IMG/VR virus record: IMGVR_UViG_3300043447_000415
Span: 1 to 64,000 of that record
Length of the DNA stretch: 64,000 nt
Reading direction: 5' to 3' (one strand)
From: a virus
Taxonomy: Duplodnaviria; Caudoviricetes
The position numbers were made by a program, and so were the translations under genes. The notes under the pieces were generated by a model. It saw only the letters and a list, made by a program, of their open reading frames with translations. It was not told where the DNA came from and made no database searches. Below, piece by piece: positions 1 through 64,000 of this stretch (positions are counted from its first letter, which is position 1; each line of letters begins with the position of its first letter).

Positions 1-687
1 GAGCGCCAGGCGTGCGGTGGCATAGAACTCCATCGCCTTGCCGCCAGGGGTGGTGCGCGGGTCGCCGTAGACCACACCGGGTTTGAGGCGCATCTGGTTC
101 AGGTACAGGAAGGTCGCGTTGAACTCCTCGCAGTGCTGAGCCATCGCCTTGAGTGTCGTGGAAGTGACGCGGGCCAGCGCCGTTGTGTCGTTCATCGTGT
201 ACTCGTCGATCTCCTTCTCAGCTTGCGACTTGGGCAACGCGGAGGCGATCGAGTCGAACACGAAGAGGATCGGGGCATCGGGCTTGATGACCTTGGACTC
301 ACGAATGATCTTGCAGGCTTTGGCAGCGGTGACGTTGCCCTCTTCCCAGGTCTTGGGCTTGCTGTAAAGCCAGTACGGGCGCTCGGACTTCAGACCGAAC
401 CCTTCGGCCAGACTCACATCGAACGAACGCTCCCAGTCGATGAAGCCAGCCACACCGCCCATCTTCTGAGCGTTGACCATCCATTGCGTGGCCAGGGCCG
501 TCTTACCAGTGGATGACTCGCCGAACATCTCCACCATGCGACCGAACGGCAGACCGCCGTCGTAGCGGCCGGACATGATCTTGTTCAGGGGTGGAAAGCC
601 AGTGTCGATGAAGTTGGTGACTTGTTGGCCATCGGCGTTGGGGCCGAGTTCCTTGTCGAGTGCTGAAATGAGGTCGGCTACGGACAT
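1..687 (-). CDS. recA: RecA/UvsX-family recombinase (3' end outside window)
   Basis: Not in ORF track; translated by hand from ATG at 687: MSVADLISALDKELG...FIDTGFPPLNKIMSG...GGLPFGRMVEMFGESSTGKT (Walker A)...GFIDWERSFD. Confidence 0.92.
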   Translation of the reverse strand, partial: MSVADLISALDKELGPNADGQQVTNFIDTGFPPLNKIMSGRYDGGLPFGRMVEMFGESSTGKTALATQWMVNAQKMGGVAGFIDWERSFDVSLAEGFGLKSERPYWLYSKPKTWEEGNVTAAKACKIIRESKVIKPDAPILFVFDSIASALPKSQAEKEIDEYTMNDTTALARVTSTTLKAMAQHCEEFNATFLYLNQMRLKPGVVYGDPRTTPGGKAMEFYATARLAL

Positions 688-690
688 GGT

Positions 691-864
691 TTATTCCTTG
701 ATGGTGAGAGAGGCTTCGAGGACTTCATGCTCTTCACTGCGCCACAACTGCTTGCGCCGCGCTTCAGCCTTGCCGCGAGTCGCGAACAGGTTGGGCGTGG
801 CGCCGGTGCCGTGTGGGTGCCAGTAGGTGCCGTCCTTGATGTGGCGAATGACGAAGTAGGTCAT
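691..864 (-). CDS. Small hypothetical protein (57 aa)
   Basis: MTYFVIRHIKDGTYWH..., fills the gap between exonuclease and recA exactly. Confidence 0.65.
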   Translation of the reverse strand: MTYFVIRHIKDGTYWHPHGTGATPNLFATRGKAEARRKQLWRSEEHEVLEASLTIKE

Positions 865-865
865 G

Positions 866-1765
866 TCAGCCTCCGAATGGTTGGGTGAAGTGGTCGATGT
901 TTTTGGTGATGCTGGCAAACGCCAGCTCGGCGCACAGGTCGTGGAACTTGTCCTTGTCGAATGCACCTTTGCGGACCTCGACAGCTTCGGCAGCCGGCTT
1001 GGTCACTTTGAGCAGTTGCATCATCTGGACGTTGCGGCGGTAGAGCGCACGGCCCTCGCCCTCGTACAGACTGACAAGTGCCTTCTTGGTGGGCGTGTAG
1101 GTGCCATCGGCACACTGACGCCAGAAGTTGCTGACCGATCCGAAGGTGGCCAGCAGATCGACAGCGCCCTTCTCCCCGATGCCACCGACACCCGAGATCA
1201 CGTCTGACGAGTCACCCTGAAGGCACTTGCCCTCGAGGAAGGCCAGCGGGGTCTTGTAGGCGGTCTTGTCGAAGAAGTTGGCGTGGTTGACGATCTTGGC
1301 GTCGTCGCGCATGTCGCGCCATGAAACGCCAGGTCGCACCAGTTGGAGCCAGTCCTGGTCGCCCGAGATCAGCACGATTTCATTGCCAGGTTTCTTGGTG
1401 AGCTCCGTCACCATGTAGCCCGCCATGTCATCGGCTTCGTGCGTCAGCACCCGCATCTGACGAACGCCCAACGGGTCGAGCATGTCTTTGATGAAGGGGG
1501 TTTGCTTTGCGTAGGCTTCCTTGATCGCGACCTTCTTGGGGTCGTTGCTCCGGTTGCTCTTGTAGGTGGGGCACAGCTTGAAGCGCCACTCAGCCTTGCC
1601 GTCCCACAGCACGATGGGCGTGGCGTCGGGGTAGGTCACGCGCAACTCCCGCATTGTCTTCACGAAGCCGAAGATCGCTTGAGTCTCCATGCCGCCCGAG
1701 TGCAGCTTGGTTGCGTACTGACAGGCGTAGCCGATGCTGTTGCCGTCGATGAGGAGGTATTTCAT
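866..1765 (-). CDS. 5'-3' exonuclease / flap endonuclease (RNase H, Pol I 5' nuclease family)
   Basis: LIDGNS, YKSNR, EADD, SGDQD, GDSSD..GVGGIG motifs. Confidence 0.92.
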   Translation of the reverse strand: MKYLLIDGNSIGYACQYATKLHSGGMETQAIFGFVKTMRELRVTYPDATPIVLWDGKAEWRFKLCPTYKSNRSNDPKKVAIKEAYAKQTPFIKDMLDPLGVRQMRVLTHEADDMAGYMVTELTKKPGNEIVLISGDQDWLQLVRPGVSWRDMRDDAKIVNHANFFDKTAYKTPLAFLEGKCLQGDSSDVISGVGGIGEKGAVDLLATFGSVSNFWRQCADGTYTPTKKALVSLYEGEGRALYRRNVQMMQLLKVTKPAAEAVEVRKGAFDKDKFHDLCAELAFASITKNIDHFTQPFGG

Positions 1766-1827
1766 GGGAAAGCAATGCCCAATCTGGGTACTGTCGTACC
1801 CAAACTGAGCATTTCCTCACTGGTGAG

Positions 1828-2628
1828 TTAGGCGAGGTCGCCGAGCAGGTCGTCCAGCTCTTCGTCGAGCGCGGGGCCAGGCTTGGCAGCCGGCTTGGCT
1901 CGTGCGACAGGTGCCGCATCTTCCACTTCGTCATGCGCCAGCGCGGGACGGGTGGTGGTGGGCTTGTCGTTGCCCAGAATGCCGGCAACGCTGTTGATCG
2001 CCGACAGTGCCTTGCGCTTTTGCTCGTCGCTTTCCATCTGCACGTACTCGTCCAGGTTGGTCAGCTTGGCGTAAGCAGCTTTGGGAACCGCTTGCTTCTT
2101 GGGGCTCACGCTCACGGCGTACTTGGTGTTCAGACCCTTGCCTTCGCGAGTGATCGTGAAGATTTGCGCCTCGTCCGGATCGAACATGGAGCCGGCCCAC
2201 TCTTCGACGGTATCCAGCAACTGACCGAAGGCAGTCGAACGAATCTCGAGGATTTGAGGGGTGTTGGGGTCTTCGCTGTCCAGTGCCAGCACGTTCATCA
2301 GGAACGAACGACCAGCTTTGGCCTTCTTCAGCAGTTCAACGGTCTCGTCGTCCGTTGCGGCGTGCTGGGCGCGGTTCAGACCATCGCAGATCGGGCATGC
2401 TTTGCCATAGATCGCTTCGTTGCAGGGGTAGACGGCTTGGATTTCGTCGGCAGCGTTCTTGATGTAGTGCTGGCCGAAGTCGTGATACCAGACATGCTCT
2501 TCGCCCGCACGCCATCCAGGCATGAGGATGTAGCGGTTAGAGCCGGGTTGAGGCTTGATCGTCTTGTCTTTCGACTTGAGAGCGGCCTTTTTCTGTTTCA
2601 TCAGGTCGAGAAGTTTGGAGGTATCCAT
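1828..2628 (-). CDS. Single-stranded DNA-binding protein, T4 gp32-like
   Basis: HY..C...CPICD zinc-type motif, aromatic-rich core, acidic C-terminal tail (EELDDLLGDLA), located in recombination cluster. Confidence 0.7.
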   Translation of the reverse strand: MDTSKLLDLMKQKKAALKSKDKTIKPQPGSNRYILMPGWRAGEEHVWYHDFGQHYIKNAADEIQAVYPCNEAIYGKACPICDGLNRAQHAATDDETVELLKKAKAGRSFLMNVLALDSEDPNTPQILEIRSTAFGQLLDTVEEWAGSMFDPDEAQIFTITREGKGLNTKYAVSVSPKKQAVPKAAYAKLTNLDEYVQMESDEQKRKALSAINSVAGILGNDKPTTTRPALAHDEVEDAAPVARAKPAAKPGPALDEELDDLLGDLA

Positions 2629-2733
2629 TTGGTAAGTTCCAGGTTGGTTGAGGTTTAGTGCCTTAGACGTTCGTCAATCAGCACAGTCATTATAGTCACC
2701 CATGACGTATCCGCACACGGGGAACCACAATTT

Positions 2734-3567
2734 TTATTGAACGCCACGACCGTTCTTGAAGGCGGCTCTTGCACGCTCGGCAATGGACTCGCGCTCGTCC
2801 TGAGCGGCCAGCATTCGCACGCCGCCTTTGAATTCTTCGCGGCGATCGGCACCCAGTTGCACCATCATGTCCTTGCGATCCGAGAGGGAGATCACCAGCG
2901 ACTTGTTGATGGCGGCGATGGTGTCGGCCTCGATGACGGTGTTCTTGCCCTTCAACCAGCGCGGGTCGAGCTTCACGGCGTTTTCCACCATCTTCTCAGT
3001 GACCTTCTCAGTGCCGGCCGCCAGCGCCTTGCGGTGCTCGTCGTAGAGCTTGGCTTCCAGAACCTCGAAACGCACCTTCAGGCGGGCGTGTTGAGCTTCG
3101 GCTTGGGCTGCTTGCGAACCGTAGAAGGCGCGAAGACCCGACTGCTCCATCATCGCGGCGTCCAGCGTCGCTTCCGTGAGCTTGGTGTCGCGGTTGAACG
3201 ACTGAACGTCCACGTAGAAGTTGAGCTTCTGGCCAGGTGCCTTCTCGCTCGTCTCGGGAACATCCGCGCTCACCTCGATCTCCACCTCGGCGCCAGGCAG
3301 TACGCGACGCTCCACCTCGACAGCCGGCTCGGCGGCGGCAGGTTCAGGTTCGGGTTCGACGACCTTGGGCTTCTTCGGCGCTGGTGCTTCCTTGACAGGT
3401 TCAGCGACCGGCTCGGGAGCGGGCTCAGGTTCGGGCACTGGCACGGGCTTTGGAGCGGGTGCAGGTACGGGGGTCGGCGCGGCGGCCGTCATCTTGGTTT
3501 GCTCCGCTTCGAGTTCGTCGAGCAGGGCTGCGATCTCCAGATCGTCCATAGCGATTTCGGTGGTCAT
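2734..3567 (-). CDS. UvsY-like recombination mediator with Pro/Glu-rich N-terminal extension
   Basis: Helical C-terminal half (LEAKLYDEHRK...KVTEKMVENAVKLDPRW...SLSDRKDMMVQLG) resembles the UvsY family; sits next to gp32-like and recA genes. Confidence 0.5.
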   Translation of the reverse strand: MTTEIAMDDLEIAALLDELEAEQTKMTAAAPTPVPAPAPKPVPVPEPEPAPEPVAEPVKEAPAPKKPKVVEPEPEPAAAEPAVEVERRVLPGAEVEIEVSADVPETSEKAPGQKLNFYVDVQSFNRDTKLTEATLDAAMMEQSGLRAFYGSQAAQAEAQHARLKVRFEVLEAKLYDEHRKALAAGTEKVTEKMVENAVKLDPRWLKGKNTVIEADTIAAINKSLVISLSDRKDMMVQLGADRREEFKGGVRMLAAQDERESIAERARAAFKNGRGVQ

Positions 3568-3604
3568 AGGTTTCTCCAGTTGTCAAAAAATTGCTGACGG
3601 TTTG

Positions 3605-3647
3605 ATGTTAGCGTCAAGTTTCAGGGGTTTGAAGTCATTATTGACTT
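3605..3647 (-). promoter_or_regulatory. Promoter TTCAAA-N17-TAACAT with perfect operator 3632-3647
   Basis: -10 at 3605-3610, -35 at 3628-3633, AAGTCA TTAT TGACTT. Confidence 0.6.
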
Positions 3648-3652
3648 ATACG

Positions 3653-6600
3653 TCAGGAGAGAATGTCGGCAACTTGTGCAAACACTCCATCCAGAACTTC
3701 TTGCTTGTCAGGATCGAAGTGAACCTGCTGGGCGTTGATGCCGCAAACGATCGTGGCATCCAGCGCGGGGTCGTAGAACGTCTTGCCGATCACCTCGGTC
3801 ACGCCGCCCTTCAACCCCGGTACGAAGCGCTTGATCGAGGCTGAGCCGAGCGCGACGATGACGGCGGGCTTGATGAGCTCCAACTCGCGGTTGAGCCACT
3901 GCGAGCACCCATTGATCTGACCGTTGGTGAGGAACTTGTCGCTCTTCTTGGCTTTGACCAGCGTGGTGTAGTAGCCCTCAGCGGCGCTCAGACCCGCTTT
4001 GGCAATTGCCGACTTGATGCACAGCGCCGAGTCACCCTCGAGCAGCTTGTCTTTCTTCTCCTCCTGCCAGGTCGGGCAGTCCGAGACGACCATGAATTTC
4101 ACCGTGGTCTTGGCACGCACTGTCGGGTGCGGGGTCTCCTTCAGGTCGCAGTCGGAGCACTTCTTGTAGTCCTGAATCAGGTGGATCACCTTCGAGCGCA
4201 GGAACTTCTCCGAGAGATCAGTGGTGCGGTCGGCCTTGACGGCGTCGATGATGAGCCCAGGCATCAGCTCCATCTGGTCTTTGCGGCGGCTGAAGTGCTT
4301 GGGGCCGTGCGAGCCAGGCTCGATCAGCGCAAGCGCCCCAACCCGTTGCAGGTTCTCGACCGCCTTCGAGTTGACCTTGGAGCCTGGTGCGCCGGCTGCC
4401 AGCTCGAACTCCAGCGGCGTGTCGAAGCGACCCTTGACGACTGAGGTATCCATTTCCCACACGTCTTCGGTGGTGCCGTCTCGTTTCTTCTTCACGCGGG
4501 CTACCCTCCACTCTCCGTTGGCTTCGCGCAGCTCCACGATCCGCTGTGCGGTGTTCTCGGAGATGCCTTTGACGGCACTGAACGGAGCCAGGATCGTCTT
4601 GTCGTTCGGAATGGTGTAGCGGTGGCTCGAGAGGTTGATGTCGGGTGGGCTGACCTCGATGCCAGCTTCTCGCGCATCCTTGACCAGACCGGGGAGCTTC
4701 TCCTCATCCACGATCGACATGCAGGCGGCGAAGTATTCGGCGGGGTAGTTCACCCGCAGCCACATCGTCCAGTAGCTGATGATGGAGTATTCGACGGCGT
4801 GAGAGCGGTTGAAACCGTAACCGGCGAATGCCTCGATCTTGTCGAAGATGGAGCCGCCCGTGCGATCGTCCAGGCCCGACTTCTCCTTGCACCCGTCGAT
4901 CCACTTCTGGCGCATCTCCGCCATCTTGTCTTTGTCTTTCTTGCCCATCGCCTTGCGAAGATGGTCGGCTTCTGCGCGAGTAAAGCCAGCAAGATCGACG
5001 GCGGTCTGCATGACCTGTTCCTGATAGACGATCACGCCGAACGTGGCTTCGAGCGCCGCCTCCATGTTGGGGTGGTCGTAGGTCGGAGCACGAATGCCCT
5101 GCTTGATCGCCACGTAGTCGTCGAGCAGACCTGAGTCCATCGGGCCGGGTCGGTAGAGCGCGGTTGCGGCGGTGATGTCCTCGAAGGTCAGTTGACCGCC
5201 CACCGCCAGGTCGCGAAGGAGCTTGCGCATCCCCGGTGACTCGAACTGGAAGACGCCAGTGGTGTCGCCCCGACCGAACGCATCCATCACGTCCGGTGCC
5301 TCGAAGGGCAGCTTCAGGTAATCGACCTCGATGCCGTGCCGGTCTCGGATGTAGCCCTTCGCGATCTCCATCACGTCGAGCGTGGACAGGCCCAAGATGT
5401 CCATCTTGACCAAGCCCCAGTCTTCGACCGTCCGCTTGTCCCAGTTGGTGACGGGCGAGTCCGATCGGGTCTCGATCACGGCGCGGTTGACCAGCGGTTC
5501 GCCTGCGACCACCACACCAGCGGCGTGTCGGCCAAAAGCTCTCATTGCACCCTCAAGATGCAGTGCGTGGTTCCAAATCTCAGGTTGCTCGTCCTTGAAC
5601 TTGTCGATCTCCGGCACCGCTTTCGCGGCTTCGGTCAACGTGAACGACTGACCATGCTCTTTCGGGACGAGTTTTGTAGCGGTCAACTCGATGCCATTGA
5701 GACCGTACATGCGACCAGTGTCACGAAGCGCACTGGCGCTCGCAAGCGTCGAATAATTCGAGATTCCTGCCACGCGGTCTGCACCGTACTTGGCGGTCAG
5801 GTACTCGATAACCATGTGTCGCTTGGACGACATGAAGTCAAGGTCGGCGTCAGGCAAGTCCAGACGCTCGGGGTTGATGAAACGCTCGAAGAGGAGGTTG
5901 AAGCGGATCGGGTCAACGTCGGTGATGCCGATCAGGTAGGCAACCAGCGAGCCGCCCACCGAACCACGGCCTGGCCCCACGATGATGCCGTTGGTCTTGG
6001 CCCACATGACCAAGTCCTCGACCAGCAGAAAGTAGCCAGCAAAGCCCATCTTCTTCAGCACCGACAACTCGTAGGCGAGACGGTCCTGATAGACTTTGAT
6101 TTCGGTGTTGTCGGGCTTGTGACCAAGAATCTCGGTGCCGAAGCGCTTGGTCCAGCCTGCGATGCACTTCTTGCCGAGCGTGACGAACTCGTTGTCGGCC
6201 ATCTTGGGCAGCGACACTGGATGTTTCTGGAAGGTGTAGTTGCACTTGGCGACCAGCTTCTCGATGTTCTCCAGCCCCTCGACCCAGTACGCAGGTGGCC
6301 CCTTGTGTGCCCACTTGTGAACGCGACCGGCAGCGGCCTTGACTCGGGCGACGAGGTGACGCGGCTCGTGGATGTAGAAGTCCTTCACGTACTGCACCGA
6401 GCGGTAGCGGACATCCATCTTGGTGTTGGTCGTGATGCACTTCAGAACCTCCAGCGAGTCAGCGGAGGCTGCATCGCGGTAGAAGGCGGGGTACGTGACC
6501 AGTGTCGGCATGTCCTGCAACTGCGCGACCTTCATTGCCTTGCCGTTCAGGGTGTCGAAGAGCGGCGTGTCGATGGGCGCGAGCTCCGAGTAGACGTTGT

Positions 6601-7102
6601 CCCTGCCGAAGCGGTTCTGAAGGGCGTCGATGATGATCGAGGCGTTCTCCAGGTGGTAGATGTTGAACAGGTCGCCTGTCGAGACGAGCACGTCCTCGAG
6701 CTCCAGCACCTCGTCGAGCCCGACCCTGGCGTGGTAGTAGAAGTAATCCTCGCTGTACGCTTTGGAGAGCAGCTTCATCAGTCCGGTGACGCCTTTGTCA
6801 CCCGTGACGTAGACCTTCAGCATGAACATTGGATTGGGCTTCTCGCGCTCGCCCGATGCTTTCGGTGGCTTGCGGTAGGTCGGGTCTTCGACCACACGGA
6901 TGCGGCAACCGATGATGGGCTTCAGACCCGCCTTCTTGCACTTGTTACTGAAGTCCACGAGACCGTGGATCGACATCGTGTCCATCAGCGTCACGGACTC
7001 GTAGCCCTTGTCTTTGGCATCGGCAATGAGGTGGTCGATCTGGAGCATCGATTCGCTGATGCTGAAGTCGCTCCTCGAGCCGAGCAGGTGGTTCAAATTC
7101 AT
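3653..7102 (-). CDS. dnaE: DNA polymerase III alpha subunit with C-terminal uracil-DNA-glycosylase-like fold
   Basis: PHP-like N-terminus, GPGRGSVGGSLVAYLIGIT, PDADLDF, KMDILGL, YRPGP, GYGFNRSHA; last ~170 aa CSDCDL...NRELELIKPAVIVALGS resemble family-4 UDG; start taken at MNLNHL. Confidence 0.95.
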   Translation of the reverse strand: MNLNHLLGSRSDFSISESMLQIDHLIADAKDKGYESVTLMDTMSIHGLVDFSNKCKKAGLKPIIGCRIRVVEDPTYRKPPKASGEREKPNPMFMLKVYVTGDKGVTGLMKLLSKAYSEDYFYYHARVGLDEVLELEDVLVSTGDLFNIYHLENASIIIDALQNRFGRDNVYSELAPIDTPLFDTLNGKAMKVAQLQDMPTLVTYPAFYRDAASADSLEVLKCITTNTKMDVRYRSVQYVKDFYIHEPRHLVARVKAAAGRVHKWAHKGPPAYWVEGLENIEKLVAKCNYTFQKHPVSLPKMADNEFVTLGKKCIAGWTKRFGTEILGHKPDNTEIKVYQDRLAYELSVLKKMGFAGYFLLVEDLVMWAKTNGIIVGPGRGSVGGSLVAYLIGITDVDPIRFNLLFERFINPERLDLPDADLDFMSSKRHMVIEYLTAKYGADRVAGISNYSTLASASALRDTGRMYGLNGIELTATKLVPKEHGQSFTLTEAAKAVPEIDKFKDEQPEIWNHALHLEGAMRAFGRHAAGVVVAGEPLVNRAVIETRSDSPVTNWDKRTVEDWGLVKMDILGLSTLDVMEIAKGYIRDRHGIEVDYLKLPFEAPDVMDAFGRGDTTGVFQFESPGMRKLLRDLAVGGQLTFEDITAATALYRPGPMDSGLLDDYVAIKQGIRAPTYDHPNMEAALEATFGVIVYQEQVMQTAVDLAGFTRAEADHLRKAMGKKDKDKMAEMRQKWIDGCKEKSGLDDRTGGSIFDKIEAFAGYGFNRSHAVEYSIISYWTMWLRVNYPAEYFAACMSIVDEEKLPGLVKDAREAGIEVSPPDINLSSHRYTIPNDKTILAPFSAVKGISENTAQRIVELREANGEWRVARVKKKRDGTTEDVWEMDTSVVKGRFDTPLEFELAAGAPGSKVNSKAVENLQRVGALALIEPGSHGPKHFSRRKDQMELMPGLIIDAVKADRTTDLSEKFLRSKVIHLIQDYKKCSDCDLKETPHPTVRAKTTVKFMVVSDCPTWQEEKKDKLLEGDSALCIKSAIAKAGLSAAEGYYTTLVKAKKSDKFLTNGQINGCSQWLNRELELIKPAVIVALGSASIKRFVPGLKGGVTEVIGKTFYDPALDATIVCGINAQQVHFDPDKQEVLDGVFAQVADILS

Positions 7103-7338
7103 TCTTCTTCCTTGTCTGGAACGTAGCGTTCCCAAATAACGATCCAGTGCCCATTCACATTCTCGGAGCTCGACTGCGCGTAGGGCGTGCTGTGCGCGCC
7201 ACCGTAGCTGATCGAGTGGCTTACCGAGTTGTTTGTTGCCACATACTTCGCGTCCCTGAATCGAAAGCCGATCGGGGCGGTCAGCAATTGCGGCAGGCTT
7301 GGTCCGTAGTAAGTGGTGGTCTGGTACTCATACGACAT
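7099..7338 (-). CDS. Small hypothetical protein
   Basis: ORF whose stop overlaps the dnaE start (ATGA-type coupling). Confidence 0.55.
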   Translation of the reverse strand: MSYEYQTTTYYGPSLPQLLTAPIGFRFRDAKYVATNNSVSHSISYGGAHSTPYAQSSSENVNGHWIVIWERYVPDKEEE

Positions 7339-8029
7339 TATCACCGACCGATCTAGGGATCAGTGCGTACCCTTCGTCTGTTTCGATGGCAATACCGAAG
7401 GCAACCAGCACGGGAGGAACGATGCCCAGGTGAGAGCTGGCGGTGCGCTCGTCCCAGGGCTGCTTGTTGCCCAGGCGCTTCATGAATTCCTTCTTGAGCG
7501 CGGCTTTCGTGATTGAACCCGCCACCAGTGCCTCACACACGATGAACTCGTGGTTGAGCTTCTGAGAGGCGAATGGGTTGCGTCGAGCGGCGAGCTCCGC
7601 ACGGATGTGCTCCAACTGACCTTTGCTGACCCACTTGGTCGCAAGCTCCCGAGCATTCTTCTGCGGGATCGCCTTGATGATCGCTTCCTGATCCAGCGTC
7701 ACCTCGGTGGTCGTCTCTTGCCTGGGCGCCTTGCGCTCGACCTTCTGTTCGGGCTTGCGAACTGAAGGCATGAACTTCGAGTAGTCGGGCTTGACTGCGG
7801 GTACTTCGGCGCGGTCAGCGCTCGATGCCCTGGCCTGTCGGTGACGAGCGAGGATGTCCTCGATGTTGATCTTGTCGCGCAACGCCTTGAGCGTCTCGAT
7901 GCAGGCGGTGCCGCACGAGTCAAAGGCGGGACAGCTCTGGCAGATCGCTGAGTCCTGGCTGAAGACGCTGGGTGATGCGTAGCAGCCTGGCGCGATGGGG
8001 TTGGTGAGCGTTTCGCTGATGGATTCCAT
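7328..8029 (-). CDS. Hypothetical protein with N-terminal Cys cluster
   Basis: GCY...CQSCPAFDSCGTAC; start chosen at MESISE directly after the upstream TGA. Confidence 0.7.
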   Translation of the reverse strand: MESISETLTNPIAPGCYASPSVFSQDSAICQSCPAFDSCGTACIETLKALRDKINIEDILARHRQARASSADRAEVPAVKPDYSKFMPSVRKPEQKVERKAPRQETTTEVTLDQEAIIKAIPQKNARELATKWVSKGQLEHIRAELAARRNPFASQKLNHEFIVCEALVAGSITKAALKKEFMKRLGNKQPWDERTASSHLGIVPPVLVAFGIAIETDEGYALIPRSVGDNVV

Positions 8030-8030
8030 A

Positions 8031-8708
8031 TCAGGCTCCGATAAAGAGTTTCGCTTCCGAGTAGCGGATTTCTTCAATCTCTTTCAGCGCTTTGGCGACT
8101 TCAGGCTGGCTGACATCGGAGATCATGCTGATGAAGCTGGCGATGTAGCGTGGGCTGACTTGCACCATGCACCGAGAGTTGTGGCCCATTGAGCGACCGT
8201 ACTCCGCGTAGTGTTGCGCCTTGTGGACTTCGGTCATAACTTCGTGCGGAGGCGCGATCGACCACTCGAGGATCAATCCAGCCAGCGGCGAAATCGTCTT
8301 GACCATGTGCTCAAGAAGTTCCGTGACCCGGTAGCTGGACTCTGGGTCGGCAGACGGATCGGCGTAGTCCTGCATGATGCTGCTCAGGTCGGCGTCTTCG
8401 CCGTCACCGGCCGCCTGACTGAGCTCCTCAATGCTGACTACGCCATACTTCAGACGCTCCTCGATCAGGCCCTGCGCCCAACGGTTCAAGCGGTTGTAGG
8501 CGCACATGAAGTAGTAGGTGGAGAACTTGAACCCTTTTGACTCGTCGAACCCCTCGAATGCTTTGAGGAACACGATCGACATCTCCTGAAACACGTCCTC
8601 GTAGTCGATGACGACTTTAGCCGTTGCCAGACGACTGAAGCCCTTCCTCGATACAGCGTGGACGAGCCCCATGTTGGCCTTGTAGAAGTCGGCCGATGTC
8701 ATGTTCAA
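8031..8708 (-). CDS. Phage sigma70-family-like factor
   Basis: Region 2 signature NMGLVHAVSRK...YEDVFQEMSIVFLKAFEGFDESKGFKFSTY; acidic region-3-like linker; divergent region 4. Confidence 0.75.
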   Translation of the reverse strand: MNMTSADFYKANMGLVHAVSRKGFSRLATAKVVIDYEDVFQEMSIVFLKAFEGFDESKGFKFSTYYFMCAYNRLNRWAQGLIEERLKYGVVSIEELSQAAGDGEDADLSSIMQDYADPSADPESSYRVTELLEHMVKTISPLAGLILEWSIAPPHEVMTEVHKAQHYAEYGRSMGHNSRCMVQVSPRYIASFISMISDVSQPEVAKALKEIEEIRYSEAKLFIGA

Positions 8709-9889
8709 GCGCCGAAGACGCGTTGAGCCAGACCGTCAACCACTTCGCGATCCACTTTGGACAGCTTGTTGGTGAACGACAGCGTGATGCCCTTGCGGAA
8801 CGAGGCACGCATCACACCGATCTTGGCTGCGTAGATCAGAGTACGAGGCGAAATCACATCGCTGATCTTGGCGCCGTCGTAGGCTTCGCGCACCACGGTC
8901 GCGAAGTCCACCAGCTTGTCGGCGTCTTCTTTGGTGAGGCCCACTTGGTTCTGAAGAATCTGGCTCTCGGCTTGCTTCTTCATGTACTTCTTGTGGATCA
9001 CCATGCCGAAGCGATCGTAGTTGGCGCTGTTCTGCAAGTTGGTGCCCTGATACAGGCCCGTCTCGTCACCACTGCCGTTGGTGTTGCCGGTGGCAGCGAA
9101 GCGAAAGTTCGGGTGCGGCTTGATGAGTCGGTTCTCGGCGTCCGCCTCCTTAATCATCAGTGACTTACCTTCGAGGACAGCCTGATAGACCGACAGCACC
9201 GAAGGCAGCGCGAAGTCGTATTCGTCGGCGACGTACATCCAACCGTTCATCATGGCCATCGGCAATGGGCCCAGCTCGAACTTCGTCTCGCCGCCCTTGA
9301 CGGTCCACTGTCCGACGATGTGCGACTCTTCCGTGTTGACCGTGTGCTGGACGCGAATCATCGGGTGATTGGTACGAGCGGCGATCTGCTCGAAGAGCTC
9401 CGTCTTGCCAGCGCCCTTGTGACCCCAGACGTAGCACGGAATCTTCATTTCGATGGCGAGCACCACGTCCTTGAGTTCGTCGATGTCGTACACGTAGTTG
9501 TCCGAAGGTGTCGGCACATACTCGTCAAAGCCGTGGTTGGCCATCGTCGAGATTGGGATTGGCTCGCCACGCGAGTTGAGCGCGGACTTCACGCGGCCCA
9601 GGTTGAAGATTTCGTTGAAGGGCTTCTTGATGACGCCGTTCTTGGGAATGAGAGCGCTCACGCTGGCGGGCTGCTCGGTGGCCATATCGACCTTCGTCTC
9701 GGCGGGCTCGACCTTCGCGGCCTGGCGCTCGGCGATCTTGCGCTTGGCCATGTCGGACAGCAGCGGCGCATCGGGGTACTTCGCGCTGTACTCCTCCACG
9801 GTCATGTTGGGGTGGCTGTCACGCAGGTGCAGTTGGATTGCGTGAACTTGGGCTCCGCATTCGGAGCAGGTGATTTTGGCGTCAGACAT
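8705..9889 (-). CDS. CobS/MoxR-like AAA+ ATPase with N-terminal C2H2 zinc finger
   Basis: CSEC...HLRDSH; Walker A GHKGAGKT; Walker B YVADEYD; TGNTNG; NYDRF; RBS GGAG before MSDAK. Confidence 0.88.
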   Translation of the reverse strand: MSDAKITCSECGAQVHAIQLHLRDSHPNMTVEEYSAKYPDAPLLSDMAKRKIAERQAAKVEPAETKVDMATEQPASVSALIPKNGVIKKPFNEIFNLGRVKSALNSRGEPIPISTMANHGFDEYVPTPSDNYVYDIDELKDVVLAIEMKIPCYVWGHKGAGKTELFEQIAARTNHPMIRVQHTVNTEESHIVGQWTVKGGETKFELGPLPMAMMNGWMYVADEYDFALPSVLSVYQAVLEGKSLMIKEADAENRLIKPHPNFRFAATGNTNGSGDETGLYQGTNLQNSANYDRFGMVIHKKYMKKQAESQILQNQVGLTKEDADKLVDFATVVREAYDGAKISDVISPRTLIYAAKIGVMRASFRKGITLSFTNKLSKVDREVVDGLAQRVFGA

Positions 9890-9945
9890 GAGACTCTCCA
9901 GATAGTGTTGAAAATTCAACGGGTTAAAAAAATTGCGATGTATGA

Positions 9946-9988
9946 ATCATAAGGTGCGATCTCAGGAGAGACAAGTCACGGGTGACTT
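9946..9988 (-). promoter_or_regulatory. Promoter TTGTCT-N17-TATGAT with perfect operator 9973-9988
   Basis: -10 at 9946-9951, -35 at 9969-9974, AAGTCA CGGG TGACTT. Confidence 0.7.
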
Positions 9989-10006
9989 TGCCTCTCATGT
10001 TCCCAA

Positions 10007-12151
10007 TCACACCATCAGCAGGTGGCGCAGTTCCTTGATGACGACCGCAGGCAGGTCTTCGACCTTCTGGATCACCAAGCTCTTGGGGTAGAACTTGTTG
10101 ACGGCGTCCGATTGGATGCCGATGCCCACGACGCGAACGCCAGAGGCCGACACGTCCTTGACGACTCGCTTGAGGTGCGACTCCAGGTCGCCACGATGGC
10201 CAGCGGCAGCGGGGTAGCCGTCCGAGAGCACGAGCATGACCTTGCTTGCCTCGCGTCGAGCGATGAGGCGGCGCGCGGCAGCTTCGACCGACTCACCGTC
10301 CACGTTCGAGCGGAGGATGTTGGTGTTGGGCAGCCAACCGAAGCGCTCCTTCACGTTGACCGTCATGCGCTCCTCGTAGCCCTTGAGGATGGGCATGTAG
10401 ATGCCCTCGATGCGCGAGAAGCGGATGCCAGTCTTGCTGGTGGTTTCCTGAAGCTCCTTCATTGCGCTACTACCGATCTCCTTCGTCGTGAAGCCGATCA
10501 CCTCATTCTTGATGTTCAGGCGATCGAGCACCGAAGCCAGCGCGTATGCAGCCTGCGCGGCAGTGTGAATCTTCGATCCGTTCATCGAGCCCGAGCAGTC
10601 AACGACCAACTCGACCGCCACGTCCTTGCTGGTGGACTCGTGCTTGCGGCTGAAGACCCGGTCATCGTTGAAGCGCAGGCGAGACAGGTTCGCGGCGTGC
10701 AACTTGCCCGAGCGGTGGCCATGAGAGCGTGTTGCCAGCGATCGTGCGGCGATGGCGCGCTCCAGGTCTTTCTGAAGGGGTGCGACCATGTGATCGACCT
10801 TGTCCATCAGGCTCTTGGTCATCGAGGGGCTGTATGCGCTGCCGATTGGCAGCTTCTCGACCACGTCGAAGTCCTTCGTGAAGGGCATGTAGTCGGCGTT
10901 CTGAGCGGACTTGAGCGCGGTCTCCGACAAGGCTCGAGACATCGACTCGTCGTAGCCATTCTTGCCGTCCTTGTCGAGTTCGGCCCAGATCGGTGCGGAG
11001 TCGCCGAGCTCCTCGCTGTCGTCGCCGTCACTCTCGCCCATCGTGCCTTCGGTCATCGTCGAGGCGGCGTCGTCAGTCTCAGCCTCCTCGTCGGCTTCCT
11101 TGATGTCGGTCTCGTCCTCGTCGTCTTCTTCGGGCTCGTCTTCCGGCTCGGACTCAGACTCAGGTTCAGACTCCGGCTCGGACTCAGGTTCGGCTTCTGA
11201 CTTCTCGCCCTCGCCCTCCTCCTTCTCGTCTTCAGGTTCGGGCTTTTCTTCGGTCTTCTTCTCGTCCTTGCCCTTGCCGCCGGCGCTCTCGTCTTCACCC
11301 TTCTCGTCTTCACCCTTCTCGCCAGCGCCTTCACCTGTTTCTTCTTCTTCATCCTTGTCTTCGGGCGGGGTGGCGGGCGGTGTCTTGCCCTTCGACTTCT
11401 CAGGCTTGCCCTTCGACTTGGACTTGCTCGACTTGCCTGAAGCGCTGCTGGTGCCGCCCTCGCCTTCACCCTCGTCATCGCTCTTGTCGGGCTTGCCCTT
11501 GCCCTTGCTGCCTTCGCTCAGACGCTTGCCGATTTCGATGGCGAGCTTCAGACAGTCTTCGGTCGAGGCGGCGTCTTCGATCTCAGGCTGCAAGTCTTTG
11601 ATGCGCTCATACACGACATCCATCTTGGTCCAGTGATCCTTCATGAACTCCTTGAAGATTTGCTGGCCCGACATGGCGCGAATCATCGGCACCATCAAAG
11701 TCTGAATGACGCCATTTGCATCACCAGCGGCGGCTTTTTCTTTCAGTCGCGGCATGACGAACTTGTCGAGGTAGAACTTGCCTGTGACCGACAGGTTGTA
11801 ACCAGAGCCTTGAAAGCGCTTTGCCATCTCTTTCTCGATGCGAGGGTCTTCAAGCGCATTGAGCATGAAGCCGATCTGGCGACCGTGAGCGTTCGCTTTG
11901 GCCATCAGCGGAAAGTTGGTGAACAGGATGTGTGCGACCTCGTGGTCGAGGAAGCCTTGAATCGCATTGCACAGCTCCTCGGTTGCGTTGTCGGGCAGGT
12001 AAGGCAGGTTGACCACGACCGGGGTGCCCAGGTGGTCTGCCTTGACGTATGCGTTCACGCCTTGTTGCGTGACCTTGATGCCCTTGCCCGAGAGCATCTG
12101 GGTGATCTTCACGACTGACTCGCGAAGGATGAAGACTCGATCATTTCTCAT
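10007..12151 (-). CDS. CobT-like von Willebrand A domain protein
   Basis: DHEVAH zincin-like motif, long acidic linker, MIDAS motif VVDCSGS, VLSDGYP. Confidence 0.88.
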   Translation of the reverse strand: MRNDRVFILRESVVKITQMLSGKGIKVTQQGVNAYVKADHLGTPVVVNLPYLPDNATEELCNAIQGFLDHEVAHILFTNFPLMAKANAHGRQIGFMLNALEDPRIEKEMAKRFQGSGYNLSVTGKFYLDKFVMPRLKEKAAAGDANGVIQTLMVPMIRAMSGQQIFKEFMKDHWTKMDVVYERIKDLQPEIEDAASTEDCLKLAIEIGKRLSEGSKGKGKPDKSDDEGEGEGGTSSASGKSSKSKSKGKPEKSKGKTPPATPPEDKDEEEETGEGAGEKGEDEKGEDESAGGKGKDEKKTEEKPEPEDEKEEGEGEKSEAEPESEPESEPESESEPEDEPEEDDEDETDIKEADEEAETDDAASTMTEGTMGESDGDDSEELGDSAPIWAELDKDGKNGYDESMSRALSETALKSAQNADYMPFTKDFDVVEKLPIGSAYSPSMTKSLMDKVDHMVAPLQKDLERAIAARSLATRSHGHRSGKLHAANLSRLRFNDDRVFSRKHESTSKDVAVELVVDCSGSMNGSKIHTAAQAAYALASVLDRLNIKNEVIGFTTKEIGSSAMKELQETTSKTGIRFSRIEGIYMPILKGYEERMTVNVKERFGWLPNTNILRSNVDGESVEAAARRLIARREASKVMLVLSDGYPAAAGHRGDLESHLKRVVKDVSASGVRVVGIGIQSDAVNKFYPKSLVIQKVEDLPAVVIKELRHLLMV

Positions 12152-12163
12152 TGGTTTCTCCGT

Positions 12164-12215
12164 ATGTCATGAGTGACTGATAACGCATTGTCACCGTTGA
12201 ATCTAGGGAGAACAA
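12164..12215 (-). promoter_or_regulatory. Promoter TTGTTC-N17-GACAAT with operator 12164-12179 near the start site
   Basis: Read directly upstream of the CobT-like gene. Confidence 0.45.
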
Positions 12216-12232
12216 TGCTTTGAGCAGGGAAG

Positions 12233-12257
12233 ATGAAAGGGCGACCGAAGTCGCCCT
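12233..12257 (-). terminator. Intrinsic terminator
   Basis: AGGGCGAC-TTCG-GTCGCCCT then TTC. Confidence 0.7.
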
Positions 12258-12262
12258 GGGGT

Positions 12263-12448
12263 CTACATGGAGATGCGAGCCGCTCTGCCGCAGGCGGTGC
12301 TGACGAGGATCAGCTTGCCCAGGTGGACGTGCTCACCCACATGTAGTATCGTTGATCCAAGGTCAATTGAAGTGCTGACTGCCAAACTCTCAAGGAGTCG
12401 GCATAGTTCTGAGACGTGAATTTCGATCGCTTCTTTAAACTCGGGCAT
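12263..12448 (-). CDS. Small hypothetical protein
   Basis: AGGA upstream, strong terminator right after stop; no recognisable motif. Confidence 0.4.
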   Translation of the reverse strand: MPEFKEAIEIHVSELCRLLESLAVSTSIDLGSTILHVGEHVHLGKLILVSTACGRAARISM

Positions 12449-12466
12449 AAGCGCCGTCCTTATAAA

Positions 12467-13087
12467 TTATCGCTTTGTGTTTTGTCTATATAGTTTAGTC
12501 ACCAGTAAGTAAATCCTTCTTGTGGAACTTGACCTCCGTTCGGGCTTTGCCCGCAGCAGGATGTTGCTCACTCGGGTGAGCATGTAGTGGGCACCCCGAT
12601 CCTCGACCTTCTGGAAAATCGACCGCACCTCGTCGGCCGAGAGCTCCGTGATGCGCCTGGCGCCGTGCGTGGCCAGGATGTTGGCTTTGGCGGCGGTGTT
12701 GTAGTCGTCGTAGTGCCGCGAGCTCCACTCGTGCCGGTTGTGCTCGAGCCATTCAGTGATGACTTCACTCACCGACTTGGCCGCCTTGTTTGCGCCACGG
12801 GCCTGGCGCCGTAGCTCCACGGGGTCAGTGCCCAGTTGCACCGCTTCCCTAGCTTGCTCAGCCAGGGTCCGTGCCGTACTCAGCTTGACCTGCGGGTAGG
12901 TGCCCATCGAGAACGTCTTCCGTACCCCGAGCAGGACATAGTCGAGCTGCCAGGACATGCCGCCCGTGCGCCGGACGACGAGGTAGAGCCCTGAGCCGTC
13001 GCTGATCTTGGTGACGGAATTCTCGGACTCGCGAGCCTCCCTGATGCGCTTCTCGAGCTCCTTCTGGGACAACTCATGCAGTGCCAC
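12467..13087 (-). pseudogene. Truncated P4-type tyrosine integrase (arm-binding and core-binding domains only)
   Basis: DGSGLYLVVRRTGGMSWQLDY...KTFSMGTYPQVKLSTAR arm-binding domain plus SAM-like domain; similarity stops near LLRA (~12550) and no catalytic R-H-R-Y domain follows. Confidence 0.85.
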
Positions 13088-13241
13088 GGCCGATCTCCGG
13101 GTCGTTGTGGTAACGGCGGTGGGTGCGTTGTCGCCTCAGTGGTAACGACTTGCCGCCCAGTGCCCGTTTTTGGACGTTACCACAGGCTCTACTGGCCGAA
13201 TTCGTGGACGCAGGCGGTCGTCGGTGGACGACGCTGGAATG

Positions 13242-13276
13242 AAAAAAGCCCCAAGTGGTTGATTTCTTGGGGCTTT
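13242..13276 (-). terminator. Intrinsic terminator downstream of the tRNA fragment
   Basis: AAAGCCCCAAG-N10-CTTGGGGCTTT then TTT. Confidence 0.75.
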
Positions 13277-13319
13277 CTGGTTGACCGTGGAGGTCAGCGG
13301 ACTGTTGTGGAAATGCAAC

Positions 13320-13340
13320 TGGCGGAGAGGGTGGGATTCG
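13320..13340 (-). tRNA. 3' fragment of tRNA-Ser (att core, not a full tRNA)
   Basis: Minus strand CGAATCCCACCCTCTCCGCCA = T-arm 3' side, acceptor strand, G discriminator, CCA; 5' half of tRNA absent. Confidence 0.8.
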
Positions 13341-13403
13341 TACCGCTAGTATCCATGCGGTTCTTCGGGCACGTTCCCGTTCTCTACCACTTTGGTTGCC
13401 ACG

Positions 13404-14045
13404 TCAGTTTGTGGCCAGGCATTCGACCGCCACACGGCCGATCTGCTCAAGGACGCTGTCGATATTGGACTCGTCGAACGAGTGAAGCCAGAGGTCGCAC
13501 AGCGGCCCCACATCCTCACCCCACCAGCACTCGTCCTTGAGCATGACCCCCAGGCGGCCGGCGTAACTGGCCTGAACCTTCCTGATGTTGCCGTCGCTTG
13601 CGCCGGTCTCGACGGCCTTCTTCAGGTCGTCCATGTACCGAGCCAGGAAGCGCTCGCCGATCACGCCACCAGGGTTGTCGATGAAGACGGTGAAGTAGTT
13701 CCAGCCACGACCCGTGCAGTAGGCTCGAATCTGCTTCAGACCTTCGGGCTCGACAATGACGACGATGGGCTTGTTCTGGGCCGCCACACGCTCGACTTCC
13801 TGAACCGACACGCCGTAGTGCTTGCCGTTGAAGTGGACACTCTCCACCAGCAGGCCAGAGCTGTCCAGGCGCTTGAACTCTTCCTCGCTCACGAAGTAGT
13901 AGCTCACGCCATCGACTTCGCCGGCTCGTGGAGCTCGAGTGGTTGTGGAGATCACATTGACAAAGCCGGCGTTCTTCAGCCGGCTCTCGAGGGTGGTCTT
14001 GCCCGCACAGGATGGACCTGTGAGGGTGACGATGAATGGGGTCAT
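13404..14045 (-). CDS. Guanylate kinase-like NMP kinase
   Basis: GPSCAGKTT P-loop; ISTTTRAPRAGEVDGVSYYFVS; start at MTPFIV. Confidence 0.88.
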   Translation of the reverse strand: MTPFIVTLTGPSCAGKTTLESRLKNAGFVNVISTTTRAPRAGEVDGVSYYFVSEEEFKRLDSSGLLVESVHFNGKHYGVSVQEVERVAAQNKPIVVIVEPEGLKQIRAYCTGRGWNYFTVFIDNPGGVIGERFLARYMDDLKKAVETGASDGNIRKVQASYAGRLGVMLKDECWWGEDVGPLCDLWLHSFDESNIDSVLEQIGRVAVECLATN

Positions 14046-14494
14046 GATGTTGTCCTTTCTACATAGCGCACTCGGGAGGTGTTGATCCGGATGCCGTCGG
14101 GGCTGTTCGGGGTGATGGAGTTCTGCGTGCCGAGGTAGGTCGAAAGCTCCCAACCCTCCTCGTGAAAGCGTCCTTCGGGGTCGTTTTCGAGGAGGGCTTT
14201 GATGCCCGCCCTGTCGTAGCTTCTGAGGTCGTGCTTGGCCAGGTACTCGTCCGTCAGCACGAACGTGACGGGTTGGCTCTCGCGCACCTTGCCGACGTTG
14301 TCCAAGCCGCGAACGGTCAGCCGCGCCTCAACCTCGGAGAGGCCCGTGAGAGCCTCTGCAAAGTTGGCCAGGGGCACCTCGATGGTCACGAAGTCGATGC
14401 GGCTGGTGGCGTCGCGAACCTTGATGCTGATGCAGGGGTTCTCGTCGCTTCGCCCGCCATTCGGCCGACTGATGGTCAGGTTGCCTTTAAGCAC
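14042..14494 (-). CDS. Hypothetical protein
   Basis: GTG start, overlaps neighbours at both ends. Confidence 0.65.
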   Translation of the reverse strand: MLKGNLTISRPNGGRSDENPCISIKVRDATSRIDFVTIEVPLANFAEALTGLSEVEARLTVRGLDNVGKVRESQPVTFVLTDEYLAKHDLRSYDRAGIKALLENDPEGRFHEEGWELSTYLGTQNSITPNSPDGIRINTSRVRYVERTTS

Positions 14495-14675
14495 TTGGGG
14501 GCTCCTTCGGCTCCAGCTTTCGAGTCAGCAACTGCAAGATGTCCGTCATCGTGAACAGCGGAACTTCCTGGCCGTTGCGATCAACCATCTGGACAAGCCC
14601 ACCCACTCCCGTTGGGAACACATGGGTGGTCCAGGGAAAGGTGGCTTGAATCTGCTTGAACTGTTCGTCAGTCAT
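14487..14675 (-). CDS. Small hypothetical protein
   Basis: ATG three bases after ligase TAA. Confidence 0.65.
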   Translation of the reverse strand: MTDEQFKQIQATFPWTTHVFPTGVGGLVQMVDRNGQEVPLFTMTDILQLLTRKLEPKEPPSA

Positions 14676-14678
14676 GAC

Positions 14679-16037
14679 TTATGCCTTGTCGTCGCGGAAT
14701 CGCTTGAAGCGTGGGTGACGCAGAGAGCCGTCAGGGGTGATCTCGTGGAACTCGACTTCAATGACGCGTCCAATCAGCGCTTCGCGGTCTTCCCAGAAGC
14801 TCTGACGTTGGCTGTCGCTGAGACCGCTTCCGACGTTCACGCGCACCGCATCAGGGTGGTCATGGTTTGCCCCATGTGCTCCGTTCTCGTGGCAAGTCTT
14901 GTCGAAGGCGACGATGATCGCGCCCAACATGCCCTCGTACTTGCCGGTGCCCTCCTCGAAGCCCACGATCGGCACGTCGGTCGATTCTTCGGCCTTGATC
15001 TTCATCCAGGCGTGGTTGCGGCGGCGGTAGTACGGCGCGTCGTCCTTGATGATGAGTCCTTCCAGACCTCGTGCCTGCACCGACTCGTAGAGGGCGTCAA
15101 TTTCGGCTTCGGAGCTCACCAAGTACCGAGGCAGCAGGTGAACGGGGCCCGACTTGCCGGTGGGCAGCAACTCGTTGAGCACTTGGCGACGTTCGGTGTA
15201 CGTGTGCTTGCTCGGCACCTTGTCGTCCTTACTGAAGAGCGACATGGGCAGGATGTCGAACACGTTGAAGATCGCGTCCGTAGCCTGGGCATCCTTGCGT
15301 CGAACTTCCGAAACGGTCTTGTTGAAGCTGCCAGAGACGATTTCCCCGTCGAATACCACGGCGAAGTCTTCGCAGTCCACGCGATCCGAGAAGTACTCGG
15401 CATCGTAGTCGTCGCCCAATCCACACAGATCGGCACGGAAGTCGTCGATCAGCCTCAGCAGCGGCCCCTTCAGGTGGTCAAAGGTCGTGAACTCCTTGCC
15501 CGAGCGGGAGAAGAAGTGAACTGAGGGCTTGGTGATGTCCACGAACGCAAGCACCCGCACGCCATCGAGCTTGGGCTCGGCAACGACTGGCCATTTCTTG
15601 ACTCGATGCGCCTCGAACTTGTGAGCCAACATACAGTCGAAGGTGGGCACCGTGCCTGGGATGGCCTTGTTGACGGTGGACTCCGAGAAGCCCGCCCGCA
15701 GGTCTTTGCTGACGATGCGCCAGAGCAGTTCGGCCGACTTGGTGGTCAGACGAGTCAGCTCCGATACCAGCGACTCGCGAGCCGCATTGCCTGTCAGGGT
15801 GCGAGTCTCCAGATTTGTCAGAAGCACCCATGTCTGAGTGTCAAACACGCCATCGAGATTGGTCAGCACTTCGGGCCGTTTGGCGATGCCGTAGGTCTTG
15901 AAAGGGTTGAGCGCCGCCTCGAGCACCGCAAGAAACTTGCCGTTGGCGCCGTGCTTGGCGACGAGCGCTTCCTTGCCGGTCTTGCTGGAGGTTGAGGCGA
16001 TCTCCTCGATCGCGTCGAAGATTGCATCCGAGTTCAC
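14679..16037 (-). CDS. ATP-dependent DNA ligase
   Basis: EPKLDGVR (motif I), VFDGEI, FNVFDIL, EGLIIK, WMKIK, LRHPRF; GTG start overlapping upstream TGA. Confidence 0.95.
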   Translation of the reverse strand: MNSDAIFDAIEEIASTSSKTGKEALVAKHGANGKFLAVLEAALNPFKTYGIAKRPEVLTNLDGVFDTQTWVLLTNLETRTLTGNAARESLVSELTRLTTKSAELLWRIVSKDLRAGFSESTVNKAIPGTVPTFDCMLAHKFEAHRVKKWPVVAEPKLDGVRVLAFVDITKPSVHFFSRSGKEFTTFDHLKGPLLRLIDDFRADLCGLGDDYDAEYFSDRVDCEDFAVVFDGEIVSGSFNKTVSEVRRKDAQATDAIFNVFDILPMSLFSKDDKVPSKHTYTERRQVLNELLPTGKSGPVHLLPRYLVSSEAEIDALYESVQARGLEGLIIKDDAPYYRRRNHAWMKIKAEESTDVPIVGFEEGTGKYEGMLGAIIVAFDKTCHENGAHGANHDHPDAVRVNVGSGLSDSQRQSFWEDREALIGRVIEVEFHEITPDGSLRHPRFKRFRDDKA

Positions 16038-16336
16038 TTGGAAGCCTCTGCAATCTCCTTGACCATGCGGTCGTAGGCGATAGTGATGAAGTCGTCCATC
16101 GTGTCGATCGCTTCCTTGCAGGTGGTAGCAACCTGTTCTTTGGGCAGACCGTTTGATGCGACTAAAGCCGCCACGAAGGTGACGTAGGAGGCGCACAGAG
16201 CGCTGGCCAGGGCCGGTGCGGGGACGCCCGCATTGTTGATGGCGCGCTGGGCGTCCAGCAGAATCGGCATCGCGTGGTCGAAGCCGTTGTGCATTTCGTT
16301 CATGAGGCGCTGTTCGTCGGTGATTTCATTGGTCAT
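16034..16336 (-). CDS. Hypothetical protein
   Basis: Helical ORF with AGGAG RBS, packed in operon. Confidence 0.7.
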   Translation of the reverse strand: MTNEITDEQRLMNEMHNGFDHAMPILLDAQRAINNAGVPAPALASALCASYVTFVAALVASNGLPKEQVATTCKEAIDTMDDFITIAYDRMVKEIAEASK

Positions 16337-16339
16337 TGG

Positions 16340-16942
16340 TTACTCCTTGTTCAAGCCCATCTGAAGACGCGCCTTCTCGATCATCGAGAGGCCACTGTTG
16401 ACTGGCGAAGGCGATGGGCTGGCAACCTTCGGTTCTGGTGTTGGGGTGGGCTGGGCCGCTTCTTTGATCGCGGCGTTGATCGCGGCCGCATAGCCGTCGG
16501 TTTCCGCCGGAACCATCAGGCGATGGTCAGACTTGGCTGGCGGCGTGACGGTGGGCTTCGATGCGGGATTCGGTTTCGATGCAGGCGACACGGTCTTGGT
16601 GGGTGCAAACCGAGCGCTCACGCCGGCAAACGCTTTGTCCATCTCCTCACGCAGCAGTGCGCGGTCGATGAAGTACAGCGCCTTGCCGGCGGCCTGCTCT
16701 TCGGCTCGCATGGTGAGCGCGGGGCAGACCTTGCCCGAGATGGCACGCTCACACTCGGGGTACGAGGTCAGCGCCCGATCGCGCTCGAATGCCTTGATCT
16801 TGTTCAGGCACACGCAATAGCCAGGGGTGTGCCCCACGACCTTACAGCCCTTGACGGTGTACGAGTTGACGCCGCCAGCAGAATGCTCGGGCGGGTACGT
16901 GGGTTGGCGGTCGCGAACCGCAGCTTCGATAGTGTCGAACAT
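16340..16942 (-). CDS. Hypothetical Cys-containing protein with Pro/Ala-rich C-terminus
   Basis: C...GYCVC...C...C pattern; AGGAG before MFDTIE. Confidence 0.7.
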   Translation of the reverse strand: MFDTIEAAVRDRQPTYPPEHSAGGVNSYTVKGCKVVGHTPGYCVCLNKIKAFERDRALTSYPECERAISGKVCPALTMRAEEQAAGKALYFIDRALLREEMDKAFAGVSARFAPTKTVSPASKPNPASKPTVTPPAKSDHRLMVPAETDGYAAAINAAIKEAAQPTPTPEPKVASPSPSPVNSGLSMIEKARLQMGLNKE

Positions 16943-17050
16943 GGAAACTCCTGTATTGACCCAGAACGGGTGTTGCTCAGTGCTGACTGATAGTGTAGTG
17001 CGATTTCTTCGGGGTATCGCGCACATTCAGCGATTGCCGGTCAGATGTCC

Positions 17051-17557
17051 TCACCAGCTACCCCACGAGTCGCCGCGCTCAGGCTCCGGTGGTGGCTCCT
17101 CGCTCACGATGCTGTCGGCTTCGTCTACCCAGATGCCCGTTGCCTCCAGACCTCTGATCTTTTCTTCGCCCACCGGGGTCATGAACTCCCGAAGAATGGC
17201 AACCGTGTTGTCGCGGCCGTAGTGATCGAGCAGGAGACTCTTCAAGTTCTCATTGGTGATCGCGCCGCCGTAGCCGTGAAGCCCGACTGCATACGTCCGC
17301 TTGGCGTAGCCTCGCCCTTCTTTCTGTCGAATGACGGTTTCTGCCGCCTGGCCAGCCTTGCGAGCCGCCCCGAACATCTGGACTTGAATTTCTCCACCCT
17401 TGCTCAGTGCGGAGGTCTTGCCCCATCGCTTGATGAGCAGGTGCTGCTTGATGTCAGGAGCGTGAAGCTGCACGACTTCATAAAACTTGCTTCCACCCTC
17501 GTGCATCATCAGGGTGGTTTCGTGTACTACGGAAATTGTCATATTGATCCTCGACAT
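17051..17557 (-). CDS. WGR-domain protein
   Basis: SKFYEV...LIKRWGKT...QKEGRGY matches the WGR pattern. Confidence 0.7.
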   Translation of the reverse strand: MSRINMTISVVHETTLMMHEGGSKFYEVVQLHAPDIKQHLLIKRWGKTSALSKGGEIQVQMFGAARKAGQAAETVIRQKEGRGYAKRTYAVGLHGYGGAITNENLKSLLLDHYGRDNTVAILREFMTPVGEEKIRGLEATGIWVDEADSIVSEEPPPEPERGDSWGSW

Positions 17558-17615
17558 AACGTCTTCTGATGCAAATTGTACGAACCAAAACGCGGGGTAA
17601 ACGCGTGCCTATGCA

Positions 17616-18704
17616 CTACCCCATCAGGCACTTCAGCTTGATCTTGGCGGCGGTTGCGGGGTTCAGCGTCTCGGCTTTCCAGAACGCTTGGCGCACCACT
17701 TCTGGCGCGACCTCGTTCGGGTCTTTGTCTTTCGGCAAGAACGCGATCCGAGCAATGAGGCCCAGGCTGCGAACGACCAGCGCGGCCTTCACAGCGTCCT
17801 GAGTTGCCCGCTTCTCGCCGTCCCACATGAACGTGACCTCTTTGAGGCCCCGCTCCTTGAGCGCGACGAGCTTGCCTACCTGACTCTCTGCCGTACCCTC
17901 AGACAGGTGCTTGCCGAAGGAGCCGACTGGCACCACGTCTCGCAAAGCGGGATCGCCGTCCAGTGCGATCTTGGTGGCCATCACGTCGAACGCACCCTCC
18001 CCGATCACGATTCGAGTCGCTCCAACGGCGTTCTGGCCGTTGTAGAGGTATGCGCCCGTCGATGCGAAGCCAGGTGGAAACAGGTACTTTTGCTCTGCCG
18101 TACCCGTGATGTCGCGACCTTGGAAGCTCACGAGGTTGCCCTCGAGGTCGTAGATCGGAATCAGGATGCGGCCCGCATAGCTCTGACGCCGCGTCTTGCC
18201 GCTTTCGTCAAGATAGACAAAAACGCCGTTGGTCGAGTAGCTCAGCCGAAAGTACTGGGCGATGTCGGCCGTGATGCCCCGGTTGTCCAGGTACTTCAGG
18301 TTGCGCCCGTTGTGCGGCATGGCGATCGATTCGGGCAGGTGGAGCTCACCCGTATCCCGAACTTGCGCCGTAGCCCGCACCTTCGGGTGCCAGCCCTGCT
18401 CTGAGGCCACGGTCTTGATGTGTTCGATCAAGTCCCGAGTGCTCACGGCCGTACCTAGAGTCGCCTGAATAAACTTCCACTTGTTGAACTTCGTCTCGCA
18501 GTCGCCCGAGAAGCAGTTGCCCAAACCATTCTCGGCGTTGAGATACACCTTCCAGTTTGAGCCACCACAGCACGGGCACTCCTTGACGTTGAGTTGGGTG
18601 CCTCTGGAGCCGCGAGTGACCTTGTAGGTGACGCCCTCGCGGTCGAGCCACGACTCCATGTCGATCGTCTCCAGGGCTTCCTGGAGGTCTTCGTTACGAC
18701 TCAT
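17616..18704 (-). CDS. DNA primase (zinc finger + TOPRIM)
   Basis: CPCC...GNCFSGDC; GRILIPIYD...FQGRDI; IGEGAFD; FMWDGE. Confidence 0.9.
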   Translation of the reverse strand: MSRNEDLQEALETIDMESWLDREGVTYKVTRGSRGTQLNVKECPCCGGSNWKVYLNAENGLGNCFSGDCETKFNKWKFIQATLGTAVSTRDLIEHIKTVASEQGWHPKVRATAQVRDTGELHLPESIAMPHNGRNLKYLDNRGITADIAQYFRLSYSTNGVFVYLDESGKTRRQSYAGRILIPIYDLEGNLVSFQGRDITGTAEQKYLFPPGFASTGAYLYNGQNAVGATRIVIGEGAFDVMATKIALDGDPALRDVVPVGSFGKHLSEGTAESQVGKLVALKERGLKEVTFMWDGEKRATQDAVKAALVVRSLGLIARIAFLPKDKDPNEVAPEVVRQAFWKAETLNPATAAKIKLKCLMG

Positions 18705-18831
18705 TTGCCCGCTCCTGAATGTCGCGCATCTGCTTCTTGCGCTCTTTCTTCCAGAAGACGCGTTTCCAGTCCCGCAGGTGCTTCCACCATTGCGGTGGAG
18801 CTGCGAGGTTTCCTTTCTTGACGCCTGCCAT
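18694..18831 (-). CDS. Small basic Trp-rich protein (45 aa), below ORF-track cutoff
   Basis: MAGVKKGNLAAPPQWWKHLRDWKRVFWKKERKKQMRDIQERANES; TGATG coupling with the helicase stop; fills the helicase-primase gap. Confidence 0.7.
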   Translation of the reverse strand: MAGVKKGNLAAPPQWWKHLRDWKRVFWKKERKKQMRDIQERANES

Positions 18832-20258
18832 CACTCTCTCCGAACGATCGACTCGATGAACTTCATCTTGGCGATGTCTTGCTTGATGAACAGCGTGAAG
18901 CCGGACTCCTGGTTACGCGATGCGGCAAAGTACAGGCGTGCTTCGTTCTTCGATCGCTCCTCGTCGGTGATGTTGATGGAGATCATCAGATCAACCGTCC
19001 GCACCTTGTTGAAGTCTTCGGCGACGTGCTCGGCTTTGGCCACGGTCGCTTTGTAACCTTCTCGGTTGGTCTGAGTGGCCGTGAGCATCGCCACGTCTTT
19101 CTCTTGCGCGATGGCCCGAAGGTCCACGTAGACCGACTTGGAGTTCTCGATCACATCGTTGTAGCGGAAGTTCGGGGCCATGATGTCGGCGTAGTCCACG
19201 ACGACCAGATCGAACTTCATGCCCTTCGCTTCGTAGCGATCCAGCAGTGCCCGCAGTTGCTTGGGCGCGAAGGTGCCAGAGGGGTACTCGTGAATCTTCA
19301 GTTCGCCGTGCGGGAGCGCTGCCAGCGCCTCGATCTTTGCTTCAACATCCTTGATCTTGCTGCCGAGCGATCGAATTTCCGTGTCGCTCATTGAGGCGTC
19401 AAGTCGTTCGCTGATGATGCGAGCCGACACTTCGAGGGTGACGTACAGCGTGTTGAAGCCCTTAAGCGATGCGGACTTCGCAAAGCCGATCAGAGCGGTT
19501 GTCTTGCCCGACTTGGCCCCACCCATGATGGTGGCCAGCTCCTTTCGACCCCACCCTCGGTGATAGAGGATTTCGTCCAGCTTCAGGTGCCCTGTGGTGA
19601 TGCCTCGCGGAGGTTTGGTTCCGGCCGCATCGTCGAGTCGTTCGGCTGTGCGCAGGCTGATGTTCGAGTAGTAGTCGTAGGCGCCGCCGTCTTCGTTGAT
19701 ACCGACCTCGACCGCTTCCTTGATGTACTGCTCGACCTTCTCGAACTCGCCGCGCTGCACGAGCTCCACTGATTTGAGAATGGCGGCGCTGGTGGCCTGG
19801 TGACGGGCGAACTCGACGATCCGCTCTTCGATGTACTCACGCCCCGATGCGTCTGTGGCGTTGAAGAGTTTCTTCCAGGTCGCGACCGCAAGCGGCACGA
19901 CATCTTTCTTGATGACCTTGTTGGCTACACCACGTCGAATGATGTCGGCCATGATGGTCTTGTCGGGCAGACTGCGACTGCGGCCGTGATAGGACAGCGC
20001 CAGGTTGACCAGCGTTGCTTCCCCCGCGTCCTCGAAGTACTGAGGTCGCAGGAGGTGCCCCACTCGGTTGACGAACTCGATGTTCTGAGTGGCCAGAACG
20101 GCGACTCGAGTCTGAAACTCTGCATCGAAGTCGAACTTCTCCGTGATGTCGTCCATCACGGTTGCGGTGGGGGTGGTTGGTGTTGTGGTCTCGCCCTCAA
20201 ATGACGAGCCGATCATTTCAGCGGTAGATTGCTCCGCGATAGAGTTTGCGTCCGTCAT
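18831..20258 (-). CDS. dnaB: DnaB-like replicative helicase
   Basis: MGGAKSGKTT Walker A, VTLEVS, VVVDYAD Walker B, TATQTNR. Confidence 0.92.
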   Translation of the reverse strand: MTDANSIAEQSTAEMIGSSFEGETTTPTTPTATVMDDITEKFDFDAEFQTRVAVLATQNIEFVNRVGHLLRPQYFEDAGEATLVNLALSYHGRSRSLPDKTIMADIIRRGVANKVIKKDVVPLAVATWKKLFNATDASGREYIEERIVEFARHQATSAAILKSVELVQRGEFEKVEQYIKEAVEVGINEDGGAYDYYSNISLRTAERLDDAAGTKPPRGITTGHLKLDEILYHRGWGRKELATIMGGAKSGKTTALIGFAKSASLKGFNTLYVTLEVSARIISERLDASMSDTEIRSLGSKIKDVEAKIEALAALPHGELKIHEYPSGTFAPKQLRALLDRYEAKGMKFDLVVVDYADIMAPNFRYNDVIENSKSVYVDLRAIAQEKDVAMLTATQTNREGYKATVAKAEHVAEDFNKVRTVDLMISINITDEERSKNEARLYFAASRNQESGFTLFIKQDIAKMKFIESIVRRE

Positions 20259-20263
20259 ACATT

Positions 20264-20557
20264 TCAGACCGCTTTGTTTTGATCTTCAGGATTGGTCCAG
20301 AAGCATTCGATGGCGTGCTTGAAGATGACGAACACCTGATAGCCGCCGCCGTTGGGGCGATCGACCTTCAGGCTGATCGTGTACTTGTCTGAGTGCTTGA
20401 TGACGCCCTTCATCGGGGGTGCGTCCGAGCTTGTAATCAGAGCGACATTGACGACCGCTCCTGCGGCCTCGAGTGCTTTGAGAAATGCTTCGTGGCCTTT
20501 GGGCGTGACGGGCTTCTTGATGAGGGGCGCTTTGCTGCGCGGGGTGATGTCGGACAT
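20264..20557 (-). CDS. Hfq/Sm-like RNA-binding protein
   Basis: GVIKHSDKYTISL (Sm1-like) and VIFKHAIECF (Sm2 F/YKHAI). Confidence 0.75.
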   Translation of the reverse strand: MSDITPRSKAPLIKKPVTPKGHEAFLKALEAAGAVVNVALITSSDAPPMKGVIKHSDKYTISLKVDRPNGGGYQVFVIFKHAIECFWTNPEDQNKAV

Positions 20558-20618
20558 AGTGTTCTCCGTGATATGAAAATTGCTGACCTGCTCAGTATAG
20601 CTCAGGCGTGACTGACAT

Positions 20619-21371
20619 TTATCGACATTCGTCGATTGCCGCCCGAACTACCCGCTCGTCGAACTCCCGAAGTGCGGTCTCGATGCGTAGCGTCTGCTCA
20701 ATATAGAGCGAAGCGTGAAGCGAGTATTGGGGGTGTCGGCGAGTCTTGATCTGAGCGACGAGGTAAGTCTCCCAATCGAGCTGATCCACATGACCGAAGA
20801 AGTTGGCCACCTTATAGCGGGTGTCTTTGGGGAACTGAATGCGAGCGGCGCACTCCTCTTCCCAGGCCAGCATGACATCGGTGATGAGGTCGGCGTTGGC
20901 GCCGATGTGAGAGGGTCTTGGCGCTGCGCGAGCGCCCTTGTCCAGCTTCTTCAGATACCAGCCGTCGTGGCTGTACCAGCGAAATGCCTGGTTCAGGAAG
21001 AAGTCGTAGCGCATACCGAGGCTGTCGGCCAACTGACGCAGTCGCCAGACCGAGAGCCGTTCGCGCGCCTCCATGATGTTCATCTCCTTGAACGCCCGCA
21101 TGAAGCGCCCGCTACGGTCGTGTGTTGCCACCATGAACCGCTGATAGGCTCGGTTGAACTCGTGCGCGAAGAGGTACGTTGCTTTGGTCGGGTGCATCCG
21201 ACGGTAGTCGAACCACTTGACCCGGTACAGAGCCGCCTCCTTCTTCAGAAGCGCTGTGGGGACGTGCTGGATGGCCAGGAGCTCCGCATGAAGCAGCCCC
21301 AGGTCATGGCCGTAGAAGTAGCCGAACCACTCGGTCAGTTTCGGGGAATCGGGAGGGGTTGGAGCCGGCAT
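20619..21371 (-). CDS. Hypothetical protein upstream of the helicase
   Basis: Long aromatic-rich ORF; start uncertain (21392 or 21371). Confidence 0.7.
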   Translation of the reverse strand: MPAPTPPDSPKLTEWFGYFYGHDLGLLHAELLAIQHVPTALLKKEAALYRVKWFDYRRMHPTKATYLFAHEFNRAYQRFMVATHDRSGRFMRAFKEMNIMEARERLSVWRLRQLADSLGMRYDFFLNQAFRWYSHDGWYLKKLDKGARAAPRPSHIGANADLITDVMLAWEEECAARIQFPKDTRYKVANFFGHVDQLDWETYLVAQIKTRRHPQYSLHASLYIEQTLRIETALREFDERVVRAAIDECR

Positions 21372-21451
21372 AGAAGGTAAGAGTAAATTCACTCATGAAG
21401 TATATTGAATATACGCGGGGCGAAAATTCCCCGCGTATTTCCCCGCACCGA

Positions 21452-22216
21452 TCAGTCGGCGCCAGGTGTCTCGTAGGCTTCCACGATCTCTTGCACCAGA
21501 CCGGAACGGACCACGTCTTCACGCGAAAAGCGGACACACTTGACGCTCGGAATGTGCGAGACCCGTTTGATCGCGTCCTCAAGACCCGAAACCCCGTGAA
21601 TGTCTTTCTGGTTGATGTCCCCGTTCACCACGACCTTGCACTCCTGCCCGATGCGGGTGAGGAAGAGCTTCATCTGGTTCGGGGTGGTGTTCTGGCCTTC
21701 ATCCAGGATCACGAAAGCCCGCTTGAAGGTACGGCCCCGCATGTAGGCAAGGGGTGCAGCCTCGATGCGGCCCATCTTCATCAGGTACTCCACGAAGCTC
21801 TTGCCGAGCCGTTCGTTGAGCACGTCACGGAAGGGTTGCAGGAACGGGTCGAACTTGTCTTCGATCTCGCCAGGCAGAAAGCCCAGAGACTCGCCCGCTT
21901 CAACTGCGGGGCGGGTAATGATGATCTTGTCGATGACGCCTTCGGAGAGCGCTTGCGCTGCCAGAGCGCCGCACAGCCAGGTCTTGCCCGTACCGGCAGG
22001 GCCTGTTGCGAACGTCAGCTCGAAGGATTTGATGGCGCTGATGTAGCGCTTCTGGGATTCGTTGAGCGCCTCGATTGGCTGACGAGCAGCGCGGTCTTGG
22101 CGAGGCACGGAGAAGTCATTGTGGGCCTCCGTATTCTCTTCTCGGAGCAGTGCGCCCCTCTTGACTGGACGCTTGGGTGCTCGCTTCGGAACAGCGGGGG
22201 CTTTTGCTCGTGCCAT
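21452..22216 (-). CDS. phoH: PhoH-family ATPase
   Basis: GPAGTGKT, ITRPAVEAGESLGFLPG, APLAYMRGRTF, LDEGQN, GDINQKD. Confidence 0.95.
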   Translation of the reverse strand: MARAKAPAVPKRAPKRPVKRGALLREENTEAHNDFSVPRQDRAARQPIEALNESQKRYISAIKSFELTFATGPAGTGKTWLCGALAAQALSEGVIDKIIITRPAVEAGESLGFLPGEIEDKFDPFLQPFRDVLNERLGKSFVEYLMKMGRIEAAPLAYMRGRTFKRAFVILDEGQNTTPNQMKLFLTRIGQECKVVVNGDINQKDIHGVSGLEDAIKRVSHIPSVKCVRFSREDVVRSGLVQEIVEAYETPGAD

Positions 22217-22283
22217 GTACTACAAACCTTGAAGTTGATCCTGTCGTTACTATACCTCAGTCATCCGTGACTGACGCGCCGGA

Positions 22284-23612
22284 TCAGCGAATTCTTGCAG
22301 GGATTGACGCATCGACCTCATGGGGCTCGCGGTGATACCACTTGCCGCCAGCCACTGCGAAGTCGGTGACGGAGATGTAGTCAAACGCGGTGGAGCGCGT
22401 GTGCGTGTCTACGTTGACGAGGGCGAACCCGTTGTGCCACCGCTCGCCTTCGCAGTACGAGGCGCTGCGCTTGTGACCGGAGCCGAGCTGGTGCCATTCA
22501 TACGCGCCGTAGACGGGGTTGAACTCGCTCCAGACCTGATGCTTGTGATGATGGCCATTGATGCCTGGCAGGCCCATGTTGCGAGCGTGCGGGAAGTGAT
22601 GGCACAACACCGTGTCGAAGTAGACCTTGTAGTTCTGCGCCAACTCTTTCTCGAAGTCGCGCTTGGTGAAGGCGGCCAGGTCGGCTTTGGCGATGTAGTT
22701 GATCTCGAACTTCTCCAGGCCCAGCAGCTTGGCTACCGTGAAGCCGTGAAGGTCGGAGAGCACCGCACGCAGAGCCGGTGTGGCGTCTGCAAGCTGGCGA
22801 AGCAAGCGTGCCTCGTGGTTGCCTTCGATGAAGTCGATCTGAGCCTCGGGGCACACATCGCGCAGCGGGGCAAGGATAGCCTCGTGGGCAAACTTGATGC
22901 GACCCACGACATCCCATTCACGCGGATCGACGCCGTACTTGCCGAACTCGGGCAGGTCGAAGATGTCGCCCGCAAGCACGATCACATCTGGCTGGACGCG
23001 CTCTGCGGTGTCGATCAGGACGCGCAGGTAGAACGGGTCGATCTCGACATCGTGCAGGTCCGAGCAGGTGAGGATGGTCTTGAAGCGGTTGTTGTTGGTG
23101 CGGACGTACTTGTCGGCCCAGTCCTGGCGCTCGACGTTCATCACCCGGTAGTGATCGACCGATGCGTGCTTGGCGATGTGTCGCTCGTGAGCGTGCTGCT
23201 GACGCGAGAGCTTGATGCCGGCCTGGCGCTTGAATTCCTCGAAGGTGCCGAAGTAGCGGTTCCAGGTGGATTCGGAGATGGCGCTGTGGTTACGGAAGTA
23301 GTTTCGGGTGACGATCTTCTCGGTGTCGAGCTCCGAGATGCGTCGCAGCTCCTCGATGCACTCTTCCGGACCCCAGTGCTCCATGAACTTGGAGCTGTCT
23401 TCCGACATGGGGCTGTCGTTGACGGGCGCTCGATTGATGAGCTTCGGGCCCTTTGGGTCGTTCTTGAAGGTGGAGCGAATGAAGCCCGCCTTGTTGCGAA
23501 CTGTCTTCAGAGAGATGCCGAGCACTTTGGCCACGTCGGCAACTGAGGGGTATTTGTCCAGGTCGTTGTAAACCTCGATGAATTGGTCAATGTCGGTTGG
23601 GTGTGCGGACAT
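22284..23612 (-). CDS. Calcineurin-like metallophosphoesterase with N-terminal HTH and homing-associated-repeat-like domain
   Basis: SDLHD, AGDIFD, GNHE, GHHH motifs; N-terminal VADVAKVLGISLKTVRNK HTH and TWNRYFGTFEEFKRQAG. Confidence 0.8.
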   Translation of the reverse strand: MSAHPTDIDQFIEVYNDLDKYPSVADVAKVLGISLKTVRNKAGFIRSTFKNDPKGPKLINRAPVNDSPMSEDSSKFMEHWGPEECIEELRRISELDTEKIVTRNYFRNHSAISESTWNRYFGTFEEFKRQAGIKLSRQQHAHERHIAKHASVDHYRVMNVERQDWADKYVRTNNNRFKTILTCSDLHDVEIDPFYLRVLIDTAERVQPDVIVLAGDIFDLPEFGKYGVDPREWDVVGRIKFAHEAILAPLRDVCPEAQIDFIEGNHEARLLRQLADATPALRAVLSDLHGFTVAKLLGLEKFEINYIAKADLAAFTKRDFEKELAQNYKVYFDTVLCHHFPHARNMGLPGINGHHHKHQVWSEFNPVYGAYEWHQLGSGHKRSASYCEGERWHNGFALVNVDTHTRSTAFDYISVTDFAVAGGKWYHREPHEVDASIPARIR

Positions 23613-23657
23613 GCGCCCTACTCCTTTGGGCTGCCGCCCCGGTTAAACAAGGGGAAC

Positions 23658-23996
23658 TTAAGCCTGTGTGGTCGCCGCCATCTTGACGACTTGCCAGACC
23701 CCGTAAAGAACTGCGCTGCCGATTACAGCCCAGATGATCTGAATTGCCTTGACGGACACTTTGATGGTTGTGTCCTGCTTGACGTGCGCCAGCTCGAGTG
23801 CCGACTGCCTGTCAGCGATTCGCTCCAGCTTTTCCGTCACGCGAAGCATGTTGGATGACATGGTTTGGTGACGCTCTTCCAAGACCGCGATCTTGGAGAG
23901 AGCATCAGCCATCTTCGACATGCTAGTTTTCATGTCTTCCAGATCGTTCTGGATGACTTTGAAACTGGCTTCAATGACTTGTTCGGTGGACGACAT
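23658..23996 (-). CDS. Coiled-coil protein with C-terminal transmembrane helix (holin-like/XhlA-like)
   Basis: Heptad-rich N-terminus, single hydrophobic segment IIWAVIGSAVLYGVW. Confidence 0.55.
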   Translation of the reverse strand: MSSTEQVIEASFKVIQNDLEDMKTSMSKMADALSKIAVLEERHQTMSSNMLRVTEKLERIADRQSALELAHVKQDTTIKVSVKAIQIIWAVIGSAVLYGVWQVVKMAATTQA

Positions 23997-24102
23997 CGCG
24001 GACTTTCAAGGTCAATTTCGGATGCCGGATTCTAACCGATGTGAAATCATTCGTGAAGTACTTTCGTCCTTTGTCGAATTTGCACAAAACCTTATATAAG
24101 GT

Positions 24103-24345
24103 TTAGTCCTCGTCACTCAGGCCAGCTTTGATCTGTTCAGCAGGCTGTTCGCGCACTGGCACAGGCTTGTTGGCAAGTGCTTGTGCGGCATTCTGCGCTT
24201 GCACTTGTTGAATGATTTGACCTTCCAGTTTGTTCATCACGGTGCGCGATGTCTTGGAGGGCAGTTCGTTCAGACCTACCATGATGGCTTCGATTTCTTG
24301 GCCAGTCAGGTCGTTGAGCTGGAAGGTTTGCTGATTTTGTTGCAT
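24103..24345 (-). CDS. Small fibre-associated hypothetical protein
   Basis: GGAG RBS; position downstream of the fibre; GLNELPSK..MNKLEGQI type. Confidence 0.6.
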   Translation of the reverse strand: MQQNQQTFQLNDLTGQEIEAIMVGLNELPSKTSRTVMNKLEGQIIQQVQAQNAAQALANKPVPVREQPAEQIKAGLSDED

Positions 24346-24395
24346 GAGGTTCTCCGGTTATGTCAACAGTGACTTACCCATTATAGCCAACAAGC

Positions 24396-24749
24396 TCAGG
24401 GAGCTGCGGGAGTTTCGGGTTCAGGTGCGGGTGCCCAGGGCAGTGGGGCGCTGTCGAGCGCTGCCTCTTGAACCATCTTGTCGAGCACGGACTGGATGTG
24501 CGCTTTGATGCTGGGCATACGCTCGACTTCGGCCGCTTCGATCCAGGCGACAACGACTTCCGGCGTCAGCGAAGTCAGCGGGATGAAGTCTTCCGCGTCG
24601 GGCTCGCCCATCATGGTCTTCTGAGGCAGCTCGAACGACTGGCCGTTCTCGGTGCCCTTCAGAGTCCACTCGACGTGCTTGACGACGGACTCCAATTCGC
24701 CAACGGTTGTCGTGCGAATGGCCGTGATGGTGATAGTGAATTCAGTCAT
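24396..24749 (-). CDS. Fibre-associated hypothetical protein
   Basis: ATG three bases after fibre TAA; DFIPLTSLTPEVVVAWIE...LPW pattern typical of fibre-adjacent small proteins. Confidence 0.7.
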   Translation of the reverse strand: MTEFTITITAIRTTTVGELESVVKHVEWTLKGTENGQSFELPQKTMMGEPDAEDFIPLTSLTPEVVVAWIEAAEVERMPSIKAHIQSVLDKMVQEAALDSAPLPWAPAPEPETPAAP

Positions 24750-24752
24750 GAC

Positions 24753-27700
24753 TTATCCTTCAATGAGTTTGGAAACAAGGGCTTCGAGTTTAGCGACTCG
24801 GGCGCGGAGATCGACATTATCTTTTGCCAGTTCAACGGCGGCGGCGAGCGCTGCGTTGCCGTAAGCGACAGAAAGCAAATCCTCCTTCTCATGATAGTCC
24901 ACCGCTTCAGGGAGAACTTTCTGGAGAGATTGTGCGGAAACGCCAACTTGACGTTTGCCGGTGTCGGTTCGGTCAAAGACGCCCGACTTGACTTGAGCCA
25001 ATCTGGCAACAAAGTCGTCGGCCAGGTCCGACCAATTGGTCTTCAGCTTCTCATCCGAGTAAGCCGTGATGTTGCCGGCTGCCCAGATCGAGCCACCGAA
25101 GGTGGCGTTGTTGTTCGTCAAGTCCCAGTACACGGGCCAGTAGCCGCCAACTTGAGCCCACGAGGTCGAGTTGTTTGCACCTCGAAGGATATACATCAGG
25201 TTGGAATTGCAGTGCAGCATCGCACTGTTGTTGTCCGTATCCTGGAGATAGATCGTGGGACTTGCGTTATTCACCGTCACGTTGCCGGTGAGAGATAGGT
25301 TGCCGGTCAGAGACCCGCCAGCGAGTGGCAGGTAGCTCGAGAGCGTCGATGACGAGACTGCGTCAGTGATGCCGTAGCCCGCGACGGTGGTTGGTTTGCC
25401 GCTCACGCCACTCCAGGCAACCGAACCTGCACTGCCGGTGACGTTGATGCTCCATGTGCCCGAGGCTCCACCGCCCGACAGTGTAGGTGCATAGCTGGCG
25501 ATGTTCTCGCTCGTCATCATGGCGCGCCAGCCTGGCGCGTAACCACTGCCTTGGTCGTTATAGACCAATACCTGGAAGCCACCCGCGCCCGTTGTGGGGC
25601 GCGTAATGCGGACGTGCTTTTCAGCGCTGTTGATCCACGTTTCGATCACGCAGCCAGCCATATCGACTGTGCCGAACCCTGTGTCGGTCAGGTCATTGTT
25701 GCCCGCGTAGTCCCAGGCGCACTTGGCAACCGAATGGGCGAAGTTGAACATGCCCAGCGTCGTGAGGTGGGCGATCAGTTGCGCTGTTGTGCAGTTCGCG
25801 TTAGTGCCGTTGGGGTTAATGTAGATTGTGCCAAACGACTTAAAGCCCGAGACCGAGCCCGCGCTGCCGGTGATGTTGATGCCCCACGTACCTGAAGCAC
25901 CGGAACCTGTCAGTGACGGCGAGTAGCTGGTGTAGTTGCCTGCGTGGAGGACTACGTTGTTGTTGACGTATGAAGCTGATGGTGTAACCGCAAAGTTAAC
26001 GCCCGTCGCAGAAGTTGATCCGTTTACGGAAACACCAAATGTATCTGCGCCACCAATACCAGCACCACCTTGAAAGTAGCTGATGCCGTATGTAGTTGCG
26101 TTTCCAAACGACCAGATTGGGTTGCGTACCCCACCGTAGTAGACGTCGTTGCGAAAGCCGTTGTTCCCGCCCGATGTCACTGCACCAATAAACGAGCTGT
26201 AGCTGGTGTAGTTGCCGCTGTGCAGGTACGGAAGGTTGCCGCTGTACCGATACAACTGGCCGTCTACCAATACATCTTTATTGAAGTAGAACGAAGGTCG
26301 GTCCGTTTGAAAGTGGCTGTGCGACGTGTTCAGGGGGCCGATAGTCACATAACCATTTGCGTTCACAAACGACGCATAGTTGTTGCCGTCAAGGTGCAGG
26401 CCGTATGCGGTGTTGTCTCTGCTAAATCGAGCAATCCCGCCAAACGCGTCGATGTGCGCCGTGCCGTTCGTGTTTTGGCCGACCTGAAGCTGTGTGTTGA
26501 TACGAACGCTGCTGGAGCTAAGAGCAAGCAATGTTGCCGGGGTGACCCCACTTGCGTTTCCAACACGAATGCGAAGACCGTCAAAGACGTTCATCTTCAT
26601 GCCGTCCCAACCACCCTCGCCGTCGATGTTGTTGTAGTTGTTGTAGATCGAGTGGTTAGCGTCGTTGTAAGTCGAGCTGAATGACAAGCGCTGTCGGCTG
26701 ACGTTCAATGCACCTGTAACCGTGCCACCACTCAAAGGCAAGGCGTAGGAGCTGTAGTTACCATCATGAAGCAGCGTGTACCAAGCATTCCAGGTGCTGT
26801 CGATACCGTTGCGAATGCTTAGCTTTGGTTGACCAGATGCGTTAACCCCGCTCCCGTTTGCAAACGCAAGTTGATACGACGAGTCGCCGGTACTTGCGCT
26901 GGTGCCAGTCCAAGGGCTAAACGTCATCACGCCTGCGTAGTTGCCAGAGCCGTTGCCGACACCAGCACCCACAAAATCAAAGTTTACTGTTCGCGTGAAG
27001 CTGTTTGGAAGGCGATCAGAGAGGTTGCGTGGGCCGTCTTCAAAGCCAATCCTGCGTGCCGATCCAGTAACGCTAATTCCCCAGATACCAGAAGCACCTG
27101 AGCCACCTAACGAGGGGCTGTAGCTTGTGTAGTTGCCAGCGTGCAGGACTTGATTCCCAGCTTGCTGGATTGCTCCTTCGACGTTCAGGCCGTTTGTCGG
27201 GTTGCTGGTCGCAGCGTACCCAGAACCAATTGTCATGCCGCCGTTTACATGCAGCTTCTTGCCAGATACCGCTGAACCGCCGCCGCCAATGGCAAACGTA
27301 CTCGTCGAGCCGTTAAACCATGTGTAGTCGGTGCCCGCCACGTCAGTCCAGCTAATCCCAGCCCATGAGGTGCCACCCCCGTTAAGGATGATCTGGGTAT
27401 CGCTGGCATTTGAGAACGTAGTAACGCCAGTAACCGTACCGCCGCTCAGCGGAAGCGCATACGAGCTGTAGTTACCTGCGTGGAGCGCTTGGTTTCCACC
27501 AATCTGAAGCGTACCGGAGTCAAAGTACGTTGCAGCACCACGGATGTAGTTCACATAGCTACTGCCGTTGTAGTAGCCAAAATGTGTTTTGTTATCCCCT
27601 TGCCCGGTAGCGTAAGCGTGCGTACTAAAAATTGACACACCGGAGCTGATTCTTGACGAAGGTGTGGCCACAACAGCGCCACTGCCAAGGTTCACGATGT

Positions 27701-28532
27701 CATCGTCACCAATATAGAACGTGCCGGGGCCAGATGTGATGCGCAGGGATGGGCTGCTGTTGCTGAAATCCAGATAGGCGCCGGTCAGCGTACCGCCGCT
27801 CAGGGGCAAGGCGTAGCTACCGAAGTTTGCGCTCGTCAGTACTGTTTTCCAGGCTGTCCAAGTTGAGGAATCCGTCTGGTTGCGGAACTGCATGAGTCCA
27901 CCGTAGGTGAACGTCATTTGCAGCGGGCCGAGAGAGCCACTCGAGTTGAAGACCAAAACGCCTTGGCTGTCGCTAGAGTTGTTCTGCGTGTAGAAGCCGT
28001 TTGCCGTGGCTGTGTCGATGCTGGCGGCTGCAACTGAGCCTCGGTTTCTCATCCACGGCGCGTCGTTGGCCAAGCTACCAGCGCTGCCGGAAATCGACCC
28101 ACTGCTCGTGATATAGCCACTCGGGTTGGTGCTGTTGTAAGGGGTGAACCCCAGCGCCGAGGTCACGTTGCCGCTGGTGAGCGACAAGGTGCCGCCCAAG
28201 GTGAGGTTGCCCGAGCCTGTGACGGTGCCGGAGAGGGTGAGGCCAGAGACGGTGCCCGTGCCGCCCACCGAGGTGACCGTGCCCGAGCCTGCGCTCGAGT
28301 TCACCCAGTTGGTGCCGTTCCAGGACAGACCCTGCCCTGTCGCCAGGGAAGAAAGAACCACATCGGAAAGTCCACTCAACTGCCCGCTGCCCACCTGGAC
28401 GATGTTGGTGCCGTTGTTGATCCAGATTTTCCGGTCCGCCATGTTGACGGCCAGTTCGCCCGACGACAGGTTGGAAATGGTTGGAGCAACCCCCGCAGAA
28501 TTACTGCGCTTGGGCTTGAGTATATTTGGCAT
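24753..28532 (-). CDS. Long tail fibre with C-terminal S74 intramolecular chaperone
   Basis: Gly/Ser/Thr-rich mosaic; N-terminal KRS...GELAVN adaptor; YSDEKLKTNW cleavage motif and C-terminal coiled coil. Confidence 0.9.
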   Translation of the reverse strand: MPNILKPKRSNSAGVAPTISNLSSGELAVNMADRKIWINNGTNIVQVGSGQLSGLSDVVLSSLATGQGLSWNGTNWVNSSAGSGTVTSVGGTGTVSGLTLSGTVTGSGNLTLGGTLSLTSGNVTSALGFTPYNSTNPSGYITSSGSISGSAGSLANDAPWMRNRGSVAAASIDTATANGFYTQNNSSDSQGVLVFNSSGSLGPLQMTFTYGGLMQFRNQTDSSTWTAWKTVLTSANFGSYALPLSGGTLTGAYLDFSNSSPSLRITSGPGTFYIGDDDIVNLGSGAVVATPSSRISSGVSIFSTHAYATGQGDNKTHFGYYNGSSYVNYIRGAATYFDSGTLQIGGNQALHAGNYSSYALPLSGGTVTGVTTFSNASDTQIILNGGGTSWAGISWTDVAGTDYTWFNGSTSTFAIGGGGSAVSGKKLHVNGGMTIGSGYAATSNPTNGLNVEGAIQQAGNQVLHAGNYTSYSPSLGGSGASGIWGISVTGSARRIGFEDGPRNLSDRLPNSFTRTVNFDFVGAGVGNGSGNYAGVMTFSPWTGTSASTGDSSYQLAFANGSGVNASGQPKLSIRNGIDSTWNAWYTLLHDGNYSSYALPLSGGTVTGALNVSRQRLSFSSTYNDANHSIYNNYNNIDGEGGWDGMKMNVFDGLRIRVGNASGVTPATLLALSSSSVRINTQLQVGQNTNGTAHIDAFGGIARFSRDNTAYGLHLDGNNYASFVNANGYVTIGPLNTSHSHFQTDRPSFYFNKDVLVDGQLYRYSGNLPYLHSGNYTSYSSFIGAVTSGGNNGFRNDVYYGGVRNPIWSFGNATTYGISYFQGGAGIGGADTFGVSVNGSTSATGVNFAVTPSASYVNNNVVLHAGNYTSYSPSLTGSGASGTWGINITGSAGSVSGFKSFGTIYINPNGTNANCTTAQLIAHLTTLGMFNFAHSVAKCAWDYAGNNDLTDTGFGTVDMAGCVIETWINSAEKHVRITRPTTGAGGFQVLVYNDQGSGYAPGWRAMMTSENIASYAPTLSGGGASGTWSINVTGSAGSVAWSGVSGKPTTVAGYGITDAVSSSTLSSYLPLAGGSLTGNLSLTGNVTVNNASPTIYLQDTDNNSAMLHCNSNLMYILRGANNSTSWAQVGGYWPVYWDLTNNNATFGGSIWAAGNITAYSDEKLKTNWSDLADDFVARLAQVKSGVFDRTDTGKRQVGVSAQSLQKVLPEAVDYHEKEDLLSVAYGNAALAAAVELAKDNVDLRARVAKLEALVSKLIEG
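25270..27850 (-). repeat. Recurrent linker repeats in the long fibre
   Basis: LHAGNY(S/T)SY followed by ALPLSGG or SPSL.GSGASG.W, about 8 copies. Confidence 0.75.
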
Positions 28533-28563
28533 GTGACTCCCCTTCTGACCTATCTAGGTCGGG

Positions 28564-28587
28564 TTTAAAGCCCCCTATGTAGGGGGC
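28564..28587 (-). terminator. Hairpin between two fibre genes
   Basis: GCCCCCT-ACAT-AGGGGGC then TTT. Confidence 0.55.
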
Positions 28588-28605
28588 GGTTTATTCATTC
28601 GTGAC

Positions 28606-30681
28606 TTAGAAGGTTCCGCCGTCGATGGTGATTCCGTCAAACGTGGCGAGGTTGATGATCGAACCGCCTGTGATGGCCACAGCACCTGCGTTCTGGGTGG
28701 ACATCGTGCCCAGGCCGGTGATGTCGGTGTTGGGGATGGTTGCGGACGCCGTCATGGCGGCAGTGCCAGCACCCTTCACGTAGCCAGTCAGAGTCGTGGC
28801 ACCTGTACCGCCGTTGCCGACAGACAGAGCCGTACCAGACCAGTTCGAGTTGTTGATCGAGGACAGGACGGCCAGCGAGCCCAGGCCCAGGGTCGAGCGT
28901 GCGGCGGTGGCATCAGCGTCATCGACCAGTGTGCGGCCGAAGGCGGTAAAGGTCGCGAGTGCAGCGGTGCCGGAGCCTGTGAAGTAAGGCAGGCGGTCAG
29001 CAGCGCTGACCAGACCAGCCAGAGCCGTCAGTTCAGCATCCAGACCTTGAGCGTCGGTGATGCCGTAGCCAGCCAATGTGGTTGGGTTCGTACCTGCACT
29101 CACACGACCGTAGGCGTCAACGGTGACGCTGCGGTAGGTGCCCGCAGTACCGATTGTCGCGAGGTCGATGTTGTCGGCGTTGACGACGATTCGAGCACTC
29201 GAGGCGGTACCGATGTCGATGCTGTTGCCCGACTTGGTCAGGCCCATACCAGCGCTGATCTGGCCAGCGCCAGAGAATTGCTGGAAGGTGATCGCAGTGG
29301 TGTTCAGCGTGCCACCGGGTTCCACAGTGCACACAAAGCCCATGTCGGCGTTGACCGTACCGGACTCGGCGAAGACGTAAGCGCCAGGCAGCTCGAGCCA
29401 GGTGTCAGCATCCAGCGAGCGGGTCCAGGCGCCAGCGGCGACGACGTAGATACCGTTCTGCGAAGCGGTTGTCTGATCCTTGACCAGCACACGGTCGCCG
29501 GCGACGAGCGCGATGCCGTCGATGGTCATCGTGCCGGAGAGGGTTGCAATGTTGGCGGTGGTTGCGGCGCGGACGGACTGCTTGGGGTCGAGACCCTGCA
29601 CTGTCATGTCCACGTAGTTCTTGGTCGCTGCGTCCTGTGCGTTCACAGGGTCGGCGAGGTTGGTGATCTTGCGGCTGTTCAGCGACACGTCGGCCGTCGG
29701 CACAGCCATCTGGTCAAGACGGTTGGTGCGGACTTGAGTGTCGAAGTCGCTGATCTTGGCGGCGGTCAGCGTCGGGATGTCAGTCGCAGACAGTGTTGTG
29801 CCGGCGGTGGCGCGACCTTTCGCGTCAACGGTGAGCTTCGTGTAGGTGCCAGCGGTCACGCCGCTTGCTGCCAGAGTCAGCGCTGTCGAGGAGCCTGTTG
29901 TGCCGGTGCCGGTCGCGTCGCCCGTGAAGGTCAGCGAACTGGAGATCGAAGATGTCGAGACGGCCGTTACGCGACCTTTGGCATCAACCGTGATGACAGG
30001 CACAGCGGTGGCCGAGCCGTAGCTCCCGGCAGTAACGCCCGAAGCGGCCAGTGTCAGAGCTCCGGTTGCGTTTGCCGAGCCGTCGAAGTTGATCGTCCAG
30101 GTGGCGTCGCCAGTCGCAGAGATCGAGCGAGATGTTGCCAGCGTTGTTGCCGTCGAGGCGTTACCGCTCAGAGCGGCAGTGATGGTGCCGGCCGCGAAGT
30201 TGCCAGAGGCGTCGCGAGCGACAACTTTGGATGCGGTGTTGACGCTCGTCGCATCTACCGCGAACGTCACTCCACCAGAGCCGTTGAACGTGCCGCCAGT
30301 CAGGAAAGCTCCTGCCGTCAGCGCGTTGGTCGTGTTCGCAGTGATCGTGATGTTGCCGGAACCGTTGAACGACACGCCGTTGATCGTGCGTGCAGTCTCC
30401 AGAATCGTTGCCGTGCCTGCGTTGCCGCTGATGGAGCCACTGATTGTCTGGAGGAAGGTCTTGACGCCGTCGATGGTTTGCGAGCCTGTCAGCGCTGCGA
30501 AAGCGCCGCTACCTGCAATGGGAATGACAGAGGTTGCACTGCCGCCCGCTCCACCCGTGCCCGAGCCGTAGTAGAGCGTGAGGTCTTGTTCGTTGAATGC
30601 GAGTTCGGCGTTCTGGAGCGAGGCGGGTGCGCCTGCTGCTCCACCGGCTGCGCGGCGTTTGATGCGTACTGTATTTGCCAT
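28606..30681 (-). CDS. Tail fibre protein
   Basis: IKRR...AELAFNE N-terminus; [42 protein letters not shown] fibre motifs; ends DGGTF. Confidence 0.88.
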
Positions 30682-30953
30682 TAGAAGTTTCCTCCGTCCG
30701 TCAGGCTCGGTGCTGAGATGTTGATGACCTTGTTAGCTCCGATGGCCAGGATGTCCCCGTCCGCCGGACTCGTGAGCTGAACGGCCAAACCGCCGATCTG
30801 ATTCGGACCTGGGTCTCCCCGATCGCCCTTGTCGCCCTTGTCTCCTTTTTCCCCAGAGGGTCCTATCACACCTTCGGAGATAACCTCCGCAGGCTGATCG
30901 TCAATCACGACAACCGAGATTTCCTCGGTCGTCTGGACAATTTCAAAGTCCAT
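30681..30953 (-). CDS. Short collagen-like fibre/adaptor protein
   Basis: [20 protein letters not shown] Gly-X-Y run; ends DGGNF. Confidence 0.7.
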
Positions 30954-31293
30954 CTTTGGTGACTCCGGGTGTGACCGTGAGCTTGCCTTCGATGAATCGA
31001 ATTTCTTGGCCGCTTGGCGCGTAGAGCTTCAAGTCATACACGCCGGAAGTGATGGCATCTGTATCGTTGGCGGCAACGTCGAGCTGTACGACGCCTGGGC
31101 CAGGGAATGTGATTCGCCCGTTGGCTGTGGACAGCTCGAGAATCACGTTCGCGGAGGTCGCGGACGGACGCACCTGCATCTTGGCGGTGTAGCCAGTCAG
31201 GGGCACGGGGCGCTTGTTCTTGTCGCGCCATACCAGACGCTTTGTGAAGGTCGCACCCTGTTCGATCGAGATGTTCAACTTTGCGGCGGGCAT
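30943..31293 (-). CDS. Virion adaptor protein (BppU-like Ig fold)
   Basis: NISIEQGATF...PLTGYTAKMQVR...GVYDL...EGKLTVTPGVT. Confidence 0.65.
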   Translation of the reverse strand: MPAAKLNISIEQGATFTKRLVWRDKNKRPVPLTGYTAKMQVRPSATSANVILELSTANGRITFPGPGVVQLDVAANDTDAITSGVYDLKLYAPSGQEIRFIEGKLTVTPGVTKDGL

Positions 31294-31314
31294 GGATGTT
31301 CCAAAATTTGGGCC

Positions 31315-31358
31315 ATTCTAAGGCCGAAAAGCCGAGAATGTCAAGTCAGTCATGACTT
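31315..31358 (-). promoter_or_regulatory. Promoter TTGACA-N18-TAGAAT with perfect operator 31343-31358
   Basis: -10 at 31315-31320, -35 at 31339-31344, AAGTCA GTCA TGACTT. Confidence 0.75.
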
Positions 31359-31845
31359 ATTTGCCAGACTGAACGACTTTTTGAATGTATGCGTGCAAGC
31401 CGCTTACTTGATCTCTGAGGCTGTCAGCTTCGAGCGCCATGCTTCGATATTCTTCTGAGCACGTTCCAAGTAGCTCTCGGGCGATACGGGCTTCATCAGA
31501 GAAGGCGACGGATTCGGGATTCGAGGGGGCTGGACGGGCATTGAGTCGATTGATTTGGTCGCGCAGCCCTGTGTCAGAGCGGCGAGCAGCAGCGTCCCGA
31601 GAAGCCAGCAGCTTGTCTTTCTTGGCGAGTTCATCTGTAAGCCTTTCGTTTGTCGTCACGAGTTGACGCTCTTTGTCTCGCGCCATTGATTCTTGTCGCG
31701 CAGTCGCGTTGGCGACTTCGAGCTTGTAGGCCGCGAACTGAGTCGTAACCGAGTTCTTGCCGACGTATTGGGTGACGCCGAACGCCAGCAGCGCCAGCGC
31801 AAGCGCACCCCAGAGGTAGTCCTTGATGCCGATCAGGAAGTTCAT
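31357..31845 (-). CDS. i-spanin (Rz)
   Basis: N-terminal TM helix plus periplasmic coiled coil, downstream of endolysin. Confidence 0.85.
   Translation of the reverse strand: MNFLIGIKDYLWGALALALLAFGVTQYVGKNSVTTQFAAYKLEVANATARQESMARDKERQLVTTNERLTDELAKKDKLLASRDAAARRSDTGLRDQINRLNARPAPSNPESVAFSDEARIARELLGTCSEEYRSMALEADSLRDQVSGLHAYIQKVVQSGK
31404..31634 (-). CDS. o-spanin (Rz1) lipoprotein embedded in Rz
   Basis: Signal peptide with lipobox LTQGC, Pro-rich mature part, fully nested in another frame. Confidence 0.8.
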   Translation of the reverse strand: MNSPRKTSCWLLGTLLLAALTQGCATKSIDSMPVQPPRIPNPSPSLMKPVSPESYLERAQKNIEAWRSKLTASEIK

Positions 31846-32327
31846 GCGCCCTCACCGATGCAGGTGCGGTATTCGTCCTGACGGCGGCTCGTCAAACCTT
31901 TGACAGTCACGCCTTTGACCTTGTCCCACTTCAGGAGCTCCTTGCAGGCTCCCGCGTAGTCCAAAGCGTTCAGCTTCTTGGTCAGGGTCGATTTGCAGAA
32001 CGCCGTCTCGCCCACGTTGTAGGTGAAGCTGACGTACGCCTGGAACTCGTAGGGGTGCATCGGGACGGGCGCACAGCGCTTGACCGCTTGCTCGAACCGG
32101 GTTGCGTCGCGCAGCAGGTCAACCAAGGCGCGAGTGGGGTTGGTCTTCTGACCCATCTTGACCGGCGTTCCATCAGGATGGCGAGTAGTGCCATGCCCGA
32201 AGGTGGGCACATCCCCAGGAACGGGAATAATGGCGTTCTCGGTATAGCTCTCATGCAGAGCAATACCTACAAGCGTAGATGCGGCCAGTACTAGGCTGCC
32301 GACGGCGACTCGAGGCTTGGAAATCAT
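31842..32327 (-). CDS. SAR-type endolysin (GH24 lysozyme)
   Basis: Weakly hydrophobic N-terminal segment followed by E-x10-D-x5/6-T residues (HESY...GDVPTFGHGT); SFTYNVG; GLTSRR. Confidence 0.9.
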   Translation of the reverse strand: MISKPRVAVGSLVLAASTLVGIALHESYTENAIIPVPGDVPTFGHGTTRHPDGTPVKMGQKTNPTRALVDLLRDATRFEQAVKRCAPVPMHPYEFQAYVSFTYNVGETAFCKSTLTKKLNALDYAGACKELLKWDKVKGVTVKGLTSRRQDEYRTCIGEGA

Positions 32328-32545
32328 TCGGAATCCTTTTGTGCAAGAAGACGAGTCACGAAGGCGCCACTCACAACAAGCGCCACCAATGAAGCTGACG
32401 CCCAGCGCGGCCACGGCAGGCTGTCTGTGACGACGGGGAGAATGACTTCGACGCCCGAAAGCACTCCCGCAAGCAGCATCAGTCGAATGCTCCAGGCGCG
32501 ACGAAGGACGTGTCGCCAGTCGGGGATGAGTTCGGGTTTCTTCAC
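32324..32545 (-). CDS. Holin / pinholin
   Basis: LIPDWRHVLRRAWSIRL, two TM segments, overlaps the endolysin start. Confidence 0.75.
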   Translation of the reverse strand: MKKPELIPDWRHVLRRAWSIRLMLLAGVLSGVEVILPVVTDSLPWPRWASASLVALVVSGAFVTRLLAQKDSE

Positions 32546-32644
32546 AGACGTTTGCTCATTAGTGACTTATGGTTTGTGAGTTAGTGATATTTCTGCAAAT
32601 ACCACACCTTATTGCCAAGAATCAGTTTTCAATATGTCCTTGGA

Positions 32645-32883
32645 TTAAGTGATCGCTTCAAGCGGCTTTCGACCGCAGATCAAGTGATGAAACTGTTTTT
32701 CGCGACTCATCTTAATGTTACCATAGCTCTGTTTGTCGGTGAGGCCGGCCTCGCCTTGAGCATGTTCTTGAGAGAGCCTGCAAAGCGCGTGCGCTGAAAG
32801 CCATAAGCCTCCACTAAGTGCTTTGCGACCAGCCTCTTGCCGCTGCCTGCTACGTCGAGAATGACGGCGATCTTTCGGGTCAT
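32645..32883 (-). pseudogene. Decayed deoxynucleoside-monophosphate kinase fragment
   Basis: MTRKIAVILDVAGSGKRLVAKHLVEAYGFQRTRFAGSLKNML then frameshift near 32750 into GLTDKQSYG...LICGRKP and an early stop. Confidence 0.6.
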
Positions 32884-33435
32884 TGCTTAATTCTTTCAAG
32901 ACTTTGCCTTAAGGCGTCCCAAGACGAGCTTCTCGACAAACAGAACCCCCAAACCCACATAAGCCTCGGATTGAATCCCTGAACAAGATTCACTTCATGT
33001 GGCAGGTGCGAAACGGGGTAACAAATTAAATCGCCCATCGGCATCTGATACACGTCTTCATCGATGACTACGTCCCCACCAGAATCCGGTGGAGAAACGA
33101 TCATGTTGCAGTGAACCGTGATGGTGCTCTCGTGCCACACCGGATCAACGTGCCGGTAGCATGTGTCCCCCAGGGTAGGCGCAACTGGCAACCATTCCAT
33201 CCTTGAAAGGTATGGGTCGGACATTAAATTCTGCAATGGATGAAGCGATGCTGGACTGAAGCTCGTAGCTTTCCTTGGGAAACTGAAAACCATCATGGCT
33301 GTACCGGGTCGTTAATCTGTTGCCTTTCATGTTGGCGTCACGAAAGAATGGGCAATGGAGGTGCTCGGTAATCCATCTCGCCAACGCGCTGCAATGGGTG
33401 GCGCTCGCAAACTCTCGAACGTAAAAAGGCTTCAT
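32880..33435 (-). pseudogene. 2OG-Fe(II) oxygenase split by one extra base in a G5 run
   Basis: Removing one G at 33167-33171 joins the two ORFs into 184 aa with HVD...HEV...R motifs. Confidence 0.75.
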
Positions 33436-33798
33436 TCAGGCGGATGTGCAGATTGCCGCAGATAAGGTGAGTGGATTCACGCCGGCAGGGATCATGGACG
33501 GATCAAGAATCTCGCCTGTGTCCTTGTCGCGCAAGGCATGGATGCAGTAGGCCACGGTCTCATCGGTGAGCGCCTCGAGTTGATGCACCTTGTCCTTGTG
33601 GATGTAGATCATGTGCGGGGCGATGAACTCCGTGCTCACACCCTCCACCGTCACCTTGAGCTTGCCTTTGGCGAGCAAAGTGAGATGATCGAACTGGTGC
33701 GTGTGACCAATTTCTGTGTCGCCAGTTTTCTCGAACCGCATCATGCGTGAGAAGAGGTTTGCAACACATCCGATTTTTACTTCTGGCGACGACTGCAT
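33436..33798 (-). CDS. Cupin-domain protein
   Basis: GHTHQFDHLTLLAKG and IHKDKVHQLEALTD cupin motifs. Confidence 0.85.
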   Translation of the reverse strand: MQSSPEVKIGCVANLFSRMMRFEKTGDTEIGHTHQFDHLTLLAKGKLKVTVEGVSTEFIAPHMIYIHKDKVHQLEALTDETVAYCIHALRDKDTGEILDPSMIPAGVNPLTLSAAICTSA

Positions 33799-33800
33799 GA

Positions 33801-34160
33801 TTAAACCTTGGTCACAGGAATATCACCTGACGATGGAGTTGCTGAAATCTTAATGATGTCAGGCTTAGGGTATCGGGTTTTGATTTCTTGAATTGCTTCT
33901 TTCCACTCTTGGATACCCTTGTGATAAATAATGTCAAGTTGCTCTTCGATAGACGGGTATTTAAGCCTCCGAAGTTGGTCATAACCCAAGCCCAATTCTT
34001 CTTCGGGTGGAGAAGTGCGCTTGAATTCTTCAACAATTGCATCAATCTCTTCAGAGCTTGGTTGCGGAACGGCTGTCGACCTCCACTCAACTTCTGAGTT
34101 GGTTACGGAAAAATCGACGCCGGGAAATTTGGCGATTAGCGCTTCAAACAAAATAGACAT
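33801..34160 (-). CDS. Fibre assembly / XkdW-like protein
   Basis: WRSTAVPQPS..EI...RRLKYPSIEEQLDIIYH..W...I.EIKTRYPK. Confidence 0.65.
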   Translation of the reverse strand: MSILFEALIAKFPGVDFSVTNSEVEWRSTAVPQPSSEEIDAIVEEFKRTSPPEEELGLGYDQLRRLKYPSIEEQLDIIYHKGIQEWKEAIQEIKTRYPKPDIIKISATPSSGDIPVTKV

Positions 34161-34170
34161 TGCAATCTCC

Positions 34171-34812
34171 TTAAAGCCAATTCAAGAATTGAATCGAAGT
34201 GCTTTTAATGCCCCACGATTCCTCTTGACCAGAGCCGTTACCCATTCTTGCCGCGAAAACGAATGTTACTCCTGCCTGCAACAATGATCCGGGGATGTCG
34301 ACATCAACCGAGTGCTGCCGATCGACAAAGTTAGCAACGGTACTTCCATTGGTACTCCATACTGCGGGAGCCCAAGATGCTTCCGAGCTAAACCCATAAT
34401 TGTTGGTGATGCGAGTCGAGCCTCCGTCGTCGGTGTTCTCGCCAAAATTACCAATAACGCGAACACGCATTCCGCGAGGAACACCGCTCGTTTTAAGGGT
34501 CATGCTAACAGTTGCTCTGTTGTAGATGGTAGTCCAAGCACTGTAACCATCGTTATAGGCGTAATAGTCGCCTGCATCCGTCTGATAACCATGATCGCCG
34601 TTACCGTAATAAGTACCTGCTTGACCGGTCGAGTTGTCTGCACGATGGTAGGCATAACGCCGAATATAGGTTTTATTGCGGGTAACCGATGTGCTTGTCA
34701 GGCCGACCCCAAAGATTGCATTGAGTGCAGCCGTGTCTGTCATGAACGGGCTTGAAGACATGGTTGTGCCATCATTAAAAAGAATGTCGGTGTTTCTGAG
34801 TGATACTGGCAT
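34171..34812 (-). CDS. Short tail fibre / receptor-binding-like protein
   Basis: MPVSLRNTDILFNDGTT N-terminus, beta-rich Gly/Tyr C-terminus, lower GC. Confidence 0.6.
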   Translation of the reverse strand: MPVSLRNTDILFNDGTTMSSSPFMTDTAALNAIFGVGLTSTSVTRNKTYIRRYAYHRADNSTGQAGTYYGNGDHGYQTDAGDYYAYNDGYSAWTTIYNRATVSMTLKTSGVPRGMRVRVIGNFGENTDDGGSTRITNNYGFSSEASWAPAVWSTNGSTVANFVDRQHSVDVDIPGSLLQAGVTFVFAARMGNGSGQEESWGIKSTSIQFLNWL

Positions 34813-34813
34813 T

Positions 34814-36721
34814 TCAAGCCCCTTTCATTTCGTTCAGTTCGCGGCGCAGCAAGACTACTTCTCGCGCCAAGGCAATCGATGCCGCGAGCGCGGCATTTCC
34901 ATAAGCAACCGAGAGGATTCCAGCGGTATCTTGGCCAACAGCCCAAGGGAGCACGCGACGAAGACTCTGAGCACTGACGCCCACCTGCGTGATGCCATTA
35001 TCGGTTCGATCGTAGACGCCCATTTTTACGGTCGCCAATTCAGCGATAAAGTCTTCGGCCAGATCGCGCCAATTCGTCTTGATGCGCTCGTCTGAGTTTG
35101 AGGTCACGTTACCGGCAAAACTAGCATTTCCCGAAGTATCGATTCCAATCAATTCAGTCGAGGCTACGCCAGCACCATTCGTCGTGGAAAGACGGACAAC
35201 ACCGGTTGCATCCAGGTACAAACCACGCGCATGTGCTCCCGGTATGTGCATCTCCCACATGGCGGTGCCAGCGCTTTGCACCTGCGCTCTGCCACCAGTG
35301 AAGGTTGCGAGGCCAGAGAGTGTCTTGTTACCACCAATGGTTTGATCGCCAGTTGTATAAACGCCGTTCGTTACGGTGGCGGCATTACCGCTGCACGCCG
35401 CCGCCGTGGAAGCTGTGGCCGCATTGCCTGTAATCGCGATCGCCCATGTGCCCGAAGCACCTGCGCCGGTCGCACTGGGTGCGCCCACTGAGTTGTAGCT
35501 GATCGTGCGAGCGATGCTGCCGTCGAAAGAGGTGCCTGAAGCGACACCCGCACCGCCGTTGTTGAATGTCAGCGCGGCAGGCGTGCTGGCTGTGATCGTG
35601 ATGTTGGCGCCTCCGTTGAAGGAAATGCCGTTGATTGTTCGAGCCGTCTGAAGCGTTGTTGCTGTCGCGGCGTTACCCGTCGTGCTCTGATTCAGCGTGG
35701 CGATGTAGCTTGCGGCAATGACGTCGCCGTTCCACACCGACCCTGTGCCAAGCGTCTTGTTGGTGAGGGTCTGGGTCGAGTCGGTGTTGACCTGAATCTT
35801 GCTGCCGGCTGCGGTGCCGAGAACGATCAGGTCATCATCTGTATCCCATTCGATACGCCCTTCGGCAGTGGGCGCCGCTGTCGTGGATTGAACCAGCGTG
35901 ATCGCTGTGCCAGCAATCGTGCCGCCCGTGATCGCGACTGCGTTTGCAGCCTGCGTACCCATTGAGGCGACACCCAGGTTCGTACGAGCCGTTGCGGCGT
36001 CTGTGGCTCCAGTTCCGCCATTTGCGACGGCGATCGCACCGCCGCTCCATACCGACCCCGAACCGAGCGTCTTGTTGGTGAGAGTTTGAGTGTTGTCGGT
36101 GTTGACGACCGTTCTGGTGCCTGTGCCTGTGCCGATCCTCAAGACATCATCGTCGGTGTCCCACTCCATTCGACCTTCGGCAGTTGGAGCTGCCGTGGTC
36201 GATTGGGTCAAAGTAAGAGCTGTTCCGGTGATGCTGCCACCAGTGATCGCTACTGCGCCCGCCCCTTGAGTGGCCATTGTGCCGAGCGCTGCGGTCGAGA
36301 CGGCCGTCACTAGACCTTTGGCATTGACGGTTACGACAGGAACTGCGGCAGTCGAGCCGAATGTGCCGATGTTGGAGTTGACCGTAGGCAGCGTTGCGGC
36401 GATGGAGAGGTTTGCAGAGCCTGTCCAACCGGCGGAAGTTGCGGTTACGTCACCCGTGAGTGAGACTGTGCGGGCGGTTGCCCAGGCGTTGGCGGTTGTG
36501 ACGTTGATTGAATAGGTTGATGCGAGATCGACCCAGGATGTTCCGTTGAACTTCTCCCACTTCGACGCCGCCGAGGTCCAACGCTGTGCATTGGTGGGCG
36601 CGTTCGAGACGGTGGTAAGCGCTGGGTCCAAACCATAGGCGAGGTCGTCCAGCCGAGCGTCCAGCTCGGCGGTGTAGTTCACATACGTGGACGCGGTGGT
36701 TGGGAGTTGCCAATTTGCCAT
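34814..36721 (-). CDS. Tail fibre with internal duplication and S74 chaperone
   Basis: Two APTAEGRxEWDTDDD...TQTLTNKTLG units; NSDERIKTNW. Confidence 0.88.
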   Translation of the reverse strand: MANWQLPTTASTYVNYTAELDARLDDLAYGLDPALTTVSNAPTNAQRWTSAASKWEKFNGTSWVDLASTYSINVTTANAWATARTVSLTGDVTATSAGWTGSANLSIAATLPTVNSNIGTFGSTAAVPVVTVNAKGLVTAVSTAALGTMATQGAGAVAITGGSITGTALTLTQSTTAAPTAEGRMEWDTDDDVLRIGTGTGTRTVVNTDNTQTLTNKTLGSGSVWSGGAIAVANGGTGATDAATARTNLGVASMGTQAANAVAITGGTIAGTAITLVQSTTAAPTAEGRIEWDTDDDLIVLGTAAGSKIQVNTDSTQTLTNKTLGTGSVWNGDVIAASYIATLNQSTTGNAATATTLQTARTINGISFNGGANITITASTPAALTFNNGGAGVASGTSFDGSIARTISYNSVGAPSATGAGASGTWAIAITGNAATASTAAACSGNAATVTNGVYTTGDQTIGGNKTLSGLATFTGGRAQVQSAGTAMWEMHIPGAHARGLYLDATGVVRLSTTNGAGVASTELIGIDTSGNASFAGNVTSNSDERIKTNWRDLAEDFIAELATVKMGVYDRTDNGITQVGVSAQSLRRVLPWAVGQDTAGILSVAYGNAALAASIALAREVVLLRRELNEMKGA

Positions 36722-36767
36722 GTGTATTTCTCTTGGTGTCCGATATTATGTCACGAATGACTTTTGG

Positions 36768-39700
36768 TCAATAGCCCTTAACCGACCACGAGAAGGTGCC
36801 GCCCACACGGTTTCCTGCTGAATCGTAGAGCAAGACCTTGAAGCCAGCGGCGTTGGGAGTGTCCACGAAGTCGTAGAGTCCGTATCGCGCACTCGAGCCT
36901 GCGGCGGGTGAAATCTCGACCGCCGAGATGTCGATGAACGGCGTACCGAAGCGAATCATCGTTCCGGGGCCGTCCGGCACCCGCACGCCAAAGCCGTTGT
37001 TGGGGTTCACGTTGGTGAGCGAGACGCCGTTGATGATCGCGTTGGTGCCCGACACGGCATCGGTCGCGCTGGCGGTATTCATGCCAGCTTCATTGCGAAC
37101 TTTGGTGTCCAGCTTTACGTTCAACTTGGTGATTCGGTACAAGGAAAGGTTGTCACCCGTCACGTTCAGGCGCACCTTCACGTACCGGAAGTTGTTCACG
37201 AAGACTGAAGAGATGCCGTTGTAGTCCGTCCAGGCGTCGCCAGCATTGAGCTTCACGCTGATGTTGATCGTGACCGTCGGATTGCCCGCCACGACGGAGC
37301 CGGTCGGCGTCACGGTGATCTTCGTGCCACCAATCGGAGTCTCGTAGTCGATCACTTCCTCGTAGAAGCCGGGGCTGTTCGCGGGTTGGATGAACACGGG
37401 AAAGCCTGCTGCGATCTGTGCATTGGGCGTCGTCCATGAGCGGCTCGTGAAGTGCTGCTCGAAGGTCTCGGTGGTGTTGACGGGCAGGATGTAGCTGCCG
37501 TCTGTGTCCAGGTACATGTTGGACTTGGTGCCGCCGAACGTCAGATCGTTGTTGGCCTTCAGCGCGTAGTCCGGCGGTTGACTGACGCTCGTGGTCACGT
37601 CGCCTGGGGTGCCGATGTTGCCCGCGCTGTCAACGCCCGCTACCCAGTAGGTATAGGTTCCTGCAACTGTCTCGAAGACGGTTGTGAAGCCCCCTGCTTT
37701 CTGGCCGATAGGCTCTGCCGTCTCCCAGGTTGGTCCGCGACGCAGCTCGTTGGTGACAACAGGCAGCGTGCCGGCAGGCTGGGTCCAGTACAGCAGCACG
37801 TTGTTGTCCACGACTTGCTGAGTCAGATTGGGCTTCGTTGGCGCAGAGATGACGAGTGCGGCCGAACCTGTGGCGCCAATGTTTCCATTCACGTCAACGG
37901 CCGCAACCCACCATGTTCGCGAACCGATCCACTGAGCTTTTGTGGAAATCGTCGTACCCTTGACTCGGCCGAGCACCGTTCCGGCCGCCCAGGAAGAGCC
38001 GTGGCGAATTTCGTACTCTTCGATCGGCAGTGTAGAGGTGGGTTCGGTCCAGTTGAGCTTGAACACGTCCAGCACGAACGAGCCACTGACCGAAGGTGCG
38101 GTCGGGGCCGAGACCGTGACGATGGTCGAGCCGGCGACGCCGACGTTTCCATTCACGTCTCGAGCTGCGATCCAGTAGGTTCGATTGCCGATCCACTCGA
38201 CCGGAGCGCGGTAGGCGGTTGAGAGTGTCGTGGCAACCACTGTGCCGGCGGCCCAGGAAGTGCCGTAACGAATCTCGTACTCGCGAATGGGGAGCGTGGC
38301 GCTCGGCGCGGTCCATGTCAGTTCCGCTTTTGCGACAACCACGGCCGACGAAACGCTCGGGGCGCCAGGCGCCGTGACGCTCGAGATGATCGAGGCGGGC
38401 GTTCCAAACTGCTTGTTGCTATCGACTGCTGCAACCCAGAGCTTTCGATCTCCAAGCCAGGTAATCGGCAGCGTGATTGTTGTCGTGTTGGCTTTGCCGA
38501 TGATTTCGCCGGTGCCCCAGTCGTTGCCGTGACGAATATCGTAGTATGAGATTTCGAGCGAGCCGTTGACGGCCGACTGCCAGCTCAGCGTGGTGCTGGC
38601 TTGCGAGGTGGTTGAAGTCAGCCCTGTTGGCGCGTCGTACTTAACGAACGTGACCACTCGGCTTCCTGGCGAGCCGTAGCTGCCGGCGGTATCGACCGCA
38701 GCCACGAAGAACGTCTTGCTGGATGTCCAGTTGACCGGAATCGAGTAGAGACGGTCCGAGGTGATGCCCACCAGCGAGCCGGTCGCCCAGGTGGCACCCT
38801 CTCGAATCTCGTAGTGACGAATGGGCAGAGAACCCGTACTGGGCGCCGCCCAGGTCAGGATCGCGTTGCCGTCCTTGAACTGGTGCGCGACACTTACGAC
38901 CCCTGGTGCGCCGATCGTGTTGACGTATGTTCCGCTCGGGCCTTGGTTGCCGTTGATGTCGGTGGCGCGAATGTTGAAGGTTGCGGACTCTGCCCAACTG
39001 ACTTCAAGGTTGAGCGTGTTCGTGTATGCCTTGCCAACGAGCGTTCCTGTATTCCAGTCTGCGCCGCGACGAACTTCGTAGAAGTCGATCGGCAGAGTTT
39101 CTGCCGAGTCGGCCCAGGAGATCGTCACTTGGCTTTGGTTGTAGATTGCACCAAAGTTTGTGGGCGCACGAGGCGCCAGCACGGTGAGAGAGCGGCTGCC
39201 GGCGGTTCCGACGTTTCCGTTCAGGTCGATGCCGACGACCCAGAAGGTGCGCGAACCGAGCCAGGTGATTGGAATGGTCAACTGTCTGCCGTTGATCGTG
39301 CCAATAGCCACGCCGTTGGCAAAGCTCGAACCGAATCGAACCTCGTAGGCGCTGATCGGAAGGCTTGAAGATGGCGCCGACCACTCCAGGATGTAGTTGA
39401 TCTCTTTCTGGGAGTGTGAAAGCGTCGGTGCCGAGGGCAAGTTGAAGACGGCACTTACGGAGGTGGGGGTGCCAACGCTCCCTGCAATATCGACGGTCGC
39501 TACCCAGATCAACTGAGTGGTTGTCCACTTGACCGGGGTCTTGTAGCTCAGGTCGGTGGTGGTGCCGATCTCGACCGCTGTCGCCCAGGTTGCGCCACGT
39601 TTGATGACGTGGTGCTTGATGGGCAGCGAACCTGCGGTTGCGGCGCCCCAGCTCACCACGATGTCGGCGAGCGAGTAGGAGTAGGTCGGTGTCACGGTGC

Positions 39701-42494
39701 CAGGAGGCGCTATCGTCACCGACACGCGAGTGGCCACAGCACTGTAGTTGCCGGTCGTGTCGATCGCCTTAATCAGCCATTGATAGGTGCCCTGCGCGGC
39801 AGGTGGCACCTGAAACACGGTGAGTGGCGTCTCGATCAGCTTAGTGGCAGCTTCCCAGGATTGGCCCGCCACGGTACAGGCGCGAACCTCGTAGGACTTC
39901 ACGTCCTCATCGGGGATGGGCACCCACGACAGCTCGACGCCCTGCGCGTTAGGTGCGGCGAAGAAGTTGGATACGTTCGACGGGGGCGCGGTTTTTCCAG
40001 CAATGGTGTAGGTGCCGGTCGCGCTGCTTGAGCGTTTGCCAAGAGGGTTGATGCCGATGACGGAAACCTCGTAGGGGCCGACAGCGACATTGGGAACCTC
40101 GTAGGACAGCCCGTCGGTCACGCGCACGAACGTCCAGTTACTTCTGTTGCCGGCGCCGATGCCTCGATAGGCAACTTCATACTGCGTCGAGTCGCCATAC
40201 CAGAAGATCATCATCTTGTTGGCAAAGACGCCAGGTGCTGCCTTGTAGCGCGTTTCAGTCACAAACAACTGAGTGGGTGTCTGCACGAAAGTGGCATCGA
40301 GAATGGAAGTTTTCCGATCCTCGAGTGTCAGTCCGAGCTCGATGGCGCCGAACTTGGATGGGTTGTGCTCGAGCGCCGTGATCTCGTACTCGGATGGGTT
40401 TTCTCCCTGACTGATGCCAATGACTCGAGCCAGAATCGGAACAAGATTCGGCTCGGAGATCATCCACAAGGCGTTCTCAACGGGCAGTTGCGGCAATGCC
40501 GTCGCCCAGGTGACGGTCGTATGAGCTCCGGCGCTTTGGAAGATCACCCGATCCACGAACGAGCCATCGGGCATCATCAGAGAGATGCTTGTTCCGGTCG
40601 ATGTGATTGTGACTGGATTGTCCAGAGTCGCGCTGTTGACTGTTGCCGACTTGAGTCGGCCTGCCACTCGACGCCCTGCTCTCGTGGTGTCGTGAATCTT
40701 GACCACGTTGCCAGGCATGACGAAGGCCGAGTCAACTCCCACCTTGAAGGTGATGAAGTCCGACTCGTACTTTTCGGTGTAGAGAATCCACTTGCCGACA
40801 CGAGCTGCCTGTCCGCGAGAGGTGCATCCGAAAGCCAGCGTGTCCAGCTTCTTGACGCCGTAGAGGTTCACCAGTTCGCGATCCTCGACATACTCCACTT
40901 TCTGCTTGTAGAGGTCTTCGGGGTCGTTCCACGTTACGTGGACGATGCTGTGTCGATCCTTGCGAGCGCTGCCGGTGTACGAGAACGCGCCATCGATGAC
41001 GTTGGCCGACGTGTAAAGCATGGACGGGTCGGTGGGTGCATCCTGGGTGAAGTTCACCATGCCGCCGTCCCAGAACCCCATGCCTCGGAAGACCGAGCTG
41101 ATGTCCGAGACGAATTTGAATGCCTCTGCCTGGCTCGAGATGACCGTGTTGAGGGTGAACCTCGGCTCGGTGCCTCCAAAGCCATTGGGCACCAGGCCGT
41201 CGCAATAGCGCCCGATCGTGTAGAGCATCGCCTTGTCCACCTGGCTGTCTTCGATGAAGTTGCCCAGGCCGTAGCGTTTGTTTGTCAGAACGTCGAACAT
41301 GATCCAGGCCGGATTGTTCGAGACTGCGTACTGAAAGCTGCCATTCCAGACACCCGTGTAGGTGCGAGTGGCTGCGTTGTAGTTGCTCGGAACGCGGATG
41401 TAGAGGCCGTTGACCAAGTAGGAACGATTGGGAATCTGGTTGAACTGCTGAGAGTCCACTCGCAGTCCGAAGATGGCCGAGTTCGGGTACGCCATGTTGA
41501 GCGTCACGATCTCGGAGTAGGAGTCGAGGAACAGGTCGTTCTGGACCAGTGCGCTCGTGGAGTCCGCCGTCAGGCGCTCCATGCGAATTCGAGTCTGTGC
41601 GCCGGGGGTGACGGGGATGACGTGAGAGCGCTGATAGCGCGAGCGTGACTTTCCGCTGATGATGGCGATGGGGCTTGGAGCAAGCGAGCTTGCGGGGCCG
41701 GGCGTGATGAAAAGCGAGGTGCGAGACCGCGATACAACAATGAAGCGAACCTTCGAGACCTCCTCGGCCTCGATCGAGTACGTTTCACCATTAGGCTCCC
41801 AGACCGTATAAATGCTGTCGCCCCACCCCTGACTTGTCGGCACCCAACTCACAGTGAGCACTCTTGGCGCATCAATGTCTTGCCAAAGAAAGCCGACCTT
41901 GCGCTGTGCCTTGACCGTGATTGTTCCTGGCTGGTAGTTGCCGTCATCGGTGCCTGTCGCCTGAATCGTCGCCCTAAGTACCGTGGAGCCGGCAGATATT
42001 GTTGCCGTGTGATAGCTGTCCTCAACCGCCCACGATGCGCCGGCAACAGCGTTTGCCAGATTCTGCGGCACCCAGGTCGCGCCATTGTTGATTGAGGTGC
42101 TGAACTTGTACGACACCGACCCACCCGAAATGTCACCATTTCCGCCGTCAGTCGTGGTGAGGCTCGGCACATTGACGATCACGCGCACGGCGTCGGCATT
42201 GGGGTTGTTGACCGTGAAGGTGTAGGGTGTTGTCGTCTTGATCTGGGCGCCGACGCTGAAGGGGGCTTCGACGTAGTTGCCAAAAGACGGCATGACTGGT
42301 TGGGTGTTTGTGCCCCCGCGAATATCCCAGCTCAAGCCCTGGAAGTTCTTCGTTCCGTCCGCGTTCTCGATCGGAGTGTCATTCAGGTAAACCGACTTCA
42401 GGCCATTGACCAAGCCGCCAATAGGCCCCTCGCCCAGAAGGTCCAGGATCGAGAGAGTCGCCTTGGACTGGAGGGAATCTTTTGCTTCGTTCAT
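36768..42494 (-). CDS. Central tail fibre / tail tip protein J with an FN3-like repeat array
   Basis: LGEGPIGG, NPAWIMFDVLTNKRYGLG, EPRFTLN, GCTSRGQAARVGKW J motifs; about 9-10 FN3-like repeats. Confidence 0.93.
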   Translation of the reverse strand: MNEAKDSLQSKATLSILDLLGEGPIGGLVNGLKSVYLNDTPIENADGTKNFQGLSWDIRGGTNTQPVMPSFGNYVEAPFSVGAQIKTTTPYTFTVNNPNADAVRVIVNVPSLTTTDGGNGDISGGSVSYKFSTSINNGATWVPQNLANAVAGASWAVEDSYHTATISAGSTVLRATIQATGTDDGNYQPGTITVKAQRKVGFLWQDIDAPRVLTVSWVPTSQGWGDSIYTVWEPNGETYSIEAEEVSKVRFIVVSRSRTSLFITPGPASSLAPSPIAIISGKSRSRYQRSHVIPVTPGAQTRIRMERLTADSTSALVQNDLFLDSYSEIVTLNMAYPNSAIFGLRVDSQQFNQIPNRSYLVNGLYIRVPSNYNAATRTYTGVWNGSFQYAVSNNPAWIMFDVLTNKRYGLGNFIEDSQVDKAMLYTIGRYCDGLVPNGFGGTEPRFTLNTVISSQAEAFKFVSDISSVFRGMGFWDGGMVNFTQDAPTDPSMLYTSANVIDGAFSYTGSARKDRHSIVHVTWNDPEDLYKQKVEYVEDRELVNLYGVKKLDTLAFGCTSRGQAARVGKWILYTEKYESDFITFKVGVDSAFVMPGNVVKIHDTTRAGRRVAGRLKSATVNSATLDNPVTITSTGTSISLMMPDGSFVDRVIFQSAGAHTTVTWATALPQLPVENALWMISEPNLVPILARVIGISQGENPSEYEITALEHNPSKFGAIELGLTLEDRKTSILDATFVQTPTQLFVTETRYKAAPGVFANKMMIFWYGDSTQYEVAYRGIGAGNRSNWTFVRVTDGLSYEVPNVAVGPYEVSVIGINPLGKRSSSATGTYTIAGKTAPPSNVSNFFAAPNAQGVELSWVPIPDEDVKSYEVRACTVAGQSWEAATKLIETPLTVFQVPPAAQGTYQWLIKAIDTTGNYSAVATRVSVTIAPPGTVTPTYSYSLADIVVSWGAATAGSLPIKHHVIKRGATWATAVEIGTTTDLSYKTPVKWTTTQLIWVATVDIAGSVGTPTSVSAVFNLPSAPTLSHSQKEINYILEWSAPSSSLPISAYEVRFGSSFANGVAIGTINGRQLTIPITWLGSRTFWVVGIDLNGNVGTAGSRSLTVLAPRAPTNFGAIYNQSQVTISWADSAETLPIDFYEVRRGADWNTGTLVGKAYTNTLNLEVSWAESATFNIRATDINGNQGPSGTYVNTIGAPGVVSVAHQFKDGNAILTWAAPSTGSLPIRHYEIREGATWATGSLVGITSDRLYSIPVNWTSSKTFFVAAVDTAGSYGSPGSRVVTFVKYDAPTGLTSTTSQASTTLSWQSAVNGSLEISYYDIRHGNDWGTGEIIGKANTTTITLPITWLGDRKLWVAAVDSNKQFGTPASIISSVTAPGAPSVSSAVVVAKAELTWTAPSATLPIREYEIRYGTSWAAGTVVATTLSTAYRAPVEWIGNRTYWIAARDVNGNVGVAGSTIVTVSAPTAPSVSGSFVLDVFKLNWTEPTSTLPIEEYEIRHGSSWAAGTVLGRVKGTTISTKAQWIGSRTWWVAAVDVNGNIGATGSAALVISAPTKPNLTQQVVDNNVLLYWTQPAGTLPVVTNELRRGPTWETAEPIGQKAGGFTTVFETVAGTYTYWVAGVDSAGNIGTPGDVTTSVSQPPDYALKANNDLTFGGTKSNMYLDTDGSYILPVNTTETFEQHFTSRSWTTPNAQIAAGFPVFIQPANSPGFYEEVIDYETPIGGTKITVTPTGSVVAGNPTVTINISVKLNAGDAWTDYNGISSVFVNNFRYVKVRLNVTGDNLSLYRITKLNVKLDTKVRNEAGMNTASATDAVSGTNAIINGVSLTNVNPNNGFGVRVPDGPGTMIRFGTPFIDISAVEISPAAGSSARYGLYDFVDTPNAAGFKVLLYDSAGNRVGGTFSWSVKGY
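37600..40220 (-). repeat. Tandem FN3-like repeats in J (~88 aa period)
   Basis: Recurrent W..P...LPI..YEIR.G..W..G...W.....WVAAVD..GN.G; boundaries approximate. Confidence 0.8.
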
Positions 42495-43063
42495 GTTGGG
42501 GCGACCTCATCGACTGAAATTGAGGCAGAAATAGGATGTGAACCGATCAGCACCTGGCCGTAGATCAACGGTACGGGATTACCCTGGCGCTCCGTGTTCA
42601 CCGGACCGTCAAAGTAGAAGGAGTTTCGCTGCTGGTCGGGTTCAGTCTGTCTTGGGCGCGGGCTGAGCACCTCGATCACGCCGCCAATAATCAGTGTCGC
42701 GCCCAGCTTGTAGAGGTAGGGGTTCTGAATCGTCAAGAAGTTGGCAACGATGATAATGATGCCGACGATGATCTTGGCCACACCGCTCGCGCCTGCGACG
42801 GTGGGTGAGAATCGAATCGATTTGAGGTTGGTTCTGGTGACTGCGTATGTGCTGTCCCCTAGCTCCTCCTCGCGGTCATCGTCGAAGGTGCAGACAACCC
42901 GGTAGGCGTCGTACTTCTCGCGGTTGGCGATAATCCACGCCTTCAAACCAGGCTTGTTGGCCTCGATCATGCGAAGTGCCTCGGCGGGACTGGAAACATC
43001 AAGCTCCCACTCCTTGCCGAATTTCTTTCCCATGACGCCGTCGAGGCGAACTTTTGTCAGCAT
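42491..43063 (-). CDS. Tail assembly protein I
   Basis: LDGVMGKKFG...SPAEALR; QGNPVPLIYG..LIGS. Confidence 0.9.
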   Translation of the reverse strand: MLTKVRLDGVMGKKFGKEWELDVSSPAEALRMIEANKPGLKAWIIANREKYDAYRVVCTFDDDREEELGDSTYAVTRTNLKSIRFSPTVAGASGVAKIIVGIIIIVANFLTIQNPYLYKLGATLIIGGVIEVLSPRPRQTEPDQQRNSFYFDGPVNTERQGNPVPLIYGQVLIGSHPISASISVDEVAPT

Positions 43064-43767
43064 TTTGTTCGATGTCTGAGGTGTAACTTGACCCTGGAGT
43101 ACCAGTAAGGCCCGAACGTCTCTTGCCTTGAGAGGCGATTGACGAGGTGATGCAAAATTATATCACCCGTGACATATAACGCAATGTGGTTAGCGACCTG
43201 AGAATCCATCGCAATGCACAGGACGTCACCCCGCTCGAACGACTCGTCTTGAACGACCTGAAAGCCTTGAGACTCCCAGTGGTCGCCGACGATGTCCAGG
43301 CCCTTGTTCCACCAGTGGTCGATTCGCAGATGCGGCAGCCGATCCAGCGTGATGTCGAACTCACGGCGGTAGTAGTCGGTCAGCAGAGAATAGCAATCGA
43401 AGGTGCCAAAGACATAGGGTCGCCCGACGTAGTCCACCTGGAAGCCCGACGGTTTGACGAGTCTGGTGCCCTCATGGATCAGGCCGCCATCCAGCGTTCG
43501 CAAGCTCGAGATCAGCCAAGGTAGCTCCGACGCCTCGCAGCCGGCCAGGTCCGCTTCGGACGGCTCGTTGCTTGTGTCGGGGTGAGAGTGCCAGATGGCC
43601 AGAATTTCACCGGCGTCCTCCGCTCGGGCGTAGTCGATGTGAGAGATCAGAAATTGGCTATTCGAGTCGGCGACGTTCTCGCACGGCATGAACTCGGCCT
43701 TCTTTCCGCGTCCGATGACGAATCCGCACGCCTCTCTTGGATAGCAGGCTTCCGCATGACGGCGCAT
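43057..43767 (-). CDS. Tail assembly protein K (JAB/MPN + NlpC/P60)
   Basis: PREACG, WHSHP...PSEAD, FDCYSL, NHIALY; start uncertain (ORF track opens at 43881). Confidence 0.9.
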   Translation of the reverse strand: MRRHAEACYPREACGFVIGRGKKAEFMPCENVADSNSQFLISHIDYARAEDAGEILAIWHSHPDTSNEPSEADLAGCEASELPWLISSLRTLDGGLIHEGTRLVKPSGFQVDYVGRPYVFGTFDCYSLLTDYYRREFDITLDRLPHLRIDHWWNKGLDIVGDHWESQGFQVVQDESFERGDVLCIAMDSQVANHIALYVTGDIILHHLVNRLSRQETFGPYWYSRVKLHLRHRTKC

Positions 43768-43783
43768 GGCGCCGGTCAGCGCA

Positions 43784-44476
43784 TCAAGTTGTTCCTCTAA
43801 CTGCACCGGGAAACCCTCCAAATCGAATGGGCTGAACGCCAAAGCGGACTCTGCAAGCGGCGAGCGTCTTGGCGCACGCATCGTTTGCCGGAGCGCTGGG
43901 CGCGTTGTTCACATCGTAATTGGCACCCGTCCACCCGCATTCGGTGCCACGGTACTTCCACGAGCAACTGTTCTGAATGATCTGACGGTTTGGAAGCTGC
44001 TGGCCCATCAAGTCGAACGCCGAAGATAGCTCGAACTCGATGATGTAGCGGTTCTCGGTGAGCTTGCGCTCCACGAACCACAAGTCATCAGGAATGAACT
44101 GGTTCGCATCGGCGGTCGGGTTCGTGCCGCCTGGGAAATTGACCGCGTCGATGTATTTGGCAAACGTGCGCTTGCGCGTGACCTTGCAACCCACGAAGTC
44201 GTTGAAGGACTTGACCGATGCCGACAGAAGTCCGTTGACGTTGGCGATTCGCATCTTGGGCCTTGGTAGAGAGCCCTTTGTGGTCACGTCGAAGCCCTCC
44301 GCTTCGATCGGCAGGGGCTCGTAGGTCTGACCCTGCCACACAACAGGCTGCATCAGACCGTTCGTGCCTGCGTGAAATCGCATCAGCGAACCTCCGGGCA
44401 GGTTGGTCGAATCCAGAATGAAGAAGTCCAGAAGCGCCGATGGCGCCAAGGATTGGATCTCTGCTCGAATGGTCAT
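43784..44476 (-). CDS. Tail tip protein L
   Basis: YEPLPIEAEGF, NSCSWKYRGTECG, C.KTL..C..RF, FGGFPG. Confidence 0.92.
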   Translation of the reverse strand: MTIRAEIQSLAPSALLDFFILDSTNLPGGSLMRFHAGTNGLMQPVVWQGQTYEPLPIEAEGFDVTTKGSLPRPKMRIANVNGLLSASVKSFNDFVGCKVTRKRTFAKYIDAVNFPGGTNPTADANQFIPDDLWFVERKLTENRYIIEFELSSAFDLMGQQLPNRQIIQNSCSWKYRGTECGWTGANYDVNNAPSAPANDACAKTLAACRVRFGVQPIRFGGFPGAVRGTT

Positions 44477-44479
44477 TCT

Positions 44480-44815
44480 TTAAGCCTCAAACACTTGCTC
44501 GAAGTCGAACGTGACGACGTTGTGACCCTGCTTGCGGGACACGCGCCAGCTTCGGCACACGAAAATCTTCGTCTGCTCGAACGGCGTCATCCAGAAGAAG
44601 CTCTCCGAGCCGTTGCGAGCCTGAACAAAGGCCAGCACATCGGGGAAGCTGGCAGAGCTTCGTACAAACTCCAGAGACCACTTCTCCGGGTTGTTGTTGA
44701 TGCCCGTCGGCGTTCTCAATTCGTACCCATCGCCGAACTTCGTCACGTTGACGGCCGGCTCCTGCGACATCTGAGATTCGTAGCTGGGTTGCCAAATAAA
44801 AGTCGGTCTTGCCAT
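44480..44815 (-). CDS. Minor tail protein M
   Basis: KFGDGYE.R...GINN; SFFW..P; FEQVF. Confidence 0.9.
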   Translation of the reverse strand: MARPTFIWQPSYESQMSQEPAVNVTKFGDGYELRTPTGINNNPEKWSLEFVRSSASFPDVLAFVQARNGSESFFWMTPFEQTKIFVCRSWRVSRKQGHNVVTFDFEQVFEA

Positions 44816-44830
44816 TTGTTCACCTGTGAC

Positions 44831-47800
44831 TTATCGATACAGCAGGCCGCCAGGGCGCTGCTGCGTAACCATTTCTTCCATCACCACGCCACGCACCTTG
44901 CTGGCCACCCGCTTCCAGGTCTCGGCATCATCACCTTGGCCAGAAGAGGTCTCGCTTCCATCCTTGTTGACGACGATGTTGATGACCACGCCGCCTTGGT
45001 TGGTGGTCGTGTTGTTGCTGCCTGTCATCGTGACGGGGATGCTGCGGCCGTCAGGCAGTGGCACGTAGGCTTCGTTCATGGAGCCTTCACCGAAGAGCGC
45101 GAGCTGCGGGCTTGTAGCGATGCCGCCCTTGGCGTACTTGTTCAGTGGCATGGAGCCCATAGCGGACATGACGCCACCTTTGGCAAAGCCGAACAGGCTC
45201 ATGCCCAGTTTGAGCAGGTCGCCCATTCCACCGCCGCCACCGCCGCCACCGCCGAACAAGCCCATGATGCCGTCGAGCATACCGGACAGACCGCCCTTGA
45301 GGCTGTCGAAGAGGCCACCCATGGAGCCCTTGAGCGTGTCCCAGACAGTCGAGAAGTTTTCCTTCACCGAGTCCCAGACGCTGCTCAGCTTTTCCTTTAC
45401 GGCCGTGAACATCTCTTCTTCCGGGTTCTTCAACTTTCCGGACGTGGCGTTGATGACGTGATATGGAGCGTTTGCGGAGCCGTCGGCTTTGCCGGAAGCT
45501 CCAGCGCTTCCCAGGCCCAGCATGCCGCTCATCATGTTGGCGAAGCCGCCGGTCACGCTCGTCACCGCATCGCCCAGTACGTTGCGAATCAGGATGGTGT
45601 TCACATCCTTCAACGCACCGATCACCAAGTCCTTGAACTTGCCAACCTTCTCACCGTTCATCGCCTTGGTAATGTAGTCCATTGTCTGCTGCGCCCAGTT
45701 GGCCGAAGCCTGGTTCATCGCATCGACGGAGTTGCGCCAGCTATCGGCGAGCTTGTCGAGCGCCGACTTGGCGTTCTGCATGTAGCGCAACCATGCCTCG
45801 GAGCGGTACTGCGAGCCGGCATCCTCAAGATGGTTCAGTTCGCTCTGGTAAGCCGCGAAGCTTATGTGACCCGCCTGGAAGCGATCCTCGAGCGCCCACA
45901 GCTTCGCGTCTTCGTTGAGGGTGAACTCGCGCAGCTCTTCCTGGTAGGTGGCCACGGCCACCTGCTTGTAGTCCATCGTCGAGCGCATCCGAGCGATCTT
46001 CGAGCGCTCCACACCCTTGACCGTGTCCTCAACGAACTTCTTGTTCTCCTCGCGCATCTCGAACATCGAGCGCAGGTTGCGAGTCTCTGTTGCGTTGGCT
46101 ACGGCCTTGTTGCGCTGCGCCTCGATGCGCTGGTATTCGTCGCTGGTCTTGTCCAGTTTCTTGAGCAGCTCGTCGTACTTGGCGATGACGGAATTGAGCG
46201 CCTTGCTTTCCTTCGAGATACCGTTCGTTGCCGTCTCTTCACGAGCGGCGTCCAGGTCGCGCAGTGAGTCGGCGAGCAGGTTGTTCGAGGTTTCCTGAGC
46301 TTTGTTGGCGTCCTTGTAGCGTTGCTCCGTGGTCAGGTTGTTGATGATGTCCAGAACTTGCTTGCTCTGCGTCTCGGTCAACTTCAAGCCTGCGATGAAG
46401 TCATCGACGGACTTCTTGCCGTTGACGACTTCCTTCATGAACTCCGCAACGAAGCCTTTGCGTTTGTCGATGTTGCCAAAGCGCACCGGCACCTTCTCTT
46501 TGCCTTCGGCGTCCATCTCCTTGGTGTCGAACTTGCCCTCGGCGATGTCACCCAGCACGCCAACGGCGATCTGGTTCTTGATGTCGCCGATCTCTTTCGA
46601 GCCGATCAGAGCCTGCTTGTAGGCGATCAGCGCTTCAGCGGCGGCCGCTTTGGCACGCTCGGCTTCACGCAGGATCGGGTCTTCCTTCAGGTTGGGTTTG
46701 TCGTCCTTGCGAGTGGTGGGCACGCGGCCCAGCGACTGCTCGGCCTGCTTGATGGCGCTGCTCGTCTCTTCGATCTTGTCGTTGATGAACTTCAACTGCC
46801 CTTCAAGCGCCTTGCGTTTGGAGGGATCGGTTTCCGTCTTGAGAATGCCTGCAACCTCAAGCTGGCGCTCTCGTGCGTAGTCGAGCAGATAGCGTTCGCG
46901 AGCGATCACCAAGGCGTTTTTCTTGGCGGTGTATCGCTTGCTGATGGCGTCTTCTTCGGATTCAGTCAGCTTCTTGCCGCTCGCGGCAGCGGCGCTGCGA
47001 GCCTTGTCCAGCTCGGTGCGTTCCGCCTTTGAAAGCTCTGCCGCTTCACTGCGCAAGGCGTCAACCTTGCCCTCTGTGGCGCGACGGTATGTACGCTCGA
47101 ACTGAGAAACTGATCGTCCGACAGTTTCCTCATCCAGCAGTCGCGTCTGTTCGGCAGATTGTTTGGTGGCTTGCTCGTATACGGCGTTGCGCTCAGCCAA
47201 TTGCTTTTCGAGCGATGCTCGGTAAGCCGCCACATCAGCACCGCCCCGCGAATCACGGAAACCGGCGCCCAGCGCACGACTGATCGAACGAGCGGACGTG
47301 TCACCGTCCTTGTCCAGGTCGTTCAGAACCGTCTTGAGAGTCTTGATGGCTTTAGCCGCCTCGTTGGCCCGATCCGTGGCTTTGGCCAGGTCGTCCTTTG
47401 ATGCAACGCCCGCCTCGGTGCGCTTGACAACCTCCTGGAACTCCTTCCAGCGGTTCATGTACTCCCAGAGCTTCTGGCCGAGCGTGACGAGCACGCCGAT
47501 CGCGATACCCACCCAACCTCCGAAGGCATTGAAGAGCACGCCGGCGCCAGACATGGCTCGAGACAGGATACCCACCCCGGTCGCTGCGTTGGTCGCGGCC
47601 GTAGCTTGCTGACCCAGCAGACTGGCCATCATGCGAGCGTGTTGCGCCGCCAGCGCTGCGGACTCTGCCTGGCGATTGTTGGCAGTTGTGGCGTTGCGAG
47701 TTGTCTGAATCGATTGCAAGAGCGCGGCGTCGCGCGCCTTAATTGCGGCGATCTCAGCCTGAACTGCGGCGATGTTGCCCGCGTTGACAGCGGCGTTTGT

Positions 47801-49261
47801 GCCAATTCGTTCAGCCTCAGTGTTCAAGCCTCGAGCGGTCGCGCCGGAGCCGGTCTTCTTCTGACGCATTGCCGATTCGGCGGCGAGTTCGGCAGCCATT
47901 TGCTGACCCAGGAACTTCTGCTGAAGCGCGTTCAAAGATTGGTAGTGAGCGACGCGGCCGGCAAGCTCTTTGGCCAGCGCGGCACGCTGACGCTCCGCCT
48001 GCTTGACCTGCTCGGCGGCCAGCTTCTGTTCGGCTTGCTGCTCGGAGGCCACTTGCTTGTTGAGCATTGCCTGACGCGCCGCGAACGAGCGTTGCTCTTC
48101 GGCGATCTCGTTGGCAATGAGAGTCTGCTTGTTCGCCAGAGCGTCGCGCTTGGCTTGCACGTCCTCGCGATACTTCTCGATCTGCCCATTGATCGCGCCC
48201 TTGATTGCGCCAGTCAGTGACAGAACCCGAGTGACGGCGAAGTATCCGATAAAGGCTTTTCCGGCGAGCTCGATTGCTCCCGCCCACTCGATGACAATAT
48301 CGACGATGCTTCGGAGCAGTCGCACGATGTCAGCCAGGCCCGTCCCGAGATCGTTGGCGAAGCGTTTCGCCGAGCCGGTGTCGAACATGGCGATCATGTC
48401 CTGGAGCTGCTCTTTGGCTTCCTTGAAGAAGTCGTTCTTGCCCGCCTCGAGCTTGAACAGCTCGAACTTGGTGTTAAGCAGCGCCAACATGCCGGTCCAC
48501 GAGTCCATCATGGCTTCGGCTGCGCCGTCGTTCTCGAAGCGCATCACCAGGAACATGTTGCGCAGCGCGGTCGTTGCCTCAACGGTGCCGGTTTGCACGA
48601 GCTTGGTGAACTTGGGCATCGACATGCCGGCGCCCTGGGCCATCATGTTGATCGCGTTGGGCACAGCTTCACCCAACTGCTGGCGAAGTTCTTCCATCGA
48701 GATCACGCCCTTGCCGGACATCTGCTGAATCGCGATGGAGGCACGGTGCATGGTTTCGGAGGTGCCGCCGAACTTGGCGACCGAGTCCACCAGGGCCTTC
48801 ATGCTGCCGTCGGTGGGGTCCAGACCGCCCGACTTCAGCTTCACGAAGGCATCGGTCAGTGTTTTGACATCGAACGGCGCGTTCTGCGCCATGTTGAAGA
48901 TGAACTTGACGTTGTTGAGCGCCTCGGCTTCACGGGCGGCCTTGCTCGTTTCCTTGCTCATGCCCTCCATGAGCTTGGTCATCTTCTCAACCTCGCCCGA
49001 GGTCTTCAGAATCGCGCCAGGCAGCGCCATGAAGATGTCGTGAACATCGTGCAGCGCATAGCGGAGCATCGAGGCGGTCTGCACCACGGAACGGAATCGG
49101 CCTCCGAGGCCAGTGAAGTGCTTCTCCAGCGCTTCGGTGGAGCGAGAGGTGCGGTCGATGGCACGCTGAAGCTCCTGGATCGTGACGCCAGCTTTCTGCG
49201 TCTGAACCACGAACTGATTGTTGTCCAACGACAACACAACTTTGATTTCGCCACCGAGCAT
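44831..49261 (-). CDS. Tail tape measure protein
   Basis: 1476 aa helical protein, APFDVKTLT...QMSGKGVISMEELRQQLGE, C-terminal AKGG...GEGSMNEAYVPL and QQRPGGLL. Confidence 0.93.
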   Translation of the reverse strand: MLGGEIKVVLSLDNNQFVVQTQKAGVTIQELQRAIDRTSRSTEALEKHFTGLGGRFRSVVQTASMLRYALHDVHDIFMALPGAILKTSGEVEKMTKLMEGMSKETSKAAREAEALNNVKFIFNMAQNAPFDVKTLTDAFVKLKSGGLDPTDGSMKALVDSVAKFGGTSETMHRASIAIQQMSGKGVISMEELRQQLGEAVPNAINMMAQGAGMSMPKFTKLVQTGTVEATTALRNMFLVMRFENDGAAEAMMDSWTGMLALLNTKFELFKLEAGKNDFFKEAKEQLQDMIAMFDTGSAKRFANDLGTGLADIVRLLRSIVDIVIEWAGAIELAGKAFIGYFAVTRVLSLTGAIKGAINGQIEKYREDVQAKRDALANKQTLIANEIAEEQRSFAARQAMLNKQVASEQQAEQKLAAEQVKQAERQRAALAKELAGRVAHYQSLNALQQKFLGQQMAAELAAESAMRQKKTGSGATARGLNTEAERIGTNAAVNAGNIAAVQAEIAAIKARDAALLQSIQTTRNATTANNRQAESAALAAQHARMMASLLGQQATAATNAATGVGILSRAMSGAGVLFNAFGGWVGIAIGVLVTLGQKLWEYMNRWKEFQEVVKRTEAGVASKDDLAKATDRANEAAKAIKTLKTVLNDLDKDGDTSARSISRALGAGFRDSRGGADVAAYRASLEKQLAERNAVYEQATKQSAEQTRLLDEETVGRSVSQFERTYRRATEGKVDALRSEAAELSKAERTELDKARSAAAASGKKLTESEEDAISKRYTAKKNALVIARERYLLDYARERQLEVAGILKTETDPSKRKALEGQLKFINDKIEETSSAIKQAEQSLGRVPTTRKDDKPNLKEDPILREAERAKAAAAEALIAYKQALIGSKEIGDIKNQIAVGVLGDIAEGKFDTKEMDAEGKEKVPVRFGNIDKRKGFVAEFMKEVVNGKKSVDDFIAGLKLTETQSKQVLDIINNLTTEQRYKDANKAQETSNNLLADSLRDLDAAREETATNGISKESKALNSVIAKYDELLKKLDKTSDEYQRIEAQRNKAVANATETRNLRSMFEMREENKKFVEDTVKGVERSKIARMRSTMDYKQVAVATYQEELREFTLNEDAKLWALEDRFQAGHISFAAYQSELNHLEDAGSQYRSEAWLRYMQNAKSALDKLADSWRNSVDAMNQASANWAQQTMDYITKAMNGEKVGKFKDLVIGALKDVNTILIRNVLGDAVTSVTGGFANMMSGMLGLGSAGASGKADGSANAPYHVINATSGKLKNPEEEMFTAVKEKLSSVWDSVKENFSTVWDTLKGSMGGLFDSLKGGLSGMLDGIMGLFGGGGGGGGGMGDLLKLGMSLFGFAKGGVMSAMGSMPLNKYAKGGIATSPQLALFGEGSMNEAYVPLPDGRSIPVTMTGSNNTTTNQGGVVINIVVNKDGSETSSGQGDDAETWKRVASKVRGVVMEEMVTQQRPGGLLYR

Positions 49262-49271
49262 TTCGCTTCCT

Positions 49272-49559
49272 TTACATCGTCGCCGCCATCAGCTTCAGCT
49301 CTGCGAAGCCTGCTTCGTCGCGCACCGCTTCCACTACCGAAGGCTCTTTGATTACATCTCCAATTTCGATAATCAGCCTGTCCTGACATTCCCGAACGCC
49401 CTCGGCGCTCTGGGCTGCCGCTGCGGTCGAAAGGCGCCGCAAGTCATCCCCTGCTCTGATGCGACGAATGTTGCCGCTCAGCAGCCAGAAGGTCTTGATG
49501 GGGATGGCCATCAAGTCCCGATATGGCATCGAATAGAAGTGGCTTACCTCGCAGAACAT
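49272..49559 (-). CDS. Tail assembly chaperone T part (read as GT fusion via -1 frameshift)
   Basis: In the -1 frame relative to G from the slippery site GGGAAAC, with no stop between. Confidence 0.75.
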   Translation of the reverse strand: MFCEVSHFYSMPYRDLMAIPIKTFWLLSGNIRRIRAGDDLRRLSTAAAAQSAEGVRECQDRLIIEIGDVIKEPSVVEAVRDEAGFAELKLMAATM

Positions 49560-49594
49560 GAAGCCGAAATCGACCTCACGCTCGGGTAAGCCCC

Positions 49595-49939
49595 TTACAC
49601 GTTTCCCGCCTCTGCCTGGCCTTCGCTTTGCGCCTCATGTGCGCCCACGATGCTCTCGGGACTCTCGCCGCGAGTGAATGCCGCCAAGCCCTTCAACTGT
49701 TCGAGCGACAAGCTCAGCAAGACAGGCGTGTCGATGGCGGGGATCGAGCGCTGAATCAGCTCGATGGTCGCCGACAACTGCTTTGCATAGCTCGTCTCGT
49801 TTTCCATCGCTTCCGCCACGCGGGTGGTCTCGATGAAATCTTCAACCGACATCTCCTTGACAACATATGTCTTTTCGCCAATTTGCACTTCGCGCACTTC
49901 CTTTGCGCTCAACTGATTCAAGTTCAACAGTTTTGTCAT
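49595..49939 (-). CDS. Tail assembly chaperone G
   Basis: Lies between tube and tape measure genes; slippery heptamer near its 3' end. Confidence 0.8.
   Translation of the reverse strand: MTKLLNLNQLSAKEVREVQIGEKTYVVKEMSVEDFIETTRVAEAMENETSYAKQLSATIELIQRSIPAIDTPVLLSLSLEQLKGLAAFTRGESPESIVGAHEAQSEGQAEAGNV
49601..49607 (-). other. -1 ribosomal frameshift slippery site G GGA AAC
   Basis: X XXY YYZ heptamer in frame two codons before the G stop; lambda uses GGGAAAG. Confidence 0.8.
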
Positions 49940-49960
49940 GCGTACTCCTTTGGGTTCATA

Positions 49961-49989
49961 AAAAGAAAAAGCCTCGCACTAGGCGAGGC
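49961..49989 (-). terminator. Terminator after tail tube gene
   Basis: GCCTCGC-N5-GCGAGGC then TTTTTCTTTT. Confidence 0.8.
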
Positions 49990-50024
49990 CAATTCTATCC
50001 GATTTCAGTCAGTTGTGAAAGAGC

Positions 50025-50897
50025 TTACCCGCCCACAGTGAACAGTTTGCCGTTGCCATCGGGATAGCCGGTGAAGTCGGTGTTGTAGACACGCTCGGTG
50101 TCCAGCTTGTAAGCGAAGTTCATCGCACCAGGCGTAGCGGCCAGAGGAATGACGAAGTCTTCCGACTTGTCGGTCAGAGGCTTGCCAACGGGGTGGATGC
50201 GGAGCTCGCGAGCGAAGCTCAGGAGGTCATTGCCCACGCCGGTAGGCACAGACACGGATGCGCCGGTGGGGTCTGCGCCACCAGTCAGGGCTGCGCCCGA
50301 CATCGTCACCTTCGTCAGAGCGGTGCCCGTCGCCAAGGTGAACGCATTGCCTTCGGTGCCTTTTTGACCAGCCAAACCATAGGCGAGTTGGTTGCCGTAG
50401 TTGACGGTAACGATGGCGCCGGCAGCCGAGTACGAAGCCGTGGCGATCTTTGGATCGGTCGAGGCGTTCAAAGCGGAGGCCAGGTTGGCGGCAGTGCTGG
50501 TTGCGGCCGCGCCGATGATGGACTCGACGCCCACGCCTGTCAGCGCGGTGCGGAATGTCACGGTCGTGCCGTTCACGATGATTGTCTCGCCTGCGGTGGG
50601 CTGAGTCGTCACGGTGATGGAGCCAGTGGCCACTGTTCCACCGACAGTGGTCAGTGTGGCGCCAGGCATGATGGACACGAGGTTTTCCAGCGTGGTCTCG
50701 GCCATTGGCACCTTGGCCATGACTTCACGACCCATGATGTATTCGTTGATCGTCGTGTTGCCGAACTGATCGATGTTGACTTTGTGTGTCTCAGTGGTGA
50801 CTGTGACTTCGACGCCGCCTTGGGTGTAACCCAGGTCAACGCCATCAAAGAAAACCTGGCAGACGCCAAGTTTCACGTTTTTTGTACTAGATGCCAT
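50025..50897 (-). CDS. Major tail tube protein with inserted domain
   Basis: KLGVCQVFFDGVDLGYTQGGVEV N-terminus, position before chaperones, followed by a terminator. Confidence 0.85.
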   Translation of the reverse strand: MASSTKNVKLGVCQVFFDGVDLGYTQGGVEVTVTTETHKVNIDQFGNTTINEYIMGREVMAKVPMAETTLENLVSIMPGATLTTVGGTVATGSITVTTQPTAGETIIVNGTTVTFRTALTGVGVESIIGAAATSTAANLASALNASTDPKIATASYSAAGAIVTVNYGNQLAYGLAGQKGTEGNAFTLATGTALTKVTMSGAALTGGADPTGASVSVPTGVGNDLLSFARELRIHPVGKPLTDKSEDFVIPLAATPGAMNFAYKLDTERVYNTDFTGYPDGNGKLFTVGG

Positions 50898-50993
50898 TGG
50901 AAGCTCCTTTGCAAAGGGTTTTTGAAGTCACTACTGAGTGACTTCGCCGGTGCCCGGACTCTACCACAAGTGGGTGTAAAAGTCCAGCATTTC

Positions 50994-51455
50994 TTAGAAG
51001 TAGGTTTTTGCTACATCGATCAGGCGGTTCATGATGCCTTTGGACACGTCATCGGCCGCACGCTCGAGAAAGCGTCCACCGACTCGTCCGCTGCCGGCGT
51101 TCTTGGCGGCCGATCGCTTGCCGAGGTTCAGCGGGCCATATGGGGTCAGGTGCTCGTGCATGATGTAGGCGTACTGAGACATTGGCTCGCCGTTGTAGCC
51201 CTCGGCGTCCATGTCAATGAAGACCGACAGCGCCTTGCGAACGAAGCGACCCCGCGAATCTCGACCGCCGCCACCGACTTGCATCTTGATGGCGTCCTCG
51301 AGGTTGCCGTGGTCGATCGGCGCGTAGCTGCGGGCGAGGTCTCGAATCGACCTTGCCTCGACCTTCATCTGCTCAAAGATGCCGTCAGTGGCCTTGGGGC
51401 CGATCTGACGCAGCATCACCATCAGTTCGTCGGCGCCTTCAAGCTGCATACCCAT
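50994..51455 (-). CDS. HK97 gp10-like tail completion protein
   Basis: ARSYAPIDHGNLEDAI; RFLERA. Confidence 0.75.
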   Translation of the reverse strand: MGMQLEGADELMVMLRQIGPKATDGIFEQMKVEARSIRDLARSYAPIDHGNLEDAIKMQVGGGGRDSRGRFVRKALSVFIDMDAEGYNGEPMSQYAYIMHEHLTPYGPLNLGKRSAAKNAGSGRVGGRFLERAADDVSKGIMNRLIDVAKTYF

Positions 51456-51837
51456 ACTTCGCTCCCGAGAAGACTGTATGGAAGTTGACCTGCACCTCGT
51501 AGAAGTTGCCCTCCGACACCGGGAACGAGATCGGCAGGCTGGTCGGGTACATGCGCTTGACCGACATGCCGTCGAGCTCCTCGTTGTAGAGAGTCAGGGC
51601 AAGCATCACTTCCTGCATCTTGGCAAGCGCCGTGGTGTATTCGGGCGAGCGAACCACCACCATGAAGGGCGACTTGAAGTAGCCAGGCAACTCATGGTCA
51701 ATGTCCACGCCCGACAGTGGGCTGCGCAGCATGATGGCGGTCTTGGCCTCCATCGGCATGAAGTTGATGAAGAGTGTCTTGCCCTGGGTGCCCAGGCTCT
51801 CGAACTCAAGTTTGTTGGCGATTGGCATCAAGTCCAT
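51439..51837 (-). CDS. Tail terminator / minor capsid-type protein
   Basis: Size and position in the neck gene series. Confidence 0.65.
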   Translation of the reverse strand: MDLMPIANKLEFESLGTQGKTLFINFMPMEAKTAIMLRSPLSGVDIDHELPGYFKSPFMVVVRSPEYTTALAKMQEVMLALTLYNEELDGMSVKRMYPTSLPISFPVSEGNFYEVQVNFHTVFSGAKYGYAA

Positions 51838-51839
51838 GT

Positions 51840-52184
51840 TCAGCTCCAGACCGAGGCGGTGATTTCGTAGTGATCCAGCGTGCCGCCCACCGAGTAGCGC
51901 GGGTGCTTGGAGAGAATTCGCAACTTGGCCCCACTCACCTCGATCAGGTCATCGATGCCGGCGACCGTCGTGGCGGCCAGCAGAATCAGCGAGTCGCTCA
52001 CCAGTTCCTTGGCGTTGCCTCGAGATGCGGAGCTGTCCGCACGAACGGCGCTTTTCATGTTGGTGGTCAGAAGGCGGACAACGGCGCACTGCTCGCGCAC
52101 CTTGGTGGCGGCCAGCGGCTGACCGTAGACATCCGTGCGACCGGATGCCACGGTGACGTAGCAGGTTTTGTTAGGTCGAAACAT
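51840..52184 (-). CDS. Head closure / head-tail adaptor
   Basis: TDVYGQP...DDLIEVSG..LRI beta-rich stopper-like pattern. Confidence 0.65.
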   Translation of the reverse strand: MFRPNKTCYVTVASGRTDVYGQPLAATKVREQCAVVRLLTTNMKSAVRADSSASRGNAKELVSDSLILLAATTVAGIDDLIEVSGAKLRILSKHPRYSVGGTLDHYEITASVWS

Positions 52185-52848
52185 AGGGGCCGATCTTCGC
52201 TGTTGCGTTGTAGTGAAAGACGGTCTCGGCGATGTCGTCGAAACTCGGATAGCCTGGTGTGGCGCCCGACATCGAGAAGATCAGTCCGTTGTTCTTGTGG
52301 CCCTCGTCGTCGTACATGACCTGAGCGAGGTCGCCCTCCCAGGAGAACCCGACCATCTGGAGCTGAAGCCATGTCTGGTAGGCGAACTGGCGGGCTTGCG
52401 CCTTCACGAAGGGGGCGGCCTTGAAGACGCGCCCCGATACGGAGGTCACATTGAATTCTGGTGTGGAGAGCTTGCGTTGCAGCAGCAGGCCCATTGCGCC
52501 ATGCAACTCGCCCACCGCATCCAGCTCACTGTTCTTGACGCCCTTCATGCGGCTGGAGAGTGACTGGATGTTTTCGCGGGTCACGCGAGCGAGCTCCTCG
52601 TTGAAGCCCTGGGAAAGCGCTTTGACCGTGTCCACGTCGCTCACACCGACGTAGTCAGCAATCGAGCGGCTGGCGGTCTTCAGGAACGTCTCACGCAGCT
52701 CCGACGCTGACTGCTCGAACTGAGTGACGAGCATCGGGGACACGGAGACCCCCGGCGCCATTACCGACAGGTAGCGGCCCGAGAGTGCGAAGAGGAAGAG
52801 GTCGTACTCCGACTTCAGGCGAATTGCGAAGCCTTCGTACTGCATCAT
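52171..52848 (-). CDS. Hypothetical virion morphogenesis protein
   Basis: ATGA overlap with the upstream gene; C-terminal VFHYNA motif. Confidence 0.6.
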   Translation of the reverse strand: MMQYEGFAIRLKSEYDLFLFALSGRYLSVMAPGVSVSPMLVTQFEQSASELRETFLKTASRSIADYVGVSDVDTVKALSQGFNEELARVTRENIQSLSSRMKGVKNSELDAVGELHGAMGLLLQRKLSTPEFNVTSVSGRVFKAAPFVKAQARQFAYQTWLQLQMVGFSWEGDLAQVMYDDEGHKNNGLIFSMSGATPGYPSFDDIAETVFHYNATAKIGPYVST

Positions 52849-53693
52849 CCACGTCCGATCCGCTTGGCGAAGCTCACGTAGTAGCTCAGGTAGCCGAGCG
52901 CACGCTTGCACACCGGCAGCGACAGCTTGGCGCCCTGGCCGAACTTGATCGTGCTCTCGCCGATCTTCTCTTCGACGATGCCTGCGTTGCGCTTTGCGTC
53001 ATCGGGCTCACCGCCCAGAATGGCGTTGGCCTCGACCACTTGAGCCTGGCGCAGCGCACGCTTGAACTTCTCGGGCAGTTGGTTGAACTGGGTCTCGTTC
53101 AACAGGCCCAGGTTGCCATTGAAGAGGAACAGGCTGTTGCGAGCCACATAGGACGACTGGAACGAGCCTTCCGGCACGTAGTTCAGGTTGTCCTGGCTAA
53201 AGTTCACGTTGGAGTTGAGCATGTTGAAGTTCAACTGGATGATGTGCTCTCGGGCATCCATCAGCGCGGCGATCTGGTCGCGCTCGCTGGCCGCGTTGAA
53301 GGCGGCGATGTTGGGGATGTCGAGCGCCATCAGTTGCGCCATCGGAAAGGTCTGAAAGCTCGTGTCGGGAATCTTCAGCGGATCGGTGGTCTCGATGGCG
53401 TAGGTCTTGCTGATGCCGATCGTTCCTGTGTCGGTCGCGCAGCGCAGCTCCACGGTGCGAACCTCGCGAGAGGCGGACGCCGTGAGCTGATTGGAGATCG
53501 TGGGGATGGCGACGACAGCCTGGCTGTCACCCGAGGTGAAGCTCGCCAGGCTGGCTTGTGGAACAAGCGCTACGCCGTTCATGTCCAGCACCGAGTACTG
53601 GACGGAGTTGACGCTCAGCTCGTTACCCGCCGCATCGACGAGGTCGATGGTGAGTGTGACTTCCGTGCCGGCAAGGTAGATGTCGAGCGCCAT
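52845..53693 (-). CDS. Head-tail connector candidate
   Basis: Ig-like N-terminus, helical C-terminus (AQVVEA...EEKIGESTIKF) typical of adaptor proteins. Confidence 0.6.
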   Translation of the reverse strand: MALDIYLAGTEVTLTIDLVDAAGNELSVNSVQYSVLDMNGVALVPQASLASFTSGDSQAVVAIPTISNQLTASASREVRTVELRCATDTGTIGISKTYAIETTDPLKIPDTSFQTFPMAQLMALDIPNIAAFNAASERDQIAALMDAREHIIQLNFNMLNSNVNFSQDNLNYVPEGSFQSSYVARNSLFLFNGNLGLLNETQFNQLPEKFKRALRQAQVVEANAILGGEPDDAKRNAGIVEEKIGESTIKFGQGAKLSLPVCKRALGYLSYYVSFAKRIGRG

Positions 53694-53696
53694 TGA

Positions 53697-54125
53697 TTAC
53701 TCCGTAGGGCCTTGATGTTTCAGGATCGCTTCGATCAGGCCAACGATCGAGGTGCCCTTGACGCCCTTCGGATCGGCGATGGCGCGAAGACCCGCGATAC
53801 CTTCGGCATCGGCGATCTTGGCCAGGTCGTCCTTGGAGTAGGTCGTGCCGTCGGCTGGAGCCTGGGCGGTCTTGGCTTGGGGCTCGGCAGGTGCCGACGC
53901 CTCGCTGGAGCTGCCGCCAACGAAGGCGGGCGAGTCCATGTTGTTCAGGTACATGTCGCCGACGTTTGCGGCCGAACCATCCTCCCAGTCAGCGCCGATT
54001 GCGGCCGAGATGCGGATTGCATCGATCGGCAGCACGTCGCCTTCCGACAGGCCGTCCTTGAACATCACCACGCCCATCTGGCCGGTGTAGTTCTCGAAGC
54101 CCGCTTGTGTGAGGCGCAGCTTCAT
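53697..54125 (-). CDS. Virion-associated protein, paralogue A, with C-terminal HeH/LEM-like helix pair
   Basis: MKLRLTQAGFENYTGQMGVVMFKDGLS; ends YSKDDL..IA...GLRAIA...LIEAIL. Confidence 0.65.
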   Translation of the reverse strand: MKLRLTQAGFENYTGQMGVVMFKDGLSEGDVLPIDAIRISAAIGADWEDGSAANVGDMYLNNMDSPAFVGGSSSEASAPAEPQAKTAQAPADGTTYSKDDLAKIADAEGIAGLRAIADPKGVKGTSIVGLIEAILKHQGPTE

Positions 54126-54463
54126 TTGGCGACCTTCTTGGCTTGATCGGCAGCTTCTTGGGCTGCGGCTTGAGCGGCAGCTTCTGCGGCGTCGGCTTCA
54201 GCACGCTCGCGGTCGGCTTCTGCGGCCAGGCGCTCGGCTTCGGCTGCTGCCTGTTCGGCAGCAATTCGCTCGTCTTCGCCAGCCTGATCGGCAGCGGCCT
54301 GGTCGGCTTCCGAGTCCTCGAAGGTCTCGGTGATGAACATGGCGGCAACGTAGGCGGCCTGCTGTTCGCTGGCGTCGCCGACGGATACGCCGTTGTCGAA
54401 TTTCACGTCTCCGAGCAGACCCGTGAAGGTCTCGTAGCCAGATTGAATAATGCGGATTTTCAT
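54122..54463 (-). CDS. Virion-associated protein, paralogue B, with Ala/Glu helical tail
   Basis: MKIRIIQSGYETFTGLLGDVKFDNGVS. Confidence 0.65.
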   Translation of the reverse strand: MKIRIIQSGYETFTGLLGDVKFDNGVSVGDASEQQAAYVAAMFITETFEDSEADQAAADQAGEDERIAAEQAAAEAERLAAEADRERAEADAAEAAAQAAAQEAADQAKKVAK

Positions 54464-54477
54464 TGGGGACTCCTTAC

Positions 54478-54511
54478 AAAAGAAAAGGGCGAGCCTTGTG
54501 AGCTCGCCCTT
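54478..54511 (-). terminator. Terminator after major capsid gene
   Basis: AAGGGCGAGC-N7-GCTCGCCCTT then TTCTTTT. Confidence 0.8.
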
Positions 54512-54547
54512 GATTCTACGTCAGTTGTGACTGACTCGCAACACCGA

Positions 54548-55459
54548 TTAGATGTTGGTCACACCCTTGAGGCGACCGATGGAGCGGGTGCTCTTCAGTG
54601 CCAAGCCGGTGTACCACTTCAGACGGATGCGGGTGGCGTCCTTGTTCTGAACGGTGCCGATGTTCTCGACCACGATACCGGCGTTGTCGCCGCCGTACAG
54701 ACCGTGCAGGCCGTCCAGCTCGTTCAAGCGCAGGGCGTAGACCGAGGCAGTCGCGTTGGCGGAGCCTTGAGCTTCGTCGGCGGCCAGGAACTCGTTCATG
54801 ATGATCGGGATGCCGTTGTGAGTCAGCATGGGACGACCAAAGTTCTCGAGCTGCTGCATCACGGCGTCAGTGCCGTAAGTGGCGCGCAACAGAGCACGGA
54901 AGGCGCGGATTGTGCCGCGACGCATCACGATCACGTCAGGACCGTTGGGCACGGAGTCAACCAGCTCGTCGAGCATGGTCAGAGTCAGTGCGTTGCCGTT
55001 GGCACCAGCAGTCACGGTCTGAGTGCCGCCAGCGGCAGCAGCCAGGACGGGCAGGCCGTCGAACTCTTTGGTGTTGGCAGTGGCGTCGCCCTTGGCCAGT
55101 GTGCGGTGGAATTCGCGAGACACGGCCTTGGCCTTCTTCGCGATCTGCACAGCCATCTGGTCGTTGGTGTCGCCCATTGTGGATTGCAAGAACTTGTCCA
55201 CGTCCACGTCGCCAGCCAGGATACGCAGCTTGGCCACGACTTCAGTGAAGGTTGCAGCGGATTCGCTGATCGCTTCATTGGGGTCAAGCCATGCAGCACC
55301 ACCCAGGGTGTTTTCACGGTTGTAAACGTATGCCTTGCCATTCACGCCGATGAACGGCAGAACAGCCATCAGGTCATCACGTTCGATGATCTGGTCAATA
55401 ACGCCAGCGATGAGCTGGTTGTTACTCAGTTTCTCAGCTTCTGCGCGGAGGAGAGCCAT
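54548..55459 (-). CDS. Major capsid protein (HK97 fold)
   Basis: 303 aa between scaffold and terminator; strong AAGGA RBS; RIRLKWYTGLAL. Confidence 0.9.
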   Translation of the reverse strand: MALLRAEAEKLSNNQLIAGVIDQIIERDDLMAVLPFIGVNGKAYVYNRENTLGGAAWLDPNEAISESAATFTEVVAKLRILAGDVDVDKFLQSTMGDTNDQMAVQIAKKAKAVSREFHRTLAKGDATANTKEFDGLPVLAAAAGGTQTVTAGANGNALTLTMLDELVDSVPNGPDVIVMRRGTIRAFRALLRATYGTDAVMQQLENFGRPMLTHNGIPIIMNEFLAADEAQGSANATASVYALRLNELDGLHGLYGGDNAGIVVENIGTVQNKDATRIRLKWYTGLALKSTRSIGRLKGVTNI

Positions 55460-55513
55460 TTGATTTCCTTTCGAGGAGGGGTTTATTCAATGCCTCGGTC
55501 CTTACGTCGCTCT

Positions 55514-55575
55514 AAGTCACCGATGAGGCAGGACTATACCACACTTTGTGGCAAATTGCAAGTCATCGGTGACTT
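55514..55575 (-). promoter_or_regulatory. Capsid promoter TTGCAA-N17-TATAGT bracketed by two operators
   Basis: -35 at 55556-55561, -10 at 55533-55538; operators at 55560-55575 and 55514-55529. Confidence 0.75.
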
Positions 55576-55580
55576 AGTAC

Positions 55581-56474
55581 TTAAATGACCTTGAGACCTT
55601 TCAATCCGGACGCAATCTTGGAAATGCCATCAGTGGGCACATCCTGTTTTGTCTGGCCGGAGGGCTTGCGAGAATCAGAGCCTGCGCCAGGTTTCATCTT
55701 GCTCTTCAGGAGGTGATCTTTCTCAGGATCAGCCTCGATGATCTTGCGCAGTGCGCTCTCGAAGTCCACGGTGTTGCCGTACTGATCGACGATCGCGGTG
55801 CGGTTGGCGGCGCCACGAGGCTTGTCATAGCCCACAACCTTGCCCTCTTCCACGTCGAAGTAGTCGCCGTAGATCACGCGGGTCTTGGCGGGCGTGAGCG
55901 TCAGCTCTTCCGAGATGAACTTGCTCTGGCTGAACTGCGTGCCGATCGACAGGTCTTTGATCGTGCCTTCGGTGTTGTTCAGCTTGGCGGTCAGGGCTGC
56001 GATCTGCTCTTGCAGCGTCTTGACTTCCTTGCCGTGCTCTTCGGCCATGCGGCCCTTCAGACGGTCCCAGTCACCCTTGGCTTCCAGAGCTTTTTCCTCG
56101 GCGGACTTCTGGTCGGCCAGCAGCTTGCGCACGGCTTCAGGGTCGATGCCCTCGAATGCCTTCAGGGCATCTTGGGTCTTCTTGAGTTCGGCGTTGGCTT
56201 TGTCCAGCGCTTCCTTCTTCTTCATGTTCTCTTTGAGCAGACGGGCTTCCTCGTCGCTCGGCTTCTTGCTGCCACCGGCAGCTTCTTCAGCGGCCTTCTT
56301 TGCAGCTTCGTCAGCGGCAGCTTTTGCAGCGGCCTCTTCAGCGGCTTTTGCAGCAGCAGCTTCTGCGGCAGCTTTTGCAGCAGCGTCGTCGCCACCAGAA
56401 CCACCACCACCTTCACCACCCTCTCCGTTCATGGGTGCCAGGTATTTTCGTGCAACATTGCGTGTAACAAACAT
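55581..56474 (-). CDS. Capsid scaffolding protein
   Basis: GEGGEGGGG, AAAKAAAEE coiled coil, position between portal and capsid genes. Confidence 0.85.
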   Translation of the reverse strand: MFVTRNVARKYLAPMNGEGGEGGGGSGGDDAAAKAAAEAAAAKAAEEAAAKAAADEAAKKAAEEAAGGSKKPSDEEARLLKENMKKKEALDKANAELKKTQDALKAFEGIDPEAVRKLLADQKSAEEKALEAKGDWDRLKGRMAEEHGKEVKTLQEQIAALTAKLNNTEGTIKDLSIGTQFSQSKFISEELTLTPAKTRVIYGDYFDVEEGKVVGYDKPRGAANRTAIVDQYGNTVDFESALRKIIEADPEKDHLLKSKMKPGAGSDSRKPSGQTKQDVPTDGISKIASGLKGLKVI

Positions 56475-56550
56475 TTTTCGCCTTCCAGACCGTTCGCTTG
56501 GTCATTGAGTTGTGGTTGCGCCAGCAGTCTCTTGCTGACGTTGCGGGGGC

Positions 56551-58173
56551 TTATTCCCCCTTCGAGGAGCCAACGGCCCCTTGATTCGATTCGGGCTTGG
56601 TCGCCTCCTTCACGTCGGCCGCAGGCTTGTTGGGGTCTGCGGTCAATGCGGCGGGATCGGCGGGCCAGCCCTTGAGCTCCTTCTCCATCTTGGCGCGAAG
56701 CTCTTTGGCCAACTGAGGAAAGAGTTTGTCCAGCACCGACTTCATCTGCTCTTGGCGAACCGCGTCCGGAGCGCTGATGAGCATGAGTCGTGCGGCGATG
56801 TCGAACTCGTCGTAGAGACCGCGTGTGTCGAAATCATCAGGGTAGGAGACGAGCTCCGGTCCGTCGATTTCTTCACCGCTCCACTTGGCGACGATTGCCG
56901 CGATCCTGTTCTCGATCACTTCCAGGCTGTCTGCTTTGGCCGCCAACAGAGCATTCACTCGCTCGAAGTCGTAAGCCTTGGCGACACCGCTGGAGTTGTC
57001 GATACCGACCGCGTTGTCCTGCTTGGTGCGCTCACCGGCGAGACCGACCGTGTGGTAAATCTCGTTGATGATCTTGTTGATGACCCCCAGGATCATCTGT
57101 GCCTGCTTGGGGTCAGGCGACAGGTAGTGCGGTGCAGCGCCGCCCTCCCCGTCATAGAGGAAGATGCGCTTGGTGCCCATCTCCGTCAGCTTGGTGTAGT
57201 TGTCCTCGCCAGGCATCACGTTCTGCGCCGGCATGGCCAACTGCGAGAAGGTCTGGTCCTGGATGATGGCGTCCAGGTTGGAGAGGTAGTTCGCGACCGC
57301 CCGATCCAGGTACGCAATCTCGTCGATCAGCGCCTGAGCGCAGTATTCCTCGTCCGAGATGATGTTGTCGGCGATCACCACCGGAACGATGCCCAGGTTG
57401 TGGTCGCCGGAGTCCACGAGCTTGACCACCTTGCGGCGGCCTTCCTTGAACTCCTGGTAGAGCTGCCAGTTGGTCTTGGTCCACAGGCGGTAGCGCTCGA
57501 CCTCGTCACCGGACGAGTTCATCGGGTCGGCAGCCTCGCGCACGCACTCCTCGATCAGCACCCATTCCAGAGCTCCGTCATCATCGAAAGCGTAGTCCAG
57601 GAGCTGCTCGGGCCCGACGGTGTAGGCGTAGGTGCGAACACCGGAGCTCTTCTCGTCAGCCTTGGAAAGGACGGGTGCCGCGTTGGCGCCGTTGGTGGTG
57701 TCGATCACGATGCCGATACGCCCGTAGATCGAGGTCTTCTTGGAAATCTGACGGCTGAGCTCCTTGATGCTCAGTCCGTTGCGGGTTGCCTTCTTCCAGA
57801 AGCGCTTGATGGACTCGGGTGCGTCGGCTTCGTTGCGCTGGATGTTCTGCTTGAACAGGTACTTGTTCAGCAAGTCCACGACTTCACGGGAGTGGTTGAA
57901 GCGGTACGCACGGCTCAGGCGGTCGGCGAACTCGGTGTCGCCCTCCTTGATGTAGCGAAAGACGTTGTCCTTGAACCACTCGCGACCGCCCTCGTAGGTG
58001 TCCTCGAGGAAGTCCCAGTGAGCCTTGTTGTCTTTGTATTCGGGGTGGCGCCGCTCGATGAGGGCCCGCAGCTTCTTTTGATCGTCAGTGACGGGCGCGA
58101 CAGTGCCGCCGGCCAGGTCCGACTTGGGATCGACGGCGAAGCTCTCGCCAGGTTTCATCGTAAGTTTTGCCAT
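56551..58173 (-). CDS. Portal protein
   Basis: HPEY...W..LEDTYEGG, RL.RA..FN; start at MAKLTM. Confidence 0.9.
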   Translation of the reverse strand: MAKLTMKPGESFAVDPKSDLAGGTVAPVTDDQKKLRALIERRHPEYKDNKAHWDFLEDTYEGGREWFKDNVFRYIKEGDTEFADRLSRAYRFNHSREVVDLLNKYLFKQNIQRNEADAPESIKRFWKKATRNGLSIKELSRQISKKTSIYGRIGIVIDTTNGANAAPVLSKADEKSSGVRTYAYTVGPEQLLDYAFDDDGALEWVLIEECVREAADPMNSSGDEVERYRLWTKTNWQLYQEFKEGRRKVVKLVDSGDHNLGIVPVVIADNIISDEEYCAQALIDEIAYLDRAVANYLSNLDAIIQDQTFSQLAMPAQNVMPGEDNYTKLTEMGTKRIFLYDGEGGAAPHYLSPDPKQAQMILGVINKIINEIYHTVGLAGERTKQDNAVGIDNSSGVAKAYDFERVNALLAAKADSLEVIENRIAAIVAKWSGEEIDGPELVSYPDDFDTRGLYDEFDIAARLMLISAPDAVRQEQMKSVLDKLFPQLAKELRAKMEKELKGWPADPAALTADPNKPAADVKEATKPESNQGAVGSSKGE

Positions 58174-58183
58174 GATTCTTCCT

Positions 58184-58212
58184 ATCTTATACGTCACGAA
58201 TGACTTAGTCAA
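58184..58212 (-). promoter_or_regulatory. Portal promoter TTGACT-N17-TAAGAT with operator filling the spacer
   Basis: -35 at 58207-58212, operator 58191-58206, -10 at 58184-58189. Confidence 0.75.
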
Positions 58213-58215
58213 TCC

Positions 58216-59460
58216 TTAGATTGACAAGCCACCAATTTCTACTTTGCGAACTGGGTATTCCAACTCGATGCAGTAGCCACCGGCGTCAGCCGAGTGTTCG
58301 GTGCCGGCCGACTTGTCCACCTCACGGGTGCCCTTCTTGTAGATCGTCTGCTCGAGTGCCGAGATGAAGTGCTTGCAGCGAGGGTTCACCTTCAGCCGCA
58401 CGGCTCCATTGGCGTCCTTCAGCATCCGGTTCACTGCGTTGACCCTGTCGGCCACCATCGGGTGCTTCTTGCGGTACTTGATCCGCTTGAAGCCCTTTTC
58501 GCGCAAGATGTCCATGTCGGTCTCGCCACGAGCATGCTGGCGCTGGCCACCCGCCGGGTCGGGGTACATGACGATCTGGCTCTGGTGGCGCCAGAAGCGC
58601 TTCTCGAGCTCCTCGCACACCTCTTCGGTGTTGGAGCCGAACAGCACGATCTCGTCCACTGCCCAGAGCTCGCCATTCAACTGCGGCTGATAGATCACCG
58701 TGGACATCGGGTCGATGTTGAAGTCCATACCCACCCAGATGGGCAGCTTCGGGTTGAACTCCACTGGCTGGATGTGAACGCTGCGATCGAAGGGGTAGTA
58801 GACCCGGCCCGACATCGTCTCGAAGCTCGCCTCGAACTCCTGGCGAAACGACTTCTCGTCCATGTCTTTCTTGGCCGCCTCGATTTCCGAGACGGGGATG
58901 AAGGGCGAGGTGATGGTGGGGAACTGCCAGCTCTCCCACTCCCCGGCCGCCTTCAGCATCGGGTTCTGGCCCTTCTTGTAAAGCTCGTAGAGGTAGTTGT
59001 ACGCCTTGGGCGTGCCGATGAAGATGGCGTGGCCACCCGTGTCGGCGAGCGTTGGGCGCAGCACCAGCGTCCAGACCTCCTCGGCCATGTCCTGGAACTC
59101 GTCCAGAACGAGAAAGTGGATACCCACGCCTCGCAGCGAGTCAGGCTTGTCGGCGCCTTTGAGCTCGATCCGAGTGCCGTTGATGAGAGTGACGGTGAGG
59201 CTGGTCTCGTTGACCTTGCGAATCCACTTGCGCGGAATCGCATCCATCAGATCGACCCACATGATCTGCTTGGCCATCTTGTAGGTCGGCGCCACGTACC
59301 AGATTTTCTGCTTCTTCTTCTGAGCCTTCTTGATGATGAGGACTCGAGACAGCGCGGTCTTTCCCCAGCGACGGCCAGCCACGACAACCCGATACCGGCT
59401 CTGCGAGCGGTAGACCTCCATCTGCTTGGTGTGAAGGGAGAGGTTGACCTTGCCCGCCAT
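58216..59460 (-). CDS. terL: Terminase large subunit
   Basis: AGRRWGKT Walker A, LRGVGIHFLVLDE Walker B, IGTPK, GMDFN, YPDPAG, HSADA. Confidence 0.95.
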   Translation of the reverse strand: MAGKVNLSLHTKQMEVYRSQSRYRVVVAGRRWGKTALSRVLIIKKAQKKKQKIWYVAPTYKMAKQIMWVDLMDAIPRKWIRKVNETSLTVTLINGTRIELKGADKPDSLRGVGIHFLVLDEFQDMAEEVWTLVLRPTLADTGGHAIFIGTPKAYNYLYELYKKGQNPMLKAAGEWESWQFPTITSPFIPVSEIEAAKKDMDEKSFRQEFEASFETMSGRVYYPFDRSVHIQPVEFNPKLPIWVGMDFNIDPMSTVIYQPQLNGELWAVDEIVLFGSNTEEVCEELEKRFWRHQSQIVMYPDPAGGQRQHARGETDMDILREKGFKRIKYRKKHPMVADRVNAVNRMLKDANGAVRLKVNPRCKHFISALEQTIYKKGTREVDKSAGTEHSADAGGYCIELEYPVRKVEIGGLSI

Positions 59461-60113
59461 CAGGTCTCCTCGACAACACCGTTGTCGGCAGCATCGTCAT
59501 CTTCGAGGTCGCCGACGGAAACGGCTTCCAGCTCGTTGAGTTCGCGGAAGCTACGGGCCCGAAGCGCCTCGATCTGGTCGGCGGTCAGCTCCGAGATCAC
59601 CAGTTCAGGCACATCGTTCTCGTCGATGGCGTCCGGACGATCCAGACCCAGCACGGCGTAGCGCTCTTCACGGGCTTTCTTGAGCACGTTCATGGCGCTT
59701 TCCAGCGCCTTCAGGTTGTTGATGGCTGTGCCGACGGGTACACCGTCTTGCTTGGCCTTGAGAATCTCGCCCCAGGTGAGCTTGGCCAGACCGCTGGCCA
59801 TCTTGTAGTGCTCTTCCTTGGTTTCCTTGATTCGGGCCGCGATGATTGCCGCGTCGTTGACGAGTTGCTTCTCGACGACGCTCTCGACCTTCGCCATCGT
59901 TTTGGCACGCGCAGAGCCCTTTTTGATTCCCCTGCGACGGAAGTACTGCACGAACGACTGCTCGTGCCGATCGAATTTCTCGGCCAGTTGACCGTAGGTG
60001 ACGGCGCCCTGCTCCCAGAGCGCGGTTGCTTCGGCCCACTCCCGCTCGGAGAGCTTGCCTTTGCGCTTGGGTTTCTCGGGCTTCTCTGCGCCCTTGGATG
60101 TCTCTTCAGTCAC
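59460..60113 (-). CDS. Terminase small subunit
   Basis: N-terminal HTH (TYGQLAEKFD), coiled coil, abuts terL. Confidence 0.75.
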   Translation of the reverse strand: MTEETSKGAEKPEKPKRKGKLSEREWAEATALWEQGAVTYGQLAEKFDRHEQSFVQYFRRRGIKKGSARAKTMAKVESVVEKQLVNDAAIIAARIKETKEEHYKMASGLAKLTWGEILKAKQDGVPVGTAINNLKALESAMNVLKKAREERYAVLGLDRPDAIDENDVPELVISELTADQIEALRARSFRELNELEAVSVGDLEDDDAADNGVVEET

Positions 60114-60130
60114 TGCGGATTCTTTCGTTC

Positions 60131-60158
60131 AAAAAAAAAGGGCGTGGAGAAGACGCCC
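60131..60158 (-). terminator. Leader terminator between terminase promoter and terminase small subunit
   Basis: GGGCGT-N7-ACGCCC then T9. Confidence 0.75.
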
Positions 60159-60184
60159 AGAGGAGATAACTGAAATCCTGGGCC

Positions 60185-60227
60185 AATGTAGCGCGAAAGC
60201 AACAATTTGTCAAGTCATTCATGACTT
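60185..60227 (-). promoter_or_regulatory. Terminase promoter TTGACA-N17-TACATT with perfect operator 60212-60227
   Basis: -10 at 60185-60190, -35 at 60208-60213, AAGTCA TTCA TGACTT. Confidence 0.8.
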
Positions 60228-60611
60228 AGTACCTTGGCGCCCGTAGAGTGCTGCACAGGCGGCGAATGCCGCAGCCATCTCTTTGCTCGTTGTCTCCTGG
60301 GTCTCGAGCTCGCCTTCGTCGCCGAAGATGACCACGGCCCAGTGGTATCCGTCTTCCTCGCCGAACTCGACTTCGACCTTCAGGCCCGCAAGCACGTTCA
60401 GCGATTCGTCCAGGTTGCGGGAGAACCGCTCACCCACGAGCCAGTTGGTCTCATCCGGAACCACGTCGTTGGGCCAGACCTTGATGATGTCGTCCACGAC
60501 CTCGAACCGAAGACCCAGCAGCCGCATGATCTGCGTGTCCACCAGAAGCGCCAGGTCCGGGGTTTCCCCGCCGGGGTTTTCCTGCTCCGCGACAATTTCA
60601 GATTGATTCAT
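60219..60611 (-). CDS. Hypothetical protein
   Basis: Acidic ORF, FSRNLDES...AFAACAAL. Confidence 0.65.
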   Translation of the reverse strand: MNQSEIVAEQENPGGETPDLALLVDTQIMRLLGLRFEVVDDIIKVWPNDVVPDETNWLVGERFSRNLDESLNVLAGLKVEVEFGEEDGYHWAVVIFGDEGELETQETTSKEMAAAFAACAALYGRQGTKS

Positions 60612-60680
60612 TCAGTCACTCTTTACTTATATTTAATATACGGTAGAGAGAATTTCCCCGATTCGGGGAATTTCCTCGAC

Positions 60681-61001
60681 TCAGTTCTCGAACACCTCGG
60701 AAAGTTCATCCAAGAGGTCGTCCGGAATGGTCTCGACCAGTGACAGCTTCGGCTTTCCGACCATGATCTCGCCCTGGGTGGTCAGGCTGATGAGCGTGCG
60801 GGTGCGGCCCCGGCGCTTTTCTGGCGCGTCCTTTTGGATCAGACCATGTGCGATGAGTGCTCGGATCGAAAACTGGATGGATTGCTTGCTTGGCTTGTAC
60901 GACAGCCGCTCGATGAGCTGGTCCAGGTCAATGGCGCCACCATCGGGGTTTCGTCGCCCGATGGTGTTCAGCAGTTCGATTTGTTTGAGGGTCAGGTGCA
61001 T
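60681..61001 (-). CDS. Winged-helix (MarR-like) DNA-binding protein
   Basis: LTLKQIELL...IDLDQL...SIQFSIRALIAHGLIQK...RRGRTRTLISLT..G. Confidence 0.8.
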   Translation of the reverse strand: MHLTLKQIELLNTIGRRNPDGGAIDLDQLIERLSYKPSKQSIQFSIRALIAHGLIQKDAPEKRRGRTRTLISLTTQGEIMVGKPKLSLVETIPDDLLDELSEVFEN

Positions 61002-61003
61002 GG

Positions 61004-61924
61004 TCAGCGGTACTTTTCAGGCAGTTTCGATACGTCCAGCGGCTCGGTGGTGGGTTGGTTGTCGAAAGCGATCACGGGCACGCGAGCCGGCAACTTCGAG
61101 ACGTTCTTCTCGGGACTCGCGTCCGGATTGAGGTAGACCCCGTAGAGCGGGCTGGCCAGGACGAGCTGTTGGAGCGACTTCACGAGGTAGCCGATCTCCA
61201 TGTTGTCCCGACGGTCCTCGCCCCGGAAGCGGGCATTTCCCGTCTTCTCGAGCGCCGAGCAGGCGTAGTAGAACTTGCGCATCTCGGCTTCGCACTTGGC
61301 GCGGGCAGCCGGCGGCATCGCCTTGATTTCTTCCATCACGCCCATGAAGTCCGACGGGTTGGCGTCGAACCAGCGGCGAAAGAAGACGAGGCCCTTGTCG
61401 TAGTTGGCGCTGCGCTTGGGCTTGGTGAACCGGATGCCGGCTTTGGCCGCGAACGGGTTGAACTTGCTCATGGACGACTGGAACTCGATCACGTCGCAGC
61501 CGGTCATGCGCATCATGAGGTTCTGCATCCGGTAGGCGATGCCGGCGCCCCGGTACATCGTGTCCAGCACGAGCCGGCTGTTGGTGCAGGCGTGGTCGTT
61601 GATCCAGTAGGCGCGAGTGCGGTTGATGAGTCGGCTGTCCATGCCGCCGGTGTTGGGCTTCAGGTGCTTGAAGACCTCGTTGCGGCCGCTCAGCAGCATC
61701 TTGGGCACCGTCATGACGCCCACCCCGATCACCTGGCCATTGAGCACGCAGCGGTAAATCTTCGGGCCGATGCCCAGCGATTCCGCCTTGTAGTGGAGCT
61801 CGTGGAGCAGGTTCCAGTCATCGATGTCGCCGCGCTCGACGTAGATGTCCTCGAGCAGCGACAGCTTGTGATCCACCGGCGTGGGGCGGCGTTCGATCCG
61901 GATGTCGGCGTTGTCAACGATCAT
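61004..61924 (-). CDS. GNAT-fold acetyltransferase (Mom-like / ABC-ATPase-associated)
   Basis: LHY..., SRLVLDTMYRGAGIA acetyl-CoA motif A, SSMSKFNPF..KAG. Confidence 0.75.
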   Translation of the reverse strand: MIVDNADIRIERRPTPVDHKLSLLEDIYVERGDIDDWNLLHELHYKAESLGIGPKIYRCVLNGQVIGVGVMTVPKMLLSGRNEVFKHLKPNTGGMDSRLINRTRAYWINDHACTNSRLVLDTMYRGAGIAYRMQNLMMRMTGCDVIEFQSSMSKFNPFAAKAGIRFTKPKRSANYDKGLVFFRRWFDANPSDFMGVMEEIKAMPPAARAKCEAEMRKFYYACSALEKTGNARFRGEDRRDNMEIGYLVKSLQQLVLASPLYGVYLNPDASPEKNVSKLPARVPVIAFDNQPTTEPLDVSKLPEKYR

Positions 61925-62193
61925 TTGCGCCGCTCCATCACGTTGCCGTAGAACCAGATGGCGCTGGCGATGCCCAGGCAGCCGCCCAGGGTCGAGATGC
62001 CCAACACCGCGAGCGAGCCGCTGGCGGCGTACTTCACGAAGATGAACTGAGACAGGCTGATGCCGGCCGAGGTCATCACGGCCGCCAGGTAGCGGCCGGC
62101 AACGACGTTGCGCGACTGCAAGCCCAGCAGAAAGACGACCGTGAAGGCGCCGGCGAAGATGATGGCGGCGTCAGCCAGGCTCAGCTCAGGCAT
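61921..62193 (-). CDS. Small membrane protein (about 3 TM helices)
   Basis: Hydrophobic segments; start at MPELS. Confidence 0.65.
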   Translation of the reverse strand: MPELSLADAAIIFAGAFTVVFLLGLQSRNVVAGRYLAAVMTSAGISLSQFIFVKYAASGSLAVLGISTLGGCLGIASAIWFYGNVMERRK

Positions 62194-62497
62194 CGACGAA
62201 CCCCAGAATCTTGGCGTCGGTCTGTTCGCCAACCAGGCGGGCGACCTCGCGGCCGTGGCTGAACTTGACCAGCGTGGGCACCGACCGGATGTTGGTCTTC
62301 ATAGCGGCTGCGGCAGCGTGGTAGACGTTCACGTAGCCGACATTCATCACGGCCGCACCTTCCAGACGCTCGATTGCGGCTTTGACGCGACCGCACGGGG
62401 CGCAGTTGGGCGACGAGAAGAGCACGAACGACTTGGCGCCCTCTTCTTCGTTCCAGGAGCGCAGGATGGCTTCTTCAAAGGTTTCTTGGTCTGTCAT
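62186..62497 (-). CDS. Thioredoxin
   Basis: CAPC active site, NIRSVPTL cis-Pro, G.EVARLVG. Confidence 0.9.
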   Translation of the reverse strand: MTDQETFEEAILRSWNEEEGAKSFVLFSSPNCAPCGRVKAAIERLEGAAVMNVGYVNVYHAAAAAMKTNIRSVPTLVKFSHGREVARLVGEQTDAKILGFVDA

Positions 62498-63156
62498 GTG
62501 TTCTCCTTGAACTCGGCCGGCGTGCGGACGATCTCGATCTTTTCCCGATAGCGTTTTTCGATGTAGAGGTTCGGCGCCAGGTCGGCGACCATGTCGGTGT
62601 GGGTGGTGGCCACCATCAGCGTGGCGCCCATTTTTCGGGCGACCTTCTGGAGGTTGAAGGCGATGACCTTGGCGGTCGTGCGATCCAGCACGGCCAGGAA
62701 CTCGTCTGCGATCCAGACTTTGGCGCCCGATTCGATCAGCTTGGCGAGCTTAAAGCGGTAGCGCTGGCCGTCGGAGAGCTCCTGGGGCTTGCGCACGAAG
62801 AGATAGGCGTCGTTCAGCCCCGCGATGGACAACAGGTTGAGCGCCGAACTCGTGTCGCGGCCGATCTGGTCGATCAGCGGCTTGGTGGCGTCGAGCGGCA
62901 CCTCGTCGATGTCGGAGACGTGCAGACCTTCGGTGGCCATCTGCACCTTCAGCTCGCGCAGCGCCAGGGACTTGCCCGAGCCGGACTGGCCCGTGATGTA
63001 GACCACGTCGCCCTGCTCGATCTCGATGGGCTGGTTCTCGAAGATCACGAACTCCTTGTCGTCCAGGCCCAGCCCGAACGCTTCGGCGATCTCCAGCACC
63101 CGGTCGGTGCGGTCCACATGGGACTTGAATCGTCGGTCGAGGTGATACGTGCTCAT
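62494..63156 (-). CDS. Soluble ABC-family ATPase
   Basis: GQSGSGKS, LSDGQ signature, IADEF, ATTH; no permease nearby. Confidence 0.9.
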   Translation of the reverse strand: MSTYHLDRRFKSHVDRTDRVLEIAEAFGLGLDDKEFVIFENQPIEIEQGDVVYITGQSGSGKSLALRELKVQMATEGLHVSDIDEVPLDATKPLIDQIGRDTSSALNLLSIAGLNDAYLFVRKPQELSDGQRYRFKLAKLIESGAKVWIADEFLAVLDRTTAKVIAFNLQKVARKMGATLMVATTHTDMVADLAPNLYIEKRYREKIEIVRTPAEFKENT

Positions 63157-63281
63157 CGTTTGCCCAACCAGTAGATGCGGACCCATTCGACGAGGAACCA
63201 CGCGGCAAAGCTGCCCAGAAACACGCCAGGGATGGCTGCGATGAGCACAAGCCAGAAAAGGAAGGAGTTGATGCAGGTCAT
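63153..63281 (-). CDS. Small single-TM protein (42 aa)
   Basis: MTCINSFLFWLVLIAA...; overlaps both neighbours. Confidence 0.5.
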   Translation of the reverse strand: MTCINSFLFWLVLIAAIPGVFLGSFAAWFLVEWVRIYWLGKR

Positions 63282-63646
63282 TCGTCGTCTTTCGCGTTTT
63301 CGCGCTTCATGGCGCGCAGGTTCTTGTTGAACCAGCTCACAACCTTCGGGTTGCTCATCCACATCTCCACCAGGCCGTTCGTGACCTGTGTGGTGATGTG
63401 CTCTTCTTCGGCGCCGTCTTTAACGCCGTACACCCAGTTGATGGCGTGAATCAGCTCGTGCTGGACGACGTTCACCGCCCGCTGGCGATGCAAGGTGTCG
63501 TCGAGGTAGATGCGGAAGGTCTCGAAGTCCGTGATGCCGTCGCAGCCCTCGAGGATCGGGCTCTCGGCGGGCGTCGAGACGCTCAACCGGAACGTGTACT
63601 GTCCGATCTTGACGCGACGTGGAAGACCGCTGAATACGTCATTCAT
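63278..63646 (-). CDS. HExxH zincin-like protein
   Basis: VVQHELIHAI...EEH. Confidence 0.65.
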   Translation of the reverse strand: MNDVFSGLPRRVKIGQYTFRLSVSTPAESPILEGCDGITDFETFRIYLDDTLHRQRAVNVVQHELIHAINWVYGVKDGAEEEHITTQVTNGLVEMWMSNPKVVSWFNKNLRAMKRENAKDDE

Positions 63647-64000
63647 GACTTAGCCTCGGCGGTGGTCATGACGCCCTTGATGAAGCGCACGAACGCTTCC
63701 GCCCCGGTAACACCCATCTCTTCCTCGATTTGGGCCATGAAGCGGGCAACGTGACGCTCGTCTGCGCCTGGGATCGCTTTGAAGCCGAGCGCTTTGTCGA
63801 TCTTGACCTCTCGCGCATCCACTTCGGCGACCTTCTGAACACTTTCGTCCGCCTGCTTGGCTACCTCGACCTCGATGTCGTCCACGAACGCATCGGTGTT
63901 GAAGTCGCCCAGGTCGGCTTCCATGAACTCGAGTTCCTTCTTGTCGAAGATGCCTTCCAGGTCGAAGTCCAGGTCGGCGAGCTCCTTCTGGAGAATGGCG
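63643..64000 (-). CDS. ParB-like protein, C-terminal part (start outside window)
   Basis: Frame open to the window edge: AILQKELADLDFDLEGIFDKKEL resembles the tail of phage ParB-N proteins; the ParB domain itself is not visible. Confidence 0.5.
   Translation of the reverse strand, partial: AILQKELADLDFDLEGIFDKKELEFMEADLGDFNTDAFVDDIEVEVAKQADESVQKVAEVDAREVKIDKALGFKAIPGADERHVARFMAQIEEEMGVTGAEAFVRFIKGVMTTAEAKS

Follow-up and report, generated by a model that had tools for sequence, protein, structure and literature searches.

A palindrome dispersed over the promoters of an SSU5-supergroup phage and its candidate Cro/CI-type binding protein

The window analyzed here, a 64-kb stretch of a 72.6-kb IMG/VR contig, comes from an SSU5-supergroup siphophage/phage-plasmid of about 105 kb and carries roughly two dozen copies of a palindrome with the conserved 14-bp core AGTCA-N4-TGACT, on promoters and gene junctions (Table 1). 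The palindrome is real, phage-specific and conserved in the family; selection acts on its sequence and not on an RNA stem, and its copies lie at a small number of set distances on sigma70-like promoters. We hold it moderately probable that it serves as operator for a dimeric, 434-like HTH protein of the Cro/CI type, a phage-encoded immunity repressor of 147 aa whose gene lies beside a CobT-like gene in relatives.

The longer form, AAGTCA-N4-TGACTT, occurs five times without mismatch against 0.02 expected, a count reached in none of 100 dinucleotide shuffles, and 21 times with up to two mismatches against 2.0 expected. An earlier note on this DNA had placed the perfect 16-mers at 3632, 9973, 31343, 55560 and 60212, where all five were confirmed; its chance figure of 0.001 for a perfect copy is about 20-fold too low, which leaves its conclusion unaffected. 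When mismatch levels were calibrated with six composition-matched control palindromes, the motif gave 5, 5, 11, 31 and 168 matches at zero, one, two, three and four mismatches, respectively, versus 0, 0, about 2, about 15 and about 125 for the controls. Because of this calibration, junction copies with three mismatches or fewer, about 24 in number, are credible. The note had counted about 28: each coordinate that it listed carries the sequence claimed, and TCA-N4-TGA does hold in all but two copies (12496 and 60613), but those at 1814, 16974, 50006 and 12496, with four mismatches, are indistinguishable from chance. In an unbiased search, AGTCA-N4-TGACT ranks first among all 5-Nx-5 palindromes of its own genome (7 vs. 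0.04 expected). Across four genomes, intergenic DNA, about 10% of the total, holds 59 of the 69 exact cores. The reported bias toward junctions and promoters is real, although some 2-mismatch copies inside genes (9151, 12750 and 56068) had been missed.

Table 1. Operator copies and deletion-related features in the window
Feature	Coordinates	Strand	Placement	Neighboring genes
Perfect operator	60212..60227		centered at -41.5 of TTGACA(60213-60208)-N17-TACATT(60190-60185)	upstream of TerS-like/TerL/portal packaging operon (minus-strand genes)
Perfect operator	55560..55575		centered at -41.5 of TTGCAA-N17-TATAGT (-10 at 55538-55533)	major-capsid promoter
3-mismatch operator	55514..55529		starts 3 nt past capsid-promoter -10; 46 bp from 55560 copy	
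Perfect operator	31343..31358		-41.5/-42.5 of TTGACA-N18-TAGAAT	upstream of tail-fibre-assembly and tail-fibre genes; overlaps TAA stop of spanin-like gene
Perfect operator	9973..9988		-41.5 of TTGTCT-N17-TATGAT	upstream of CobS-like AAA+/sigma-like/DnaE polymerase genes
Perfect operator	3632..3647		-41.5 of TTCAAA-N17-TAACAT	upstream of gene 2734-3567, gp32-like SSB gene and 5'-3' exonuclease gene
1-mismatch operator	58191..58206		in -35/-10 spacer (TTGACT-operator-TATAAG)	upstream of portal gene
2-mismatch operator	54518..54533		spacer of TTGCGA-N17-TAGAAT, center -19.5	just downstream of capsid gene
1-mismatch operator	36748..36763		spacer after TTGACC	upstream of tail-fibre gene 34814-36721
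2-mismatch operator	2693..2708		overlaps TATAAT -10 box, center -18.5	upstream of gp32-like SSB gene
Perfect 14-bp-core operator	22258..22273		ends 3 nt before TATAGT -10 box	upstream of PhoH-like gene
1-mismatch operator	24360..24375		starts 4 nt after TATAAT box (around +1)	upstream of gene 24103-24345
2-mismatch operator	60613..60628		6 nt past TATATT box; preceded by conserved element GGGAA..CGTATATTnAATAT	immediately before ATG of gene 60219-60611
3-mismatch copy	21386..21401		TATATT-caatat-site, same layout as 60613	overlaps start of gene 20619-21392
2-mismatch operator	12164..12179		12 nt upstream of start codon; same place in G001	CobT-like gene
2-mismatch operator	50925..50940		leader	Ig-domain major-tail gene 50025-50897
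2-mismatch copy	14665..14680		stop/start junction (TAAGTCATGA)	ligase gene/next gene
1-mismatch copy	24739..24754		stop/start junction (TAAGTCATGA)	tail-fibre gene/DUF7936 gene
1-mismatch copy	63636..63651		stop/start junction	within ParB-like/SprT-like operon
2-mismatch copy	28592..28607		followed by terminator-like hairpin	overlaps TAA stop of gene 28606-30681
3-mismatch intergenic copy	20599..20614		followed by TATACT box	upstream of Hfq-like gene 20264-20557
3-mismatch copy	44817..44832		stop/start junction	tape-measure gene/next gene
3-mismatch intergenic copy	32553..32568			
3-mismatch intergenic copy	24044..24059			upstream of gene 23658-23996
Deletion scar	12449..12552		about 100 bp in place of 1.65 kb present in G001	
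Truncated integrase	12467..13087	-	206 aa (429 aa in G001); arm-binding and central domains only	

Counted from the motif start, TTGACA falls at +13 to +18 and TAnnnT at +36 to +41. Site centers peak at -41.5 (13 of 88, vs. about 1% in controls) and again at -19.5/-18.5 (22 of 88), the fixed offsets being -41.5, within the -35/-10 spacer, or just past the -10 box. About 40% of the sites occupy clearly occluding positions, and the five perfect, presumably strongest, sites are all centered at -41.5 (-41.5/-42.5 for the copy at 31343). The latter geometry is of the class II activation type, like that of λ CI at PRM, and is not the most obviously repressive. The major-capsid promoter is bracketed by a pair of sites (55514 and 55560) whose 46-bp spacing is seen again upstream of the candidate gene in relatives. 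Such fixed distances to the -35 and -10 boxes speak against a small RNA hairpin serving as processing site, stabilizer or terminator at gene junctions, a reading we consider highly improbable. A stem of 6-7 bp with a 4-nt loop is possible, and many copies sit at gene junctions of a single-strand transcription unit; however, at -4.4 to -7.7 kcal/mol the stems are weak, they lack a U tract, imperfect copies show 400 broken and 94 GU pairs with only 12 compensated, and it is the half-site sequence, not the pairing, that is conserved across 41-66% GC.

Relatives spanning this GC range (1.1 Mb) hold 120 perfect 16-mers. No palindrome outranks the motif in elements from Massilia, Paraburkholderia, Methylophaga-like, Magnetospirillum, Chitinibacter and Photobacterium, and motif-bearing relatives span the Alpha-, Beta- and Gammaproteobacteria; three lytic relatives (BUCTxx99, JGB6 and nickie) show no dominant palindrome. 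The relative carried by Massilia sp. TN1-12 measures 113 kb. In three host genomes (6.3, 3.8 and 3.4 Mb), the phage-plasmid contig holds 18 of 19, 19 of 19 and 13 of 13 copies, that is, 50 of 51 when pooled. Where the earlier note had allowed for matches in the host chromosome or a lack of conservation, the copies are thus confined to the phage-plasmid and conserved in relatives. Given this confinement, the binding factor must be phage-encoded. The notion that the phage exploits the site of a host global regulator, to which we assign next to no probability, would fit the location of the sites on sigma70-type promoters, but it is already contradicted by this distribution, by the spread of the hosts over three proteobacterial classes and by the lack of the motif in lytic relatives.

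The earlier note had proposed as binders a winged-helix protein (60681-61001), a sigma-like protein (8031-8708) and ParB-like proteins, all of which also occur in the motif-less lytic relatives; the sigma-like protein is not supported on this ground, and the MarR-like winged-helix gene (minus strand, phrog_900) is for the same reason a poorer candidate. Closest to the truth came its fallback, a repressor outside the window. The best candidate is an XRE gene of relatives, syntenic next to CobT, whose orientation in complete genomes is opposite to that of all its neighbors. When 140 proteins of relative G001, where this gene lies at 85114-85557, were screened without bias, it alone was shared by all four other motif-positive genomes and missing from each of the three lytic relatives. 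It was also found in all 12 further virus records searched (at least 90% complete), of which 11 are motif-positive and the twelfth is an Acinetobacter plasmid with a variant operator. XRE-negative G032 (94% complete) has only 3 identical copies; XRE-positive G033 has 14. A profile search with the protein retrieved a PDB "Immunity repressor protein" (E=1.6e-5) and 434 Cro, and its AF2 model (pLDDT 87) superimposes on 434 Cro with a TM score of 0.81 at 1.7 A. Two to three operator-like sites, spaced by about 46 and 100 bp, precede the gene, at a density (5.4 per kb) about the same as in intergenic DNA overall.

In the Acinetobacter plasmid, the recognition helix of the homolog differs and so does the operator half-site (AGTAAG..CTTACT): no AGTC-type sites were found there, and 13 intergenic AGTAAGnnCTTACT sites each adjoin a -10 box, all in occluding positions. 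The co-variation is not clean, since the first recognition-helix residues also vary among AGTCA genomes (KPN, TPN, SPQ, SQN). Furthermore, a motif-rich clade of fragmentary contigs (G029-G031, 18-28% complete) has no XRE gene in the syntenic place. The link between the XRE protein and the motif is correlative, as drawn from genome comparisons.

One could envision that the same operators are read by another phage protein, either the MarR-like winged-helix protein or an unrecognized regulator, that works from -41.5 chiefly by class II activation, turning on late and replication promoters and repressing others from core-promoter sites. We regard this as possible but unlikely. The placement of all five perfect sites matches that of FNR/CRP class II sites and λ CI at PRM; the winged-helix gene is syntenic across the supergroup, with a site just past the -10 box of its operon promoter; and the persistence of the full operator set in a contig without the XRE gene would follow more readily from a binder that is still encoded. 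However, the winged-helix gene is carried by all three lytic relatives that have no dominant palindrome, was not found in the motif-positive Chitinibacter element, and keeps its recognition helix unchanged in enteric relatives without AGTC sites. Moreover, good -35 hexamers are found at three of the five -41.5 promoters (TTGACA at two, TTGCAA at one), which sets these apart from the usual activator-dependent type; the occluding sites, including 13 of 13 in the Acinetobacter plasmids, are at odds with activation; and no other conserved protein among those screened matches the phyletic pattern. A very unlikely alternative is that the palindromes are dispersed centromere-like sites for two ParB-N-domain proteins encoded by the contig (63643-65145), as in N15, a linear plasmid-prophage with partition sites scattered among phage genes. 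The family does include phage-plasmids, and parS sites are likewise 16-bp palindromes; yet the three motif-less lytic relatives, and SSU5 too, carry both ParB-like genes, no ParA partner was seen beside these genes, and a centromere has no need for some 25-35 sites at precise promoter offsets.

If the XRE protein is the binder, each 14-bp site would be filled by a dimer that places an HTH on either AGTCA half-site. RNA polymerase would be blocked wherever a site lies in the -35/-10 spacer, over the -10 box or near +1, and sites at stop/start junctions within operons may be roadblocks, as may the copy at 14665, where no promoter is evident. The -41.5 sites, which reach two bases into the start of the -35 hexamer, might hinder sigma region 4 or else touch it, as λ CI does at PRM. 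During carriage as a prophage or plasmid, the operons for packaging, head, tail, fibre, lysis and replication could then all be shut down by a single protein acting at the roughly 25-35 sites of a genome.

This scheme invites comparison with P1, a plasmid-prophage of about 100 kb in which a single repressor, C1, controls many operons through more than 12 dispersed operators that overlap promoters variously. The earlier note had made the same analogy, proposing that replication, recombination, head, tail and fibre operons all answer to one dimeric phage protein at scattered operators, and the phage specificity of the motif, its conservation, its sigma70-like offsets and its independence of RNA pairing support it. 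P1 operators, however, are 17-mers that lack symmetry, and C1 does not belong to the 434-type HTH proteins, whereas here the operator is symmetric and the candidate has a Cro/CI fold; no sequence relationship to P1 was seen. The operator of 434 is also a 14-bp palindrome, bound by a domain of the same fold, and a site at -50 to -34 reproduces the geometry of λ CI at OR2 relative to PRM. In contrast to the two operator clusters (OL, OR) of lambdoid phages, sites here are single or paired, one per promoter, genome-wide, and the candidate, Stl-like overall, has a helical C-terminal domain; no LexA/S24 peptidase domain was detected in the protein. In Streptomyces phage phiC31, a 17-bp inverted repeat at many intergenic places is bound by the phage repressor; the host phylum is unrelated, and the parallel drawn here is one of site layout.

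A further parallel is offered by cluster A mycobacteriophages, whose repressor (L5 gp71) binds an operator and about 24 stoperators, mostly in short intergenic spaces, with a consensus that varies among related phages together with the repressor (PMC5712189, PMC9283540). The family studied here likewise has more than 20 mostly intergenic sites and, in Acinetobacter, a consensus that changes with the protein. Stoperators, however, are asymmetric, orientation-dependent 13-mers to which the repressor binds as a monomer through two DNA-binding domains (PMC9283540), and lie simply downstream of promoters, whereas the present sites are palindromic and mostly locked to promoter elements. In phage D29, a lytic derivative, the repressor gene was lost by a deletion of about 3.6 kb and the sites were kept (PMC5712189, PMC9283540). 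Our contig appears to have had a similar fate. In G001, the 1.65 kb missing at its deletion scar encode the divergent 147-aa HTH protein and the C-terminal integrase half, and the scar retains a half-intact operator (AGTCA-CCAG-TAAGT) at 12496; a search for this junction in other IMG/VR contigs gave no match. The candidate gene and the catalytic half of the integrase have been lost from our contig through a clean internal deletion. Were the XRE protein an essential activator, such a deletion would be lethal. Unless a copy of the gene lies in the unassembled third, this metagenome-assembled contig probably represents a derivative that has become derepressed and obligately lytic with its operators left in place.

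Among all 5-Nx-5 palindromes, AGTCA-N4-TGACT ranks first genome-wide in an unbiased count. The five perfect copies of its longer form, AAGTCA-N4-TGACTT, lie where the earlier note had placed them, against 0.02 expected from shuffled sequence, and 21 copies are found at two mismatches or fewer (2.0 expected). Mismatch levels were calibrated on six control palindromes of matched composition: the motif outnumbers these by 10 to 0 at zero or one mismatch and by 11 to about 2 at two mismatches, the excess is about two-fold at three (31 versus ~15), and it is gone at four (168 versus ~125). About 24 of the 28 copies originally listed are therefore credible, while four, at four mismatches, are indistinguishable from chance. 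Exact cores are intergenic in 59 of 69 cases (four genomes), as compared with an intergenic share of DNA of ~10%. An apparent second motif in the complete relative G001, TCAGT-N4-ACTGA, turned out to be the AGTCA motif in a shifted frame.

The contig is a 72,567-bp IMG/VR viral sequence rated 68% complete, whose bases 1-64000 form the window. Judging from codon-position GC, the minus strand carries every real gene from 1 to ~65.1 kb. Along the direction of transcription, a ParB-N/SprT-like/ABC-ATPase/MarR-like winged-helix operon is followed by TerS-like, TerL, portal, scaffold and major capsid genes; then by an Ig-domain tail protein, the tape measure, central fibre J and tail fibres; by a spanin-like gene and more fibres; and finally by a replication block with PhoH, DnaB, primase, ATP-ligase, a truncated integrase, CobT-like and CobS-like genes, a sigma70-region-2 protein, a DnaE-type polymerase, a gp32-like SSB and a 5'-3' exonuclease. 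Two proteins of the replication block gave matches under the curated cutoff: the CobS-like AAA+ protein to a ROS/MucR-type zinc finger (N-terminal, E=8e-5) and a 97-aa protein to Hfq (E=1.4e-5, 25.1 bits versus a cutoff of 27). The nearest cultured phages are siphophages of ~105-120 kb (Rhizobium RHEph10-like, Pseudomonas nickie, Stenotrophomonas BUCTxx99, Xanthomonas JGB6 and Salmonella SSU5), at identities of only 36-44% for DnaE and 55-62% for the capsid; no cultured phage gave a megablast match to the contig, and the AGTCA motif is absent from the nearest ones by DnaE (42-44% identity). A related capsid gene occurs in more than 950 PLSDB plasmids, many of them in clinical Klebsiella, E. 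coli, Acinetobacter and Yersinia. On these grounds, the contig is placed in the SSU5-type phage-plasmid supergroup. Among named hosts, the nearest belong to the Burkholderiales (Massilia, Paraburkholderia and a betaproteobacterial MAG).

Conservation of the motif extends over a wide range of such elements. Eighty capsid-anchored IMG/VR loci (1.1 Mb, 41-66% GC) hold 120 perfect 16-mers, and complete relatives carry 10-34 exact cores each. The core ranks first among palindromes in elements of Betaproteobacteria (Massilia, Paraburkholderia, Chitinibacter), Gammaproteobacteria (Methylophaga-like, Photobacterium) and Alphaproteobacteria (Magnetospirillum, 10 copies in 21 kb). Since the flanks vary between clades (YAGTCA..TGACTR in some), the 14-bp core is the constant part. 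The motif also withstood the comparison with host chromosomes that the earlier note had proposed: in the complete genomes of three hosts, 50 of 51 copies are confined to the phage-plasmid contig (Massilia, 6.3 Mb, 18/19; Magnetospirillum, 3.8 Mb, 19/19; Chitinibacter, 3.4 Mb, 13/13). Massilia sp. TN1-12 harbours a relative of 113 kb in which 18 exact sites occur. As the motif is common to the elements of very different hosts yet absent from their chromosomes, these genome counts indicate that the binding factor must be phage-encoded, to the exclusion of a host factor. A role as an RNA element is ruled out: the hairpins that the operators could form are weak (−4.4 to −7.7 kcal/mol) and without U tracts, and the affected pairs in imperfect copies are broken (400) rather than compensated (12), with 94 converted to GU. 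Selection therefore acts on the half-site sequence.

The position of the operator relative to transcription signals was analyzed in two ways. In an alignment of 190 non-identical copies from this contig and its relatives, oriented by transcription, the core has a T-A flank upstream and is accompanied by TTGACA at +13..+18 and TAnnnT at +36..+41, with a 17-nt spacer. Separately, the best sigma70-like promoter was scored around 126 intergenic sites from six genomes, with promoter positions predicted from the hexamers. Among the 88 sites with a good promoter, the operator is centred at −41.5 in 13 (versus ~1% in random intergenic controls), at −36.5 in six, and at −19.5/−18.5, within the spacer and touching the −10 box, in 22; a looser group spans +1 to +16. 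The five perfect copies in the window are all of the −41.5 type, and the capsid promoter is flanked by a pair of sites, 55560 and 55514, 46 bp apart. At three of the junction copies (14665, 24739 and 63636), the TAA stop, three nucleotides and the next ATG make up one operator half-site (TAAGTCATGA); as a consequence, how the downstream protein begins (M-T-D/E, M-N-D) is set by the second half-site.

Positions of operator copies and of other features (in the window unless another sequence is named)
Feature	Position	Setting
Perfect copies, −41.5 type	3632, 9973, 31343, 55560 (promoter scoring); 60212 (by inspection)	Head recombination, replication, fibre-assembly, capsid and packaging operons
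Copies in or on a core promoter	2693, 22258, 36748, 54518, 58191	
Copies just past a −10 box	24360, 55514, 60613, 21386	
Copies on stop/start junctions (TAAGTCATGA)	14665, 24739, 44817, 63636	Promoter not visible
Copies indistinguishable from chance	1814, 16974, 50006, 12496	4 mismatches
Promoter-like TTGCGA-N17-TAGAAT with operator	54490-54533	Gap between capsid gene and next gene
GGGAAnTT-N8-CGTATATTnAATAT	60629-60658, 21402-21431, minus strand	GC hairpin before it
CTTATATAAG / GCTTATATAAGC	24091-24100; fuller contig L005 (G000) 65184-65193, 70782-70856	
CCTAGGnnnGCCTAGG	L005 (G000) 71072-72482	Contig's far end, iteron-like region
MarR-like winged-helix gene	60681-61001, minus strand	
CobS-like AAA+ gene	8705-9919	
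97-aa protein gene	20264-20557	Replication block
Small 61-aa ORF	12263-12448	Cro-like position
Deletion scar	about 12449-12552	
Divergent Cro/CI-type gene and integrase catalytic half, missing versus G001	12449-13087	
147-aa XRE gene	G001 85114-85557, plus strand	Beside CobT-like gene

Other repeated or unusual elements were noticed as well. Within 10 nt past the promoter-like sequence that follows the capsid gene lies a strong terminator-like hairpin (GGGCGAGC..GCTCGCCC-T run), an odd order for a simple promoter. Two copies (0 expected) were found of another conserved element, GGGAAnTT-N8-CGTATATTnAATAT, each immediately upstream of a degenerate operator overlapping a start codon. The palindrome CTTATATAAG / GCTTATATAAGC occurs four times, two of them beside operator copies, with a cluster of three related copies in 75 bp near 70.8 kb; a second regulator might bind there, or the palindrome might be related to an origin. 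CCTAGGnnnGCCTAGG is present in four copies within 1.4 kb.

The geometry of the sites invites a comparison with class II sites of the CRP/FNR family, which it resembles in presenting a 5-N4-5 palindrome at −41.5. We reject this assignment: the half-site resembles neither TTGAT nor TGTGA, the host-genome counts exclude a host factor, and no CRP/FNR-family domain (cNMP-binding plus C-terminal HTH) was detected in any protein scanned. The binders suggested in the earlier note fit less well. The winged-helix protein is also encoded by lytic phages without the motif and was not found in the motif-positive Chitinibacter element; its recognition helix is nearly invariant and unchanged in motif-negative enteric relatives, and it was dropped as first candidate. 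The sigma-like and ParB-like proteins both occur in the lytic relatives nickie, BUCTxx99 and JGB6, in which no dominant palindrome was found, and two conserved proteins of 233 and 248 aa were discarded on the same ground of presence in lytic relatives. ParB_N genes in motif-less lytic relatives likewise speak against a ParB-parS centromere; no ParA was seen next to these genes. The small ORF in a cro-like position has no detectable HTH.

A phyletic screen yielded a better candidate. G001 (107,050 bp) is colinear with the contig at 76-93% nucleotide identity, and its 140 predicted proteins were compared with four other motif-positive genomes and with the three lytic phages. Exactly one of them is present in all motif-positive genomes and in no lytic one: a 147-aa protein, encoded by what we call the XRE gene. 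In every genome this gene adjoins the CobT-like gene and is divergently transcribed; two to three operator-like sites lie upstream of it, often 46 and ~100 bp apart. A search of 12 other complete virus records found it in all of them; 11 are motif-positive, the twelfth being an Acinetobacter plasmid (G014). Additional loci were collected with CobT (7) and CobS (23) as anchors. The related record G032 (94% complete), without the XRE gene, holds only three identical motif copies, versus 14 in the XRE-positive G033; the fragments G029-G031 bear the motif, and the XRE gene was not found at the syntenic place. In SSU5 (NC_018843.1, loci L154-L159), in which no homolog of the XRE protein was found, other dispersed motifs are seen: AAACAAnTTGTTT, 14 times, mostly ~13 nt past GATAAT boxes in the early region at 80-95 kb, and a TAAGTA..TACTTA type, 8-13 times, in structural and replication regions.

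Structural comparisons point to a Cro/CI-type protein. Pfam HTH_3 matches only weakly, short of the curated cutoff (E=0.0019, 18.6 versus 23 bits), and a single-sequence PDB search gave marginal matches only; with a profile of 21 XRE sequences, the PDB matches included an "Immunity repressor protein" (8bny, E=1.6e-5) as well as 434 Cro (0.012). The AlphaFold model (AF2, pLDDT 87) superimposes on 434 Cro with a TM score of 0.81 and an rmsd of 1.7 A (Foldseek), and at full length resembles the SaPI repressor Stl. As modeled, the protein has the five-helix HTH of the Cro/CI class (HTH_3, 434-like), in which a conserved turn precedes the recognition helix, and the HTH aligns with that of 434 repressor (Q..IA...GF-KPN-ITMIKQGKTK-P). 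Dimers of this class are expected on palindromes of ~14-17 bp, and the operator measures 14. The homolog in Acinetobacter plasmids has a different recognition helix. No AGTC-type site was found in the plasmid G014; it carries 13 AGTAAGnnCTTACT sites, all intergenic and each abutting an AATAAT −10 box. By sequence these sites keep the 14-bp frame but have another half-site, and their position would be clearly repressive. Within the AGTCA genomes, co-variation between recognition helix and half-site is imperfect.

In the contig studied here, ~100 bp between positions 12,455 and 12,552 stand in for 1.65 kb of G001. The scar aligns with the upstream region of the XRE gene, including the half-intact operator at 12496, and then passes directly into the integrase gene at its midpoint, so that a 206-aa stump of the protein remains. 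The deletion rests on one assembly, as the junction is absent from other IMG/VR contigs. Its closest parallel is mycobacteriophage D29, a lytic derivative in which a deletion of ~3.6 kb ends in the repressor gene while ~24 stoperators are still conserved (PMC5712189); here, the candidate gene is deleted and the operators are kept. By analogy, the contig may represent an obligately lytic derivative of a temperate parent. One could also envision that an XRE paralog lies in the unassembled third of the genome.

The network shares several features with multi-operator repressor systems: the motif is far above chance, mainly intergenic, phage-specific and overlaps predicted promoters. We lean towards a global immunity-type repressor system with the 434-like protein as its candidate binder. 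In the carried state this repressor would silence essentially every operon, by promoter occlusion at core-promoter sites and possibly as a roadblock at junction sites. The −41.5 class holds the presumed strongest sites. Lambda CI bound at OR2 contacts sigma region 4 from the same position and activates PRM; the operators of this class might likewise serve activation, or a dual role. The 434-like protein could then be a one-protein global switch, activating from high-affinity −41.5 sites through sigma region 4 and repressing from weaker sites in core promoters and junctions. If this unlikely scheme were correct, protein concentration would set the order of operon expression in a 100-kb phage-plasmid, the logic and the operator sequence would have been kept across Alpha-, Beta- and Gammaproteobacterial hosts, and the repressor-less contig would need the protein from elsewhere, for example from a resident relative. 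Silencing is favored over an essential temporal activator because −41.5 sites head both late and replication operons and because lytic relatives do without the system entirely.

A silencing system of this kind would work like those of P1 C1 (the analogy drawn in the earlier note), L5 gp71 and phiC31; it differs in that its 14-bp operator is symmetric and held at fixed positions relative to promoter elements, and in its 434-fold candidate protein. SSU5-type phage-plasmids are widespread, and we came across no account of how the choice between lysis and plasmid carriage is controlled in them, nor, in the literature, of the motif or its regulon in such elements. For one large branch, the present results offer a testable regulon, with a defined operator, a map of ~25-35 promoters presumably under its control in each genome and a specific candidate for the repressor, the contig itself being a putative natural deletion variant of the repressor gene. 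The operator map also serves as a promoter map for poorly annotated genomes. Sister branches share the 14-bp frame but differ in their half-sites, which predicts immunity groups.
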